Assembly (NCBI GenBank): GCA_964016885.1
Contig: OZ024761.1
Span: forward strand, 4,030,001-4,094,000
Source of the DNA: Eledone cirrhosa
Taxonomy: Eukaryota
Reading direction: 5' to 3'
Length of the DNA: 64,000 nt
The position numbers and the translations under genes were made by a program. Below, in pieces: positions 1 to 64,000 of the stretch (positions are counted from its first letter, which is position 1; each line of letters starts with the position of its first letter). The notes under the pieces are model-generated. The model had not been told where the DNA came from. It worked only from the letters and a program-made list of their open reading frames with translations, and searched no databases.

Positions 1-1725
1 TCTCACCACTCTCTCAAATACCTTAATGATATGAGAGGTGAGTGAGATTGGACGGTAATTCACGGCAAGGGATTTGTTTCCCTTTTTGAAAACTGGGACA
101 ACAGACTGGGATAGAAGGTTTTCTGGCACATATCCAGCATCCAGTGAGTTCCGCCACCGATTGGCAAGAGGAGAAGCAAGTTGGTGTTGACACGCCTTCA
201 AGACACAAGCAGGGAACCTATCGGGACCTACTGCTGAATTATGCTTGATTTCCTTTATTGCCGCTAAGACATCAGGGGCGCCAAACGTTATGTCCGATAA
301 GGTGTAATGGGGAGTAACATCGCCGATACAGCCCAGATCGGCCATATCAGGATTGCTGAAAACAGAGCAGTATTGTTTCTGCAGTATCTCACCCATGGTT
401 TTAGCATTGTCTTTAAGAGTGCCATTTTCATCAATTAGAGGGCCAACAGTAGAGCCAGTGATTTTGTGTTTTTTTGCAAATGAAAAGAACACTTTGGGAT
501 TGAGTTTGATCTTCTCAATGGCCCAGGCCTCTTCAGCTCTTCTGATTGTTGATGAGGGACATTATGTTGTTTTGGAGGTTATGTTTTTTAATCTCTAGTG
601 ATGAAATGGCAGTCAAGTTGATGTGTTGCTGCTGACAGTATTTCAGCTTGTTGATTTTTTTGTTCGTTCTCTTAATTTTTCTGATGAGCGTTTTTCTATT
701 GCTAGGGATTCTGCTCTTAGATTTGTTTATAGTTCTTAATGGGGTGTGTGTTGCACATATGTTTGTAACAGTGTCCACAAATGTCTGCCAGGACTTTTTG
801 ATGTTAGTGGGTGTATGAGTGTGCGTGAAGGACCAGTCGACATGTGCAAGATCATGACTGATCGCTTCCCAGTTTGCATTGTGGAAATCCATAGCGTCAA
901 ACGGATGGAAAGGAGAGATGACATTGGGTTTGTATATTGGATGGTGGAATCTCAGATCACAGAGAACCATGTCATGATCAGAGAGTAGAGTTTTCTCCAC
1001 TGCAATATTGTGGATATTGTCAGTGTGATTGCTGAAAATTAAGTCTAGGACGTTTTTGTGGCACCTCGTTGGTTCGAGCACCAGTTGGGATAGGAAGAAA
1101 TCATCCATGAAGTCAAGAAGCGATTCCACTGCTTCCCTGTCAGAGGTTGAGGCAGAAGAACCTGGTGGCAGGCTGTTTGTGGACCAGTCAACTCCGGGGA
1201 GGTTGAAGTCCCCCATCATTAAGATGTTGTCAGGGTGACACTCTTGGATGAAACACTTTATGCTGTTGAGGCATTCCTTGAAGCATGGTACAGGCGTTTG
1301 GGGTGGCCTATAGAGCCCAACTACTATTAGGTTGTTGGTTTGACTGAATACAGTGACTGCTTCACAGTATCCATTAGTGAATATGTTCATAGCCTCTGTT
1401 GAGAAAGAATTATGGACATAAATGGCAGTCCCGCCCTTTCTTCTGCCAGCGCGATCAGCACGGATGGCTTTGAAATTTTTCACTTTCACCTCGGCTTCCA
1501 AGTGGAGGTTACTGAGATGGGTTTCAGTGAGGACGAAGAAAGGGATGTGGTTTGGATGGACATCAATCCAGTCCTCCAGGAATTTGATCTTCCATTTTTG
1601 AGTATTGGTGGAAGGGCTGATGCCTTGGGCGTTAAGCAAAAATGTAGAGGCGAGAGTGGATGGTTTTAATTGTTTTGGTGTGTTGTTAATTTGTTTGTTT
1701 GTTAATGGCAGCAATGGGAGTTTGT
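1..1725 (-). mobile_element. CR1/Jockey-group LINE, degenerate ORF2 (APE endonuclease, linker, start of RT), runs off window start
   Basis: LTETHL, GGTAIY, GLYRPP, MGDFNLP, LDLIF, SDHD motifs; after frameshifts SAVGPD and VVPVFKKGNKSLAVNYRPISLTSHIIKVFER (about 130-10). Confidence 0.88.
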
Positions 1726-1840
1726 GCATATATATATATACATATATATATGTATATATATGTGTATATATATATATGTATATATGTATATATATATATG
1801 TATATGTATATATGTATATATGTATATATATGTATATATA

Positions 1841-4800
1841 AACAATCCTAACCTTCCAGCTAGCTATCCAACACCCCTCCCACCCGCCCCCACACACCAC
1901 CGTTGTTATTACGTGGACCAATCATAAGCCAGAGGCCTATACTATCGCTTGCCTTTCGATATATGATGGATGGATGGACTGCGGAATCCTGGAGAGTGGA
2001 AGGGAGAGAAAAATCTGGACGCTCAGCGAAAATGCCAAAGTTAAAGACAAATTCACCTCGTGGACGAGAATGCGAGCACTCCTCTTTGTTTCGACCGCGG
2101 ATGGCTAACATAACCCCATCTCCCCCCGCCCCCCACCGCAATCCAAAACTTCAGAGCTGGTACCATAAATGTAGGCACCCTAAAGGGTCGCGCTAACGAG
2201 GTTGTAGAAATGCTTGAACGTAAGGAGGTCGATGTTTGTTGTATTCAAGAGACCAGGTGGAGGGGTGGGTCTGCTAGATTCATTGAGGGTAAAAAACGCT
2301 GTTATAAGCTTTTCTGGGTGGGAAACGACGATGGGCTGGGTGGAGTAGGAATCATGGTAGCAGAAAAGTGGGCAGATAAGATAATAGACGTAAATAGAGT
2401 GAACGACAGAATAATTAAATTACGACTTGTCCTCAATAGAACTACGGTGACAGTAATATCTGCGTACGCACCCCAATCCGGACTGCCCGGCACTATAAAA
2501 GACAGATTCTATGAGACACTGATGCTAACTACCTCCCAAATATCCGACAGTGACTATATAATTATCGCAGGCGACCTAAATGGTCACGTTGGACAACATT
2601 GTGACGGCTACGACGAAATCCATGGAGGCTATGGGTTTGGTACTAGAAATGAGGAAGGCTCCAGAATCCTGGAATTCTGTGATGCAAATAACCTAACTAT
2701 CTGTAACACTAACTTCAAAAAACGTGACAATCACCTGATCACCTATAGATCCGGGGAACACACAAGCCAGGTAGATTATATCCTTACCAGAAGACGTGAC
2801 AGAGTGTATGTTGTAAACACTAAATCCCCCCCCCCCCCCATGAAGAATGCACCTCCCAACATAGACTGATAATTAGCGACCTCATAGTCAGGACGAGACG
2901 TACTCGACAGCAGAAGAGGACTATCCTCAGGAGAAAAATATGGAAGCTAAAGGACCCCACAGCCAGAAATAAATTTCAAAGCATATTACTTGATGCTTTC
3001 GACAGTAAGGAAGAGCATTTACAGTCGGACAATATAGAGGGACAGTGGGAATTCCTGAAGGCAAACCTGCTGATGGCGGGAGACGAAGTCTGTGGCTGGA
3101 GCAGGTCTGTAGGCAGGAGGAGAGTAACATGGTGGTGGAACAGTAAGGTGGAGGGGTCAATTAAGGCCAAAAAGCAGGCTTGGAAAGTATGGCGGGATGG
3201 GGGAAGTAGAGAAGACTATCAAGTGGCCAGGAGGGAAGCTAGGAGACAAGTGTACTTCGCAAGAAGGGAAGCAGAGGAAAGAAAGTTCAAGCATGTTCTA
3301 CAACGCGAGGACCAAAAACGTGAGGTGTTCAGGATTGCTAGGCAATGTGTCAAGGAAAACCGTGATATTGTCGGGGAGAAGTGTGTACTTAATGATGACG
3401 GCGTACTTGCCATCACCGACGCTGATAAGAAGGTAGCTTGGAAGTGTCACTATGAAAGGCTACTAAATGAGGAGAATAAATGGGAGTAAGACAGTCTCCC
3501 CACATCGACCCAATAGAGGGACCAGCAGTGTTAGTCGAGGGTAGTATAATAAGTAAGGCAATCAAGGGTATGAAGACGGGTAAGGCAGCTGGGCCTTCGG
3601 AAATAGTTGCTGAGATGCTGAAGGCATCTGGTACGGTGGGACACACCATGGTCACCCGGATAGTTAACCAAGTCGTACAGAATGGGGTCGTACCGAAGGA
3701 CTGGCGTAGCAGCATCAACGTTAACTGTTATAAGGGTAAAGGAGATGACCTAGATAGGAGTAACTATAGAGGCATTAAATTAATCGACCAGGTCATGAAG
3801 GTCACGGAAAAAGTAATAGCGCAACTAATCAGAGAGAGAATTGACCTAGATGAAATGCAGTTCGGGTTTGTGTCAGGCAAAAGTACCACAGACGCTCTTT
3901 TCATTGTACGACAACTACAGGAGAAGTACCTAGCTAAAAGTAAACCCCTCTACTTAGCTTTTGTCGACTTGGAGAAAGCCTTCGACAGAGTCCCCCGTTC
4001 CATTATCTGGTGGGCTCTTAGAAAACTAGGTGTCGACGAATGGCTTGTGAGAGCTATACAAGCCATGTATAAAGAAACAGTCAGCAAGGTTAGAATTAAC
4101 AACGAATATAGTGAAGAATTTAGCGTAAAAGTTAGCGTCCATCACGGCTCTGTTCTCAGCCCCCTACTATTTATTATTGCCCTTCAGGCTATAACAGAGG
4201 AGTTCAAGACCGGCTGCCCATGGGAACTCCTATACGCAGACGACCTAACACTCATAGCTGAATCAATGGCCGAGCTAGGGAAGAAATTCCAAACATGGAA
4301 GCACGGCCTAGAATCAAAAGGCCTTAAAATTAATTTGGCTAAGACCAAAGTTCTAGTTTGTAGGAAAGAAAATAAGGCGGCGGTCCCTTCCGGGAAGTGG
4401 CCATGCTCAGTGTGTAGGAAAGGCGTAGGTAGAAACTCCATTTTGTGTCAGAAATGCAAAGTATGGGTGCATAAAAGATGTAGTGGGATCACAGGTAAGC
4501 TAACTAAGAACATAGATTTCACATGTGGCCGGTGCTCTGGTGCAATAAGTAGCAGCAAGTGCCCACAAAATACTAGCTCTTTCAACTGCGCAGAGGGCTC
4601 TATAGAAATAGTGGACAGCTTCCGTTACCTGGGTGACAAAATCAGCAGTGGGGGAGGGTGCTCTGAAAGTACACTAGCTAGAGTCAGAACTGGATGGAAA
4701 AAGTTCAGAGAGCTTATACCACTATTAGCCGCTAAAGGGTTCTCCCTAAAAATGAAAGACAGTTTGTATGATGCCTGCATACGAACAGCAATGTTGCATG

Positions 4801-5565
4801 GCAGTGAGACCTGGGCATTGTGTGCAGAGGATATACGCAGACTAGAGAGGAACGAAGCTTGCATGCTCCGCTGGATGTATAATAGTAATATACGTGAACG
4901 GCAAAGCATAAACGAACTAAGGAAAACATTAGAAATAAGAGGGATCAGATGTTGTTTACTCGAGAGAAGGCTACGTTGGTATGGACACGTGATGCGCATG
5001 AAAGTCGATAGCTGTATAACAAAGTGCAGGGCAATAAAGATAGACGGTAGCCACGGAATAGGCAGACCTAGAAAAACCTGGGACGAGCTGATAAACTCCG
5101 ACCTCACACACTTACACCTCTCCAAGACAATGTCACTGGACCGAGACCTTTGGCGGTACTCAGTAATAGAGAAGACCCGCCTTACCTAAATACATAGTAA
5201 AACCTACTACAGTCAGTAGGCATCTCTAACAAAATACACCCCCGCCCCACCACATCCACACCGCCCCCTTCTATGTAAAGTTGTGTTGGTGCCACACCAT
5301 CCAGGGCGAAACAAATGAGATCGTGTGTGTCACGACAAAAAAACACACAGTCCACGCTGTAATGTGGCCGTGTAGGCAACACGGTAAAAACCTCCCAGAC
5401 CAACACTGTAAATGTGGTTGGTGTTAGGAAGGGCATCCAACTGTAGAAAACCTGCCAGACAGTCCTATGCGAGCAAGACAATCACTCTTGCCTCAAGTGG
5501 GAAAACCCCCCGTCCAAACCCATGCAAGCGTGGAACGCGGACGATAAACGTTGATGATGATGATG

Positions 5566-5567
<2 letters not shown>
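1841..5567 (+). mobile_element. Near full-length RTE-clade LINE (APE-RT-zinc finger) with (GAT)n tail, disrupted ORF
   Basis: IQETRW, SAYAPQ, GDLNGH, DLEKAFD, LLYADD, RLRWYGHVMR, GRPRKTW; frameshifts near 2130, 2830 and 3490 plus TAA at 3487; tail 5553-5567; (TA)n on both sides. Confidence 0.95.
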
Positions 5568-5616
<49 letters not shown>

Positions 5617-5812
5617 CGATATTAATAAATGGAAACTATATTTATAAAACCATATTTATTTCATTATACATATTTCAGGGATACCAAATCAAAATATGGC
5701 ACGCCTTCATCAGACAAAATACAATATATATTTATATCAGTTATAAAATATTTACTTGTTGTATCCCAACAATTTTAAATAGAACTTTTACATATGTATA
5801 TATATATATATG

Positions 5813-5868
<56 letters not shown>

Positions 5869-5951
5869 CATATACATATATATATACATATATATATATA
5901 TACATATATATATACATATATATATATATATACATATATATACATATATAC

Positions 5952-5998
<47 letters not shown>

Positions 5999-6027
5999 CA
6001 TATACATATATATATATATACATATAC

Positions 6028-6073
<46 letters not shown>

Positions 6074-6158
6074 ATATACATACATACATATACATATATA
6101 TATATATATATACATATATACATATACATATATACATATACATATATATATATGCATA

Positions 6159-6218
<60 letters not shown>

Positions 6219-6333
6219 CATATACATATATATATATACATATATACATATACATATACATATATATATATATATATATACATATATACATATACATATA
6301 TATATATACATATATATATACATATATATATAC

Positions 6334-6364
<31 letters not shown>

Positions 6365-6516
6365 CATACATACATATACATATATATATATATATATATA
6401 CAATAAAGTATGTCCATAGAATCATTTGATAAGATATATGTACATATTTATATATTTATATATATATATATATATACATATATACATATACATATATATA
6501 CATATATATATATACA
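5568..6516. repeat. (TA)n/(TACA)n microsatellite with embedded insert
   Basis: Direct reading. Confidence 0.95.
5657..5721 (-). ncRNA. Minimal type I hammerhead-like motif, family A
   Basis: TATTTTGT-CTGATGA-stem II-GAAA-TATGTA-TA-ATGAAATA. Confidence 0.6.
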
Positions 6517-6610
6517 TGAAGTAATTCCGTCGGAAAAGTCCAGGAAAAAAGAGTGCTCTATGTAGGTTACAGAGCTTAATAGTTATGTAATAAACAACAT
6601 AAGATAATTA

Positions 6611-6671
6611 TTTCATTTACCAGTGGTTTCTTGAAAGCAAAAGAAATTTGCTTTCAGTCATCAGAATGAAA
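6611..6671 (-). ncRNA. Type I hammerhead-like motif, family B
   Basis: TTTCATT-CTGATGA-C-TGAAAGCAAA/TTTGCTTTCA-A-GAAA-CCACTGG-TA-AATGAAA; GUA site. Confidence 0.7.
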
Positions 6672-6815
6672 AAATCCTGGTGTATTTATTGACAGTGGAT
6701 TTTAAAAACAAAAATATAATCTATATGAAAGTGAGGCTGGAAAAGGAAGAAGGAAAGGAAACAGAATAAATATAAAAGTAGATAAATGCACACACACACA
6801 CACACACATATACAT

Positions 6816-6856
<41 letters not shown>

Positions 6857-7214
6857 GATTAAAGTTTAAGCAAAGAATCGCTGCTTTCACCCTTAACGTA
6901 ATTGTTTTTCACCGCTCCTATTAATGACGTATTATTCGTTTTTTCCCGTTCTTTGCCAGCGAACGTTACCACGAACCAACGTATCGTCTTCCTGTCTTCC
7001 TCCGGTTGCAACGTTTTTTGAAATATCCAGTTCTGCGTTTACAGATTGACTTTGTTAGTTTCAGAAGATCCCGTTAAGGGTGAAAGCAGCGATTCTTTGC
7101 TTAAACTTTAATCTGTTATTTTAATAAATATTTGCTCTACGGTTCTTATATATTTGATATATATTTTCCTTATCGAGCCCTCTTTGGATTTTATTCTTCA
7201 ATTTTATTATTATT

Positions 7215-7275
7215 ACTATACACATATACATATATATATACACATATATATATACATACACACTTATATACACAT

Positions 7276-7306
<31 letters not shown>

Positions 7307-7363
7307 CATACATATATACATACATATCCATACATACACATACACACAAACACACACACATGC

Positions 7364-7394
<31 letters not shown>

Positions 7395-7689
7395 TATAAT
7401 CATACATATATACACACATACATATACATACATACATACACACATATATACACGCATACATACGCACACACATATATAGATATATGTACATACACCTACA
7501 TACGCACACACACAATTAATTATAAGAAGAAAAAAATAATAATAAAAAAATAAAAATAAAAATAAAAATTATTTTAAAGTTGACAGCGATACAGGAGAGG
7601 ACACAAATAAATAAACACACGTGGTAAGCAATACACACATACATATAAATATATACATACACACACACACATATACATATATATATATG

Positions 7690-7733
<44 letters not shown>

Positions 7734-7790
7734 TATATATATACATGTATATACATATATATATATACACATATATATATATATACACAT

Positions 7791-7823
<33 letters not shown>

Positions 7824-7860
7824 AGAAAATACATAAATATTATATATATATATATATATA
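7215..7860. repeat. TA/CA compound microsatellites
   Basis: Direct reading. Confidence 0.9.
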
Positions 7861-8339
7861 AAAACAAAAGGGTGGAAGGGGTAAACAAATAGTTGGGAAT
7901 ACGACAAATAAATAAATAAATAAATAAATAGATAAAGGTATAAATGTTTATAGCTGATTCAGAGCACTCAACAAGTTCCTAGAGAAAATAATCATTAAAT
8001 CACTCTGTATGTAATTATGCATACAGATATATATAAAATTATATACACACACATATATATATATAACCACACATATACAGATATACACAACACATACATA
8101 CACACAGAAATAAATATCTATAAATAAAAAAGGTGGGCATGTAAAGGGTAAGGTAGAAAGTAGGGGGAATAAGGAAAATAAATAACATAGGAAAAAGTTT
8201 AAATATAAGGGGAGATAAGGGAGAAAAAGAATATAAGAGTACAGAAAGTGAGTTCAGAGAGTAATAAAAATCGTAGTGGATGTAAGGTGTAGAGGGCAGA
8301 TAAGAAGTTCAAGGTGGTTGAGTTATCGTAGGAATGTCA

Positions 8340-8712
8340 ATCCAGTTACAGATCAGATGTGATTTCAGGTGAGGACTACATCTTGGAGATCTCTGTCTTG
8401 GAGTTCAGGCAAGTTGAAGTGGCTTTCAGGTTTTGTAGAATCCTAAATTTTTCAGTGGTACATAAAGAACAATTCTTTGTGCCTCTTTGGTACTCCCTCA
8501 AATGGTCTAAAATAAACCAATCGATAGAGTACGGGATGTTTTTATCTTTGAATTCCCACACCATATTTGTGAGAGCCGTTGCTGTTCTTTTATCAGAGTG
8601 TTTAAAAGAAGCGACATGTGCATAAAACCTGGTTTTGAACCAACGTATTGTTCACTCCTGGCTGGCTGGTTGTTAATTAAAGGTGTCACTTTGGCCTCAT
8701 ATACAAAGGATA
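8340..8712 (-). pseudogene. Penelope-like element GIY-YIG endonuclease remnant
   Basis: VYEAKV..QYVGS, frameshift, RFYAHVASFKH..ALTNMVWEFKDKNIPYSIDW.IL..CSLCTTEKF.IL..LNSKTEI. Confidence 0.8.
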
Positions 8713-8739
8713 AATACATATGTATATATACATATCAAC

Positions 8740-8982
8740 AAACCCAATTCTCAGCCCATACATAACAACATACAATCTGTATTGCGAAACCGGCACATAG
8801 GAAAGCATCAAAATGTAACTGTCACTTACCGGATAAGTGCCCACTACAAAATAGATGCCTGGAGTCAAATATAGTGTACCTATATACTATAAATTCAGGC
8901 AACTTAGCATGGCACTACATAGGTTCTACGGCAGGGGAGTTCAAGAAAGGGTGGTACGTCCACAGACACTCTATAAATAACC
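8740..8982 (+). pseudogene. Second, divergent Penelope-like GIY-YIG remnant
   Basis: KCNCHLPDKCPLQNRCLESNIVYLYTI..HYIGSTAGEFKKGWYVHRHS. Confidence 0.8.
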
Positions 8983-9678
8983 ATGGGCATGCCTACAATG
9001 TCAGAAAACAGTACAGCTCCCGTGACTTTCAGAAACATTTTTTCACGCTCAGAGTTGCTGAAGCATGGAACAAACTACCTGCATCAGTTGTTAGCTGTCG
9101 AGACACTGCATCCTTTAAAACCTCCATGGAACAAACTACCTGCATCAGTTGTTAGCTGTCGAGACACTGCATCCTTTAAAACCTCCATGGAACAAACTAC
9201 CTGCATCAGTTGTTAGCTGTCGAGACACTGCATCCTTTAAAACCTCCATGGAACAAACTACCTGCATCAGTTGTTAGCTGTCGAGACACTGCATCCTTTA
9301 AAACCTCCATGGAACAAACTACCTGCATCAGTTGTTAGCTGTCGAGACACTGCATCCTTTAAAACCTCCATGGAACAAACTACCTGCATCAGTTGTTAGC
9401 TGTCGAGACACTGCATCCTTTAAAACCTCCATGGAACAAACTACCTGCATCAGTTGTTAGCTGTCGAGACACTGCATCCTTTAAAACCTCCATGCTTCCT
9501 GAAATTCACCAACACTATACCTGATATTCCCCTCCATACACACGCAATCATGTATTTCATAACTCATACACTGTTCACTTATCTGACATTTGTACATTAT
9601 TCTATGTATTATACATGCACCTTTGATGAGTTGTCGTGCACCTGAGCACTGTACACAATAATTTCATTATATTATTTT
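8983..9678 (+). mobile_element. CR1-type LINE 3' end with an internal 61-bp segment amplified 7 times (9064-9490)
   Basis: GHAYNVRK..KHFFTLRVAEAWNKLPASVVS..SFK typical of CR1 C-terminus; ATT-rich tail. Confidence 0.8.
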
Positions 9679-9734
9679 ATGAAAAGGTGATAAAAACATC
9701 ATCATCATTTTGTTAATAATAATTGTTTTAATTT

Positions 9735-10020
9735 TAGTTGGTGACACAATAGAAAGCACCCAGTCCACCCTGAATGTGGTTGTGTTGGTGACACGATAGA
9801 AAGCACCCAGTCCATCCTGTAATGTAGTTGAGTTGGTGACAATAGAAAGTACTCAGTCCACCCTATAATGTGGTTGTGTTGGTGACACAGTAGAAAGTAC
9901 CCTGTCCACCCTGTAATGTGGTTGTGTTGGTGACACAGTAGAAAGTACCCAGTCCACCCTGTAATGTGGTTGTGTTGGTGACACAATAGAAAGCACCCAG
10001 TCCACCCTGTAATGTGGTCA
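9735..10020. repeat. About 48-bp minisatellite derived from RTE/SINE 3' sequence
   Basis: Unit GGTGACACAGTAGAAAGTACCCAGTCCACCCTGTAATGTGGTTGTGTT. Confidence 0.85.
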
Positions 10021-10170
10021 TTTTGTTGTACCTAATCCACGCTGTAAAGTGGTTGGTATTAGGAAGGACATCTAGCCATAGAATCCAAACCAAAAAATTC
10101 TGTATGAACATGGTCACCTGATCTGACCTGACTCCTCTAACCCATGCTAGCATGGAAAATGGACATTAAA

Positions 10171-10532
10171 TGATGATGATGGTGGTGGTAATGAAGGTGG
10201 TAGTGGTGTGATGATGGTGGTGGTGGAGGTGATGATGGTGGTGGTGGTAATGATGGTGGTGATGGTGGTACTGATGGTGATGATGGTGGTACTGATGGTG
10301 ATGGTGGTGGTGATGGTGATAATGATGATGGTGGTGGTGGAGGTGGTGGTGATGATGATGATGGTGGTGGTAATGATGGTGGTGATGATGGTGGTGGTAA
10401 TGATGGTGGTACTGATGGTGGTACTGATGGTGATGGTGGTGGTGGTGGTGGTGGTAATGATGGCGGTGATGGTGGTACTGATGGTGATGGTGATGATGAT
10501 GATGGTGTTGGTGATAATAATGAAGGTGGTGA
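10171..10532. repeat. (GAT/GGT)n expansion from a retroposon GAT tail
   Basis: Follows GGACATTAAATGATGAT. Confidence 0.85.
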
Positions 10533-11094
10533 AGTGAGTACAGAAGCTACTGAGCTGGGGTACATCCCACATTCCTGTGGCTCCAGCACTAAGAAAGTTG
10601 TCGAGATTTTGACACAACTGAACAGTCCTTCAGATAGTTGGCAAGTTTTCTGCAACTGGAAACCCTGCTTTACCAATAACTTTACAGAGCGTACTGGGTG
10701 CAATTATTATGTTACCAACACAAGAGAGGTTGTTGTGCTCTCGGCACAAATAAAAGAAACACACACATACACATACACATACACAGAAACCACCACCACC
10801 AAAAGAAACACACATACATACACACAGAAGCCATCACCATCAAAACAAATGCATACACACATACATATACACACACACAGAAGCCATGCCATCAAAAGAA
10901 ACACATACACACATACCCCCCCCCCCCCACACACACACACAGAAGCCATCAAAAGAAATTATGACGAAACAGTTTTTGTTTTTGTTAAGATTTTTACTGA
11001 AATTCTTTCCACATAAAATTTATCACATCAACGTTTAAGCAATTGTGGGAAGACAACAACAGTGAATGAAGAGAATTACAGGGTACCAGGAAGA

Positions 11095-11505
11095 TACTGG
11101 GGGAGGCACAAGGCCATACAGTTTGGGGGCAGGAGGCGAAAGTCGATTCAATTGATACTAGTACATTACTGGTACTTCAGTGGGATTTGAACTCAGAATG
11201 TTAAAGGACGTAACTATGCTGCACAGCATTTTGTTCAGTGCTCTACCAATTCTGCCAATCCACAACCTTTAAAGGATAATAATAATAACAATGATTTCTA
11301 GTATAGGCACAAGGCCAGTAATTTGGGGGGAGGGGAAAGTCGATTAAATTGACCCTAGTACATTACTGGTGCTTTATTTTATCGACCCGTAAGGATGAAA
11401 GGCAAAGTTAACCTCAGTGGATTTGAACTCAGATCATAAAGGGCCATAACTCTATGCTGCAAAGCATGGTGTCTGATGCTCTACCGATACTGCCAAACCA
11501 CCAAC
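11095..11505 (-). mobile_element. Tandem tRNA-derived SINE copies
   Basis: B-box GAGTTCAAATCC and central AACTTTGCCTTTCATCCT..GGGTCGATAAAATAAAG on minus strand; AAT tails. Confidence 0.7.
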
Positions 11506-11693
11506 AGAGGATGCAGCCTTCCCCAAGGTACCAATATCTCTACCCCGTGTAATCAGGGGCTATGGGTTGGACCTGGTTATTACAAGCTGAAACCAAGACA
11601 ATAATAATAATAATAATAATTTCTAAGGTCAGCAATTTTTAATATTCAGTTAAATTGATTTCCTAGTCTTTGACTAGCTTTGGTTGTTCTGAG

Positions 11694-13119
11694 AGGTGAT
11701 AGAATATGGTACCATAGTGATAGGTGATAGAATATGGTACCATAGTGACTGGTGATAGAATATGGTAGCATAGTGACAGGTGATAGAATATGGTACCATA
11801 GTGACTGGTGATAGAATATGGTAGCATAGTGACTGGTGATAGAATATGGTAGCATAGTGACTGGTGATAGAATATGGTACCATAGTGACTGGTGATAGAA
11901 TATGGTACCATAGTGACTGGTGATAGAATATGGTACCATAGTGACTGGTGATAGAATATGCTAGCATAGTGACTTGTGATAGAATATGGTAGCATAGTGA
12001 CTGGTGATAGAATATGGTACCATAGTGACTGGTGATAGAATATGGTAGCATAGTGACTGGTGATAGAATATGGTAGCATAGTGACTGGTGATAGAATATG
12101 GTACCATAGTGACTGGTGATAGAATATGGTACCATAGTGACTGGTGATAGAATATGGTACCATAGTGACTGGTGATAGAATATGGTAGCATAGTGACTGG
12201 TGATAGAATATGGTACCATAGTGACTGGTGATAGAATATGGTACCATAGTGACTGGTGATAGAATATGGTACCATAGTGACTGGTGATAGAATATGGTAG
12301 CATAGTGACTGGTGATAGAATATGGTACCATAGTGACTGGTGATAGAATATGGTACCATAGTGACTGGTGATAGAATATGGTACCATAGTGACTGGTGAT
12401 AGAATATGGTAGCATAGTGACTGGTGATAGAATATGGTACCATAGTGACTGGTGATAGAATATGGTACCATAGTGACTGGTGATAGAATATGGTACCATA
12501 GTGACTGGTGATAGAATATGGTAGCATAGTGACTGGTGATAGAATATGGTAGCATAGTGACTGGTGATAGAATATGGTACCATAGTGACTGGTGATAGAA
12601 TATGGTAGCATAGTGATTGGTGATAGAATATGGTACCATAGTGACTGGTGATAGAATATGGTACCATAGTGACTGGTGATAGAATATGGTAGCATAGTGA
12701 CTGGTGATAGAATATGGTAGCATAGTGACTGGTGATAGAATATGGTACCATAGTGACTGGTGATAGAATATGGTAGCATAGTGACTGGTGATAGAATATG
12801 GTAGCATAGTGACTGGTGATAGAATATGGTACCATAGTGACTGGTGATAGAATATGGTACCATAGTGACTGGTGATAGAATATGGTACGATAGTGACTGG
12901 TGATAGAATATGGTACGATAGTGACTGGTGATAGAATATGGTACCATAGTGACTGGTGATAGAATATGGTACCATAGTGACTGGTGATAGAATATGGTAC
13001 CATAGTGACTGGTGATAGAATATGGTAGCATAGTGACTGGTGATAGAATGTGGTACCATAGTGACTGGTGATAGAATATGGTAGCATAGTGACTGGTGAT
13101 AGAATATGGTACCATAGTC
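11694..13119. repeat. 28-bp minisatellite, about 51 units
   Basis: GGTGATAGAATATGGTA(C/G)CATAGTGACT. Confidence 0.97.
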
Positions 13120-13791
13120 AACCTTGATAGGATTTCAACTCAGAATATTAAGACTTAGAACACAGTTTTGTCCAGTGCTCTAACAATTCTACCAAACTGC
13201 CAACCAGCTAACAATTTTGGGGGAGGGTAAAGTCGACCAAATCGACCCCAGTGTGTTACTGGTACTTTATTTTATCGACTCCATAAGGATGAATGGCAAA
13301 GTTAGGGTTAGGGAAGTAACTCTATGCCGCAAAGCATGGTGTCCGACGCTCTACCGATTTTGCCAATCCACTTATAATGATAATAATAATTGTTTCTACG
13401 TTAGGCACAAGGCCAGCAATTACCTCAGTACATTACTGGTACTTTATTTTATCGACCCCGTAAGGATGAAAGGCAAAGTTAACATCGGCGGGATTTGAAC
13501 TCAGAATAGAAAGGGCCGTAACTATGCATCAAAGCATGGTGTCCGACCCTCTACCAATACTGCCAATCCACCAATAATGTTTCTACTTTAGGCACAAGGC
13601 CAGCAATTTGAGGGAGGAGGGGAAAGTTGATTAAATCGACCCCCAGTGCATTACTGGTGCTTTACCTTATCGACCTTGTAATGATGAAAGGCAAAACTAA
13701 CTTCGGTGGGATTTGAACTCAGAACATAAAGGGCCATAACACTATGCTGCCAAGCATGTCCAACACGACCGATTCTGCCAATCCACTGCCC

Positions 13792-13830
<39 letters not shown>
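13120..13830 (-). mobile_element. Cluster of about 4 SINE fragments, same family
   Basis: Repeated GATTTGAACTCAG / AGGATGAAAGGCAAAG blocks separated by (AAT)n. Confidence 0.7.
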
Positions 13831-13832
<2 letters not shown>

Positions 13833-14418
13833 TATGTTTCTTGTTCTTTTTTTTAAATATTATTTTTCAGTAAATAAATTTTAATTTCTTGAAATTTCTT
13901 TAATGTTTTAATTTCTTTGTTGTTGTTTTAATTGTTATTAATTTATTATGATATTAATAACATTAATTAATATTATTAATTAATTTTATGTTGTATTTTG
14001 TTGTTTTATATTTTTACAGGTTAATTTACAAATATTGAAATAAGAAAAACAGATGGGGGGGGGGGGGTAGACAGAGAGGGTAGAGACAGGTATGAGGGGG
14101 GGGGGGCAGGTAGAGAGGGGGGTAGAGACAGGTATGGAGGAGGGAGTAGAAAAAGAAGAAATTCAGATCACACCTGGAACTGAAGAAAATGTTAAAAAGA
14201 GGGGGGGGGGCATTTATGTGTGGATATATATATATATATACATGTGTGTGTATGTATATATATTTCTTATATATATGAGAATGTATGACATGAAATTATG
14301 TGTGTGTGTGTATATATATATGTGTGTGTGTATGTATATATATATATATATATATATATTTATTTCTTATGTATATGAGAATGTATGACATGAAATTATG
14401 TGTATATATATATATACA

Positions 14419-14458
<40 letters not shown>

Positions 14459-14671
14459 CATGTGTGTGTATATATAATATATATAAAGTATTTCCGTAGA
14501 AAAGGTAAAGGAAGGAAGAGTGCTCTATATATAGTACAGAGCTATTTAATTATGTAATAAACAACACAGTACAATTATTCCATTTACCAAAGGTTTCATG
14601 AAGACAGGTGACCTCAACAAAGGTCTCCAAAGTCGTTCATCAGAAAGGAAAATTTAAATTTAAATTAAATT

Positions 14672-14744
14672 TTCCTTTCTGATGAACGACTTTGGAGACC
14701 TTTGTTCAGGTCACCTGTCTTCGTGAAACCTTTGGTAAATGGAA
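14672..14744 (+). ncRNA. Type I hammerhead-like motif, family B2 (inverted copy about 14578-14650)
   Basis: TTCCTTT-CTGATGA-ACGA..TCGT-GAAA-CCTTTGG-TA-AATGGAA. Confidence 0.65.
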
Positions 14745-16004
14745 TAATTGTACTGTGTTGTTTATTACATAATATTATAAATATATATATATATATATAT
14801 ATTAATTTATTAAAATAAATAATTTATTAAAATAACAAATTGAAGTTTAAGCAAAGATCCTGTTAAGGGTGAAAGCAGCGATTCTTTGCTTAAACTTTAA
14901 TCTGTTATTTTAATAAATATTTGCTCTATGGTTTTTATATATAATTTTAGATATATATTTATCCTTATCGAGCCCTCTTCGGATTTTGGTCTTCACATTT
15001 ATTATTATTACTATATATATATATATATATATATATTAATATATATATATATGAATGTATGTCTCTTTATAAACTGCTATGTCAGCAGTACCCCTAAACC
15101 AACAATAACCACCTAGTGTTGAGGGTGCGTAACAAGAGTGGCTGCATATCTTCCCACCGCCCTCCCCCCCTCTAAGATTTCTCAGATTATACAAGAACCA
15201 GAACGCGTGTTATTTCAAGAAGTGTGTGGTTGTTGTTACACCCCAAAGCAACATTCCCCACCCCCTGCTGCCTACTGAACAAACCATATTTCCAGCCATG
15301 ACCCTCCTGTCTTCTCGTATAACTATTTACTGTGTATCACTGACTTCTTCCAAACTGTCTGAAGCTGCCCTTGTTTCTTTAATACTGCACCTTTTAAAAC
15401 TATTTACCTTCCATCTTCATTTCATGTAAGAACCTTTGTTATGTTATGTTCCAAATGCCAGATTAATAATAACTAAGTTATTAAATATCCACAATTTCTT
15501 TATTATTTTCAAAATTATTTGAAAACCATAGGCAGTGTCTTTTATTAGAAATATGGGAAGTGAAGGGTTAAGATTATGCTAAGGGGGTAACTTAGCCTTC
15601 AGCATGCTGTTGGTGACAAGAGAGTTATCTCCCCTTAATACAAGTTCAGTGTCCTGAAGGTTGAAAGAGATATGGCTGCTATTTCTAGTATTTGAGGCAA
15701 CCATATGATAGTCCCTTTCTGTTCATTGTATGTTGTGATGTGTTGTGACATGATGTGTGTGTACACTTGACCCCGGGGGGAGAGGGAGGAACATTGGGGT
15801 ACATGGTGTGCCTTAAGAGGACTTGTCAACAATAGTGTCACACTTGACTTCACTCCACTCAACACTACACTCCACTCGAGACAGCCCTAGACATATATTT
15901 ATATACAGAGGTCACAGAGGTCATGATCGAAATTTGTTTTGTTTTTCTTTTTTGTTTTGCTTTTGTTGTTTTTAATTTAAAATAATTATTTTTTCCTGAA
16001 TCAG

Positions 16005-17840
16005 GACGATGACTTTGACAACGGTGACCACGACAACGATGACCTTGACAACGGTGACCACAACGATGACCACAACAATGACCACGGCAATGACCACGAC
16101 AACGACCACAGCAATGACCACAGCAATGACCACAACAATGACCACGACAACGACCACAACAATGACCACGTCAATGACCACAGCAATGACCACGTCAATG
16201 ACCACAGCAATGACCACGTCAATGACCACAACAATGACCACGTCAATGACCACAGCAATGACCACGTCAATGACCACAACAATGACCACGTCAATGACCA
16301 CAGCAATGACCACGACAACGACCACAACAATGACCACGTCAATGACCACAGCAATGACCACGTCAATGACCACAGCAATGACCACGTCAATGACCACAAC
16401 AATGACCACAACAATGACCACAGCAATGACCACGTCAATGACCACAGCAATGATCACAGCAATGACCACGTCAATGACCACAACAATGACCACGACAACG
16501 ACCACAGCAATGATCACAGCAATGACCACAGCAATGACCACAGCAATGACCACGACAACGACCACAGCAATGACCACGTCAATGACCACGACAATGACCA
16601 CGTCAATGACCACGACAATGACCACGACAACGACCACAGCAATGACCACGTCAATGACCACGTCAATGACCACGTCAATGACCACGACAATGACCACGAC
16701 AATGACCACGTCAATGACCACAACAATGACCACGACAACGACCACAACAATGACCACGACAACGACCACAGCAATGACCACAGCAATGACCACAGCAATG
16801 ACCACGTCAATGACCACGTCAATGACCACGACAATGACCACGACAACGACCACAGCAATGACCACGTCAATGACCACGTCAATGACCACAGCAATGACCA
16901 CAGCAATGACCACGTCAATGACCACAACAATGACCACGGCAATGACCACGTCAATGACCACAGCAATGACCACAGCAATGACCACGACAATGACCACGAC
17001 AATGACCACGTCAATGACCACAACAATGACCACGGCAATGACCACGTCAATGACCACAGCAATGACCACAGCAATGACCACGACAATGACCACGTCAATG
17101 ACCACAACAATGACCACAGCAATGACCACGTCAATGACCACAGCAATGACCACGGCAATGACCACGACAACGACCACAGCAATGACCACAGCAATGACCA
17201 CAGCAATGACCACAGCAATGACCACGGCAATGACCACGACAACGACCACAGCAATGACCACAGCAATGACCACAACAATGACCACAACAATGACCACAGC
17301 AATGACCACAGCAATGACCACAGCAATGACCACGGCAATGACCACAGCAATGACCACGACAACGACCACAGCAATGACCACGACAACGACCACAGCAATG
17401 ACCACAGCAATGACCACAGCAATGACCACAGCAATGACCACAGCAATGACCACGGCAATGACCACAGCAATGACCACGACAACGACCACAGCAATGACCA
17501 TGACAACGACCACAGCAATGACCACGACAACGACCACAGCAATGACCACAGCAATGACCACAACAATGACCACAGCAATGACCACAGCAATGACCACAGC
17601 AATGACCACAGCAATGACGACAGCAATGACCACAGCAATGACCACGACAACGACCACAGCAATGACCACAACAACGACCACAGCAATGACCACAACAACG
17701 ACCACAGCAATGACCACAGCAATGACCACGGCAATGACCACAGCAATGACCACGACAACGACCACAGCAATGACCATGACAACGACCACAGCAATGACCA
17801 CGACAACGACCACGGCAAGGACCACAGCAATGACCACGAC
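16005..17840. repeat. 12-bp minisatellite, about 150 units, just downstream of the Mondo stop
   Basis: CAA(T/C)GACCAC plus AG/AA/GT/GA/GG variants. Confidence 0.97.
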
Positions 17841-18310
17841 TACTATGTTTTTGGAGAGAGAACTCTGCTCCATTGTCCGACTCTGGGTGAAATATTCATC
17901 ACAGGTAAAATAAGAAGTATAAGACATTTCCTCAGCAGCAGCAACAGCAGCAGCAGCAGTAGTAGTAGTTATAGTTGTAGTAGTAACTGTAGTAGTAGTA
18001 TTAGTTGTAGTAGTAGTAGTAGTGGTGGTAGTTTTCAAGTAGTAGTAGTAGTAGTAGTGGTAGTGGTTGTAACAGCAGCAGCAAAGATGGCGGTGGTGAA
18101 GGTGAACCAAAAATACAACAACAGAGGTACAACATTACATGTATCCATACATGGGTTAAATGGGGAGGGGGGGTGACTGATAGTGGTGGCAATGACGACA
18201 GTGGTACTCCTCATAATAGCAGTAGCATTAGTAGTAGTAGTGGTTGTATTCAGTGGTCAGTCATAACTGAGTACTGTGAGTTGTGGTGGGCATGGATGGG
18301 CCCTGCCCCT

Positions 18311-18426
18311 TCATCGTCCATGGGATGACTGCAGACCAACAGCAGCAGCAGCTTGTTCTGGCAATCGTTCTGGTTCAGTGAGGATACTTGTCGAAGTACT
18401 CACTTGCCGTAACGCATTAGAAACCA
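18311..18426 (-). CDS. MLXIP: Mondo last coding exon MVSNALRQVSTSTSILTEPERLPEQAAAAVGLQSSHGR*
   Basis: TTTCTCTACAG acceptor, TGA at 18311-18313; resembles ChREBP LRQLSTSTSILTDP. Confidence 0.93.
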
Positions 18427-19437
18427 CTGTAGAGAAACAGACAAAATATTACATTATATATATGTATTGTTATGCTTTAGGTTTCAACACATGTTTTCAT
18501 ATAAACAATCTTGCTAAACAAATTCAGAAACGACAGACAACCTTTTCCCCCACCCCGGAAAACCCCCCAGTTGATGGATGTGAATCCGAAATATATAGGG
18601 ACTATTAAATCTCTCCCAAGGTAACTCTCTCTTGTGTTGTTATTTTTATTTTTATCCTTTATACTCTTCCCTTCATTCTACACATCTCAAACATCTTATA
18701 CACACCACGCTTCTCAACGTACACCCACTTACATCTCTCTCTCCACCACCGGACCTTGTTACCCGGAGATTTACCCATTTGCATTGTCGAGGCTTCCAAA
18801 CGACTTAAAGATATTTACTTATTGTTCCACAATGCTTCAAGCAAACTTCAATACTCTCATATATATATATATATATATATATACGATATTAATAAATGGA
18901 AACTATATTTATAAAACCATATTTATTTCATTATACATATTTCAGGGATACCACATTAAATTATGGTATGCCTTCATCAGACAAAATACAATATATAACA
19001 GTTTTACAAATAGGTTTGACGTACCCTTTAAAATACAACCATTACTTTTGGAGGCTGTCTGGATAGTGATTTGTTTATATAATAAGTCATAGTGTTAAGC
19101 ACAATTAGAAAAAGACGGAGAGAAAGAAAGAGAAAAGAACAAAGAAAGAGATAGATAAAGATAGGAGGAAATATTATTATTTCCTCCTATCTTTATCTAT
19201 CTCTTTCTTTTCTCCATACTTTTCTCTCTCTCTCCGATATTTCTCCAGGTTTTCTTTCTCTTTTCTTTCTCTCTCTCTGTCTTTGTTCTTTTCTCTTTCT
19301 TTCTCTCCGTCTTTTTCTAATTGTGCTTAACACTATGACTTATTATATGAACAAATCACTATCCAGACAGCCTCCAAAAGTAATGGTTGTATTTTAAAGG
19401 GTACGTCAAAACCTATTTGTAAAACTGTTATATATTG

Positions 19438-19502
19438 TATTTTGTCTGATGAAGGCATACCATAATTTAATGTGGTATCCCTGAAATATGTATAATGAAA
19501 TA
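19438..19502 (+). ncRNA. Type I hammerhead-like motif, family A (inverted copy 18924-18988)
   Basis: TATTTTGT-CTGATGA-AGGCATACCA/TGGTATCCCT-GAAA-TATGTA-TA-ATGAAATA. Confidence 0.68.
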
Positions 19503-19627
19503 AATATGGTTTTATAAATATAGTTTCCATTTATTAATATCGTATATCTACTCCAAAAATTTGTCGAGTGCTTTATATCAGTTATAAAAATATTTACTTG
19601 TATCCCAACAATTTTAAATAGAACTTT

Positions 19628-19673
<46 letters not shown>

Positions 19674-19849
19674 CTTCAGGTTTGTTGGTTCACCACTGGA
19701 TAGAATTCCGTATGGTCAATCTTGGTGTAATATTGTGGAGAGTACTCAACGTAGTGCAGTTCACCCGTCTTCGTTTGTGTAGTTGGTGGTGCGAGTACAG
19801 AGTTAATTATCAATAAAAATATTTTACATATTCCTTTGTTATATTTCGA

Positions 19850-19907
19850 AAACCTGATGAAATCACCGGATTCAAATGGAACCCGGTCATTGAAATGATC
19901 ATAGTAT
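19850..19907 (+). ncRNA. Type I hammerhead-like motif, family C
   Basis: CTGATGA..ACCGG/CCGGT..GAAA, palindromic stem III ATGATCAT, AUA site; stem I weakened. Confidence 0.55.
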
Positions 19908-19969
19908 AATAAACCTTTCAAGGATTTACACCAGTCCAGCCTCCTGTTATTTTTATTGATATATAAATA

Positions 19970-20006
<37 letters not shown>

Positions 20007-20857
20007 CAAATGGAAACTATATTTATATAACCATATTTATTTTATTATACATATTTCAAGGGCCACCAAGGCAAATTATGGTGCGCTTTCATGGTGGCCC
20101 TTGAAATATGTGCGCATTGGTGGCCCTTGAAATATGTATAATAAAATAAATATGGTTTTATAAATATAGTTTCCATTTGTTAATATATTGTATTTTTACT
20201 CCACTAATCAGTTGAGTGCTTTATATCAGTTATAAAACTTTTTAAGCTTGTTGAATCCCAACAAATTAAGTATAACCTCTGCATATATATATATATATTT
20301 ATTTTGCAAGGGTTTTAATATGAAATCGTGTGTCAAAACAAATATTGTTATACTTGGGGAGGGTCATATTGTTGTAATAATATTGCCAGAAATAATAACA
20401 GAACACACTCATTGTTTGGTTGGTTTTTGCTTCTGTATCTTTTATATCTCCATAGTTAATTTATTTGGTAATCAATGTTTATCATTGATTGTATTTTTAA
20501 CAGTCAGTCAATGATAAACATTGATTGCCAAATAAATTAACTGTGGAGATATAAAAGATACAGAAGCAAAAACGAACCAAACAGTGAGTGTGTTCTGTTA
20601 TTATTTCTGGCAATATTATTACAACAATATGACCCTCCCCAAGTATAACGATATAAATAAATATATTTTATTTTACTATATATATAATATGTATCATTTG
20701 ATATTTAACATACTATTATATCATCTCTACCATCCCCTCGACCTTCTCAATGCCCCCCTGGGGTGGTGGCCCCCAATGTGAGAACCTCTGGTGTAGAGGA
20801 TAGATTCAACTAATTGTTATAATATAATCCATAATTTTAAATTAACTTTATATTTAA

Positions 20858-22142
20858 CCCTTTACCATTTACATTACTCTATATATACTATTGTATTTTT
20901 GTGGTAAAGACTTTACCTCACATAACATTTACATTACTCTATATATACTATTGTATTTTCACAGTAAAGGCTTTACCTCACATAATATCTCACATAACAT
21001 TTACATTACTCTATATATACTATTGTATTTTCACAGTAAAGGCTTTACCTCACATAATATCTCACATAACATTTACATTACTCTATATATACTATTCTAT
21101 TTTCACAGTAAAGGCTTTACCTCACATAATATCTCACATAACATTTACATTACTCTATATATACTATTCTATTTTCACAGTAAAGGCTTTACCTCACATA
21201 ATATCTCACATAACATTTACATTACTCTATATATACTATTGTATTTTCACAGTAAAGGCTTTACCTCACATAATATCTCACATAACATTTACATTACTCT
21301 ATATATACTATTGTATTTTCACAGTAAAGGCTTTACCTCACATAATATCTCACATAACATTTACATTACTCTATATATACTATTCTATTTTCACAGTAAA
21401 GGCTTTACCTCACATAATATCTCACATAACATTTACATTACTCTATATATACTATTCTATTTTCACAGTAAAGGCTTTACCTCACATAATATCTCACATA
21501 ACATTTACATTACTCTATATATACTATTGTATTTTCACAGTAAAGGCTTTACCTCACATAATATCTCACATAACATTTACATTACTCTATATATACTATT
21601 CTATTTTCACAGTAAAGGCTTTACCTCACATAATATCTCACATACCATTTACATTACTCTATATATACTATTGTATTTTCACAGTAAAGGCTTTACCTCA
21701 CATAATATCTCACATAACATTTACATTACTCTATATATACTATTGTATTTTCACAGTAAAGGCTTTACCTCACATAATATCTCACATAACATTTACATTA
21801 CTCTATATATACTATTCTATTTTCACAGTAAAGGCTTTACCTCACATAATATCTCACATACCATTTACATTACTCTATATATACTATTGTATTTTCACAG
21901 TAAAGGCTTTACCTCACATAATATCTCACATAACATTTACATTACTCTATATATACTATTGTATTTTTGTGGTAAAGACTTTACCTTACATAATATCTCA
22001 CATAATATCAAATCTATGAGATTTTGATATTTATTTTGAGAAAATTACCTTAACATCAGTATGAGTGGCCAGTTACAGCCGGTTTGAAGAGAAAGAGGTG
22101 AGAGAACTTTGGTCGGATATGGCTGGTTTAACTGCTAAAGGG
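20858..22142 (+). mobile_element. TTAA-CCC (piggyBac-like) non-autonomous element with internal 72-bp tandem array (about 16 units)
   Basis: Starts TTAACCCTTTACCA, ends TGCTAAAGGGCTAA; unit ACATTTACATTACTCTATATATACTATTGTATTTTCACAGTAAAGGCTTTACCTCACATAATATCTCACATA. Confidence 0.8.
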
Positions 22143-22217
22143 CTAATACATTGATATAAAGGGTTTAATCTACTTTACTCTAGGTTAACTCAGATATTAT
22201 CCACTTCTTTTAAAATA

Positions 22218-22402
22218 CTGTATTTCCCGGCCTCGAAGACACTTCTTTTTACCTAAAACAAGCCTCAAAATTCTACCAATGGGTCCTGGAAGCCCAATGT
22301 TGCATTTTTATGTTTATTATTAATTTTTTTTTCCAAATCTTTGGTTATCAAAATTAGGGTGTGTCCTCGAGGACAAAGTGTCTTCGGCGCTGAGAAATAC
22401 GG
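22218..22402. mobile_element. pogo/Tigger-like MITE
   Basis: Imperfect TIRs CYGTATTTC..CGAAGACAC, about 185 bp. Confidence 0.55.
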
Positions 22403-22544
22403 ACCTGACACTATACTAACATCTAGATTGAATCACATCTTTATATAATTTTATTATCTCCATACATACAGACTATTCTTCATCTGTTCAAACAAACCAG
22501 CTTATGTGATTACCTCCCCTTGACCACTTATCTACATTCCTTCC

Positions 22545-22716
22545 ACAAGGCCAGCAAATACCCAGTGTATTAGTGGTACTTTATTTTATCGACCCCGTAA
22601 AGATGAAAGGCAAAGTTCACCTCGGTGGCATTTGAACTCAGTTCGTAAAGGGAAGTAACTCTATGCTGCAAGGCATGGCGTCCGACCCTCTACCGATACT
22701 GCCAATTCACCGCCCT
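22545..22716 (-). mobile_element. tRNA-derived SINE, same family
   Basis: Head GGCGGTGAATTGGCAG, B-box and central block. Confidence 0.7.
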
Positions 22717-22802
22717 TATATATCCTACCAATATAATAATACATTCTACAACATAAGACAGTAGTAGTAGTAGTAGTAGTAGTAAAATTTAACTGTACTA
22801 AC

Positions 22803-22932
22803 TGGGTCTGAGAGCAGCAAGGGAACAGTATTGGTCAAACCAATTCATGACTGTCCGACACATTTCGTCCATACTAGCTGTAGACACTATGTTGTTGTAT
22901 GTTGTAAACAGTGGTCTGGTTATCATACTGAA
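22803..22932 (-). CDS. MLXIP: Mondo exon FSMITRPLFTTYNNIVSTASMDEMCRTVMNWFDQYCSLAALRP
   Basis: U12 branch point + CAG, GTTAGT donor, 130 nt; C-terminal WMC/DCD domain. Confidence 0.95.
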
Positions 22933-22955
22933 CTGTGGACAAAGAGTTAAGGAAT

Positions 22956-23464
22956 AGTGGTGGTAGTAGTAGTGGTAGTGGAGATGGTGGTGGTGGTAGT
23001 AGTGGTGGTGGTAGTGGTGGAGATGGTGGCAGAGATGGTGGTGGAGATGGTGGTGGTGGTGGTAGTAGTGGTGGTGGTAGTGGTGGTGGTAGTAGTGGTG
23101 GTGGTGATAGTGGTGGAGATGGTGGTAGTGGTGGTGGTGGTAGTAGTAGTAGTAGTAGTGGTAGTGGTGGTGATGGTAGTAGTGGTGGTGGTGGTAGTAG
23201 TGGTGGTGGTAGTGGTGGTAGTGGTGGAGATGGTGGTGGTAGTGGTGGTGGTAGTAGTGGTGGTGGTAGTCGTGGTGGTGGTAGTGGTGGAGATGGTGGT
23301 GGTGGTTGTGAAAGTGGTGGTGGTGGTAGTAGTAGTGGTGGTGGTAGTAGTAGTGGTAGTGGTGGTAGTAGTAGTGGTGGTGGTGGTAGTGATAGTGGTG
23401 GTAGTAGTGGTGGTGGTAGTGGGGTAGTGGTGGTGGTAGTAGTGGTGGTGGTGGTAGCAGTAGT
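22956..23464. repeat. (GGT/AGT)n triplet array inside the U12 intron
   Basis: Direct reading. Confidence 0.95.
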
Positions 23465-24123
23465 GTATTTCATTAGAAATATGGCAATGAAAGGGTTAAT
23501 GACATAGACAGTGTCTTTCATTAGAAATATGGTAATGAAAGGGTTAATGACATAGACAGTGTCTTTCATTACAAATATGGTAATGAAAAGGTTAATGACA
23601 TAGACAGTGTCTTTCATTAGAAATATGGAAATGAAAGGGTTAATGACATAGACAGTGTCTTTCATTAGAAATATGGTAATGAAATGGTTAATGACATAGA
23701 TAGTGTCTTTCATTAGAAATATGGTAATGAAAGGGTTAAAGACATAGGTAGTGCCTTTTATTAGAAATATGGTAATGGAAGGGATAAAGACATAGACAGT
23801 GTCTTTCATTAGAAATATGATAATGAAAGGGTTAATGACATAGACAGTGTCTTTCATTAGAAATATGGTAATGGAAGGGTTAATGACATAGACAGTCTCT
23901 TTCATTAGAAATATGGTAATGAAAGGGTTAATGACATAGACAGTGTCTGTCATTAGAAATATGGTAATGAAAGGGTTAATGATATAGACAGTGTCTTTCA
24001 TTAGAAATATGGAAATGAAAGGGTTAATAACATAGACAGTGTCTTTCATTAGAAATATGGAAATGAAAGGGTTAATGACATAGGCAGTGTCTTTCATTAG
24101 AAATATGGCAATGAAAGGGTTAA
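23463..24123. repeat. 48-bp minisatellite, about 14 units, containing an AAAGGGTTAA element end
   Basis: GTGTCTTTCATTAGAAATATGGTAATGAAAGGGTTAATGACATAGACA; single copies near 15535 and 42945. Confidence 0.93.
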
Positions 24124-24153
24124 GATGAAATCAATTCACAATATAAAGGATAC

Positions 24154-24277
24154 AATCCAAAACTTCCAGTTCTGATTGGTTCGTAATCGAATATATTCGT
24201 CATACATTTCATTGATCTGGTCAGCCCTTTGTCTGCTGACTGGAGCCCCTGTAGCTGGTAGCTGGGACTGGCAGTAA
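24154..24277 (-). CDS. MLXIP: Mondo exon SYCQSQLPATGAPVSRQRADQINEMYDEYIRLRTNQNWKFWI
   Basis: TTTCAG acceptor, GTATCCTTT (U12) donor; CQ.QLPATG.P..RQR and NWKFWI conserved in Mondo. Confidence 0.95.
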
Positions 24278-24619
24278 CTGAAATAGAGATCAGATGTGAG
24301 TTTATAGTTAGCCTAGGAAGTTAGAAATAGGAAGAATAGAGCAGTGATGGACATGGATGGAAAGAGAGGTTGAAGTGTGGGCTATGAGATATCTCTTTGG
24401 AGGTCAGCTAAACCTACATAGTTGTCTGCTGATAGGACTGGGGCCCGAAACACTCAAGAGAGCTACTATGAGATACAATCTTTTTGAAGGCTGGCTCTAG
24501 CTCTAACCCTGTAGAGTTATAAGCTGTAACAACATGATAGGACTGGAGCCTCTACCCCTAAAACAACCAAGAGAGCTTGTAGACAGGTGTTAGCCTTAAC
24601 AACAATATATTGTCCTCAC

Positions 24620-24719
24620 CTTATGTCTGAGTTTAAACTGTCAATTTCTAATCTTAAAATTTCAGATTCGTTCTGCATTTTAACCCTTTCAGACTTCATC
24701 TTCTTACAGAACTCAGCAG
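24620..24719 (-). CDS. MLXIP: Mondo exon, leucine zipper AAEFCKKMKSERVKMQNESEILRLEIDSLNSDI
   Basis: TGTAG/GTGAGG, 100 nt, phase 1 to 2. Confidence 0.92.
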
Positions 24720-24762
24720 CTACAATGGAAGGGGAAAATATTAAAAACCATCATAACATTTA

Positions 24763-26145
24763 TTGTTGTTGTATTGTGGTGTGGTGTTGGTGGTTGTGTT
24801 GTGTTGTGGTGTTGGTGGTTGTGTGGTGTTGTGGTGGTGTTGTGCTGTGGTGTTGGTGGTTGTGTGGTGGTGTGGTGGTGTTGTGTGGTGTGGTGGTGTG
24901 GTGTTGGTGGGTGTTGTGGTGTTGCGGTGGTGTTGTGTTGTGGTGTAGTGGTGTTGTGGTGTTGTGGTGGTGTTGTGGTGTGGTGTTGGTGGTTGTGTGG
25001 TGTTGTGGTGGTGTTGTGCTGTGGTGTTGGTGGTTGTGTGGTGTTGTGGTGGTGTTGTGCTGTGGTGTTGGTGGTTGTGTGGTGGTGTGGTGGTGTTGTG
25101 TGGTGGGGTGGTGTGGTGGTGTTGTGTGGTGGTGTGGTGTTGGTGGGTGTTGTGGTGTTGCGGTGGTGTTGTGTTGTGGTGTAGTGGTGTTGTGGTGTGG
25201 GGTTGGTGGTTGTGTGGTGCTGTGGGGGTGTTGTGTTGTGGTGTTGGTGGTTGTTTGGTGTTGTGGTGGTGTTGTTGTGGTGGGGTGGTTGTGTTGTGGT
25301 GGTGGTGTTGTGGTGGTGTGGTGTTGGTTGTTGTGTTGTGGTGTGGCATTGGTGGTTGTGTGGTGGTGTGGTATTGGTGGTTGTGTTGTGGTGGTGTTGG
25401 TGGTTATGTGGTATTGTGTTGGTGGTGTTGTGGTGTTGTTGTGGTGGGGTGGTTGTGTGTAGTGGTGGTGTTGTGGTGGTGTGTTGTGGTGGTTGTGTTG
25501 TGTTGTGGTGTGGTGTTGTGTTGTGGTGTTGTGTTGTGGTGGTGGTGTTGTGTGGTTGTGTGGTGGTGGTTTTGTGTTGTGTTGTGGTGGTGTTGTGTTG
25601 GTGTTGTGTTGTGGTGGTGGTGTTGTGGTGGTGTTGTGTTGTAGTGGTGGTGTTGTGTAGTGGTGGTGGTGATGATGTTGTGTTGTGTGGTGGTGTTGTT
25701 GTGTTGTGGTGTTGTTGTGTTGTGGTGTTGTGATGTGTTGTGGTGTTGTTGTGGTGGTGGTGGTGTTGTGGTGTTGTTGTTGTGTTGTTGTTGTTGTGGT
25801 GGTGTGGTGGTGGTGTTGTTGTGGTGGTGGTGGTGGTGTTGTTGTGGTGGTGGTGGTGGTGGTGTTGTTGTGGTGGTGGTGGTGTTGTTGCGTTGCATTG
25901 TGTGGTGTTGTGGTGGTGCTGTGTGGTGTTGTGTCGTGTGGTGTTGTGTTGTGGAATAAGGTCAGTGTTGGTATACAGACTAGATAAAGAGTATATCTAG
26001 AATTGTGTACAAAGGTGTGTGTGTGTGTACAGGTGTGTGTATACAGGTGTGTGTGTACAGGTGTGTGTGTACAGGTGTGTGTGTGTACAGGTGTGTATGT
26101 ACAGGTGTGTGTGTGTGCAGGTGTGTGTGTGTACAGGTGTGTGTG
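24763..26145. repeat. GT-rich low-complexity array
   Basis: Direct reading. Confidence 0.95.
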
Positions 26146-26154
26146 ATAGCTTAC

Positions 26155-26242
26155 CTTTCTGTAACATTGTAGCTTTACTAACTTTACCAGTGGGAGTCTG
26201 GTTGAGGGATGGGATGAGACTGTGGAGCACATCAAAACCATT
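26155..26242 (-). CDS. MLXIP: Mondo exon, HLH NGFDVLHSLIPSLNQTPTGKVSKATMLQK
   Basis: CCCCAG/GTAAGC, 88 nt; HLH motif. Confidence 0.95.
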
Positions 26243-26272
26243 CTGGGGAAGAGAAGAACAGATGATATAACA

Positions 26273-26602
26273 TGGTGGTGGTGGTGGTTGGTGTGGTGGT
26301 GGTGGTGGTTGGTGTGGTGGTGGTGGTGGTTGGTGGTGGTAGTTGGTGATGTTGGTGTGGTGGTGGTGGTTGGTGTGGTGGTGGTTGGTGGTGGGTGTTG
26401 GTGGTTGGTGGTGGTGGTTGGTGGTTAGTGGTGGTGGTTGCTGGTGGTAGTGGTGGTGGTGTAGTTGTGGTGGTGGTGGTGGTGGTGGTGGTGGTGGTAG
26501 TGATGGTGTTGGTGTTGGTGGTGTGGGTGTTGGTGGTGGTGGTGGTGAGTGGTGGTGGTGGTGGTGAGTGGTGGTGGTGGTATTGATGACGATGGTGGTG
26601 GC
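26273..26602. repeat. (GGT)n-rich array
   Basis: Direct reading. Confidence 0.95.
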
Positions 26603-26802
26603 GATACAGGTTGATACTGAAAATGGGTTATAGTAATGTTTGGCTGCTATTTCTAGCAGTTTTTTAGAGATCACAAAGAACCTCCACGGTGAGCTCAACT
26701 AACCATGATTAGAGAGAGAGAGAGAGATAGGTTTACTATATTTAGTTCATTACATTGTGAGTTCAAATCCTGATAGTTTGAACAAGAAAACAATTATAAA
26801 TC

Positions 26803-27353
26803 GACAAGGGAGCTTAAAAAAGTTCGTGGAAAAAGGACAATTGGAAAAAACAGTTTAAGTTATGTTGTTTATTTTTCAACATAAGCTCCATCTAGGTCAA
26901 TATACTTCTGCAAGTGTTGATACCAGACTTTAAGTCCATCTGTGTAAAACTGAGGGCCATCTGATTTAAACCATGTCACAGCAACATTTTTTACATCTTC
27001 AACTGGGGATCATCTTCAACCTCATCTCTTCCACTTCTAAAACAACTTATCTATTTATAGGTTGTTGATTTCTTTAGGGTATTGTCCCCATAAACTTGCT
27101 CCAGAGTGTCAATGGTTTGGCTGTTCTTCCACCCTAGCTTCACCATGAATTTGATGTTTTGATGGAGGCTACGTTGCTCGAGCATGTGCTGACTTCTGAC
27201 TGGCAGGGCCACGTTACAACATACATTTAAGGGTTCATGTTAGAACATGTAATGACACATTGGTATGGGCATGTACAGGTGTATTGAGGTCAGAATCCCC
27301 GCATATGATTTTTAGCTATGTACTTTTTTCACATGTTTTGAAGACCCCTCGTA
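26803..27353 (-). mobile_element. Degenerate, internally deleted mariner
   Basis: End TACGAGGGGTCTTCAAAA; remnants IKFMVKLGW..TLEQVYGD and FYTDGLKVWYQHLQKYIDLDGAYVEK. Confidence 0.72.
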
Positions 27354-28064
27354 TATTTGTGTTGGTAGACATGTTGTAGTATTGGATTAAATGGCACAGT
27401 ATAAGACTAATGGAAACATTGTTTCCTTGGTCCAATAGATAGTATCAGTAATGGAAACATTGTTTCCTTGGTCCAATAGATGGTTTTAGCAATGTAAAGA
27501 TCAATGGAAACACTAGCATTCTGACCAAGTGCCTAGTTTGAAATACCTTCCTCTTTTCCTCTCCCCAGTATTAGAGGTCCTGAAAAAAGTTTGGGGCATT
27601 GACAGACCTTCATTTTCTGACTAAACAGTTTTTCTTTTAAATTAAAAAAACAAAAAAACAAACCCAAATGATGTTTTGACTCCACTCTTTTAGTAGGAAG
27701 ATAAAAAAAACTGCAACTTATCTGTATATGAAATACTTTCAGAAGATTTGAACTAAAGACCAATGAGATGTTCAATACTGTACCAAGTCAACCAGTTTAC
27801 AGGTGTATAAACTGCTCACACCTATGCAGGTTTAGCTGGTATTCTACATAGTCACACTTCAAAGGAAGTTTCTCAGGTATTTTAATGATAGAGGTCCCAG
27901 TCCTATCATGAACAGGAATATGAAATAAAGTGCCTTGATTAAGACAAAAACATGCCACCTGATCCAAGAATTGAAACCATGGCCTTATGAACCTGAGTCA
28001 AACACTGTAACCTATAGGCCACTGGCCTTCACTAGGTGTGAAGCAACAAGAGTGGACACCTTAC

Positions 28065-28178
28065 CTTTATATTGCCTCTTCGTTTCTGTTCAGCAGAAAT
28101 ATGTGACACACGTCTCTGTTCATTAGGGTGGATACGATTCTGCTTCGGCTTCAAACAGGACACCTTGGATTGCGTCGA
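28065..28178 (-). CDS. MLXIP: Mondo exon with bHLH basic region STQSKVSCLKPKQNRIHPNEQRRVSHISAEQKRRGNIK
   Basis: HISAEQKRR.NIK as in MondoA/ChREBP; AAG/GTAAGG, 114 nt. Confidence 0.93.
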
Positions 28179-28289
28179 CTTTTAAGGAGAAAAACAAAGA
28201 AATATACACACATAGGAATAAGTTAACAATGTTTATCAAAGATGACACCATTGATGGGGTCAACTTTTAAGGAGATATATATATATAAG

Positions 28290-28507
28290 GAACGATCGAC
28301 TTTCGTCAAATCGGACCGATGGAACAATGTTTCCGTTGGTCTTTCCAATTGCTAATACTATCTATCGGTCGCAACTCCAGGTAGAAGGAGCAACGTGAAA
28401 TAAAGAGTCTTGCTCAAGGACATAACGCATTGCCTGGTCCAGGAATCGAACTCACAACCTTACGATTGCGAATCCAATTCTCTAACCACTCAGCCACACG
28501 CCTTCAC
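28290..28507 (-). mobile_element. Second tRNA-SINE family (related copies about 27780-28032, 39690-39860, 40700-40910)
   Basis: GGCGTGTGGCTGAGTGGTTAG A-box, GAGTTCGATTCC B-box, GTCCTTGAGCAAGAC core. Confidence 0.7.
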
Positions 28508-28596
28508 AAGGAGATATATACAGAAATATATAATACAGAAATAAGTTAACAATTTGTATTTGGTGAACTTTGAAGGAGAGAGAGAGAGGAATATAT

Positions 28597-28633
<37 letters not shown>

Positions 28634-29185
28634 TTGGTGCTCTGAAATAGCGATATATATATGAATGTATATATATATATATTTTGCAATACACTGTATG
28701 CTTAATTAAAAGCATTTCGAAGACCTTACGCTGTTGTTTTAGAGTAGTGACAGACTCACTTACTTTAATTTTCAGCAAACAGGGGAGATAAAGCTGACAG
28801 GGCTCTGTTTCGCATTTATTGATGCTTATCAAAGCCAACTACTCCTCCTGTTTGTTGAAATCATGGATGTTTGGTTCTTATAGAATTCTAGTAATAATCA
28901 GGAACTGATTATACAGAGCGGTTGCCGGTCAAGCAGAAATTGAAAATTAGAATTGGTGCTCTGAAATAGCTATATATATATATGAATGTATATACAGTGT
29001 ATTTTGCAATACACTGTATGCTTAATTAAAAGCATTTCGAAGACCTTACGCTATTGTTTTAGATTAGTGACAGTCTCACTTACTTTACTTGACCAGCAAC
29101 CACTCTGTATAATCAGTTCCTGATTATTACTAGAATTCTATAAGAATCAAACATTCATGATTTTCAGCAAACAGGTGGAGTACTT

Positions 29186-29230
29186 AGCTTTGATAAGCAC
29201 CAAAAAGTGCGAAACAAAGCTCTGTCAGCT
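29186..29230 (+). ncRNA. Type I hammerhead-like motif with U3-A8 core, family D (inverted copy 28792-28836)
   Basis: AGCT-TTGATAA-GCAC/GTGC-GAAA-CAAAGCTCT-GTC-AGCT; other copy has GCAT/ATGC. Confidence 0.7.
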
Positions 29231-30277
29231 TTATTGCCCCTGTTTGCTGTAAATTAAAGTAAGTGAGATTGTCACTACTCTAAAACAATAGCGTAAGGTC
29301 TTCGAAATGCTTTTAATTAAGCATACAGTGTATTGAAAAATATATATATACATATTTATAATCTGAACACATTAAAAGTTTAAACAAACAATTTTTACTT
29401 TCGCCCTTTTTTGAGATCTTTGGAAACTCTTTATATCTATTGCATTATTCTCAGAACCACTACACCAGTCTTTAGATGAGTGCAGCTGGAACTACTGCCA
29501 CCCATTGATTTCACAGGATTTTTCTTTTTTTAGATGGCCGTTGACTCTTATGAGTTCTTCCGCCCTTTGTTAGGTTTTGCTGTTTGTGTGTCCAAAATCA
29601 CTGTGTCCAAAATCACGGTGTTCAAAATCACCCCCCTCACGAAGTAAACTTGGTGGGGTTGCAGGTTTAGTCGCCGACGACCTGACCATGCAACAGGTTG
29701 TACTAGGTTACAAGCAGACATTAAACGATGATATATACTTAAATGGGTGCTTAAAAATCATTAAATGAATAAACATTCAATACATGTGGGCAGGGTTTAA
29801 CATTCCTTAACTAAACAGTTTTTTTTTAAATAAAAAAAAGATTCAAGCCCAGAGTAAAGTTTGGTAGATAAATTGCATGTGATTTTTTGCACCTAATTTT
29901 TCCACAACAGCAGTGTCTACAAGGAGAAGACATTTGTCCAATGTGCCATGAAGACAGACACAAGGGTAGATGTCCAGAATTAGTAAACTACGACAGGTTT
30001 TGATCTTCTTAAGCTAAATTACCATATACACTTGAAAATAAGCCATCCCCCATTTATTTTATGTCTGAAAAAATCCAAGCCTCGTTTATAAGCCAAGGCA
30101 GCTTATGTTTAGATGTAACTCTTTAGTAAATATAAGCCTCCCCACCACCACCACCACCACCATTTTACCATCAATTCTTTGGTCACATTCCTCGGTTTAT
30201 ATTCAAGAATAGATGGTAAATGAAGAATGCAGAATGGATCTCAAGAGATGGAAAGAAATGTTTTTACAACCACTTAC

Positions 30278-30381
30278 AAATGAGGACACATCCATGTCTT
30301 GCCCTTGGGGCAGGGAACTGCCCAAACACAGAATTGGATTCTCTGGTTTAGAATTAATTTCATTTTGCAAACTTTGGTTGC
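30278..30381 (-). CDS. MLXIP: Mondo exon GNQSLQNEINSK...MDVSSF
   Basis: Pyrimidine tract + CAG, GTAAGT donor, 104 nt, phase 1 to 0. Confidence 0.75.
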
Positions 30382-30449
30382 CTGGAATTAAAAAGGGGAA
30401 AAAACAAAAAGACTTGCTTTAGCAATGGAATGTGTGTGTGTATATATAT

Positions 30450-31470
30450 ATAGACACAGAGTCACATACATATACACAGAGTCACATACATAGACACAGA
30501 GTCACATACATATACACAGAGTGTCATATACAGACAGACAGTCACATACATAGACACAGAGTCACATACATAGACACAGAGTCACACACATAGACACAGA
30601 GTCACACACATAGACACAGAGTCACATACATATACAGACAGACAGTCACATACATAGACACAGAGTCACATACATATACAGACAGACAGTCACATACATA
30701 GACACAGAGTGTCATATACAGACAGACAGTCACATACATAGACACAGAGTGTCATACATACATAGACACAGAGTGTCATACATATACAGACACAGAGTCA
30801 CAGACATAGACACAGAGTCACATATATAGACACAGAGTCACATACATAGACACAGAGTGTCATACATATACAGACACAGAGTCACATATATAGACACAGA
30901 GTGTCTTATACAGACAGACAGTCACATACTTAGACACAGAGTCACATACATAGACAGACACAGAGTGTCATACATATACAGACACAGAGTCACAGACATA
31001 GACACAGAGTCACATACATAGACACAGAGTGTCATACATATACAGACAGTCACATACATAGACACAGTCACACACAGAGTCACATACATATACACAGAGT
31101 GTCATATACAGACACACAGTCACACACATACATAGAAAGACACAGAGTCACATACATTGACACAACAGACACAGACATATGGAGACAGATACAGAGAGAG
31201 GGACATAGATATTCAATGGGGAGAGAGGGGGGCTACAGAGAGAGAGAGAGAGCTACAGCGGGAGAGAGATAAATAGAGAGAGAGAGACAGAGTGGGAGAG
31301 AGAGAGAGAGCTAGAGGGAGAGAGAGAGAGAGAGAGAGCTACAGAGAGACAGAGGGGGGAGAGAGAGAGAGAGAGAGAGCTACAGAGAGACAGAGGATGA
31401 GAGAGAGTTACAGAGGGAGAGAGGGAGAGAGAGAGCTACAGAGGGAGAGAGAGGGAAAGAGAGAGAGAGG
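30450..31470. repeat. Degenerate about 20-bp array (GACACAGAGTCACATACATA) followed by GA-rich tract
   Basis: Direct reading. Confidence 0.9.
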
Positions 31471-31515
31471 TAGATAAAATGATAGAGATAAGAGATTGCT
31501 GCAGTTTCAACTGAC

Positions 31516-31633
31516 CTTGCTTTGTAGTGGTCAAGGCAGTGGTGTCCTGATGAAATGGTTGGTTCCTGGTTGCAGCTAAGACACTATTGGAGAAGTTAGA
31601 TGCTGTACTGGCCACTTTACTCCCTGAAGGTAC
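31516..31633 (-). CDS. MLXIP: Mondo exon VPSGSKVAS...ALTTTKQ
   Basis: TCTCCAG/GTCAGT, 118 nt, phase 0 to 1. Confidence 0.75.
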
Positions 31634-31727
31634 CTGGAGACACAAAGTAGAACACAATATATACAGGTTTAATTATTGATAATCTTGTTCTTTAAATATA
31701 TATATGTATATATATATATGTATGTAT

Positions 31728-34522
31728 ATCATCATCATCATCATCATCGTTTAACGTCCATATTCCACGTTTGCATGGGTTTGGACGGGAATTTTCCCAC
31801 TTGAGGCAAGATTGGTTGTCTTGCTCGTATAGGACTGTCTGGCGGGTTTTCTACGGCTGGATGCCCTTCCTAACACCAACCATGTTTACAGTGTGGACTG
31901 GGAGGTTTTTACCGTGTTACCTACACGGCCACATTACAGCGTGGACTGTGTTTTTTTTGTCGTGACACCTACACGACCTCATTTGTTTCGGACTGGATGT
32001 TGTGGTACTAACATAACTTTACATTGAAAGGGGTGGTGTGGATGGTGTGGGGGTAGTGGGACGGGGGTGTATTTTTGTTAGAGGTGCCTACTGACTGTAG
32101 GTTTCGCTTTGCACTTAGGCAAGGCGGGTCTTCTGTATTACTGCATAGTGCCAAAAAATCTCGGTCCAGTGACATTGTCTTGGAGAGTGTGTGAGGTCGG
32201 AATTTATCAAGTCGTCCCAGGTTTTTCTGGGTCTGCCTACTCCGTGGCTACCGTCTATTTTGATTGCCCTGCACACAGCTGTCGTCTTTCATGCGCATCA
32301 CATGACCATACCAACGTAGTCTTCTCTCGAGTAAACAGCATCTGATCCCTCTTATTCCTAATTTCTCACTTAGTTCATTTATGCTTTGCCGTTCACGTAT
32401 ATTACTATTACACATCCAACGGATCATGCAAGCTTCGTTCCTCTCCAGTCTGCGTAGATCCTCTGCACACAATGCCCAAGTCTCACTGTCATGTAACATA
32501 GCTGTTCGTATGCAGGCATCATACAGCCTGCCTTTCATTTTTAGGGAGAAACCTTTAGTGGCCAATAGTGGTATAAGCTCTCTGAACTTTTTCCATCCCG
32601 TTCTGACTCTAGCTACAGTACTTTCAGAGCACCCTCCACCATTGCTGATTTTCTGACCCAGGTAACGGAAGGTGTCCACTATTTCTATAGAACCATCTGT
32701 GCAATGGAATGAGCTAGTATTCAGTGGGCACTTGCTGCTACTTATTGCACCTGAGCACCGGCCACATATAAAATCTATATTCTTAGTTAGCTTACCTGTG
32801 ATCCCACTACATCTTTTATGCACCCATACTTTGCATTTGGGACATAAAATGGAGTTTCTGCCTACTCCTTTCCTACACACTGAGCATGGCGATTTCCCAG
32901 ATGGGACCAGTGCCCTATTTTCCTTCCTACATACTAGAACTTTAGTCTCAGACAGGTTAATTTTAAGGCCTTTTGATTCTAGGCCATGCTTCCATGTTTG
33001 GAATTTCTTCTCTAGTTCAGCCATTGATTCGGCTATAAGCGTTAGATCATCAGCGTATATATCTGTTATAGCCTGAAGGACAATTATAAATAGGAGGGGG
33101 CTAAGGACGGAGCCCTGGTGAACACCAACTTTTACACTAAACTCTTCACTATATTTGTTGTTAATTCTAACCTTGCTGACTGTTTCTTTATACATGGCTT
33201 GTATAGCTCTCACAAGCCATTCATCAACATCTAGTTTTCTGTTAGCCCACCAGATAATGGGGCATGGGATTCTGTCAAAGGCTTTCTCCAAGTCAACAAA
33301 AGCTAAGTATAGGGGTTTACTTTTAGCTAGGTACTTCTCCTGTAGTTGTCGTACAATGAAAAGAGCGTCTGTGGTACTTTTGCTTGACACAAACCCAAAC
33401 TGCATTTCATCCAGATCAATTCGCTCTCTAATTAGTTGCGCTATTACTTTTTCTGTGACCTTCATGACCTGGTCAATTAATTTAATACCTCTATAGTTTC
33501 CCCTATCTAGGTCATCTCCTTTACCCTTGTAGCAGTTAATGATGATGCTGCTACGCCAGTCCTTCGGTACGACCCCATTCTGTATGACTTGGTTTACTAT
33601 CCGGGTGACCATAGTGTGTCCCACCGTTCCAGATGCTTTCAGCATTTCAGCAACTATTTCCGAAGGCCCAGCCGCCTTGACTGTCTTCATATCTTTGATT
33701 GCCTTACTTATTATACGACCTTCAACTTGCACTGCTGGTCCTTCTATTGGATCGATGTGGGGGAGACTGTCTTTCTCCCATTTATTCTCATTTAGTAGCC
33801 TTTCGTAGTGACACTTCCAAGCTACCTTCTTATCAGCGTCAGTGATGGCAAGTACACCATCATCATTAAGGACACACTTCTCCCTGACAATATCACGGTT
33901 TTCTTTGACACATTGCCTACCAATTCTGAACACCTCACGTTTTTGGTCCTCGTGTTGTAGAACGTGCTTGAACTTTTTTTCCTCTGCTTCCCTTCTTGCG
34001 AAGCACACTTGTCTGCTAGCTTCCCTCCTGGCCACTTGATAGTCTTCTCTACTTCCCCCATCCCGCCATACTTTCTAAGCCGGCTTTTTGGCCTTGATTG
34101 ACTCCTCCACCACCACGTTACTCTCCTCCTGCCTATAGGCCTGCTCCAGCCACAGATTTAATCTGTTGCCTTCAGCAGGTTAGCTTTCAGGAATTCCCAC
34201 TGTTCCTCTATATTGTACAACTCTAATTGCTCTTCCTTACTGTCAAAAGCATCAAGTAATATGCTTTTAAATTTATTACCGGCTGTGGGGTCCTTTAGCT
34301 TCCATATTTTTCTCCTGAGGATAATCCTCCTCTGTTGTCGGGTACGTCTTGTCCTGACTATGAGGTTGCTAACTATGAGTCTATGTTGGGAGGTGCATTC
34401 TTCATGGGGGAGGGATTTAGTGTTTACAACAGACACTCTGTCACGTCTTCTGGTAAGGATATAATCTATCTGACTGGCGTGTTCCCCTGATCTATAGGTG
34501 ATCAAGTGATTGTCTCGTTCTT

Positions 34523-34524
<2 letters not shown>
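31728..34524 (-). mobile_element. 5'-truncated copy of the same RTE family
   Basis: ORF 32248-34035 closely matches the 3480-5189 protein; 30-bp deletion before YADD; (CAT)n at 31728-31748; TA tracts at both ends. Confidence 0.95.
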
Positions 34525-34558
<34 letters not shown>

Positions 34559-34785
34559 AAATCAAAAGATGGTTAAAAGAGTTCCATGTATTTTATTATG
34601 CGCATTTCAAAAACAAATATCATGGGATGATATTTGCGTTCTCATCAGATAAAATAGGAAGACATGATATGAAGTTTAAAAAACACTTGCGAGCAGTGAA
34701 GTGTTAAATCAACATATGTTGGTTAAATGTTAATTTAACACTTCACTGCTCGCAAGTGTTTTTTAAGCTTCATATCATGTCTCCT

Positions 34786-34856
34786 TATTTTATCTGATGA
34801 GAACGGAAATATCATCCCATGATGATATTTGTTTTTGAAATGCGCATAATAAAATA
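34786..34856 (+). ncRNA. Type I hammerhead-like motif, family E (inverted copy 34589-34656)
   Basis: TATTTTAT-CTGATGA-..AAATATCATC/GATGATATTT..-GAAA, palindrome ATGCGCAT, A, ATAAAATA. Confidence 0.75.
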
Positions 34857-34983
34857 CTTGGAACTCTTTTAACCATCTTTTGATTTTATATTATTTATAC
34901 TCCAGTCCTATAAAGTGTTGAGTGCTACTTATCCGATATTTGCATTGCTTTATTGTACTACAATAAAACTCACCTCCTACATA

Positions 34984-35017
<34 letters not shown>

Positions 35018-35046
35018 TATATGTATGTATGTATATATATATATAT

Positions 35047-35978
35047 GGGTGCTCTGAAAGTACAGTAGCTAGAGTCAGAACTGGTTGGAAAAAATTCAGA
35101 GAGCTTATACCACTATTAGCTGCTAAAGGGTTCTCCCTAAAAATGAAAGGCAGGTTGTATGATGCCTGCATACGAACAGCAATGTTGCATGGCAGTGAGA
35201 CCTGGGCATTGTGTGCAGAGGATATTCGCAGACTGGAGAGGAACGAAGCTTGCATGCTCCGCTGGATGTGTAACAGTAATATACGTGAACGGCAAAGCAT
35301 AAACGAACTAAGGAAAAAATTAGAAATAAGAGGGATCAGATGTTGTTTACTCGAGAGAAGGCTACGTTGGTATGGTCACGTGATGCGCATGAAAGTCGAT
35401 AGCTGTATAACAAAGTGCAGGGCAATAAAGATAGACGGTAACCACGGAATAAGCAGACCTAGAAAAACCTGGGACGAGCTGATAAACTCCGACCTCACAC
35501 ACTTACACCTCTCTAAGACAATGTCACTGGACCGAGACCTTTGGCGGTACTCAGTAACAGAGAAGACCTGCCTTACCTAAATACATAGTAAAACCTACTA
35601 CAGCCAGTAGGCATCTCTAACAAAATACACCCCGTCCCACCACCACCACCCCATCCACACCACCCCGTTCTATGTAAAGTTATGTTGGTGCAGCGCCATC
35701 CAGGCCGAAACAAATGAGATCGTGTAGGTGTCACGACAAAAAAACACACAGTCCACGCTGTAATGTGGCCGTGTAGGCAACACGGTAAAAACCTCCCAGA
35801 CCCACACTGTAAATGTGGTTGGTGTTAGGAAGGGCATCCAACTGTAGAAAACCTGCCAGACAGTCCTATGCGAGCAAGACAATCACTCTTGCCTCAAGTG
35901 GGAATACCCCCGTCCAAAACCATGCAAGCGTGGAACACGGACGTTAAACGTTGATGATGATGATGATGATGATGATGA
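35047..35978 (+). mobile_element. Short 5'-truncated RTE copy (ORF C-terminus, 3' UTR, GAT tail)
   Basis: Near-identical to about 4657-5567; starts and ends in TA tracts. Confidence 0.95.
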
Positions 35979-36004
35979 TATATATATATATATGTTTGTA
36001 TATG

Positions 36005-36390
36005 TCATCATCACCATTTTACGTCCATACTTCCACGCTAGCATGGGTTAGATGGTTTGTCCTGTTGTGGGCCGCGTCAGGTCAGGTGACCATATCTTGC
36101 TCATACAGGAACTGATTCTGGCTTGATTTCTACAGCTGGATGCCCTTCCTAACACCAACCTCATTTACAGTGTGGGCTGGATACTTTTTTGCCGTGACAC
36201 CTCCACGACCACTTTTCAGTGGGAGGGGAGTGGGGGCATATTGTCTATATGCTTCAGCTTGTTCCCGTGGGAAGTCGGGTCTTCTGTATTACTGCCTGGC
36301 GCCAGAGGTCCCAGTCCTGTGTCATCACCTTTGAGAGGTGCAACTGGGTAAGGTCAACTTTTATCACCTCATCCCAGGTCTTCTTGGGTG
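36005..36390 (-). mobile_element. Older RTE-related 3' fragment
   Basis: CATCAT tail, GGATGCCCTTCCTAACACCAACC 3' UTR motif, PKKTWDEVIK remnant. Confidence 0.7.
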
Positions 36391-36771
36391 TGCATAGAGT
36401 GCTTGATTCGGTACCAACACCAGTATTTCACTGTACTACCTACACTATACACACACACACATATATATATAGTAATAATAATAAATGTGAAGACTAAAAT
36501 CCAAAGAGGACTCGATAAGGACAAATATATATCAAATATATAAGAACCCTAGAGCAAATATTTATTAAAATAACAGATTAAAGTTTAAACAAAGAATCGC
36601 TTCTTTCACCCTTAACGGGATCTTCTGAAATATATATATATATCATCATGTTATTAGTAATTTAGTGTTAAAAGCGTGAAAAAATATATATTTCCACGAA
36701 AAAATCGTGGAAATATTTACAATTACTCTTTCTAGCTAGATTTCTACAGCTGGATGCCTTCCTAACACCAA

Positions 36772-37258
36772 CCACATTTACAGTGTGGACTGGGTGCTTT
36801 TTGTTGTGTCTCCTACATGACCACTTTACAGTGTGGACTGGGTGCTTTTTGTTGTGTCTCCTACATGGCCACTTTACAGTGTGGACTGGGTGCTTTTTGT
36901 TGTGTCTCCTACATGGCCACTTTACAGTGTGGACTGGGTGCTTTTTGTTGTGTCTCCTACATGGCCACTTTACAGTGTGGACTGGGTGCTTTTTGTTGTG
37001 TCTCCTACATGGCCACTTTACAGTGTGGACTGGGTGCTTTTTGTTGTGTCTCCTACATGGCCACTTTACAGTGTGGACTGGGTGCTTTTTGTTGTGTCTC
37101 CTACATGGCCACTTTACAGTGTGGACTGGGTGCTTTCTATTGTGACACCTACATGGCCACTTTACAGTGTATACTGGGTGCTTTTTGTTGTGACACCTAC
37201 ATGGCCACTTTACAGTGTGTACTGTGTGCTTTTTGTTGTGACACCTACATACCACTTT
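36772..37258. repeat. 48-bp minisatellite, about 10 units, from RTE 3' UTR-like sequence
   Basis: CCACTTTACAGTGTGGACTGGGTGCTTTTTGTTGTGTCTCCTACATGG; matches 31880-31975. Confidence 0.92.
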
Positions 37259-37575
37259 GTAAATGGTAAAGGGTTAAATAGCCAAATCATACCATATATC
37301 ATCACAGTGACCTCATGACTTCTGATAGAGCTCTTCTTCACCCACTGGGAGTGAGAGAAGAGCTCGAAAACACTCCTTTCAGTGAATCCTGTCAGAAGCA
37401 ACTATCTCAAAATGATCTGGCTGGACCCCTAAGTGAGACCAGCCGAGCTCGTGGATGTTACCCGACAATTTTGCTCAGAGTTCATCTCTGGGTCTCCTGC
37501 CATAAAACCCATCAGGAAATAAGGGCTAAAAAAAAAAAAATTAAACTAATTCTATTTCAAAAATGCTCAACTTAC

Positions 37576-37790
37576 ATTGGTGAGGTTGATAGGAATACTG
37601 GTTGGTATGGCAGAAGGTAATGAGATTGGTGTATGAAGAGTTGAAGAGGTTGGTTCTCTGGCAGGTCTGATGGGAGCAAAGTTGGTGGTGGTGGTGGTGG
37701 AGGTGGTGGAAGTTAAGTTGGCGGGTGTGTTCACACATGACTTCACAAGTGGTTCCTGTTTCACATCTGTCGGTGAACTGTGATATTTAC
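37576..37790 (-). CDS. MLXIP: Mondo exon GKYHSSPTDVKQEP...IPINLTN
   Basis: TTACAG/GTAAGT, 215 nt, phase 1 to 0; VKQE SUMO-consensus-like motif. Confidence 0.82.
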
Positions 37791-37830
37791 CTGTAAGACA
37801 AGACCACAGTTGAGAAAATATAGGTACAGC

Positions 37831-39420
37831 TGGTGGTGGTGGTGGTGGTGGTGTGTGTGTGGGGGGGGGGGGATAATGATGAGGTGGTGGTGGTGGCGGT
37901 GCAGGAGGGTGGAGGCATTGGTGGTGAAGGATGAGTTGGAGGAAGTGGAGGAGGTGGAGGTTAAGAGGTATAGGAGGAGGAGGAGGTGGTGGTGGTGATG
38001 GTGGTGGAGGAGTTGGAGGAGGTGGTGGAGGTGGAATTGGTGGTGGAGAGGTATAGGAGGAGGAGGAGGAGGTGGTGGTGGTGGTGGTGGTGGTGATGGT
38101 GATGGTGGTGGTGGAGGAGTTGGAGGTTGTGGAGGAGTTGGAGGAGGAGTTGGAGGTGGTGGTGGAGGAGGTGGTGGAGGAGGTGGTGATGGTGATGGTG
38201 GTGGTGGAGGAGTTGGTGGAGGTGGTGGTGGTGGAGGAGTTGGTGGAGGTGGTGGAGCAGGAGGAAGTGGTGGTGGTGGTGGTGGTGGAGGAGGTGGTGA
38301 TGGTGATGGTGGTGGTGGAGGAGTTGGAGGTGGTGGTGGAGCAGGAGGAAGTGGTGGAGGTGGTGGTGGTGGAGGAGGTGGTGATGGTGATGGTGGTGGT
38401 GGAGGAGTTGGAGGTGGTGGTGGTGGTGGAGCAGGAGGAAGTGGTGGAGGTGGTGGTGGTGGAGGAGGTGGTGATGGTGGTGGTGGTGGTGGAGGAGGTG
38501 GTGATGGTGATGGTGGTGGTGGAGGAGTTGGTGGAGGTGATGGTGGTGGAGCAGGAGGAAGTGGTGGAGGTGGTGGTGGTGGAGGAGGTGGTGATGGTGG
38601 TGGTGGTGGTGGTGGAGGTGGTGGTGGAGGAGTTGGTGGAGGTGATGGTGGTGGAGCAGGAGGAAGTGGTGGAGGTGGTGGTGGTGGAGGAGTTGGTGGA
38701 GGTGGTGGAGCAGGAGGAAGTGGTGGAGGTGGTGGTGGTGGTGGAGGAGGTGGTGATGGTGATGGTGGTGGTGGAGGAGTTGGAGGTTGTGGAGGAGTTG
38801 GAGGAGGAGTTGGAGGTGGTGGTGGAGGAGGTGGTGGAGGAGGTGGTGATGGTGATGGTGGTGGTGGAGGAGTTGGTGGAGGTGGTGGAGCAGGAGGAAG
38901 TGGTGGTGGTGGTGGTGGTGGAGGAGGTGGTGATGGTGATGGTGGTGGTGGAGGAGTTGGAGGTGGTGGTGGAGCAGGAGGAAGTGATGGTGGTGGTGGT
39001 GGTGGAGGAGGTGGTGATGGTGATGGTGGTGGTGGAGGAGTTGGTGGAGGTGGTGGTGGTGGAGCAGGAGGAAGTGGTGGAGGTGGTGGTGGTGGTGGAG
39101 GAGGTGGTGATGGTGATGGTGGTGGTGGAGGAGTTGGAGGTGGTGGTGGTGGTGGAGCAGGAGGAAGTGGTGGAGGTGGTGGTGGTGGTGGAGGAGTTGG
39201 TGGAGGTGGTGGTGGTGGTGGAGCAGGAGGAAGTGGTGGAGATGGTGGTGGTGGTGGTGGTGGAGGTGGTGATGGTGATGGTGGTGGTGGTGGTGGTGGA
39301 GCAGGAGGAAGTAGTGGAGGTGGTGGTGGTGGTGGTGGAGGAGGTGGTGATGGTGATGGTGGTGGTGGAGGAGCTGGTGGAGGTGGTGGTGGTGGAGCAG
39401 GAGGAAGTGGTGGAGGAGGT
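37831..39420. repeat. (GGT/GGA)n triplet array with internal block duplications
   Basis: Block near 38090-38350 recurs 660 bp later. Confidence 0.95.
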
Positions 39421-39948
39421 CACAGATCAACGTAAATCTGAGTCAATCAACATAAGACAAGGTTTATTTTTACATCTTTGAAAATGACAAAAGAAGCAAC
39501 ATAAGCTGAGGTCTACCTGTATAGAGATCAGGCTCCAGCCCCCCTCCACCCTCCGTATAACTCATAACAAACTATATACACTGGTTCCTAACATTCCCCA
39601 CAAACAACGGCCCTTTTTATTTCAATAACTTTCCTTCTACTCCATTGACTCAACTCTCTGATTCTTGAAATAAATGATATTTCCACCTCACACCTACAGG
39701 TTTAACTAGTCTCTTCCAAGGATGTATCTCATAAGGGGTTTCTCAGGTGTTTTAATGATAGGGACCCCAGCCTATCATGAAAAGTAATGTGAAATAAAGC
39801 AGCTGGTCCAGTAATCAAACCCACAAATTTATGATCGTTCAGTACATGCACTTTCACAAATGTTATTCAGTGAGATAACAATCAATATGGAACAATGGAT
39901 AACCAATAGTGTGTGTTTATTATGTTTTTAACAAAGTACTTGAAATGT

Positions 39949-40449
39949 TTTACCATTTACATTACTCTATATATACTATTGTATTTTCACAGTAAAGGCT
40001 TTATTTCACATAATATCTCACAACATTTACATTACTCTATATATACTATTGTATTTTCACAGTAAAGGCTTTACCTCACATAATATCTCACATAACATTT
40101 ACATTACTCTATATATACTATTGTATTTTCACAGTAAAGGCTTTATTTCACATAATATCTCACAACATTTACATTACTCTATATATACTATTGTATTTTC
40201 ACAGTAAAGGCTTTACCTCACATAATATCTCACATAACATTTACATTACTCTATATATACTATTGTATTTTCACAGTAAAGGCTTTATCTCACATATCTA
40301 ACACATTTACATTACTCAATATATACTATTGTATTTTCACAGTAAAGGTTTCATCTCACATAATATTGAATCTATGAGATTTTGATATTATTTATTTTGA
40401 GAACAATACCTTAACATCAGTATGAGTAACCAGTTTAAATGCTAAAGGG
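39949..40449 (+). mobile_element. Same 72-bp-satellite element, about 6 units
   Basis: Same unit and unique tail, ends GCTAAAGGGTTAA. Confidence 0.78.
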
Positions 40450-40934
40450 TTAACTTAGCCTACAGTTTCCCTTTAGAATGGATACGCAATAGTATGTGTA
40501 TGTTATGTTATGTTATAGCTTACAGACCCTCATGTGGCCTAAAGACCCCCATGTGGTCTGAAGATGCCCATGTGGTCTGCAGACCCCCATGTGGTCTGAA
40601 GAACCTCATGTGGTCTGCAGACCCCAGATTAAGAACTACTGATCAACAACATGCTTTTTGTTTTAACGATTGACAATATCCCAGACCTCACTTACTGAGT
40701 GGGGTGGAACTTGTCAAAATGGACCAAGGAAACAATGTTTCCATTGGTTTTTCCATTGCTGAAACTACTGATTCCAACTCCTGGCAGAAAGAGCAATGTG
40801 AAATAAAGTATCTTGATCAATGACATAACACATTGTCTGATCTGGGAATCAAACCTGCAACCTCACAATTACAAAACCAATTCTCTAACCACTAAGCTAC
40901 ATGCCTTCATAGCAACATGTTTAATATCACAACT

Positions 40935-42798
40935 CCGATACTGTGGACATGTGGTTAAAATGTCTCAGCAAAGAATCTCTGGAAAGATTTGAGAGATCAC
41001 AGCTCTGATATTACAGAGATGTGGTTAGAATGTCTCAGGAAAGAATCTCTGGACAGATTTGAGAGATCACAGCTCTGATACTACAGAGATGGGGTTAAAA
41101 TGTCTCAGGAAAGAATCTCTAGACAGATTTGAGAGATCACAGCTCTGATACTACAGAGTTAGAATGTCTCAGGAAAGAATCTCTGGACAGATTTGAGAGA
41201 TCACAGCTCTGATATTACAGAGATGTGGTTAGAATGTCTCAGGAAAGAATCTCTGGACAGATTTGAGAGATCACAGCTCTGATATTACAGAGATGTGGTT
41301 AGAATGTCTCAGGAAATAATCTCTGGACAGATTTGAGAGATCACAGCTCTGATACTACAGAGTTAGAATGTCTCAGGAAAGAATCTCTGGACAGATTTGA
41401 GAGATCACAGCTCTGATATTACAGAGATGTGGTTAGAATGTCTCAGGAAAGAATCTCTGGACAGATTTGAGAGATCACAGCTCTGATATTACAGAGATGT
41501 GGTTAGAATGTCTCAGGAAATAATCTCTGGACAGCTTTGAGAGATCACAGCTCTGATACTACAGAGATGAGGTTAAAATGTCTCAGGAAAGAATCTCTAG
41601 ACAGATTTGAGAGATCACAGCTCTGATACTACAGAGATGGGGCTAGAATGTCTCAGGAAAGAATCTCTGGACAGATTTGAGAGATCACAGCTCTGATACT
41701 ACAGAGATGGGGTTGGAATGTCTCAGGAAAGAATCATTGGACAGATTTGGGAGATCACAGCTCTGATACTACAGAGATGGGGTTATAATGTCTCAGGAAA
41801 GAATGACTGGACAGATTTGAGAGATCACAGCTCTGATACTACAGAGATGGGGTTATAATGTCTCAGGAAAGAATCTCTGGACAGATTTGAGAGATCACAG
41901 CTCTGATATTACAGAGATGGGGTTAGAATGTCTCAGGAAAGAATCATTGGACAGATTTGGGAGATCACAGCTCTGATACTACAGAGATGGGGTTAGAATG
42001 TCTCAAGAAAGAATCACTGGACAGATTTGAGAGATCACAGCTCTGATACTACAGAGATGGGGCTAGAATGTCTCAGGAAAGAATCTTTGGACAGATTTGA
42101 GAGATCACAGCTCTGATACTACAGAGATGGGGTTAGAATGTCTCAGGAAAGAATCTCTGGACAGATTTGAGAGATCACAGCTCTGATACTACAAAGATGG
42201 GGTTAGAATGTCTCAGGAAAGAATCTCTGGACAGATTTGAGAGATCACAGCTCTGATACTACAGAGATGGGGCTAGAATGTCTCAGGAAAGAATCTTTGG
42301 ACAGATTTGAGAGATCACAGCTCTGATACTACAGAGATGGGGTTAGAATGTCTCAGGAAAGAATCTCTGGACAGATTTGAGAGATCACAGCTCTGATACT
42401 ACAAAGATGGGGTTAGAATGTCTCAGGAAAGAATCTCTGGACAGATTTGAGAGATCACAGCTCTGATACTACAGAGATGTGGTTGGAATGTCTCAGGAAA
42501 GAATCTCTGGACAGATTTGAGAGATCACAGCTCTGATACTACAGAGATGTGGTTGGAATGTCCCAGGAAAGAATCTCTGGACAGATTTGAGAGATCACAG
42601 CTCTGATACTACAGAGATGGGGTTAGAATGTCTCAGGAAAGAATCACTGGACAGATTTGAGAGATCACAGCTCTGATATTACAGAGATGTGGTTAGAATG
42701 TCTCAGGAAAGAATCTCTGGACAGATTTGAGAGATCACAGCTCTGATATTACAGAGATGTGGTTAGAATGTCTCAGGAAAGAATCACTGGACAGATTT
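40935..42798 (+). repeat. 60-bp minisatellite, about 31 units, from the C-terminal coding region of an RTE-like LINE
   Basis: Unit reads RSQL.YY..VVRMSQER; continues into RRPRARWLDNI (42800-42920). Confidence 0.9.
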
Positions 42799-43001
42799 TA
42801 TGGACAAAACAAACAAATAGAAGACCCAGAGCAAGATGGTTGGATAACATCCATGAGCTTGGCTGGTCTCACTTGGGAATCCAGCTGGATCAGTTGGAGA
42901 CGGTTGCTTCTGACAGGAACCGCAAGGAGGAGCAGCAGGAGGAGAAATATGGTAATGAAAGGGTTAATCGTTGACTAAAGTGAAGAAGAGAAGAAGTTTA
43001 C

Positions 43002-43131
43002 CTGTCGTTAGTAACTGTGCAAGAAATGTATGACTTGTTGTAAATGATGATGATGGGATCTCAGACACAGTTTCTACAGTTGATGCTGACTGAGGTGTCG
43101 ACCGATGTTTATTCCTGGCTACTTGTGTGTT
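43002..43131 (-). CDS. MLXIP: Mondo exon NTQVARNK...TFLAQLLTT
   Basis: TTCTTCAG/GTAAAC, 130 nt, phase 0 to 1; LAQLL motif. Confidence 0.82.
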
Positions 43132-43915
43132 CTGAAGAAATTTACCAAACAACAATAATAAGAACAACAACGAATGGTAATAAACAAAAGATACCAATAA
43201 ATGTGCGTGGGGGTGGGGCAGGGTGGTGTTGGTGGCGGGGTGTATCTGGTGTGTATGGTGGTGGTGTGTGGTGGTGGTGGTGTGTGTGGTGGTGCATGGG
43301 GGTTGTGTGTGTGTGGTGGTGTGTGTGTGGTGGTGTGTGTGGTGGTGTGTGTGGTGGTGTGAGTGTGGTGGTGTATGGGGTGTGTGTGTGTATGTGTGTG
43401 TAGGTGTGTATGTGTGTGTGGTGTGGTGTGTGTGTGTGGTGTGAATGTGGTGGTGGGGAGATGTTCAGAAGTTTGCTTCATAACCATGTGGTTTCAGCTC
43501 TGGTCCTTCTCGTTCCTTACACTCTTTCACTGGTTTCAGTCATTAGACTGTGGCCATGCTGGAGCACTGCACTGGTTTCAGTCATTAGACTGTGGCCATG
43601 CTGGAGCACCACTTGATTTAGTCGATCATATTGACGCCAGTAAATTTGTCTTATCAAGTCTGGGCAAAACCAACTGGCAGGAGACCCCGAGCAACATCAT
43701 TGGATAACATCCATGAGCTTGGCTGGTCTCACTTAGGGATCCAGCCAGATCAGTTGGAGATGGTTGCTTGTGACAGGACCTGCTGGAAGGAGGGTTTGAG
43801 GACTCTGCCCCCACGACCCCCTCAGGAATAAGTGGGCCAAGAAGTCTGGTACTTATTATATTGATCACTTTCACTGCTAAGTTATAGGTTATAAAGACAG
43901 AGACAAATGTAAGCG

Positions 43916-46765
43916 CACATAGGGTTGGACAGGTCTTCTGGTACACATAGGGTTGGAGAGGTCATCTGGTACACATAGGGTTGGAGAGGTCATCTGGTAC
44001 ACATAGGGTTGGAGAGGTCTTCTGGTACACATAGGGTTGGAGAGGTCTTCTGGTACACATAGGGTTGGACAGGTCTTCTGGTACACAGTAGGGTTGGAGA
44101 GGTCTTCTGGTACACATAGGGTTGGAGAGGTCTTCTGGTACACAGTAGGGTTGGACAGGTCATCTGGTACACATAGGGTTGGAGAGGTCTTCTGGTACAC
44201 ATAGGGTTGGACAGGTCTTCTGGTACACAGTAGGGTTGGAGAGGTCTTCTGGTACACATAGGGTTGGAGAAGTCATCTGGTACACATAGGGTTGGAGAGG
44301 TCTTCTGGTACACAGTAGGGTTGGACAGGTCATCTGGTACACAGTAGGATTGGAGGTCTTCTGGTACACATAGGGTTGGACAGGTCTTCTGGTACACAAT
44401 AGGGTTGGACAGGTCTTCTGGTACACAGTAGGGTTGGACAGGTCTTCTGGTACACAATAGGGTTGGAGAGGTCTTCTGGTACACATAGGGTTGGACAGGT
44501 CTTCTGGTACACAATAGGGTTGGACAGGTCTTCTGGTACACAGTAGGGTTGGAGAGGTCTTCTGGTACACATAGGGTTGGACAGGTCTTCTGGTACACAG
44601 TAGGGTTGGACAGGTCTTCTGGTACACAATAGGGTTGGAGAGGTCTTCTGGTACACAGTAGGGTTGGACAGGTCTTCTGGTACACAGTAGGGTTGGAGAG
44701 GTCTTCTGGTACACATAGGGTTGGACAGGTCTTCTGTTACACAATAGGGTTGGACAGGTCTTCTGGTACACAGTAGGGTTGGAGAGGTCTTCTGGTACAC
44801 ATAGGGTTGGAGAAGTCATCTGGTACACATAGGGTTGGAGAGGTCTTCTGGTACACAGTAGGGTTGGACAGGTCATCTGGTACACAGTAGGATTGGAGGT
44901 CTTCTGGTACACATAGGGTTGGACAGGTCTTCTGGTACACAATAGGGTTGGACAGGTCTTCTGGTACACAGTAGGGTTGGACAGGTCTTCTGGTACACAA
45001 TAGGGTTGGAGAGGTCTTCTGGTACACATAGGGTTGGACAGGTCTTCTGGTACACAATAGGGTTGGACAGGTCTTCTGGTACACAGTAGGGTTGGAGAGG
45101 TCTTCTGGTACACATAGGGTTGGACAGGTCTTCTGGTACACAGTAGGGTTGGACAGGTCTTCTGGTACACAATAGGGTTGGAGAGGTCTTCTGGTACACA
45201 GTAGGGTTGGACAGGTCTTCTGGTACACAGTAGGGTTGGACAGGTCTTCTGGTACACATAGGGTTGGACAGGTCTTCTGGTACACAATAGGGTTGGACAG
45301 GTCTTCTGGTACACATAGGGTTGGACAGGTCTTCTGGTACACAATAGGGTTGGACAGGTCTTCTGGTACACAATAGGGTTGGAGAGGTCTTCTGGTACAC
45401 ATAGGGTTGGACAGGTCTTCTGGTACACAGTAGGGTTGGACAGGTCTTCTGGTACACAATAGGGTTGGAGAGGTCTTCTGGTACACATAGGGTTGGACAG
45501 GTCTTCTGGTACACATAGGGTTGGACAGGTCTTCTGGTACACAGTAGGGTTGGACAGGTCTTCTGGTACACAATAGGGTTGGAGAGGTCTTCTGGTACAC
45601 ATAGGGTTGGACAGGTCTTCTGGTACACATAGGGTTGGACAGGTCTTCTGGTACACAATAGGGTTGGACAGGTCTTCTGGTACACATAGGGTTGGACAGG
45701 TCTTCTGGTACACATAGGGTTGGACAGGTCTTCTGGTACACAATAGGATTGGACAGGTCTTCTGGTACACAATAGGGTTGGAGAGGTCTTCTGGTACACA
45801 TAGGGTTGGACAGGTCTTCTGGTACACAATAGGGTTGGACAGGTCTTCTGGTACACATAGGGTTGGACAGGTCTTCTGGTACACAATAGGGTTGGACAGG
45901 TCTTCTGGTACACAGTAGGGTTGGACAGGTCTTCTGGTACACAGTAGGGTTGGACAGGTCTTCTGGTACACAATAGGGTTGGAGAGGTCTTCTGGTACAC
46001 AGTAGGGTTGGACAGGTCTTCTGGTACACATAGGGTTGGAGAGGTCTTCTGGTACACATAGGGTTGGACAGGTCTTCTGGTACACAGTAGGGTTGGAGAG
46101 GTCTTCTGGTACACATAGGGTTGGACAGGTCTTCTGGTACACAGTAGGGTTGGAGAGGTCTTCTGGTACACATAGGGTTGGAGAGGTCTTCTGGTACACA
46201 GTAGGGTTGGAGAGGTCTTCTGGTACACATAGGGTTGGAGAGGTCTTCTGGTACACATAGGGTTGGACAGGTCTTCTGGTACACAGTAGGGTTGGAGAGG
46301 TCTTCTGGTACACAGTAGGGTTGGACAGGTCTTCTGGTACACATAGGGTTGGAGAGGTCTTCTGGTACACAGTAGGGTTGGAGAGGTCTTCTGGTACACA
46401 TAGGGTTGGAGAGGTCTTCTGGTACACAATAGGGTTGGAGAAGTCATCTGGTACACAATAGGGTTGGAGAGGTCTTCTGGTACACAATAGGGTTGGAGAG
46501 GTCTTCTGGTACACATAGGGTTGGAGAGGTCTTCTGGTACACAGTAGGGTTGGAGAGGTCTTCTGGTACACAGTAGGGTTGGACAGGTCTTCTGGTACAC
46601 AGTAGGGTTGGAGAGGTCTTCTGGTACACATAGGGTTGGAGAAGTCATCTGGTACACAATAGGGTTGGAGAGGTCTTCTGGTACACAATACGGTTGGAGA
46701 GGTCTTCTGGTACACATAGGGTTGGAGAGGTCTTCTGGTACACAGTAGGGTTGGAGAGGTCTTCT
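43916..46765. repeat. 28/29-bp minisatellite, about 100 units
   Basis: AGGGTTGGA(C/G)AGGTCTTCTGGTACACA(T/GT/AT). Confidence 0.97.
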
Positions 46766-46840
46766 AAGACCTGGGAGCTCAGTAACCCCACATTTTAGTT
46801 TCCATCTACCAAATAAATAAAGATTATCACTAATACTTAC

Positions 46841-48112
46841 GGAGGGTACTATAAAGCCTTGACTCCGATTAAATGAGCCGCTGCTGCTGCTGCTGCGGCT
46901 GTTTTTACTGTTGTTATTTGTGTTATTTTTGTTATTGTTCAGATAGTTACCACTGTTAATGATGTTGCTGTTGTTGTTGCTGTTAGTTGTAGGCAAGAGT
47001 GAGGAGGAGGAGGGAGAACTGTTACTATAGGAGTGTCTCCTATTAATGGCTACAGAAGAGGAGGAAGCACTGCTGTGATGGAGGTCGGCCGTTGCCGATG
47101 ACGTCACCACGACAACAGCAGCAGGGGTGGTGGTGGTGCTGGTAGACACACGGACTGGGTTGTCTGTGGATGACGAGCTACAACCAATACCAGGTTCAAT
47201 TCTGGGCAGCACCATAGACAGGCCATCAGGGTTGTTACTGCTGGTAGCACCACTGCTCAGTAGAGCATAGCTGTTGCCTGTCATCTGAGGACAGTGTAGG
47301 TCAATGGTTCGATGGACACGTGACCCTGAGGGAGCCACTGCTGGGGCAGGAGGGTGATGCTGCATCTCCAGCATTCCTGCAGCATCAACAAGAGGGTTGG
47401 CTACAATATTGTCTTTGTGGTGGCGGGGAATTGATAGTGTGAGGGGTGCACAGGGAGAGCCTGTCATTGCCTGTAGGGGTGGGGCTAGACTTGTCTGAGA
47501 GGAATTTACCGAATCGTTGATCAACGCAGCGAGAATGGCATGCACTTCTGTTGAGTCCTTATTGACCGTGCAGGTGGCATTAGCAGCATTTCCTTTGTAG
47601 CTGGGAGCCACAACTGTGGTCCCTGAACTGAGATACTGGTGATGTAACGGTTGGTGCACTATCGGGTCAACCGGTGCAGTAGTGTCCACCTTAGGCAACA
47701 CGGTATAGTTTTGTAGCATCTTGTTGTACATCTGCTTGGTCACCTGAGAAGTCACCTCTGGTGGCTGCACAGGCACCGAGGTGTCGGTCAGTAATGATGC
47801 TGCTTGACTCTCACCTCCGACATGGCCCTCACTGTGTGGAGAACAAAACTGGGAGTTTGGTAACAAGTTTATAGTGGACAGAGGTTGGTGTTGTTGATGT
47901 AACTGTACAGGAGCGATTGTTGAATAAAGGTCGGTTTGAGTAGCTGGAGACAATGTGGATGCAGATTTAGACTGCGGAATTCCCAGGGAGCAATCTTTCT
48001 CTTTTAATGGATCTGGTACCGGTGACACAACAGATTGTGTTAAGGGAGAAACTTGAGAAGATAGATCAGAGGTAAGGTCACTTTCCATGGAGAGTAACAG
48101 GTTTGGTTCCGA
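46841..48112 (-). CDS. MLXIP: Mondo large Ser/Pro/Asn-rich middle exon SEPNLLLS...SQGFIVPS (424 codons)
   Basis: TTTTTCAG acceptor, GTAAGT donor, 1272 nt open, phase 0 to 0. Confidence 0.88.
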
Positions 48113-48190
48113 CTGAAAAAGAGAAAACATCAACATTGTAGTTTTCAACAATTTCATTGGTGAGTTACAAACAAAATAAATATTTTTTAA

Positions 48191-49734
48191 CCCTTTAGCA
48201 TTTAAACCACCATATCCGGCCATAATTCTCTCCACTCATACTGATGTTAAGGTATTGTTCTCAAAATAAATATCAAAATTTCATAGCTTCGATATTATGT
48301 AAGGTAAAGTCTTTACCATGAAAATATAATAGTAAATATAGAGTAATGTAAATGTTATGTGAGATATGTGAGGTAAAGCCTTTACTGTGAAAATACAATA
48401 GTATATATAGAGTAATGTAAATGTTATGTGAGATATTATGTGAGGTAAAACCTTTACTGTGAAAATACAATAGTATATATAGAGTAATGTAAATGTTATG
48501 TGAGGTAAAGCATTTACTGTGAAAATACAATAGTATATATAGAGTAATGTAAATGTTATGTGAGATATTATGTGAGGTAAAACCTTTACTGTGAAAATAC
48601 AATAGTATATATAGAGTAATGTAAATGTTATGTGAGGTAACGCCTTTACTGTGAAAATACAATAGTATATATAGAGTAATGTAAATGTTATGCGAGATAT
48701 ATTGTGAGGTAAAGCCTTTACTGTGAAAATACAATAGTATATATAGAGTAATGTAAATGTTATGTGAGATATTATGTGAGGTAACGCCTTTACTGTGAAA
48801 ATACAATAGTATATATAGAGTAATGTAAATGTTATGAGATATTATGTGAGGTAAAGCCTTTACTGTGAAAATACAATAGTATATATAGAGTAATGTAAAT
48901 GTTATGTGAGATATTATGTGAGGTAAATCCTTTACTGTGACAATACAATAGTATATATAGAGTAATGTAAATGTTATGTGAGATATTATGTGAGGTAAAG
49001 CCTTTACTGTGAAAATACAATAGTATATATAGAGTAATGTAAATGTTATGTGAGGTAACGCCTTTACTGTGAAAATACAATAGTATATATAGAGTAATGT
49101 AAATGTTATGTGAGATATTATGTGAGGTAAAGCCTTTACTGTGAAAATACAATAGTATATATAGAGTAATGTAAATGTTATGTGAGATATTATGTGAGGT
49201 AAAACCTTTACTGTGAAAATACAATAGTATATATAGAGTAATATTATATACAAGCCGAACTGGACTGGGAAAGGTCAACAGTTGACATGATAGTGATTTT
49301 GACGATTTTGATTTTGTATCAGTACTGTCGGTAATATATGTATATATATATATGTTTGTGAGTGGTGTGTGTGATTGTATGCATGAATGAGTGTTGGTAT
49401 GCGTGGTTGTGGTTTGTATGCATGAGTATTGGTGTGTGAGTCGTGTCAATAATTTTTTTTTTTTTTTCTTTTTTTTTTTTTTAATGACCATGCTGTAAAA
49501 TGGAGGGGTAGAGAGGGCCCTTGAGTCTAGTAAGACATCCTCTCTAGTGCTGGTGGCACAAATAAAAGCACCCAGTCCATGCTGTAAAGTGGCGCTGGTG
49601 TTAGGAAGGGCATCCAACCAGTGTATCAATGCCAAAAAGCTTATCAGCACAGCAACAAAACAGCATAATGTAAATGTTATGTTACTGTGAAAATACAACA
49701 GTAAATATAGAGTAATGTAAATGGTAAAGTGTTA
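48191..49734 (-). mobile_element. Same element, about 14 units, interrupted at about 49246-49665
   Basis: TTAACCCTTTAGCA at 48187; other end ATGGTAAAGTGTTAA near 49730. Confidence 0.72.
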
Positions 49735-49747
49735 AGAGGGTGAGTTA

Positions 49748-49943
49748 CTGTATATACTTGAAAATAAGCCAAGGAATATTTGACCAAAAAACAGAATTGA
49801 TGGTAGAAGGGATCAGTTTATATTTGGGGGTCAATATTTTAACGATTTTCACCAACTTCAAATCCTACATAAATAAGGTTTAGATTTTTGCCCATTTCTC
49901 AGACATAAAATAGTGTGGTTGGCTTATATTGAAGTATATATGG
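49748..49943. mobile_element. pogo-like MITE (related end near 30020)
   Basis: TIRs CTGTATATACTTGAAAATAAGCC / GGCTTATATTGAAGTATATATGG, TA flanks. Confidence 0.6.
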
Positions 49944-50149
49944 TACTAACAAAATAAGTATTATTTAAGACGGTGTTGTAGTCTGCTTTGAAGCATTGTG
50001 TAGAGTGTAGAAAATAGTGTTTTGTATGAAAACTACAACACTGTGAATTGGACAGGAAATGTCAAAAATATAACAATGGGGTTTAGATGTTAGCTGGCAG
50101 GTTTATAGGTTTTACGGTGAGGTAACAACCTATAATGAACTGCCAGCTA

Positions 50150-50432
50150 GCATCCACCTTACAGGGTCGATAAAATAAAGTACCAGTAATGCACTGGATA
50201 ATTGCTGGCCTTGTGCCTAATGTAGAAACAATTATTATAGGAGGGGCAGTGGATTGGCAGTATCGGTAGAGGGTTGGACATGCTTTCCAGCGTAGTTACG
50301 GCCCTTTATGGTCTGAGTTCAAATCCTGCTGAGGTTAACTTTGCCTTTCATCCTTACAGGGTCGATAAAGTAAAGTACCAGTAATGCACTGGGTAATTGC
50401 TGGCTTGGTGCCAAAAGTAGAAACAATTATTA
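50150..50432 (+). mobile_element. tRNA-derived SINE copies, same family
   Basis: GAGTTCAAATCC..GGTTAACTTTGCCTTTCATCCTTACAGGGTCGATAAA. Confidence 0.7.
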
Positions 50433-50524
50433 CTGGATTGACAGGATTTGAACTAATAAATATGAAATTAAACATCAAAATAATATATATATAATATTCT
50501 TTATTATGGTTAAGTGATGCCTCG

Positions 50525-50565
50525 TTACTGTAGAGTTTCACCTGTCTATGAACAGGCTCATCAGG
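50525..50565 (-). ncRNA. Hammerhead-like core, family F, stem I truncated at inversion (degenerate plus copy 50571-50605)
   Basis: CTGATGA-GCCTGT/ACAGGT-GAAA-CTCTACAG-TA. Confidence 0.55.
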
Positions 50566-51102
50566 CACATCTGATGAGCCTTGTTGGGTAAAACTCCACA
50601 GTAACGAGACATCACTTGGCCATAATAAAGAATATTTAAACTAGTTTGGTATTGAGTGCTTATTCTCATGTCAATATCACATCATCATCATCACTGTTTA
50701 ATGTCTATTTTCCATGCTTGCATGGGTTAGACGGGTCATCCTCAAGTATGACCAGTTGACCGTGCCATACCTTGGACTGTGTTGGCTGGGATTTTATGGC
50801 TGCCCTTCCACCAACCACATTTACAGTGCGGAACTGGGTGACACCGTTGTGGGTGGGGCTGGCTAGTTGGTCACACCATACCCTGCTCACAGCAAAACTA
50901 TTTTGGGATCTGGATGGTCCCATTATGAGGGAGGTCTTGTCAGTTAGCCACACCATGCCTTATTTATAGTGGGGCTGGGTTTGAGCTGGGTTTTTACAGT
51001 TGCTGGATGCACTGCCAGCCAACCACATTTACAGTGTGGAACTGTTGAGAGAGAGGGAGGGAGGGAGGGCTGACCCTAGTTTTTACTTTTGTATTGCTGA
51101 CT

Positions 51103-51256
51103 TAGGCAGCGAATTGGTAGAGTTGTTACAACATCAGATAGAATACCTTGTGGTATTAGTTCCAGCTCTCTGAGTTCAAATCCCACCGAGGTCAACTTTG
51201 CCTTTCATCCTTTTGAGGTTGTTAAAAAAGTACCAGTCAAGTACTGGGGTCGATTC
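51103..51256 (+). mobile_element. tRNA-derived SINE, related family
   Basis: A-box-like TGGTAGAGT, B-box, central GCCTTTCATCC block. Confidence 0.68.
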
Positions 51257-51535
51257 TTCCTCTATATCTCTTTCTTATTTCCTCTCTCTCTCACTTTCTA
51301 TCTTTCTCTGAAAGAAATCTGCTGTACTGCGGCCTGGAGAAGGATGGGCTCCGCCAGGCTTAAAATACCCAAGAAACACTATATGTCGATACGGCACCCC
51401 TACGACTCTATCAGGAGTTACGGGACCTTACATACATACATTGCTGACTTGTATTGTATGACCTTTCCCAAAGAAATCCTAACCACGATGTTTCATATAA
51501 ACAATACTACTTGAAAGTGAAAAGAGATACTTTAC

Positions 51536-51597
51536 CTGGTAAGAAGTAACTGTAGAGGTTGGCATGTGTTGAGATTTATTAAACATCTCAGAGAACA
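51536..51597 (-). CDS. MLXIP: Mondo exon LFSEMFNKSQHMPTSTVTSYQ
   Basis: TTGCAG/GTAAAG, 62 nt; supplies the needed phase 1 to 0 change. Confidence 0.8.
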
Positions 51598-52169
51598 CTG
51601 CAATATAGAGAGGGCAAATCAAATAACGCAGAAGAAAAAACCCTCAAAACATAGCATTGCCAGAATTTATTATAGTTTTTATGTATCCCAATTTTTAGAA
51701 AAGGTAACATGTATGACTGTATGTTGTAAGAGATGACTAACAACTGGGGTGGAGTAAGTTGCATGGGGACCAGAACTGAAAGAAATTAATCTGGGGCCTT
51801 TTAAATATTGTTGGGTATTCCTGGTTGAAGATTTCATCAGGGGTTTTGTGCAAGGAACAGGTTGAACTTGCATGGGACCCTTTTGTATTATATGATAACA
51901 AAAAAATTAATTTGGAATTCTTTAAATATTGTTGGGCACCCTTGGCTCAAAATTTCATCTGTGCAAATTAAGTTTGCAGGAGGCCCTTGGCTGAAAACTT
52001 CATTGAGGACCTTGTGTACTATTAACAGTCAGAAAAACATTAATTTGGAGCTTTTTAAATATTGTTGGGGACTCGTAGCATCAACCCAGTCAGATACTTC
52101 TTCAATCTTCCCCTGATTAACAGAGCTTTGGTAGGGAAGTAAAAGGTGAATGAAGGGGAGCAGAATGTA

Positions 52170-52542
52170 GAGGGGTTGTAACAGAGGGTTGTAACAAGGG
52201 GTTGTAACACAGGGTTGTAACATAGGTTGTAAAACAGAGGGTTGTAATGGGAGTTTGTAAGATAGAGGGTTGTAACGGGGGGTTGTAATACAGAGGATTG
52301 TAACACAGGGCTGTAACATAGAGGGTTGTAACAGGGGGTTGTAACACAGAGGATTGTAACACAGGGCTGTAACAGAGGGTTGTAACACAGGGCTGTAACA
52401 CATAGGGTTGTAACATAGTGTTGTAACAGGGGATTGTAACACAGAGGGTTGTAACAGAGGGCTGTAACAGAGGGTTATAACAAAGAGGGTTGTAACATAG
52501 AGTGTTGTAACAGAGTGTTGTAACAGAGTTGTAACATAGAGG
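52170..52542. repeat. Degenerate about 15-bp array (GGGTTGTAACA core)
   Basis: Direct reading. Confidence 0.85.
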
Positions 52543-52559
52543 GCAGTCTATCAACTTAC

Positions 52560-52652
52560 ACTGCATAGGTTCCATGGTGTCCATAAAATCTTCCAAGTTG
52601 GGTTGGAGCTGCATTAGGACTGGCTGGATTAGGTCAGAATATCCAGTTTGCA
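52560..52652 (-). CDS. MLXIP: Mondo exon (MCR V-like) MQTGYSDLIQPVLMQLQPNLEDFMDTMEPMQ
   Basis: TTTTCAG/GTAAGT, 93 nt, phase 1 to 1; resembles vertebrate DMIQP.L.PLQPSLDDFM. Confidence 0.93.
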
Positions 52653-52691
52653 CTGAAAATAAACAGGAGTCCACTTCAGAATTGGTACTAA

Positions 52692-53137
52692 CATACACAC
52701 CATTGCATTTACATACACACACACATACACACCATTGCATTTACATACACACACACATACACACCATTGCATTTACATACACACCATTTCATTTACACAT
52801 ACACACCATTGCATTTACACACCATTGCATTTATATACACACACACACACACACACCATTGCATTTACACACACACACCATTGCATTTATATACACACAC
52901 AAACCATTGCATTTACACATACACACCATTGCATTTACACACACACACCATTGCATTTACACACACATACACAACATTGCATTTACACATACACACCATT
53001 GCATTCACATACACACACCATTGCATTTACACTCACACACCATTGCATTTACATACACACATACACACCATTGCATTTACACATGTACCATTGCATTTAT
53101 ATACACACATACACACCATTGCAATTACATACACACA
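52692..53137. repeat. About 22-bp CACACCATTGCATTTAC array
   Basis: Direct reading. Confidence 0.88.
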
Positions 53138-53139
53138 TA

Positions 53140-54435
53140 CAGGGTGTGGACGATATTTGTTCGCAAGATTACTGTCTAGGAAAAAATAACACAGTAGTTT
53201 TATTTTTTAAGATATATTTATCAAACTTGGGTCAGTTTGTCTTCATGACTTGTTTTTTCGATCTCACTCGATAAACCCGCCATTGGCTTTGATAACGGCC
53301 TCAAGGCGGCCTCGGAACCGGCTACAGGCCTTCGTCACTGTCCCCCGATTTAAGCCCCTAAAGGCACTTGTGATCCTGGCCTTCAGATCGTCTTTCGTAT
53401 TGCAGTTAGATCTTTTGGTGTCTCGTTCCACTGTGCCCCACACAAAGAAGTCGAGGGGGTTGCAGTCAGGCGAGCTGTGAGGCCAGATGTCAGGTGAAGT
53501 GTGGTCGACGAAGTTCTCTGACAGCCAGGCTTGGGTCTTTTGGCTGGTATGGCAGGGCGCTGAGTATTGCTCCCACACGTACGGCTTACCTGCAGCTACC
53601 TGGTTGATCCAGGGCTTTACTACCTCGCTCAGAACGTGGATGTACCCATCAGTGTTTAGCTTGAGGCCCTCAGGGAAGAAGTGAGGTGGCATGACGTCAC
53701 CTTGACTGCTGACGACACCTAAGACCAATGTTGTCGCTGGAAACTTTGTCTGTATGACTCTGGGCACATCTTTGGATGAGACAGCGAGCCACCTGTTGTT
53801 CTGGGAGTTGATCTTCTGGTCTTGGCAGAAGTTTTTCTCGTCGGAGAAAAACTACAGCATGTCTGGCTCCAGTGGGTGTTTCAACTTGTTGATCAGCTTC
53901 TTTGCGTGCTTCAGTTGCTTTTCTTGACAGAAATTGTCCTTTCCTCATCTTGTATGAAACGTAGCGAATATCTTCATGTACCAGCAGCATAATGAGCTTT
54001 TTATCAACGCCTTTCTCCCTTGCAATGGCACGCATTGACTTGCTAGGTTCATTGTTGATGATATCCTGAACTTCAGCAACGAACTCGGGCGTTCTGCAGG
54101 CGTCAGATCGTCGATCATGTGTTTTCCTCTCTGATGTTGCTTCGTAGTCGAATCCTGAATCTTCCAATTCCTTTCTGACCTTTTCCACCATTCTCCTGCC
54201 GACGCTGAGAAAGTCTGAAATTTCTTTATTTGTCCTCCCGGCGCAAATTCCAAGAAGAACTCCGTGGCTCTTCCACAAATTTGGAGGTTCAAAATTATTT
54301 ATAATCAATTATTATGAAAATAAATAATGGAAATATAGTCACTGTTTTTATGAAGACAAGAGTGACAACGGAAGTAAAAAAAAATTGCATAAAATTAGCA
54401 GTTGAAAATTGCGAACAAATATCATCCACACCCTG
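53140..54435 (-). mobile_element. Tc1/mariner superfamily DD37D (maT-like) transposon, 1296 bp, inactive
   Basis: 27-bp TIRs CAGGGTGTGGAYGATATTTGTTCGCAA, TA on both sides; FSDEK, (D>Y)SAPCH, 37 residues to SPDCNPLD; frameshift near 53920. Confidence 0.92.
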
Positions 54436-54870
54436 TATATATATATATACATATATATATATGTAGGACGATAAATTTAAACAGGTCTAATTTATAAATT
54501 AAAAATGGTGGTTATATATATATATACACAGACACACACACATATACATTCAATATGACAATTTAAATTCATTCTTCAATTTCTACGTCCATTTCAATAC
54601 GGTTACAATGGTACATGCATATATAAGCAATTGGAAATAATTAATTATCAATTATTAACACTATACATAAAACCTATAACTGCATTTCTTCAGGAAAATA
54701 TGAGAAGGAACAAAGTTTACGAAGTTCAAACAGTCTTAAGACAGACTTCATGCAAAGCAAGCCATTAAATATAAAAAAAAACAACATATTTTGTCCATGG
54801 AGTTGTTAGACCATGTAAAGTTACAGGTTGAGGTACAAATCATGGTCTTTAGTATTTACAACATTATCAA

Positions 54871-55952
54871 CCCTTTAGCATTTAAACCAGCCATATCCGG
54901 CCAGAATTCTCTCACCTCTTGTTTATACTGGCTGTAACTGGCCACTCATACCTATATTAAGGCATTGTTATTGAAATAAAAAAACATCAAAATCTTGTAG
55001 ATTTGATATTATGTAAAATAATTATGTGAGGTAAAGCCTTTACTGTGAAAATACAATAGTATATATAGAGTAATGTAAATGTTATGTGAGATATTATGTG
55101 AGGTAAAGCCTTTACTTTGAAAATACAATAGTATATATAGAGTAATGTAAATGTTATGTGAGATATTATGTGAGGTAAAGCCTTTACTTTGAAAATACAA
55201 TAGTATATATAGAGTAATGTAAATGTTATGTGAGATATTATGTGAGGTAAAGCCTTTACTGTGAAAATACAATAGTATATATAGAGTAATGTAAATGTTA
55301 TGTGAGATATTATGTGAGGTAAAGCCTTTACTGTGAAAATACAATAGTATATATAGAGTAATGTAAATGGTATGTGAGATATTATGTGAGGTAAAGTCTT
55401 TACTGTGAAAATACAATAGTATATATAGAGTAATGTAAATGTTATGTGAGATATTATGTGAGGTAAAGCCTTTACTGTGACAATACAATAGTATATATAG
55501 AGTAATGTAAATGTTATGTGAGATATTATGTGAGGTAAAGCCTTTACTGTGAAAATACAATAGTATATATAGAGTAATGTAAATGTTATGTGAGATATTA
55601 TGTGAGGTAAAGCCTTTAATGTGAAATACAATAGTATATATAGAGTAATGTAAATGTTATGTGAGATATTATGTGAGGTAAAGCCTTTACTGTGAAAATA
55701 CAATAGTATATATAGAGTAATGTAAATGTTATGTGAGATATTATGTGAGGTAAAGTCTTTACTGTGAAAATACAATAGTATATATAGAGTAATGTAAATG
55801 TTATGTGAGATATTATGTGAGGTAAAGCCTTTACTGTGACAATACAATAGTATATATAGAGTAATGTAAATGTTATGTGAGATATTATGTGAGGTAAAGC
55901 CTTTACTGTGACAATACAATAGTATATATAGAGTAATGTAAATAGTAAAGGG
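54871..55952 (-). mobile_element. Same element, about 13 units
   Basis: CCCTTTAGCA ... TAAAGGGTTAA ends and same unit. Confidence 0.8.
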
Positions 55953-56072
55953 TTAATTATTTCTCATTATTATACAGATAGAACAATATTTGTTGTTAGA
56001 CTAGCAGGAGAGGAAATTATTTATGTGTGTATATATATATATATATAGTAATAATATATATTTATAGTCATA

Positions 56073-56110
<38 letters not shown>

Positions 56111-56179
56111 TGCTAAAGGGTTGATAACATTGTTAATAGTAAAGACAATGATTTGTACCTCAACCTGTAATATATATAT

Positions 56180-56348
56180 AGAGACGGGGGGTGGGGGAGA
56201 AGGGGGGGGGGATGGGGGGAGAGAAATGGAAGAGAGAGTGAGAGAGAGATGGAAGAGAGAGAGATGGAAGAGAGAGAGATGGAAGAGAGATGAGGGAGAA
56301 AGAGAGAGATGGGAGAGAGAGAAAGAGAGAGATGGGAGAGAAAGAGAT

Positions 56349-56383
<35 letters not shown>

Positions 56384-56553
56384 GAGAGAGAGAAAGAGAG
56401 AGATGGGAGAGAGAGAGAGATGGGAGAGAGAGAAAGAGAGAGATGGGAGAGAGAGAGAGAGAGAGATGGGGGAGAGAGAAAGAGAGATGGAAGAGAGATG
56501 GGGTAGAGTTAGAGAGATGGGAGAAAGAGATGGGGTAGAGTTAGAGAGAGAGA
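56180..56553. repeat. GA-rich tract
   Basis: Direct reading. Confidence 0.9.
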
Positions 56554-56598
56554 TAAATATATATAGTCAGAGGGTGAATTATGAAAGAGTGTACTTAC

Positions 56599-56752
56599 TA
56601 AGTTCACGTGGATTGGGGAACGGAAATGGTTGGGAAAGTGAGAAAAGAGCATCAGAAAACTCCATGTCCTCAATTTTATATGGAGCATCATTACTTTCTG
56701 TGGTGTTATGTCCCTGAAAGGACCATTCATAGAGATTATTCTGGGAGCTGCC
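56599..56752 (-). CDS. MLXIP: Mondo exon GSSQNNLYEW...FSDALFSLSQPFPFPNPREL
   Basis: CAG/GTAAGT, 154 nt, phase 0 to 1. Confidence 0.9.
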
Positions 56753-56927
56753 CTGGAACAGAGATAAACTCACATTAGATCAAAGGTTCATAAAACATCG
56801 GGGCCAGATTAACTCCTTTTCGGGCCGTAACAATTTAAAAGATTAGGGTGTATCCCTTACTCCCCCTACATATATAAATGCGGCATTTTTTTTTTATTGA
56901 GAATGACAAATACATTTAATTTGAATA

Positions 56928-57398
56928 AAATTGTGCCCCTTTCATCTATTGAAACCCCTAAAATATGTATATTTTAATTGTGCCCCTTTCATCCATTGAA
57001 ACCCCTAAAATATGTATATTTCAACTGAGCCCGTTTTATCTGTTGAAACCCCTAAAATATGTATATTTCAATTGTGACCCTTTCATCCATTGAAACCCCT
57101 AAAATATGTATATTTCAATTGTGCCCCTTTCTTCCATTGAAACCCCTAAAATATGTATATTTCAATTGTGCCCCTTTCATCCATTGAAACCCCTAAAATA
57201 TGTATATTTCAATTGTGCCCCTTTCATCCATTGAAACCCTTAAAATATGTATCTTTAAACTAAGCCTGTTTTATTTGTTGAAACCCCTAAAATATGTATA
57301 TTTCAATTGTGCCCCTTTCATCCATTGAAACCCCTAAAATATGTATATATCAACTGTGCCCCCTTTATCTGTTGAAACCTCTAAACATATGTATATTC
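56928..57398. repeat. 47-bp-class minisatellite, about 10 units
   Basis: AATTGTGCCCCTTTCATCCATTGAAACCCCTAAAATATGTATATTTC. Confidence 0.9.
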
Positions 57399-57507
57399 CA
57401 CTTCTTACTTAGACAAATCTTTCTCCCTTGATATATATTGATGGGGGGAGGAGGGGGGGGGGTAATTTGTCAAAGTGAAGGGTTGGGTTCATAGATCCCA
57501 ATAAATC

Positions 57508-59618
57508 CAGTACAGTACAGTATAGTATAGTATGGTATAGTATAGTATAGAATGGTACAGTATAGTATTGTATAGTATGGTACAGTATAGTACAGTATAG
57601 TACAGTATAGTATAGTATAGTATGGCACAGTATAGTACACTATAGTATACTATGGTATAGTATGGTATAGTATAGTGTAGTACAGTATAATACAGTACAG
57701 TACAGTATAGTACAGTATGGTATAGTATAGTATGGTATAGTATAGTATAGTACAGTGTAGTATAGTACAGTATATAACAGTATAGTATAGTATAGTACAT
57801 TGTAGTATAGTATAGTACAGTATAGTATAGTACATTATAGTATAGTACAGTATAGTATAGTACAGAATAGTATAGTACAGTATAGTGTAGTACATTATAG
57901 TATAGTACAGTATAGTACAGTAGAGTATAGTATAGTGTAGTATAGTACACTATAGTATAGTACAGTATAGTATAGTACAGTACAGTACAGTATAGTACAG
58001 TACAGTATAGTATATTATAGTACAGTATAGTATATTATAGTACTGCGTAGTATAGTATACTTACAGTATAGTATGGTATAGTATAGTATATTATATTATA
58101 GTACAGTATATTATAGTACAGTATGGTATAGTACAATACAGTGTAGTACAGTATAGTACAGTATAGTATAGTATATTATAGTACAGTATAGTACAGTATA
58201 TTATAGTACAGTATAGTATAGTAAGTACAGTATAGTATAGCACAGTATAGTACAGTACAGTATAGTATAGTACAGTACGGTATACTATAGTACAGTATAG
58301 TATACTAGAGTATAGTATAGTACAGTACGGTATAGTATATTATACTATGGTACAGTATAGTATAGTACAGTATAGTACGGTAAATTATAGTACAGTATAG
58401 TATAGTATAGTATAGTACACTATAGTATAGTACAGTATAGTATAGTACAGTGTAGTACAGTAAGTACAGTATAGTATAGCACAGTATAGTATAGTACAGT
58501 ATAGTATAGTACAGTACACTATAGCATAGTATATTATAGTACAGTATAGTACAGTTTAGTATGGTACAGTATAGTACAGTATATTATGGTGTAGTATAGT
58601 ACAGTGCAGTATAGTACAGTATAGTATAGTACAGTATAGTATAGTATAGTACAGTATATTACAGTATAGTATAGTACAATGTAGTATAGTATATTATAGT
58701 ACAGTATAGTATAGTACAGTACAGTACAGTGTAGTACAGTACAGTATAGTACAGTATAGTATGGTATAGTATTGTACAGTATAGTATAGTACAATATAGT
58801 ACAGTACAGTACAGTATAGCATAGTACGGTACGGTACAGTACAGTACAGTATAGTATAGTACAGTATAGTATCGTATGGTACAGTATAGTATAGTACAGT
58901 ATAGTACAATACGGTATAGTATATTATAGTATGGTACAGTATAGTACAGTATAGTATAGTACAGTATAGTATGGTACAGTATAGTATAATACAGTTTAGT
59001 CCAGTACAGTATAGTGTAGTATAGTATAGTATGGTACAGTATAGTATAGTATGGTACATTATAGTACAGTATAGTATGGTACAGTATGGTACAGTATAGT
59101 ATAGTATGGTATAGTATAGTATATTACAGTATAGACAGTATAGTATATTACAGTATAGTACAGTAGAGTATAGTACATTATAGTACAATAGAGTATAGTA
59201 CAATATAGTATAGTATAGTACACTACAGTATAGTATAATATAGTATAGTATAGTACATTATAGTATAGTACAGTACAGTATAGTACAGTACAGTATAGTA
59301 CTGTATAGTAGAGTATAGTAGAGTATAGTATAGTACAGTATAGTACAGTATAGTATAGTACAGTACAGTACAGTATATTATAGTATAGTATAGTACAGTA
59401 TAGTATAGTATAGTATAGTATATTATAGTATAGTCTAGTATAGTACAGTATGGTATAGTATATTATAGAATAGTATAGTACAGTATAGTACAGTATAGTA
59501 TAATATAGTATAGTACAGTACGGTATACTATAGCATAGTATAGTATAGTATTAGTACAGTATAGTATAGTACTGTACAGTATAGTATATTATATTATAGT
59601 ACAGTATAGTACAGTACA
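57508..59618. repeat. Pentanucleotide (TATAG/TACAG)n array, about 2.1 kb
   Basis: Direct reading. Confidence 0.97.
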
Positions 59619-59667
59619 TTGAACACCACCACTACAACTAATAACATCACCACCACCACCAACTTAC

Positions 59668-59793
59668 TTTAGATGTTGTAGAATTACGTCGTGCACGAGT
59701 GATTTGGTTCTTAGAAAACTTTCTCCAACTTTTATATTCTCCAGTAACTGATTCCAGCCTTCGTTTCCAGTATTTCCCTTCCATAACAACTGC
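59668..59793 (-). CDS. MLXIP: Mondo exon, glucose-sensing MCR region: AVVMEGKYWKRRLESVTGEYKSWRKFSKNQITRARRNSTTSK
   Basis: CAG acceptor, GTAAGT donor, 126 nt; resembles ChREBP AVVLEGNYWKRRIE..EY..WR. Confidence 0.93.
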
Positions 59794-59852
59794 CTGTTTA
59801 GAAATATAATATATAGCAAGATATATATATACATCTAATGTATAAATATAAT

Positions 59853-59891
<39 letters not shown>

Positions 59892-60194
59892 GTTTAATAT
59901 GTGTTAGTTGTTTACCGACACCTCAGTATGCAGGTTGGAGCACTCAATGCAGTACGCAGGTTGGTTTGTTTACTACGGAGTAATGTAAAATAATATGTGT
60001 AAGTCAAACATGTTAAAATTGGCTTCGTTTATTCTAATTCCCTGCTATATATATTTCAGTGACAGCCATGACAGATATGATTCCAGTTCCTTTGAGGACT
60101 AACACCACACCCAGGAGCTGGACATATCAATGAATTAACAGGGTAGGACACATTACAACAGTATGTTTACCTGTTTTTTCTACATTAATTCTTA

Positions 60195-60247
60195 CTGCCT
60201 GACGACGTCACAGCCAATAATGGCTGTCACTGAAATATATATAACAG
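60195..60247 (+). ncRNA. Type I hammerhead-like motif, family G
   Basis: CTGC-CTGACGA-..ACAGCCA/TGGCTGT..-GAAA, palindrome ATATATAT, A, ACAG (GCAG in the inverted partial copy). Confidence 0.65.
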
Positions 60248-60296
60248 CGAATTAGAATAAACGAAGCTAACATTAACATGTTTGACTTACAAATAT

Positions 60297-60348
<52 letters not shown>

Positions 60349-60598
60349 ACAGGAGGCTGGACTGGTGTAATTCCTTAAAGGTTTATTATACTATGAACAT
60401 TTCAATGACCGGGTTCAGTATGAATCCGGTGACATCATCAGGTATTCAAAATTAAACAAAGGAATATAATCCATGGGGCTGAAGAGGCAGAGAGACAAGA
60501 AGGCGGCCGACCGAACTAGAAACTGCTAAATGTGTGGCCGCCTTCTTGTCTCTCTGCCGCTTCAGCCCCATGGATTATATTCCTTTGTTAAATTTTGA

Positions 60599-60655
60599 AT
60601 ACCTGATGATGTCACCGGATTCATCTGAACCCGGTCATTGAAATGTTCATAGTAT
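60599..60655 (+). ncRNA. Type I hammerhead-like motif, family C (inverted copy 60388-60445)
   Basis: ATAC-CTGATGA-..ACCGG/CCGGT..-GAAA-TGTTCA-TA-GTAT. Confidence 0.68.
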
Positions 60656-60878
60656 AATAAACCTTTCAGGAATTACAACAGTCCAGCCTCCTGTTATCTT
60701 ATAATAATTAATTCCGTACTCGCACCACCAACAACACAAACGAAGATGGATGAGTTGTATTATGTCGAGTGCTCTCCCTACTATTACATCAAGGTTGACC
60801 ATACGGAATGACCAGTTCTATCCAGTGGTGAACCAACAAACCTAAATGTATATATATATATATATATGTACATACATA

Positions 60879-61449
60879 CAGGGTGGTCGCTAGAAAAGCG
60901 GAAAATTTGTCAAACTGCGATTTATTTTTACAAAGACTGATGTTACAAAGCATTACACTAACAAATACTCAAAATGTCATCCGTGCACTTGATGGCACCG
61001 TCTTAACCTGGAAATCCAGGCTCGGATGTTTCATCCAAAATTCGTTTCTTCGAACCCGTCCCTTGTCGGTGAGCATTAGTTGTTTCATGTCCTTCTTGTT
61101 TCAAAATTGCAACAACTTTATCAAACTGATGCCTTGTGATCGTTGGAAAAAAAATTGGGTAACACGGTTAAACATTTTGACAGCCCCCAAGTCGGATTTT
61201 CAGTTTTGAACAGAACAATCACCTGCCTTTGAAAGTTTGAAAGCTGTTTCCTCCTGCTGCTTCCGTCCATGATGTGGGTACCAAAATCGAAACCAAAGAA
61301 ATGAATAAGCAAGACGTAATGAAATCAATGCTTCTTGTGATTGTACACCTATTTGACAACAAAAGAACCAATCAAAAGCCATCAATCACAGATTTTATTG
61401 ATGATCTAATCTGACCTTCAAATTTTCCGCTTTTCCAGCAACCAACCTG
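60879..61449 (-). mobile_element. Internally deleted Tc1/mariner element
   Basis: 30-bp TIRs CAGGKTGGTYGCTRGAAAAGCGGAAAATTT, TA flanks, short transposase-like remnants. Confidence 0.8.
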
Positions 61450-61585
61450 TATCATCATCACCATTTTACGTCCGCTTTTCCCTGCTTGCAAGGGTGGGAC
61501 AGGTCCTATTCAGCACAGCATCTCTCCATTCGTCACGGTATATATATACCCAGCTTTTTAAATCGTGTGAAACCATTTTTCTGGC

Positions 61586-61981
61586 TTGGTAGCTGATGAC
61601 GGTGAAGGTGTGTGTCAACTTGGCTTGTCCATCACCTTTGGTTTGATAGCTGATGACGGTGAAGGTGTGTGTCAACTTGTCTTGTACATCACCTTTGGTT
61701 TGATAGCTGATGACGGTGAAGGTGTGTATCAACTTGGCTTGTCCATCACCTTTGGTTTGATAGCTGATGACGGTGAAGGTGTGTGTCAACTTGGCTTGTC
61801 CATCACCTTTGGTTTGATAGCTGATGACGGTGAAGGTGTGTGTCAACTTGTCTTGTACATCACCTTTGGTTTGATAGCTGATGACGGTGAAGGTGTGTGT
61901 CAACTTGGCTTGTACATCACCTTTGGTTTGATAGCTGATGACGGTGAAGGTGTGTGTCAACTTGTCTTGTACATCACCTTT
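61586..61981. repeat. 57-bp minisatellite, about 7 units
   Basis: TGATAGCTGATGACGGTGAAGGTGTGTGTCAACTTG..CATCACCTTTGGTT. Confidence 0.92.
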
Positions 61982-62049
61982 ATTTCCTTCTTCCAGTTAC
62001 TTCTCTGCACCAACATACTTCTTGTCCTCCCGCTCTCTCAATCTTTTCT

Positions 62050-64000
62050 ATATTTCATCTGCCTGTCACCCACCTTGTGTATTGGCATTATATATCATCT
62101 ACCTGTCACCCAGCTTGTAGATTCTCTCTCTGTTGACCACTGACCACTGGTCTCTATCCCCTGAGGCATTATATATCATCTGCCTGTCACCCACCTTGTG
62201 GATTCTCTCTCTAATGACCCCTGGTCACTGGTCTCTGTCCTCTGGTGCATTATATATCTGCCTGTCACCCACCATGTGGATTGTCTCTGTTGACCACTGA
62301 CCACTGGTCTCTGTGGCATTATATATAATCTGCCTGTCACCCACCTTGTGGATTGTCTCTGTTGACCACTGGTCACTGTCCTCTGTGGCATTATATATCA
62401 TCTACCTATCACCCACCTTGTGGATTGTCTCTGTTGACCACTGGTCACTGGTCTGTCTTCTGTGGCATTATATATCATCTACCTATCACCCACCTTGTGG
62501 ATTGTCTCTGTTGACCACTGGTCACTGGTCTCTGAGACATATATCATCTACCTATCACCCACCTTGTGGATTGTCTCTGTTGACCACTGACCACTGGTCT
62601 GTCCTCTGAGACATATCATCTACCTATCACCCACCTTGTGGATTGTCTCTCTGTTGACCACTGACCACTGGTCTGTCCTCTGAGACATATATCATCTGCC
62701 TGTCACCCACCTTGTGGATTGTCGCTGTTGACCACTGACCACTGAGGTATATTTCATCTGCCTGACACCCACCCGTGTGGATCGTCTCTGTTGACCACTG
62801 GTCACTGGTCTCTGACCTCTGTGGCATTATATATCATCTACCTGTCACCCACCTTGTGGATTGTCTCTCTGTTGACCACTGGTCACTGGTCTGTCCTCTG
62901 TGGCATTATATATCTACCTGTCACCCACCTTGTGGATTGTCTGTTGACCACTGGTCTCTGTCCTCTGTGGCTTTATATATCATCTGCCTGTCACCCACCT
63001 TGTGGATTGTCTGTTGACCACTGGCCACTGGTCTCAGTCCTCTGTGGCATTATATATCTGCCTGTCACCCACCTTGTGGATTGTCTCTGTCCAAAGAGAT
63101 ATATTTCATCTGCCTGTCACACACCTTGTAGATTGTTGACCACTGGTCACTGGTCTCTGTGGCATTATATATCATCTACCTGTCACCCAGCTTGTAGATT
63201 GTCTCTCTCTGTTGACCACAGACCACTGGTCTCTATCCACTGAGGCATTATATATCATCTGCCTGTCACCCACCTTGTGGATTCTCTGTTGACCACTGAC
63301 CACTGGTCTGTCCACTGAGGTATTATATATCTGCTTGTCACCAAGCTTGTAGATTGTCTCTCTGTTGACCACTGACCACTGGTCTCTGTCCTCTGTGGTA
63401 TTATATATCATCTACCTGTCACCCACCTTGTGGATTGTCTGTTGACCACTGGTCACTGGTCTCTGGCATTATATATCATCTGCCTGTCACCCACCTTGTG
63501 GATTGTCTCTCTCTGTTGACCACTGACCACCAGTCTGTCCACTGAGGCATTATATATCATCTGCCTGTCACCCACCTTGTGGATTGTCTCTGTTGACCAC
63601 TGGTCTCTGTCCACTGAGGCATTATATATCATCTGCCTGTCACCCACCTTGTGGATTGTCTCTGTTGACCACTGAGGCATTATATATCATCTGCCTGTCA
63701 CCCACCTTGTGGATTGTCTCTCTCTGTTGACCACTGAGGCATTATATATCATCTGCCTGCCACCCACCTTGTGGAATGTCTGTTGACCACTGACCACTGG
63801 TCTCTGTGGCATTATATATCATCTACCTGTCATCCACCTTGTGGAATGTCTGTTGACCACTGGCCATTGGTCTCTGTCCACTGAGGTATTATATTTCATC
63901 TGCATGTCACCAACCTTGTGGATTGTCTCTGTTGAACACTGACCACCAGTCTCTGTCCTGAGACATTATATATCTGCCTGTCACCCACCTTGTGGATTGT
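62050..64000. repeat. Irregular about 60-80-bp minisatellite running off the window
   Basis: Core ATCATCTGCCTGTCACCCACCTTGTGGATTGTCTCTGTTGACCACTG. Confidence 0.93.

What the first reader, a model, noticed from the sequence alone, without database searches (positions are those of the whole stretch)
5617..60845. About eight unrelated short insert families in (TA)n tracts each carry a minimal type I hammerhead ribozyme fold
Seen: AT-rich non-coding inserts at about 5620, 6520, 14490, 18880, 19680, 28630, 34555, 50490, 59890 and 60345 differ in primary sequence. Each nonetheless reads stem I - YUGANRA - hairpin stem II - GAAA - very short, often palindromic stem III (ATGCGCAT, ATGATCAT, ATATATAT, ACCACTGGT) - NUH (AUA/GUA/GUC) - complementary stem I. 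There are about 15 cores in 64 kb counting inverted copies. Known: Penelope-like elements (PLEs) carry minimal type I hammerheads with palindromic stem III in their terminal repeats, cleave best as dimers and often leave inverted ends. Inference: this is a diverse, probably unannotated population of PLE terminal repeats or retrozyme-like non-autonomous elements targeted to TA microsatellites, at very high density.
Basis: partly seen in the sequence, partly recalled or inferred. Interest (0 to 1): 0.8.

Follow-up and report, generated by a model that had tools for sequence, protein, structure and literature searches.

The report
Hydra-type Penelope ends with hammerhead ribozymes
This stretch of an animal genome holds 14 short inserts at TA repeats, from eight families with hammerhead-ribozyme folds, that are likely the cut-off ends of Hydra-type Penelope retrotransposons, and a small hairpin they share with related elements from other genomes likely marks where their copying starts.

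Summary
The hammerheads are real: 12 strict hits against 0.3 in shuffles, 16 curated cores, and 65 of 72 stem cells paired across eight families. In reads of family D, four stem pairs change on both sides at matched frequencies, one of them possible only in a dimer. They are best read as 3' ends of Hydra-clade Penelope-like elements: two Hydra-type GIY-YIG fragments lie in the window, inserts sit in (TA)n, and 12 of 12 inverted pairs carry the 'tail' on one arm only. That much is largely published. Not found in print: a bulged hairpin, RCUC-Y..R-UH-GAGY-RCU, in the tails. It recurs in 21 of 26 hammerhead-bearing Hydra families from metagenomes (0.26 expected), occurs twice in the 9 that run on into the next ORF, and insertions end just 5' of either copy. 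It likely sets the two reverse-transcription start sites. Family D is likely a 320-nt non-autonomous, retrozyme-like derivative with a U3-A8 core. Cleavage and protein binding are untested.

The parts
5617..5789 (-). Family A insert A1: hammerhead arm on - (C3 at 5713, predicted cleavage after 5665) joined to a tail-only piece on + (5731-5789)
6518..6788 (-). Family B insert B1: single arm, hammerhead C3 at 6664, tail hairpin with GAGCACT at 6558
6855..7217 (+).
7862..8740 (-). Hydra-type PLE 3' end: frameshifted GIY-YIG C-terminus (8379-8651 in frame), pyrimidine-rich 3' UTR, no hammerhead found (microsatellite at 8031-8100), tail with GAGTGCT at 7969 resembling the family A tail
8760..8981 (+). 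Second, different Hydra-type endonuclease fragment with CxCX5C linker and IVY..YIG
14486..14780 (.). Family B inverted pair B2: cores at 14643(-, tail arm) and 14679(+, tail-less)
14803..15011 (.). Family H inverted pair H2: 3' half of the core only; tail on the + arm
18884..19630 (.). Family A inverted pair A2: cores at 18980(-, tail-less) and 19446(+, tail hairpin at 19566)
19671..19958 (.). Family C inverted pair C1: core at 19854(+, tail-less); tail piece on - with GAGTACT at 19747
20002..20283 (.). Family A variant A3: inverted pair with 3' halves of the core; tail on the + arm (motif at 20214)
28629..29354 (.). Family D: about 1.45 head-to-tail units of about 320 nt on - (unit 28986-28668: tail motif at 28961, second GCTC 42 nt later, ATG at 28864, U3-A8 core at 28832) plus a tail-less inverted arm with a core at 29190(+)
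34559..34980 (.). Family E inverted pair: cores at 34648(-, tail-less) and 34794(+, tail motif at 34920)
36471..36630 (-). Family H insert H3: single arm truncated at the core (also CAGAAGA), tail hairpin at 36513
50487..50680 (.). Family F inverted pair: core at 50564(-, stem I cut by the inversion), degenerate core at 50571(+), tail motif at 50654 without its 5' arm
59889..60301 (.). Family G inverted pair: core at 60199(+, tail-less); 3' half of the core plus tail on - (motif at 59945)
60344..60846 (.). Family C inverted pair C2: cores at 60441(-, tail-less) and 60603(+, tail motif at 60767)

Best explanation
The 14 inserts sit at (TA)n tracts, carry whole or partial type I hammerhead folds, and are likely the short 3' ends of Hydra-clade Penelope-like retrotransposons, whose RT-endonuclease would nick both strands of a TA tract and start two cDNAs at two internal RNA sites, each likely set by a bulged hairpin just downstream. 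SHOWN in nine tandem Hydra loci from metagenomes: the junction reads stop, 3' UTR, hammerhead, about 40-57 nt, hairpin 1, about 60 nt, hairpin 2, 12-24 nt, ATG. SHOWN: related insertions end just 5' of hairpin 1 or just 5' of hairpin 2. SHOWN in the window: each of 12 inverted pairs has one arm ending before hairpin 1 and one arm carrying it as the tail. INFERRED: the protein, perhaps as a dimer, docks on the two hairpins; the two cDNAs stop early and are joined head to head. INFERRED: the ribozyme lies close to the end, so even very short copies keep it, which explains 16 cores in 64 kb. INFERRED: the ribozymes were selected in the parent elements to cleave tandem transcripts as dimers through the palindromic helix III. 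Most genomic copies would be silent, because read-through RNA of an inverted pair would fold into a long hairpin. Family D is likely an internally deleted, non-autonomous 320-nt unit moved by the same machinery.
For: Hammerheads: (65 of 72 cells paired in one core per family; shuffle mean 34.8, 0 of 20000 reach it). D reads (X5 and X6 pooled): C-G>U-A 665/1625 with 639/1601; U-A>C-G 894/1631 with 900/1612; G-C>A-U 481/1774 with 516/1808; A>G 605/1772 matched by C kept in 621/1803, at a pair that would close a 2-nt loop in a monomer. Hydra link: 8379-8651(-) finds 2333 proteins at E<=0.001, and the first Atlas hit is a GIY-YIG cluster at 0.96. It carries CxxC..E..N, and the 8760-8981 piece carries CxCX5C, the motifs Craig et al. 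give for Hydra. The tail of the ORF copy resembles the A2 tail beyond the motif (2 of 2000 shuffles). Architecture; 26 of 28 insert ends abut TA-type runs (by eye). Tail motif in 8 of 8 families plus the ORF copy (0.22 expected); full hairpin in 6 of 9 (0.03 expected, 0 antisense). Independent test: 26 of 34 Hydra-EN clusters have a downstream hammerhead, and 21 of those 26 have the hairpin (0.26 expected). 9 of 26 have two hairpins 55-68 nt apart followed by an ORF start matching Hydra-type proteins (9 of 9). 7 of 12 one-hairpin loci meet a microsatellite 39-49 nt after motif 1, where hairpin 2 begins. 3 of 5 no-hairpin loci meet (TA)n 39-56 nt after the cleavage site, where hairpin 1 begins. 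The inner pair beyond a 2-nt bulge is paired in 30 of 30 hairpins (C-G 19, T-A 11) and in 0 of 30 with a 0- or 1-nt bulge. Two-site internal initiation, with required RNA 3' of the start, is shown for a Poseidon PLE (PMC11167929).
Against: No hammerhead-bearing insert is physically joined to an ORF in the window, and the ORF copy lacks a hammerhead. The ORF-tail likeness is weaker for A3 (49 of 2000) and absent for E and C2. No PLE RT sequence is in the window. The loose hairpin pattern is not enriched window-wide (17 against mean 9.0, max 18); only its position is. The motif was defined from the window before testing it. The metagenome clusters are related to each other, and one representative per cluster was chosen favouring hammerhead-bearing members. 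4 of 12 one-hairpin loci and 2 of 5 no-hairpin loci show no microsatellite junction, one lies at 160 nt, and L013 has an internal TA run. Window tails run 40-43 nt past the motif in B and H but 57-80 nt in A, C, E and G, 108 in the ORF copy, 27 in F and 14 in D. The window's inner pair holds in only 8 of 11 (147 of 5000 shuffles reach the two-pair score). The D covariation is by matched frequency, not phased, and 23 variant rows were hidden. Family H has U4A in 2 of 2 copies. In Poseidon, hammerhead cleavage was not needed for insertion in vitro, and 8 of 9 frog retrozyme dimers did not cleave.
Confidence: 0.75

Rival explanations
1. Most or all eight families are, like D, short non-autonomous retrozyme-type units amplified through circular RNA, not truncated copies of ORF-bearing elements. 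This can hold family by family alongside the best explanation.
For: D closes on itself at about 320 nt, with the same end-to-tail junction twice. It is 34% GC and folds with z -4.2, partly through its AU ends. Six of 16 listed contig pieces with 10-13 differences run from the upstream part into the tail motif. No arm of A-H reaches an ORF.
Against: The longest arms (A2, about 270 nt upstream of the core) show a pyrimidine-rich UTR-like stretch and no return to the tail. An ORF-bearing copy with an A-like tail is in the window. The D pieces pass the junction by only 15-17 nt, under the tool's 31-nt bridging rule.
Confidence: 0.25
2. The hairpin acts at the DNA level (an endonuclease recognition or resolution site, helped by the near-palindrome GAGYRCTC) or as a 5' UTR regulator of transcription or translation. 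Insertion ends fall beside it only because AT-rich stretches there pair with the TA primer.
For: Craig et al. ascribe the tail to EN-mediated resolution. Frangieh et al. report that the D. virilis tail was needed for EN recognition of DNA. Hairpin 2 lies 12-24 nt before the ATG. Ends are AT-rich and merge with the TA run.
Against: A one-sided 2-nt bulge with a covarying inner pair (30 of 30) and ACTC..GAGT versus GCTC..GAGC point to a single-stranded fold. It is strand-specific: 21 sense against 3 antisense. Both copies, not just the one near the ATG, lie beside an end site.
Confidence: 0.25
3. The folds are chance products of AT-rich inverted repeats, or inert relics whose palindromes are kept by quasi-palindrome correction in DNA.
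For: Rfam gives no hammerhead at gathering score. Several copies have broken stems, and H has U4A. Template switching can repair short palindromes (own knowledge).
Against: Enrichment over shuffles. Stem II of D also covaries around a variable loop. The same fold lies at the same place in 26 of 34 Hydra clusters and never on the antisense strand of those 26.
Confidence: 0.06
4. The parents are another PLE clade (Neptune or Naiad), which also favour microsatellites.
For: Naiad_Obim and Naiad_Ovul target (TA)n; Neptune shows microsatellite bias.
Against: Naiads lack canonical hammerheads. The tail hairpin matches Hydra-EN loci and 3 of 6 published Hydra consensuses exactly (by eye). Neptune tails were not examined.
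Confidence: 0.05

Closest known systems
Hydra clade of Penelope-like elements (Craig et al. 2021, PMC8557442), including Hydra-1_Obim of Octopus bimaculoides
   Same: C-terminal GIY-YIG with CxCX5C linker and CxxC near E/N; (TA)n target; canonical hammerhead near the 3' end, often with an extra nucleotide pair before stem II; inverted truncated copy; tail on one end. Family B's helix III differs from that of Hydra-1_Obim by one base.
   Different: Eight diverged families in 64 kb, against one published Octopus family. Tails are mostly longer than 30-40 bp. The twin tail hairpins are visible in the published consensuses but 'hairpin' does not occur in the main text. Non-autonomous derivative D.
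PLE hammerheads of Cervera and De la Pena 2014 (PMC4209133)
   Same: Long helix II, short stem I, palindromic helix III, predicted dimers, opposite-strand pairs, great diversity within a genome, U3-A8 variant (Schistosoma).
   Different: Helix III is present (spans of 8-17 nt), so these are not min-HHRs. A, C, E and G have a C.Y mismatch in stem II. H has U4A with a stable 5-bp helix III.
Non-LTR retrozymes (Cervera and De la Pena 2020, PMC7229834; Li et al. 2026, bioRxiv 10.64898/2026.07.22.740005)
   Same: D is a unit of about 320 nt, 34% GC, without an ORF, with a 4-bp stem II, G10.1-C11.1 and a long stem I, in partial tandem.
   Different: D has a U3-A8 core, Hydra 5' UTR remnants, and PLE-type inverted and tailed integration in (TA)n. 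Only 1.45 units are in tandem here, and circular RNA is untested.
Poseidon element PAc of Anolis (Frangieh et al. 2024, PMC11167929)
   Same: Both strands are nicked in AT-rich DNA, RT starts at two internal sites flanking the tail, and RNA 3' of the start is required.
   Different: In PAc the starts lie in an AC-rich stem-loop inside the ORF and are not homologous to the target. Here the ends are AT-rich, lie upstream of the ATG, and each precedes a copy of one conserved hairpin.

Membership tests
Type I hammerhead ribozyme | Core CUGANGA (or U3-A8 covariant), GAAA, NUH | tested here: met
   15 of 16 curated cores; H1 has U4A
Type I hammerhead ribozyme | Three helices with covariation, stem I open | tested here: met
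   65 of 72 cells paired, 0 of 20000 shuffles reach it; four matched double changes in D reads
Type I hammerhead ribozyme | Self-cleavage at NUH | not testable with these tools
   needs in vitro transcription
min-HHR (Cervera 2014) | No helix III / loop 3 | tested here: not met
   helix III spans of 8-17 nt, self-complementary at 6/9 to 8/8
Hydra-clade PLE | C-terminal GIY-YIG with CxCX5C linker and CxxC / CxH around E and N | tested here: inconclusive
   CxCX5C and CxxC..E..N are met in two window fragments, CxH is decayed; neither fragment is joined to a hammerhead-bearing insert
Hydra-clade PLE | Telomerase-like RT with DKT and RWK motifs | tested here: inconclusive
   no RT part in the window; homolog P0095 has DKT, TWK and YRDD and resembles Hydra-1_Ajap by eye; no tree built
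Hydra-clade PLE | Insertion in (TA)n | tested here: met
   26 of 28 ends (by eye)
Hydra-clade PLE | Canonical hammerhead in sense near the 3' end | tested here: met
   the same in 26 of 34 metagenome clusters
Hydra-clade PLE | Inverted 5'-truncated copy; tail on one end only | tested here: met
   12 of 12 inverted pairs; 2 inserts are single tailed arms
Non-LTR retrozyme (family D) | About 300-nt low-GC monomer without an ORF, with a type I hammerhead | tested here: met
   319 nt, 34% GC; junction continuity in contigs only 15-17 nt past the junction
Non-LTR retrozyme (family D) | Two or more consecutive tandem units, each with a hammerhead | tested here: not met
   about 1.45 units in the window; tandems elsewhere not assessable because reads were cut at 28963-28997
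Non-LTR retrozyme (family D) | Expression as linear and circular monomer RNA | not testable with these tools
   needs northern blot or RNase R RT-PCR

The most novel reading that the evidence does not exclude
Hydra-clade PLEs carry an undescribed twin RNA hairpin (RCUC-Y..R-UH-GAGY-RCU) that is the docking site of a dimeric RT-endonuclease. Each copy fixes one of the two reverse-transcription start sites, which explains the PLE tail and the one-tailed inverted insertions. Family D is a circular-RNA retrozyme that kept this signal to hijack the Hydra enzyme, a direct sequence link between an animal retrozyme and its autonomous partner.
Probability: 0.45. Interest if true: 0.7.

Novelty: new variant of a known kind. 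Interest (0 to 1): 0.55.

Why it matters
The ribozymes themselves are expected: Hydra PLEs with hammerheads in (TA)n are published. Two things add value. (1) What defines the two start sites behind the PLE tail is an open question, and a conserved, covarying, twice-repeated hairpin beside both end sites gives a concrete signal to mutate in the existing in vitro assay. (2) Which enzyme moves animal retrozymes is argued mostly from co-occurrence and trees; D keeps the Hydra 5' UTR layout and integrates with Hydra hallmarks. In practice, about 5.0 kb of this window (7.9%, approximate bounds) is PLE-derived sequence that Rfam and Pfam do not flag, and hammerhead plus hairpin make a usable classifier for it.

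Tried and rejected
No whole genome is held, so no family consensus could be built and no ORF link tested genome-wide. Rfam returned only microRNA-type matches to inverted repeats and two sub-threshold HH9 matches. The long RT ORFs (3480-5186, 32251-34074) are LINE-type, with AP endonuclease and PHD, not PLE; their homologs did not name the host. Word-based homolog search of the EN fragment among longer proteins found nothing. Pfam gave no RT or GIY-YIG family for the fragment or six homologs, and the PDB gave none for P0095. Six homolog clusters carry no names. Sequencing runs: no RNA holder listed. In one search, the apparent hot ends at 28767, 28884, 28941 and 29024 coincide with TTAA or GAATTC sites (28941 through a common variant), so I rejected them as RAD cut sites. 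The 'goes back 320' joints only reflect the permuted reference, and depth is no copy number. The window-wide count of the loose hairpin pattern was not significant. Three look-ups in earlier findings were empty. A search for C3U/G8A found nothing, but the U3-A8 variant proved to be published, so it is not claimed as new. No structure or complex was predicted.

Full report
Observation. The window is repeat-rich eukaryotic DNA. No genome is held, and the host is not established; the SINEs look octopus-like to me, which is recalled and comes from no call. A strict hammerhead descriptor gave 12 hits against 0.3 in 60 local dinucleotide shuffles, or 9 against 0.03 with at least 3 bp of stem I. A relaxed scan gave 18 against 3.75, and 14 against 0.3 at score 8 or more. 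With manual inspection there are 16 curated cores, one degenerate core and several 3' halves, in 14 inserts of about 5.0 kb in all. Taking one core per family, 65 of 72 stem cells pair, with several pair types per column; shuffling the 3' partners gives 34.8, and 0 of 20000 shuffles reach 65.

Within-family test. It laid 2759 and 2470 contigs (X1 and X2, one sample) and 5527 and 4271 RAD reads (X5, X6). Of the ten listed variants at 28800-28824, eight form four double changes at matched frequencies and two lie in loop 2: stem II 41% with 40% and 55% with 56%; helix III 27% with 29% and 34% with 34%. The last pair would close a 2-nt loop, so it can form only between two molecules, as the dimer model predicts. 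No variant at the U3-A8 core is listed. Limits: the changes are not phased, 23 rows were hidden, RAD sampling is uneven, and DNA palindrome correction could mimic the helix III result.

Identity. At 8379-8651(-) lies a GIY-YIG C-terminus: 2333 relatives at E<=0.001, first Atlas hit a GIY-YIG cluster. A second, different piece at 8760-8981(+) carries CxCX5C. These are the motifs Craig et al. 2021 give for the Hydra clade, whose members target (TA)n and carry canonical hammerheads; their files list Hydra-1_Obim from Octopus bimaculoides. The window's long RTs are LINEs. Of 28 insert ends, 26 abut TA-type runs (by eye). Twelve inserts are inverted pairs, and in 12 of 12 only one arm carries the tail; two inserts are single tailed arms. 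The ORF copy has no hammerhead but has a tail like that of A2 beyond the shared motif (2 of 2000 shuffles; A3 49, E 1082, C2 1206). The link from ribozyme families to an ORF is therefore indirect.

The tail hairpin. All eight families and the ORF copy have GAGYVCY in the tail (0.22 expected), and six have RCTC upstream closing a hairpin (0.03 expected). Window-wide the loose pattern is not enriched, and it was defined after the fact, so I tested it elsewhere. I dropped 23 with under 350 nt downstream and clustered the other 57 into 34, taking one member each and preferring hammerhead bearers. Of 34, 26 have a sense hammerhead downstream of the endonuclease (0 antisense), and 21 of those 26 have the hairpin 52-92 nt after the cleavage site (0.26 expected, 3 antisense). 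Nine of 26 have a second copy 55-68 nt later, then an ATG after 12-24 nt that opens a Hydra-type N-terminus (9 of 9). Seven of 12 one-hairpin loci meet a microsatellite 39-49 nt after motif 1, where hairpin 2 starts (42-54); one does so at 160 nt and four show none. Three of 5 no-hairpin loci meet (TA)n at 39, 44 and 56 nt, where hairpin 1 starts; two show none. In 30 of 30 hairpins the pair beyond a 2-nt U-led bulge is C-G (19) or T-A (11), and it is never paired with a shorter bulge; in the window it holds in 8 of 11. Three of six published Hydra consensuses show the motif exactly, one of them twice before its ATG; one has variants and two lack it (by eye). The clusters are kin, so these counts are not independent events.

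Family D. Its end-to-tail junction occurs twice with a period of about 320 nt. After motif 1 come GCTC at +42, a decayed second motif and an ATG 17 nt later, the Hydra 5' UTR spacing, and then directly the ribozyme's stem I. Six of 16 listed contig pieces, with 10-13 differences, continue from that part into the tail motif, but only 15-17 nt past the junction. D is thus likely an ORF-less derivative. It meets the size and GC criteria of non-LTR retrozymes but not, here, the criterion of two tandem ribozymes.

Mechanism. Frangieh et al. showed for a Poseidon PLE that both strands are nicked in AT-rich DNA, that RT starts at two internal sites flanking the tail, and that RNA 3' of the start is needed. 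Carried over by inference, each nicked end of a TA tract primes at one site just 5' of one hairpin, and early termination and head-to-head joining give one-tailed inverted pairs. The ribozyme is carried along because it lies near the end. Its role is likely dimer cleavage of tandem transcripts in the parent elements; in Poseidon it was not needed for insertion in vitro. Rivals are a DNA-level or 5' UTR role for the hairpin, and non-autonomy of all families. Confidence: Hydra-clade origin about 0.9, hairpins set the starts about 0.6, ribozymes active in parents about 0.7.

Literature seen. PMC8557442: passages, section 11, supplement search hits and parts 2, 52 and 53 (figures only as text). 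PMC11167929: parts 1-3 of 4. PMC4209133: parts 1-2 of 4; it already reports U3-A8, opposite-strand pairs and high diversity. bioRxiv 10.64898/2026.07.22.740005: parts 1-3 of 5, supplements closed. PMC7229834, PMC13282606 and PMC8967140: passages; the last two never mention ribozymes in the main text, and the first of them counts 31 recently active Penelope-like families in O. vulgaris. That the hairpin is not in print rests on searches and the text search. Subscription papers, Repbase notes and unseen supplements may describe it.

Verdict. The ribozymes are ordinary for this clade; the twin hairpin and family D are the additions. Interest 0.55.

Noticed in passing
window 2114-5551(+), 31749-34525(-), 35047-35951(+): LINE with AP endonuclease, RT and a PHD finger after the RT, ending in (TGA)n; three copies 87-95% alike; homologs at 50-67% in other genomes.
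   Followed up: partly
window 20342-20654: A 313-nt inverted pair (94%) between TA runs with no hammerhead core and no tail motif; possibly a ribozyme-less PLE such as a Naiad.
   Followed up: no
window 36390-36450: A lone tail-like piece (GAGTGCT at 36397) between LINE sequence and a CA/TA run, with no hammerhead.
   Followed up: no
window 7062(+) and 36629(-): Family H has CAGAAGA (U4A) in both copies that keep the core, with a helix III stable as a monomer (-3.6 kcal/mol); a variant or dead ribozyme.
   Followed up: partly
window 9064-9494: Seven exact 61-bp tandem copies of what reads like the 3' end of a CR1-type LINE ORF (label recalled), abutting the second Hydra EN fragment.
   Followed up: no
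window 53140-54436: Inverted terminal repeats of about 27 bp around a decayed transposase-like region on the - strand (Tc1/mariner look, recalled); the two ORFs tested had no Pfam hit.
   Followed up: no
window 20917-22005, 39954-40366, 48291-49242, 55009-55943: One 70-72-bp minisatellite family at four dispersed sites in both orientations, with shared flanks of 45-145 bp, suggesting a mobile element that carries the array.
   Followed up: no
L013, L018, L020, L022, L029, L030, L041, L049, L073 downstream of the EN match: Tandem Hydra-type PLE junctions with a complete hammerhead, twin hairpins and next ATG; ready templates for an in vitro test.
   Followed up: partly
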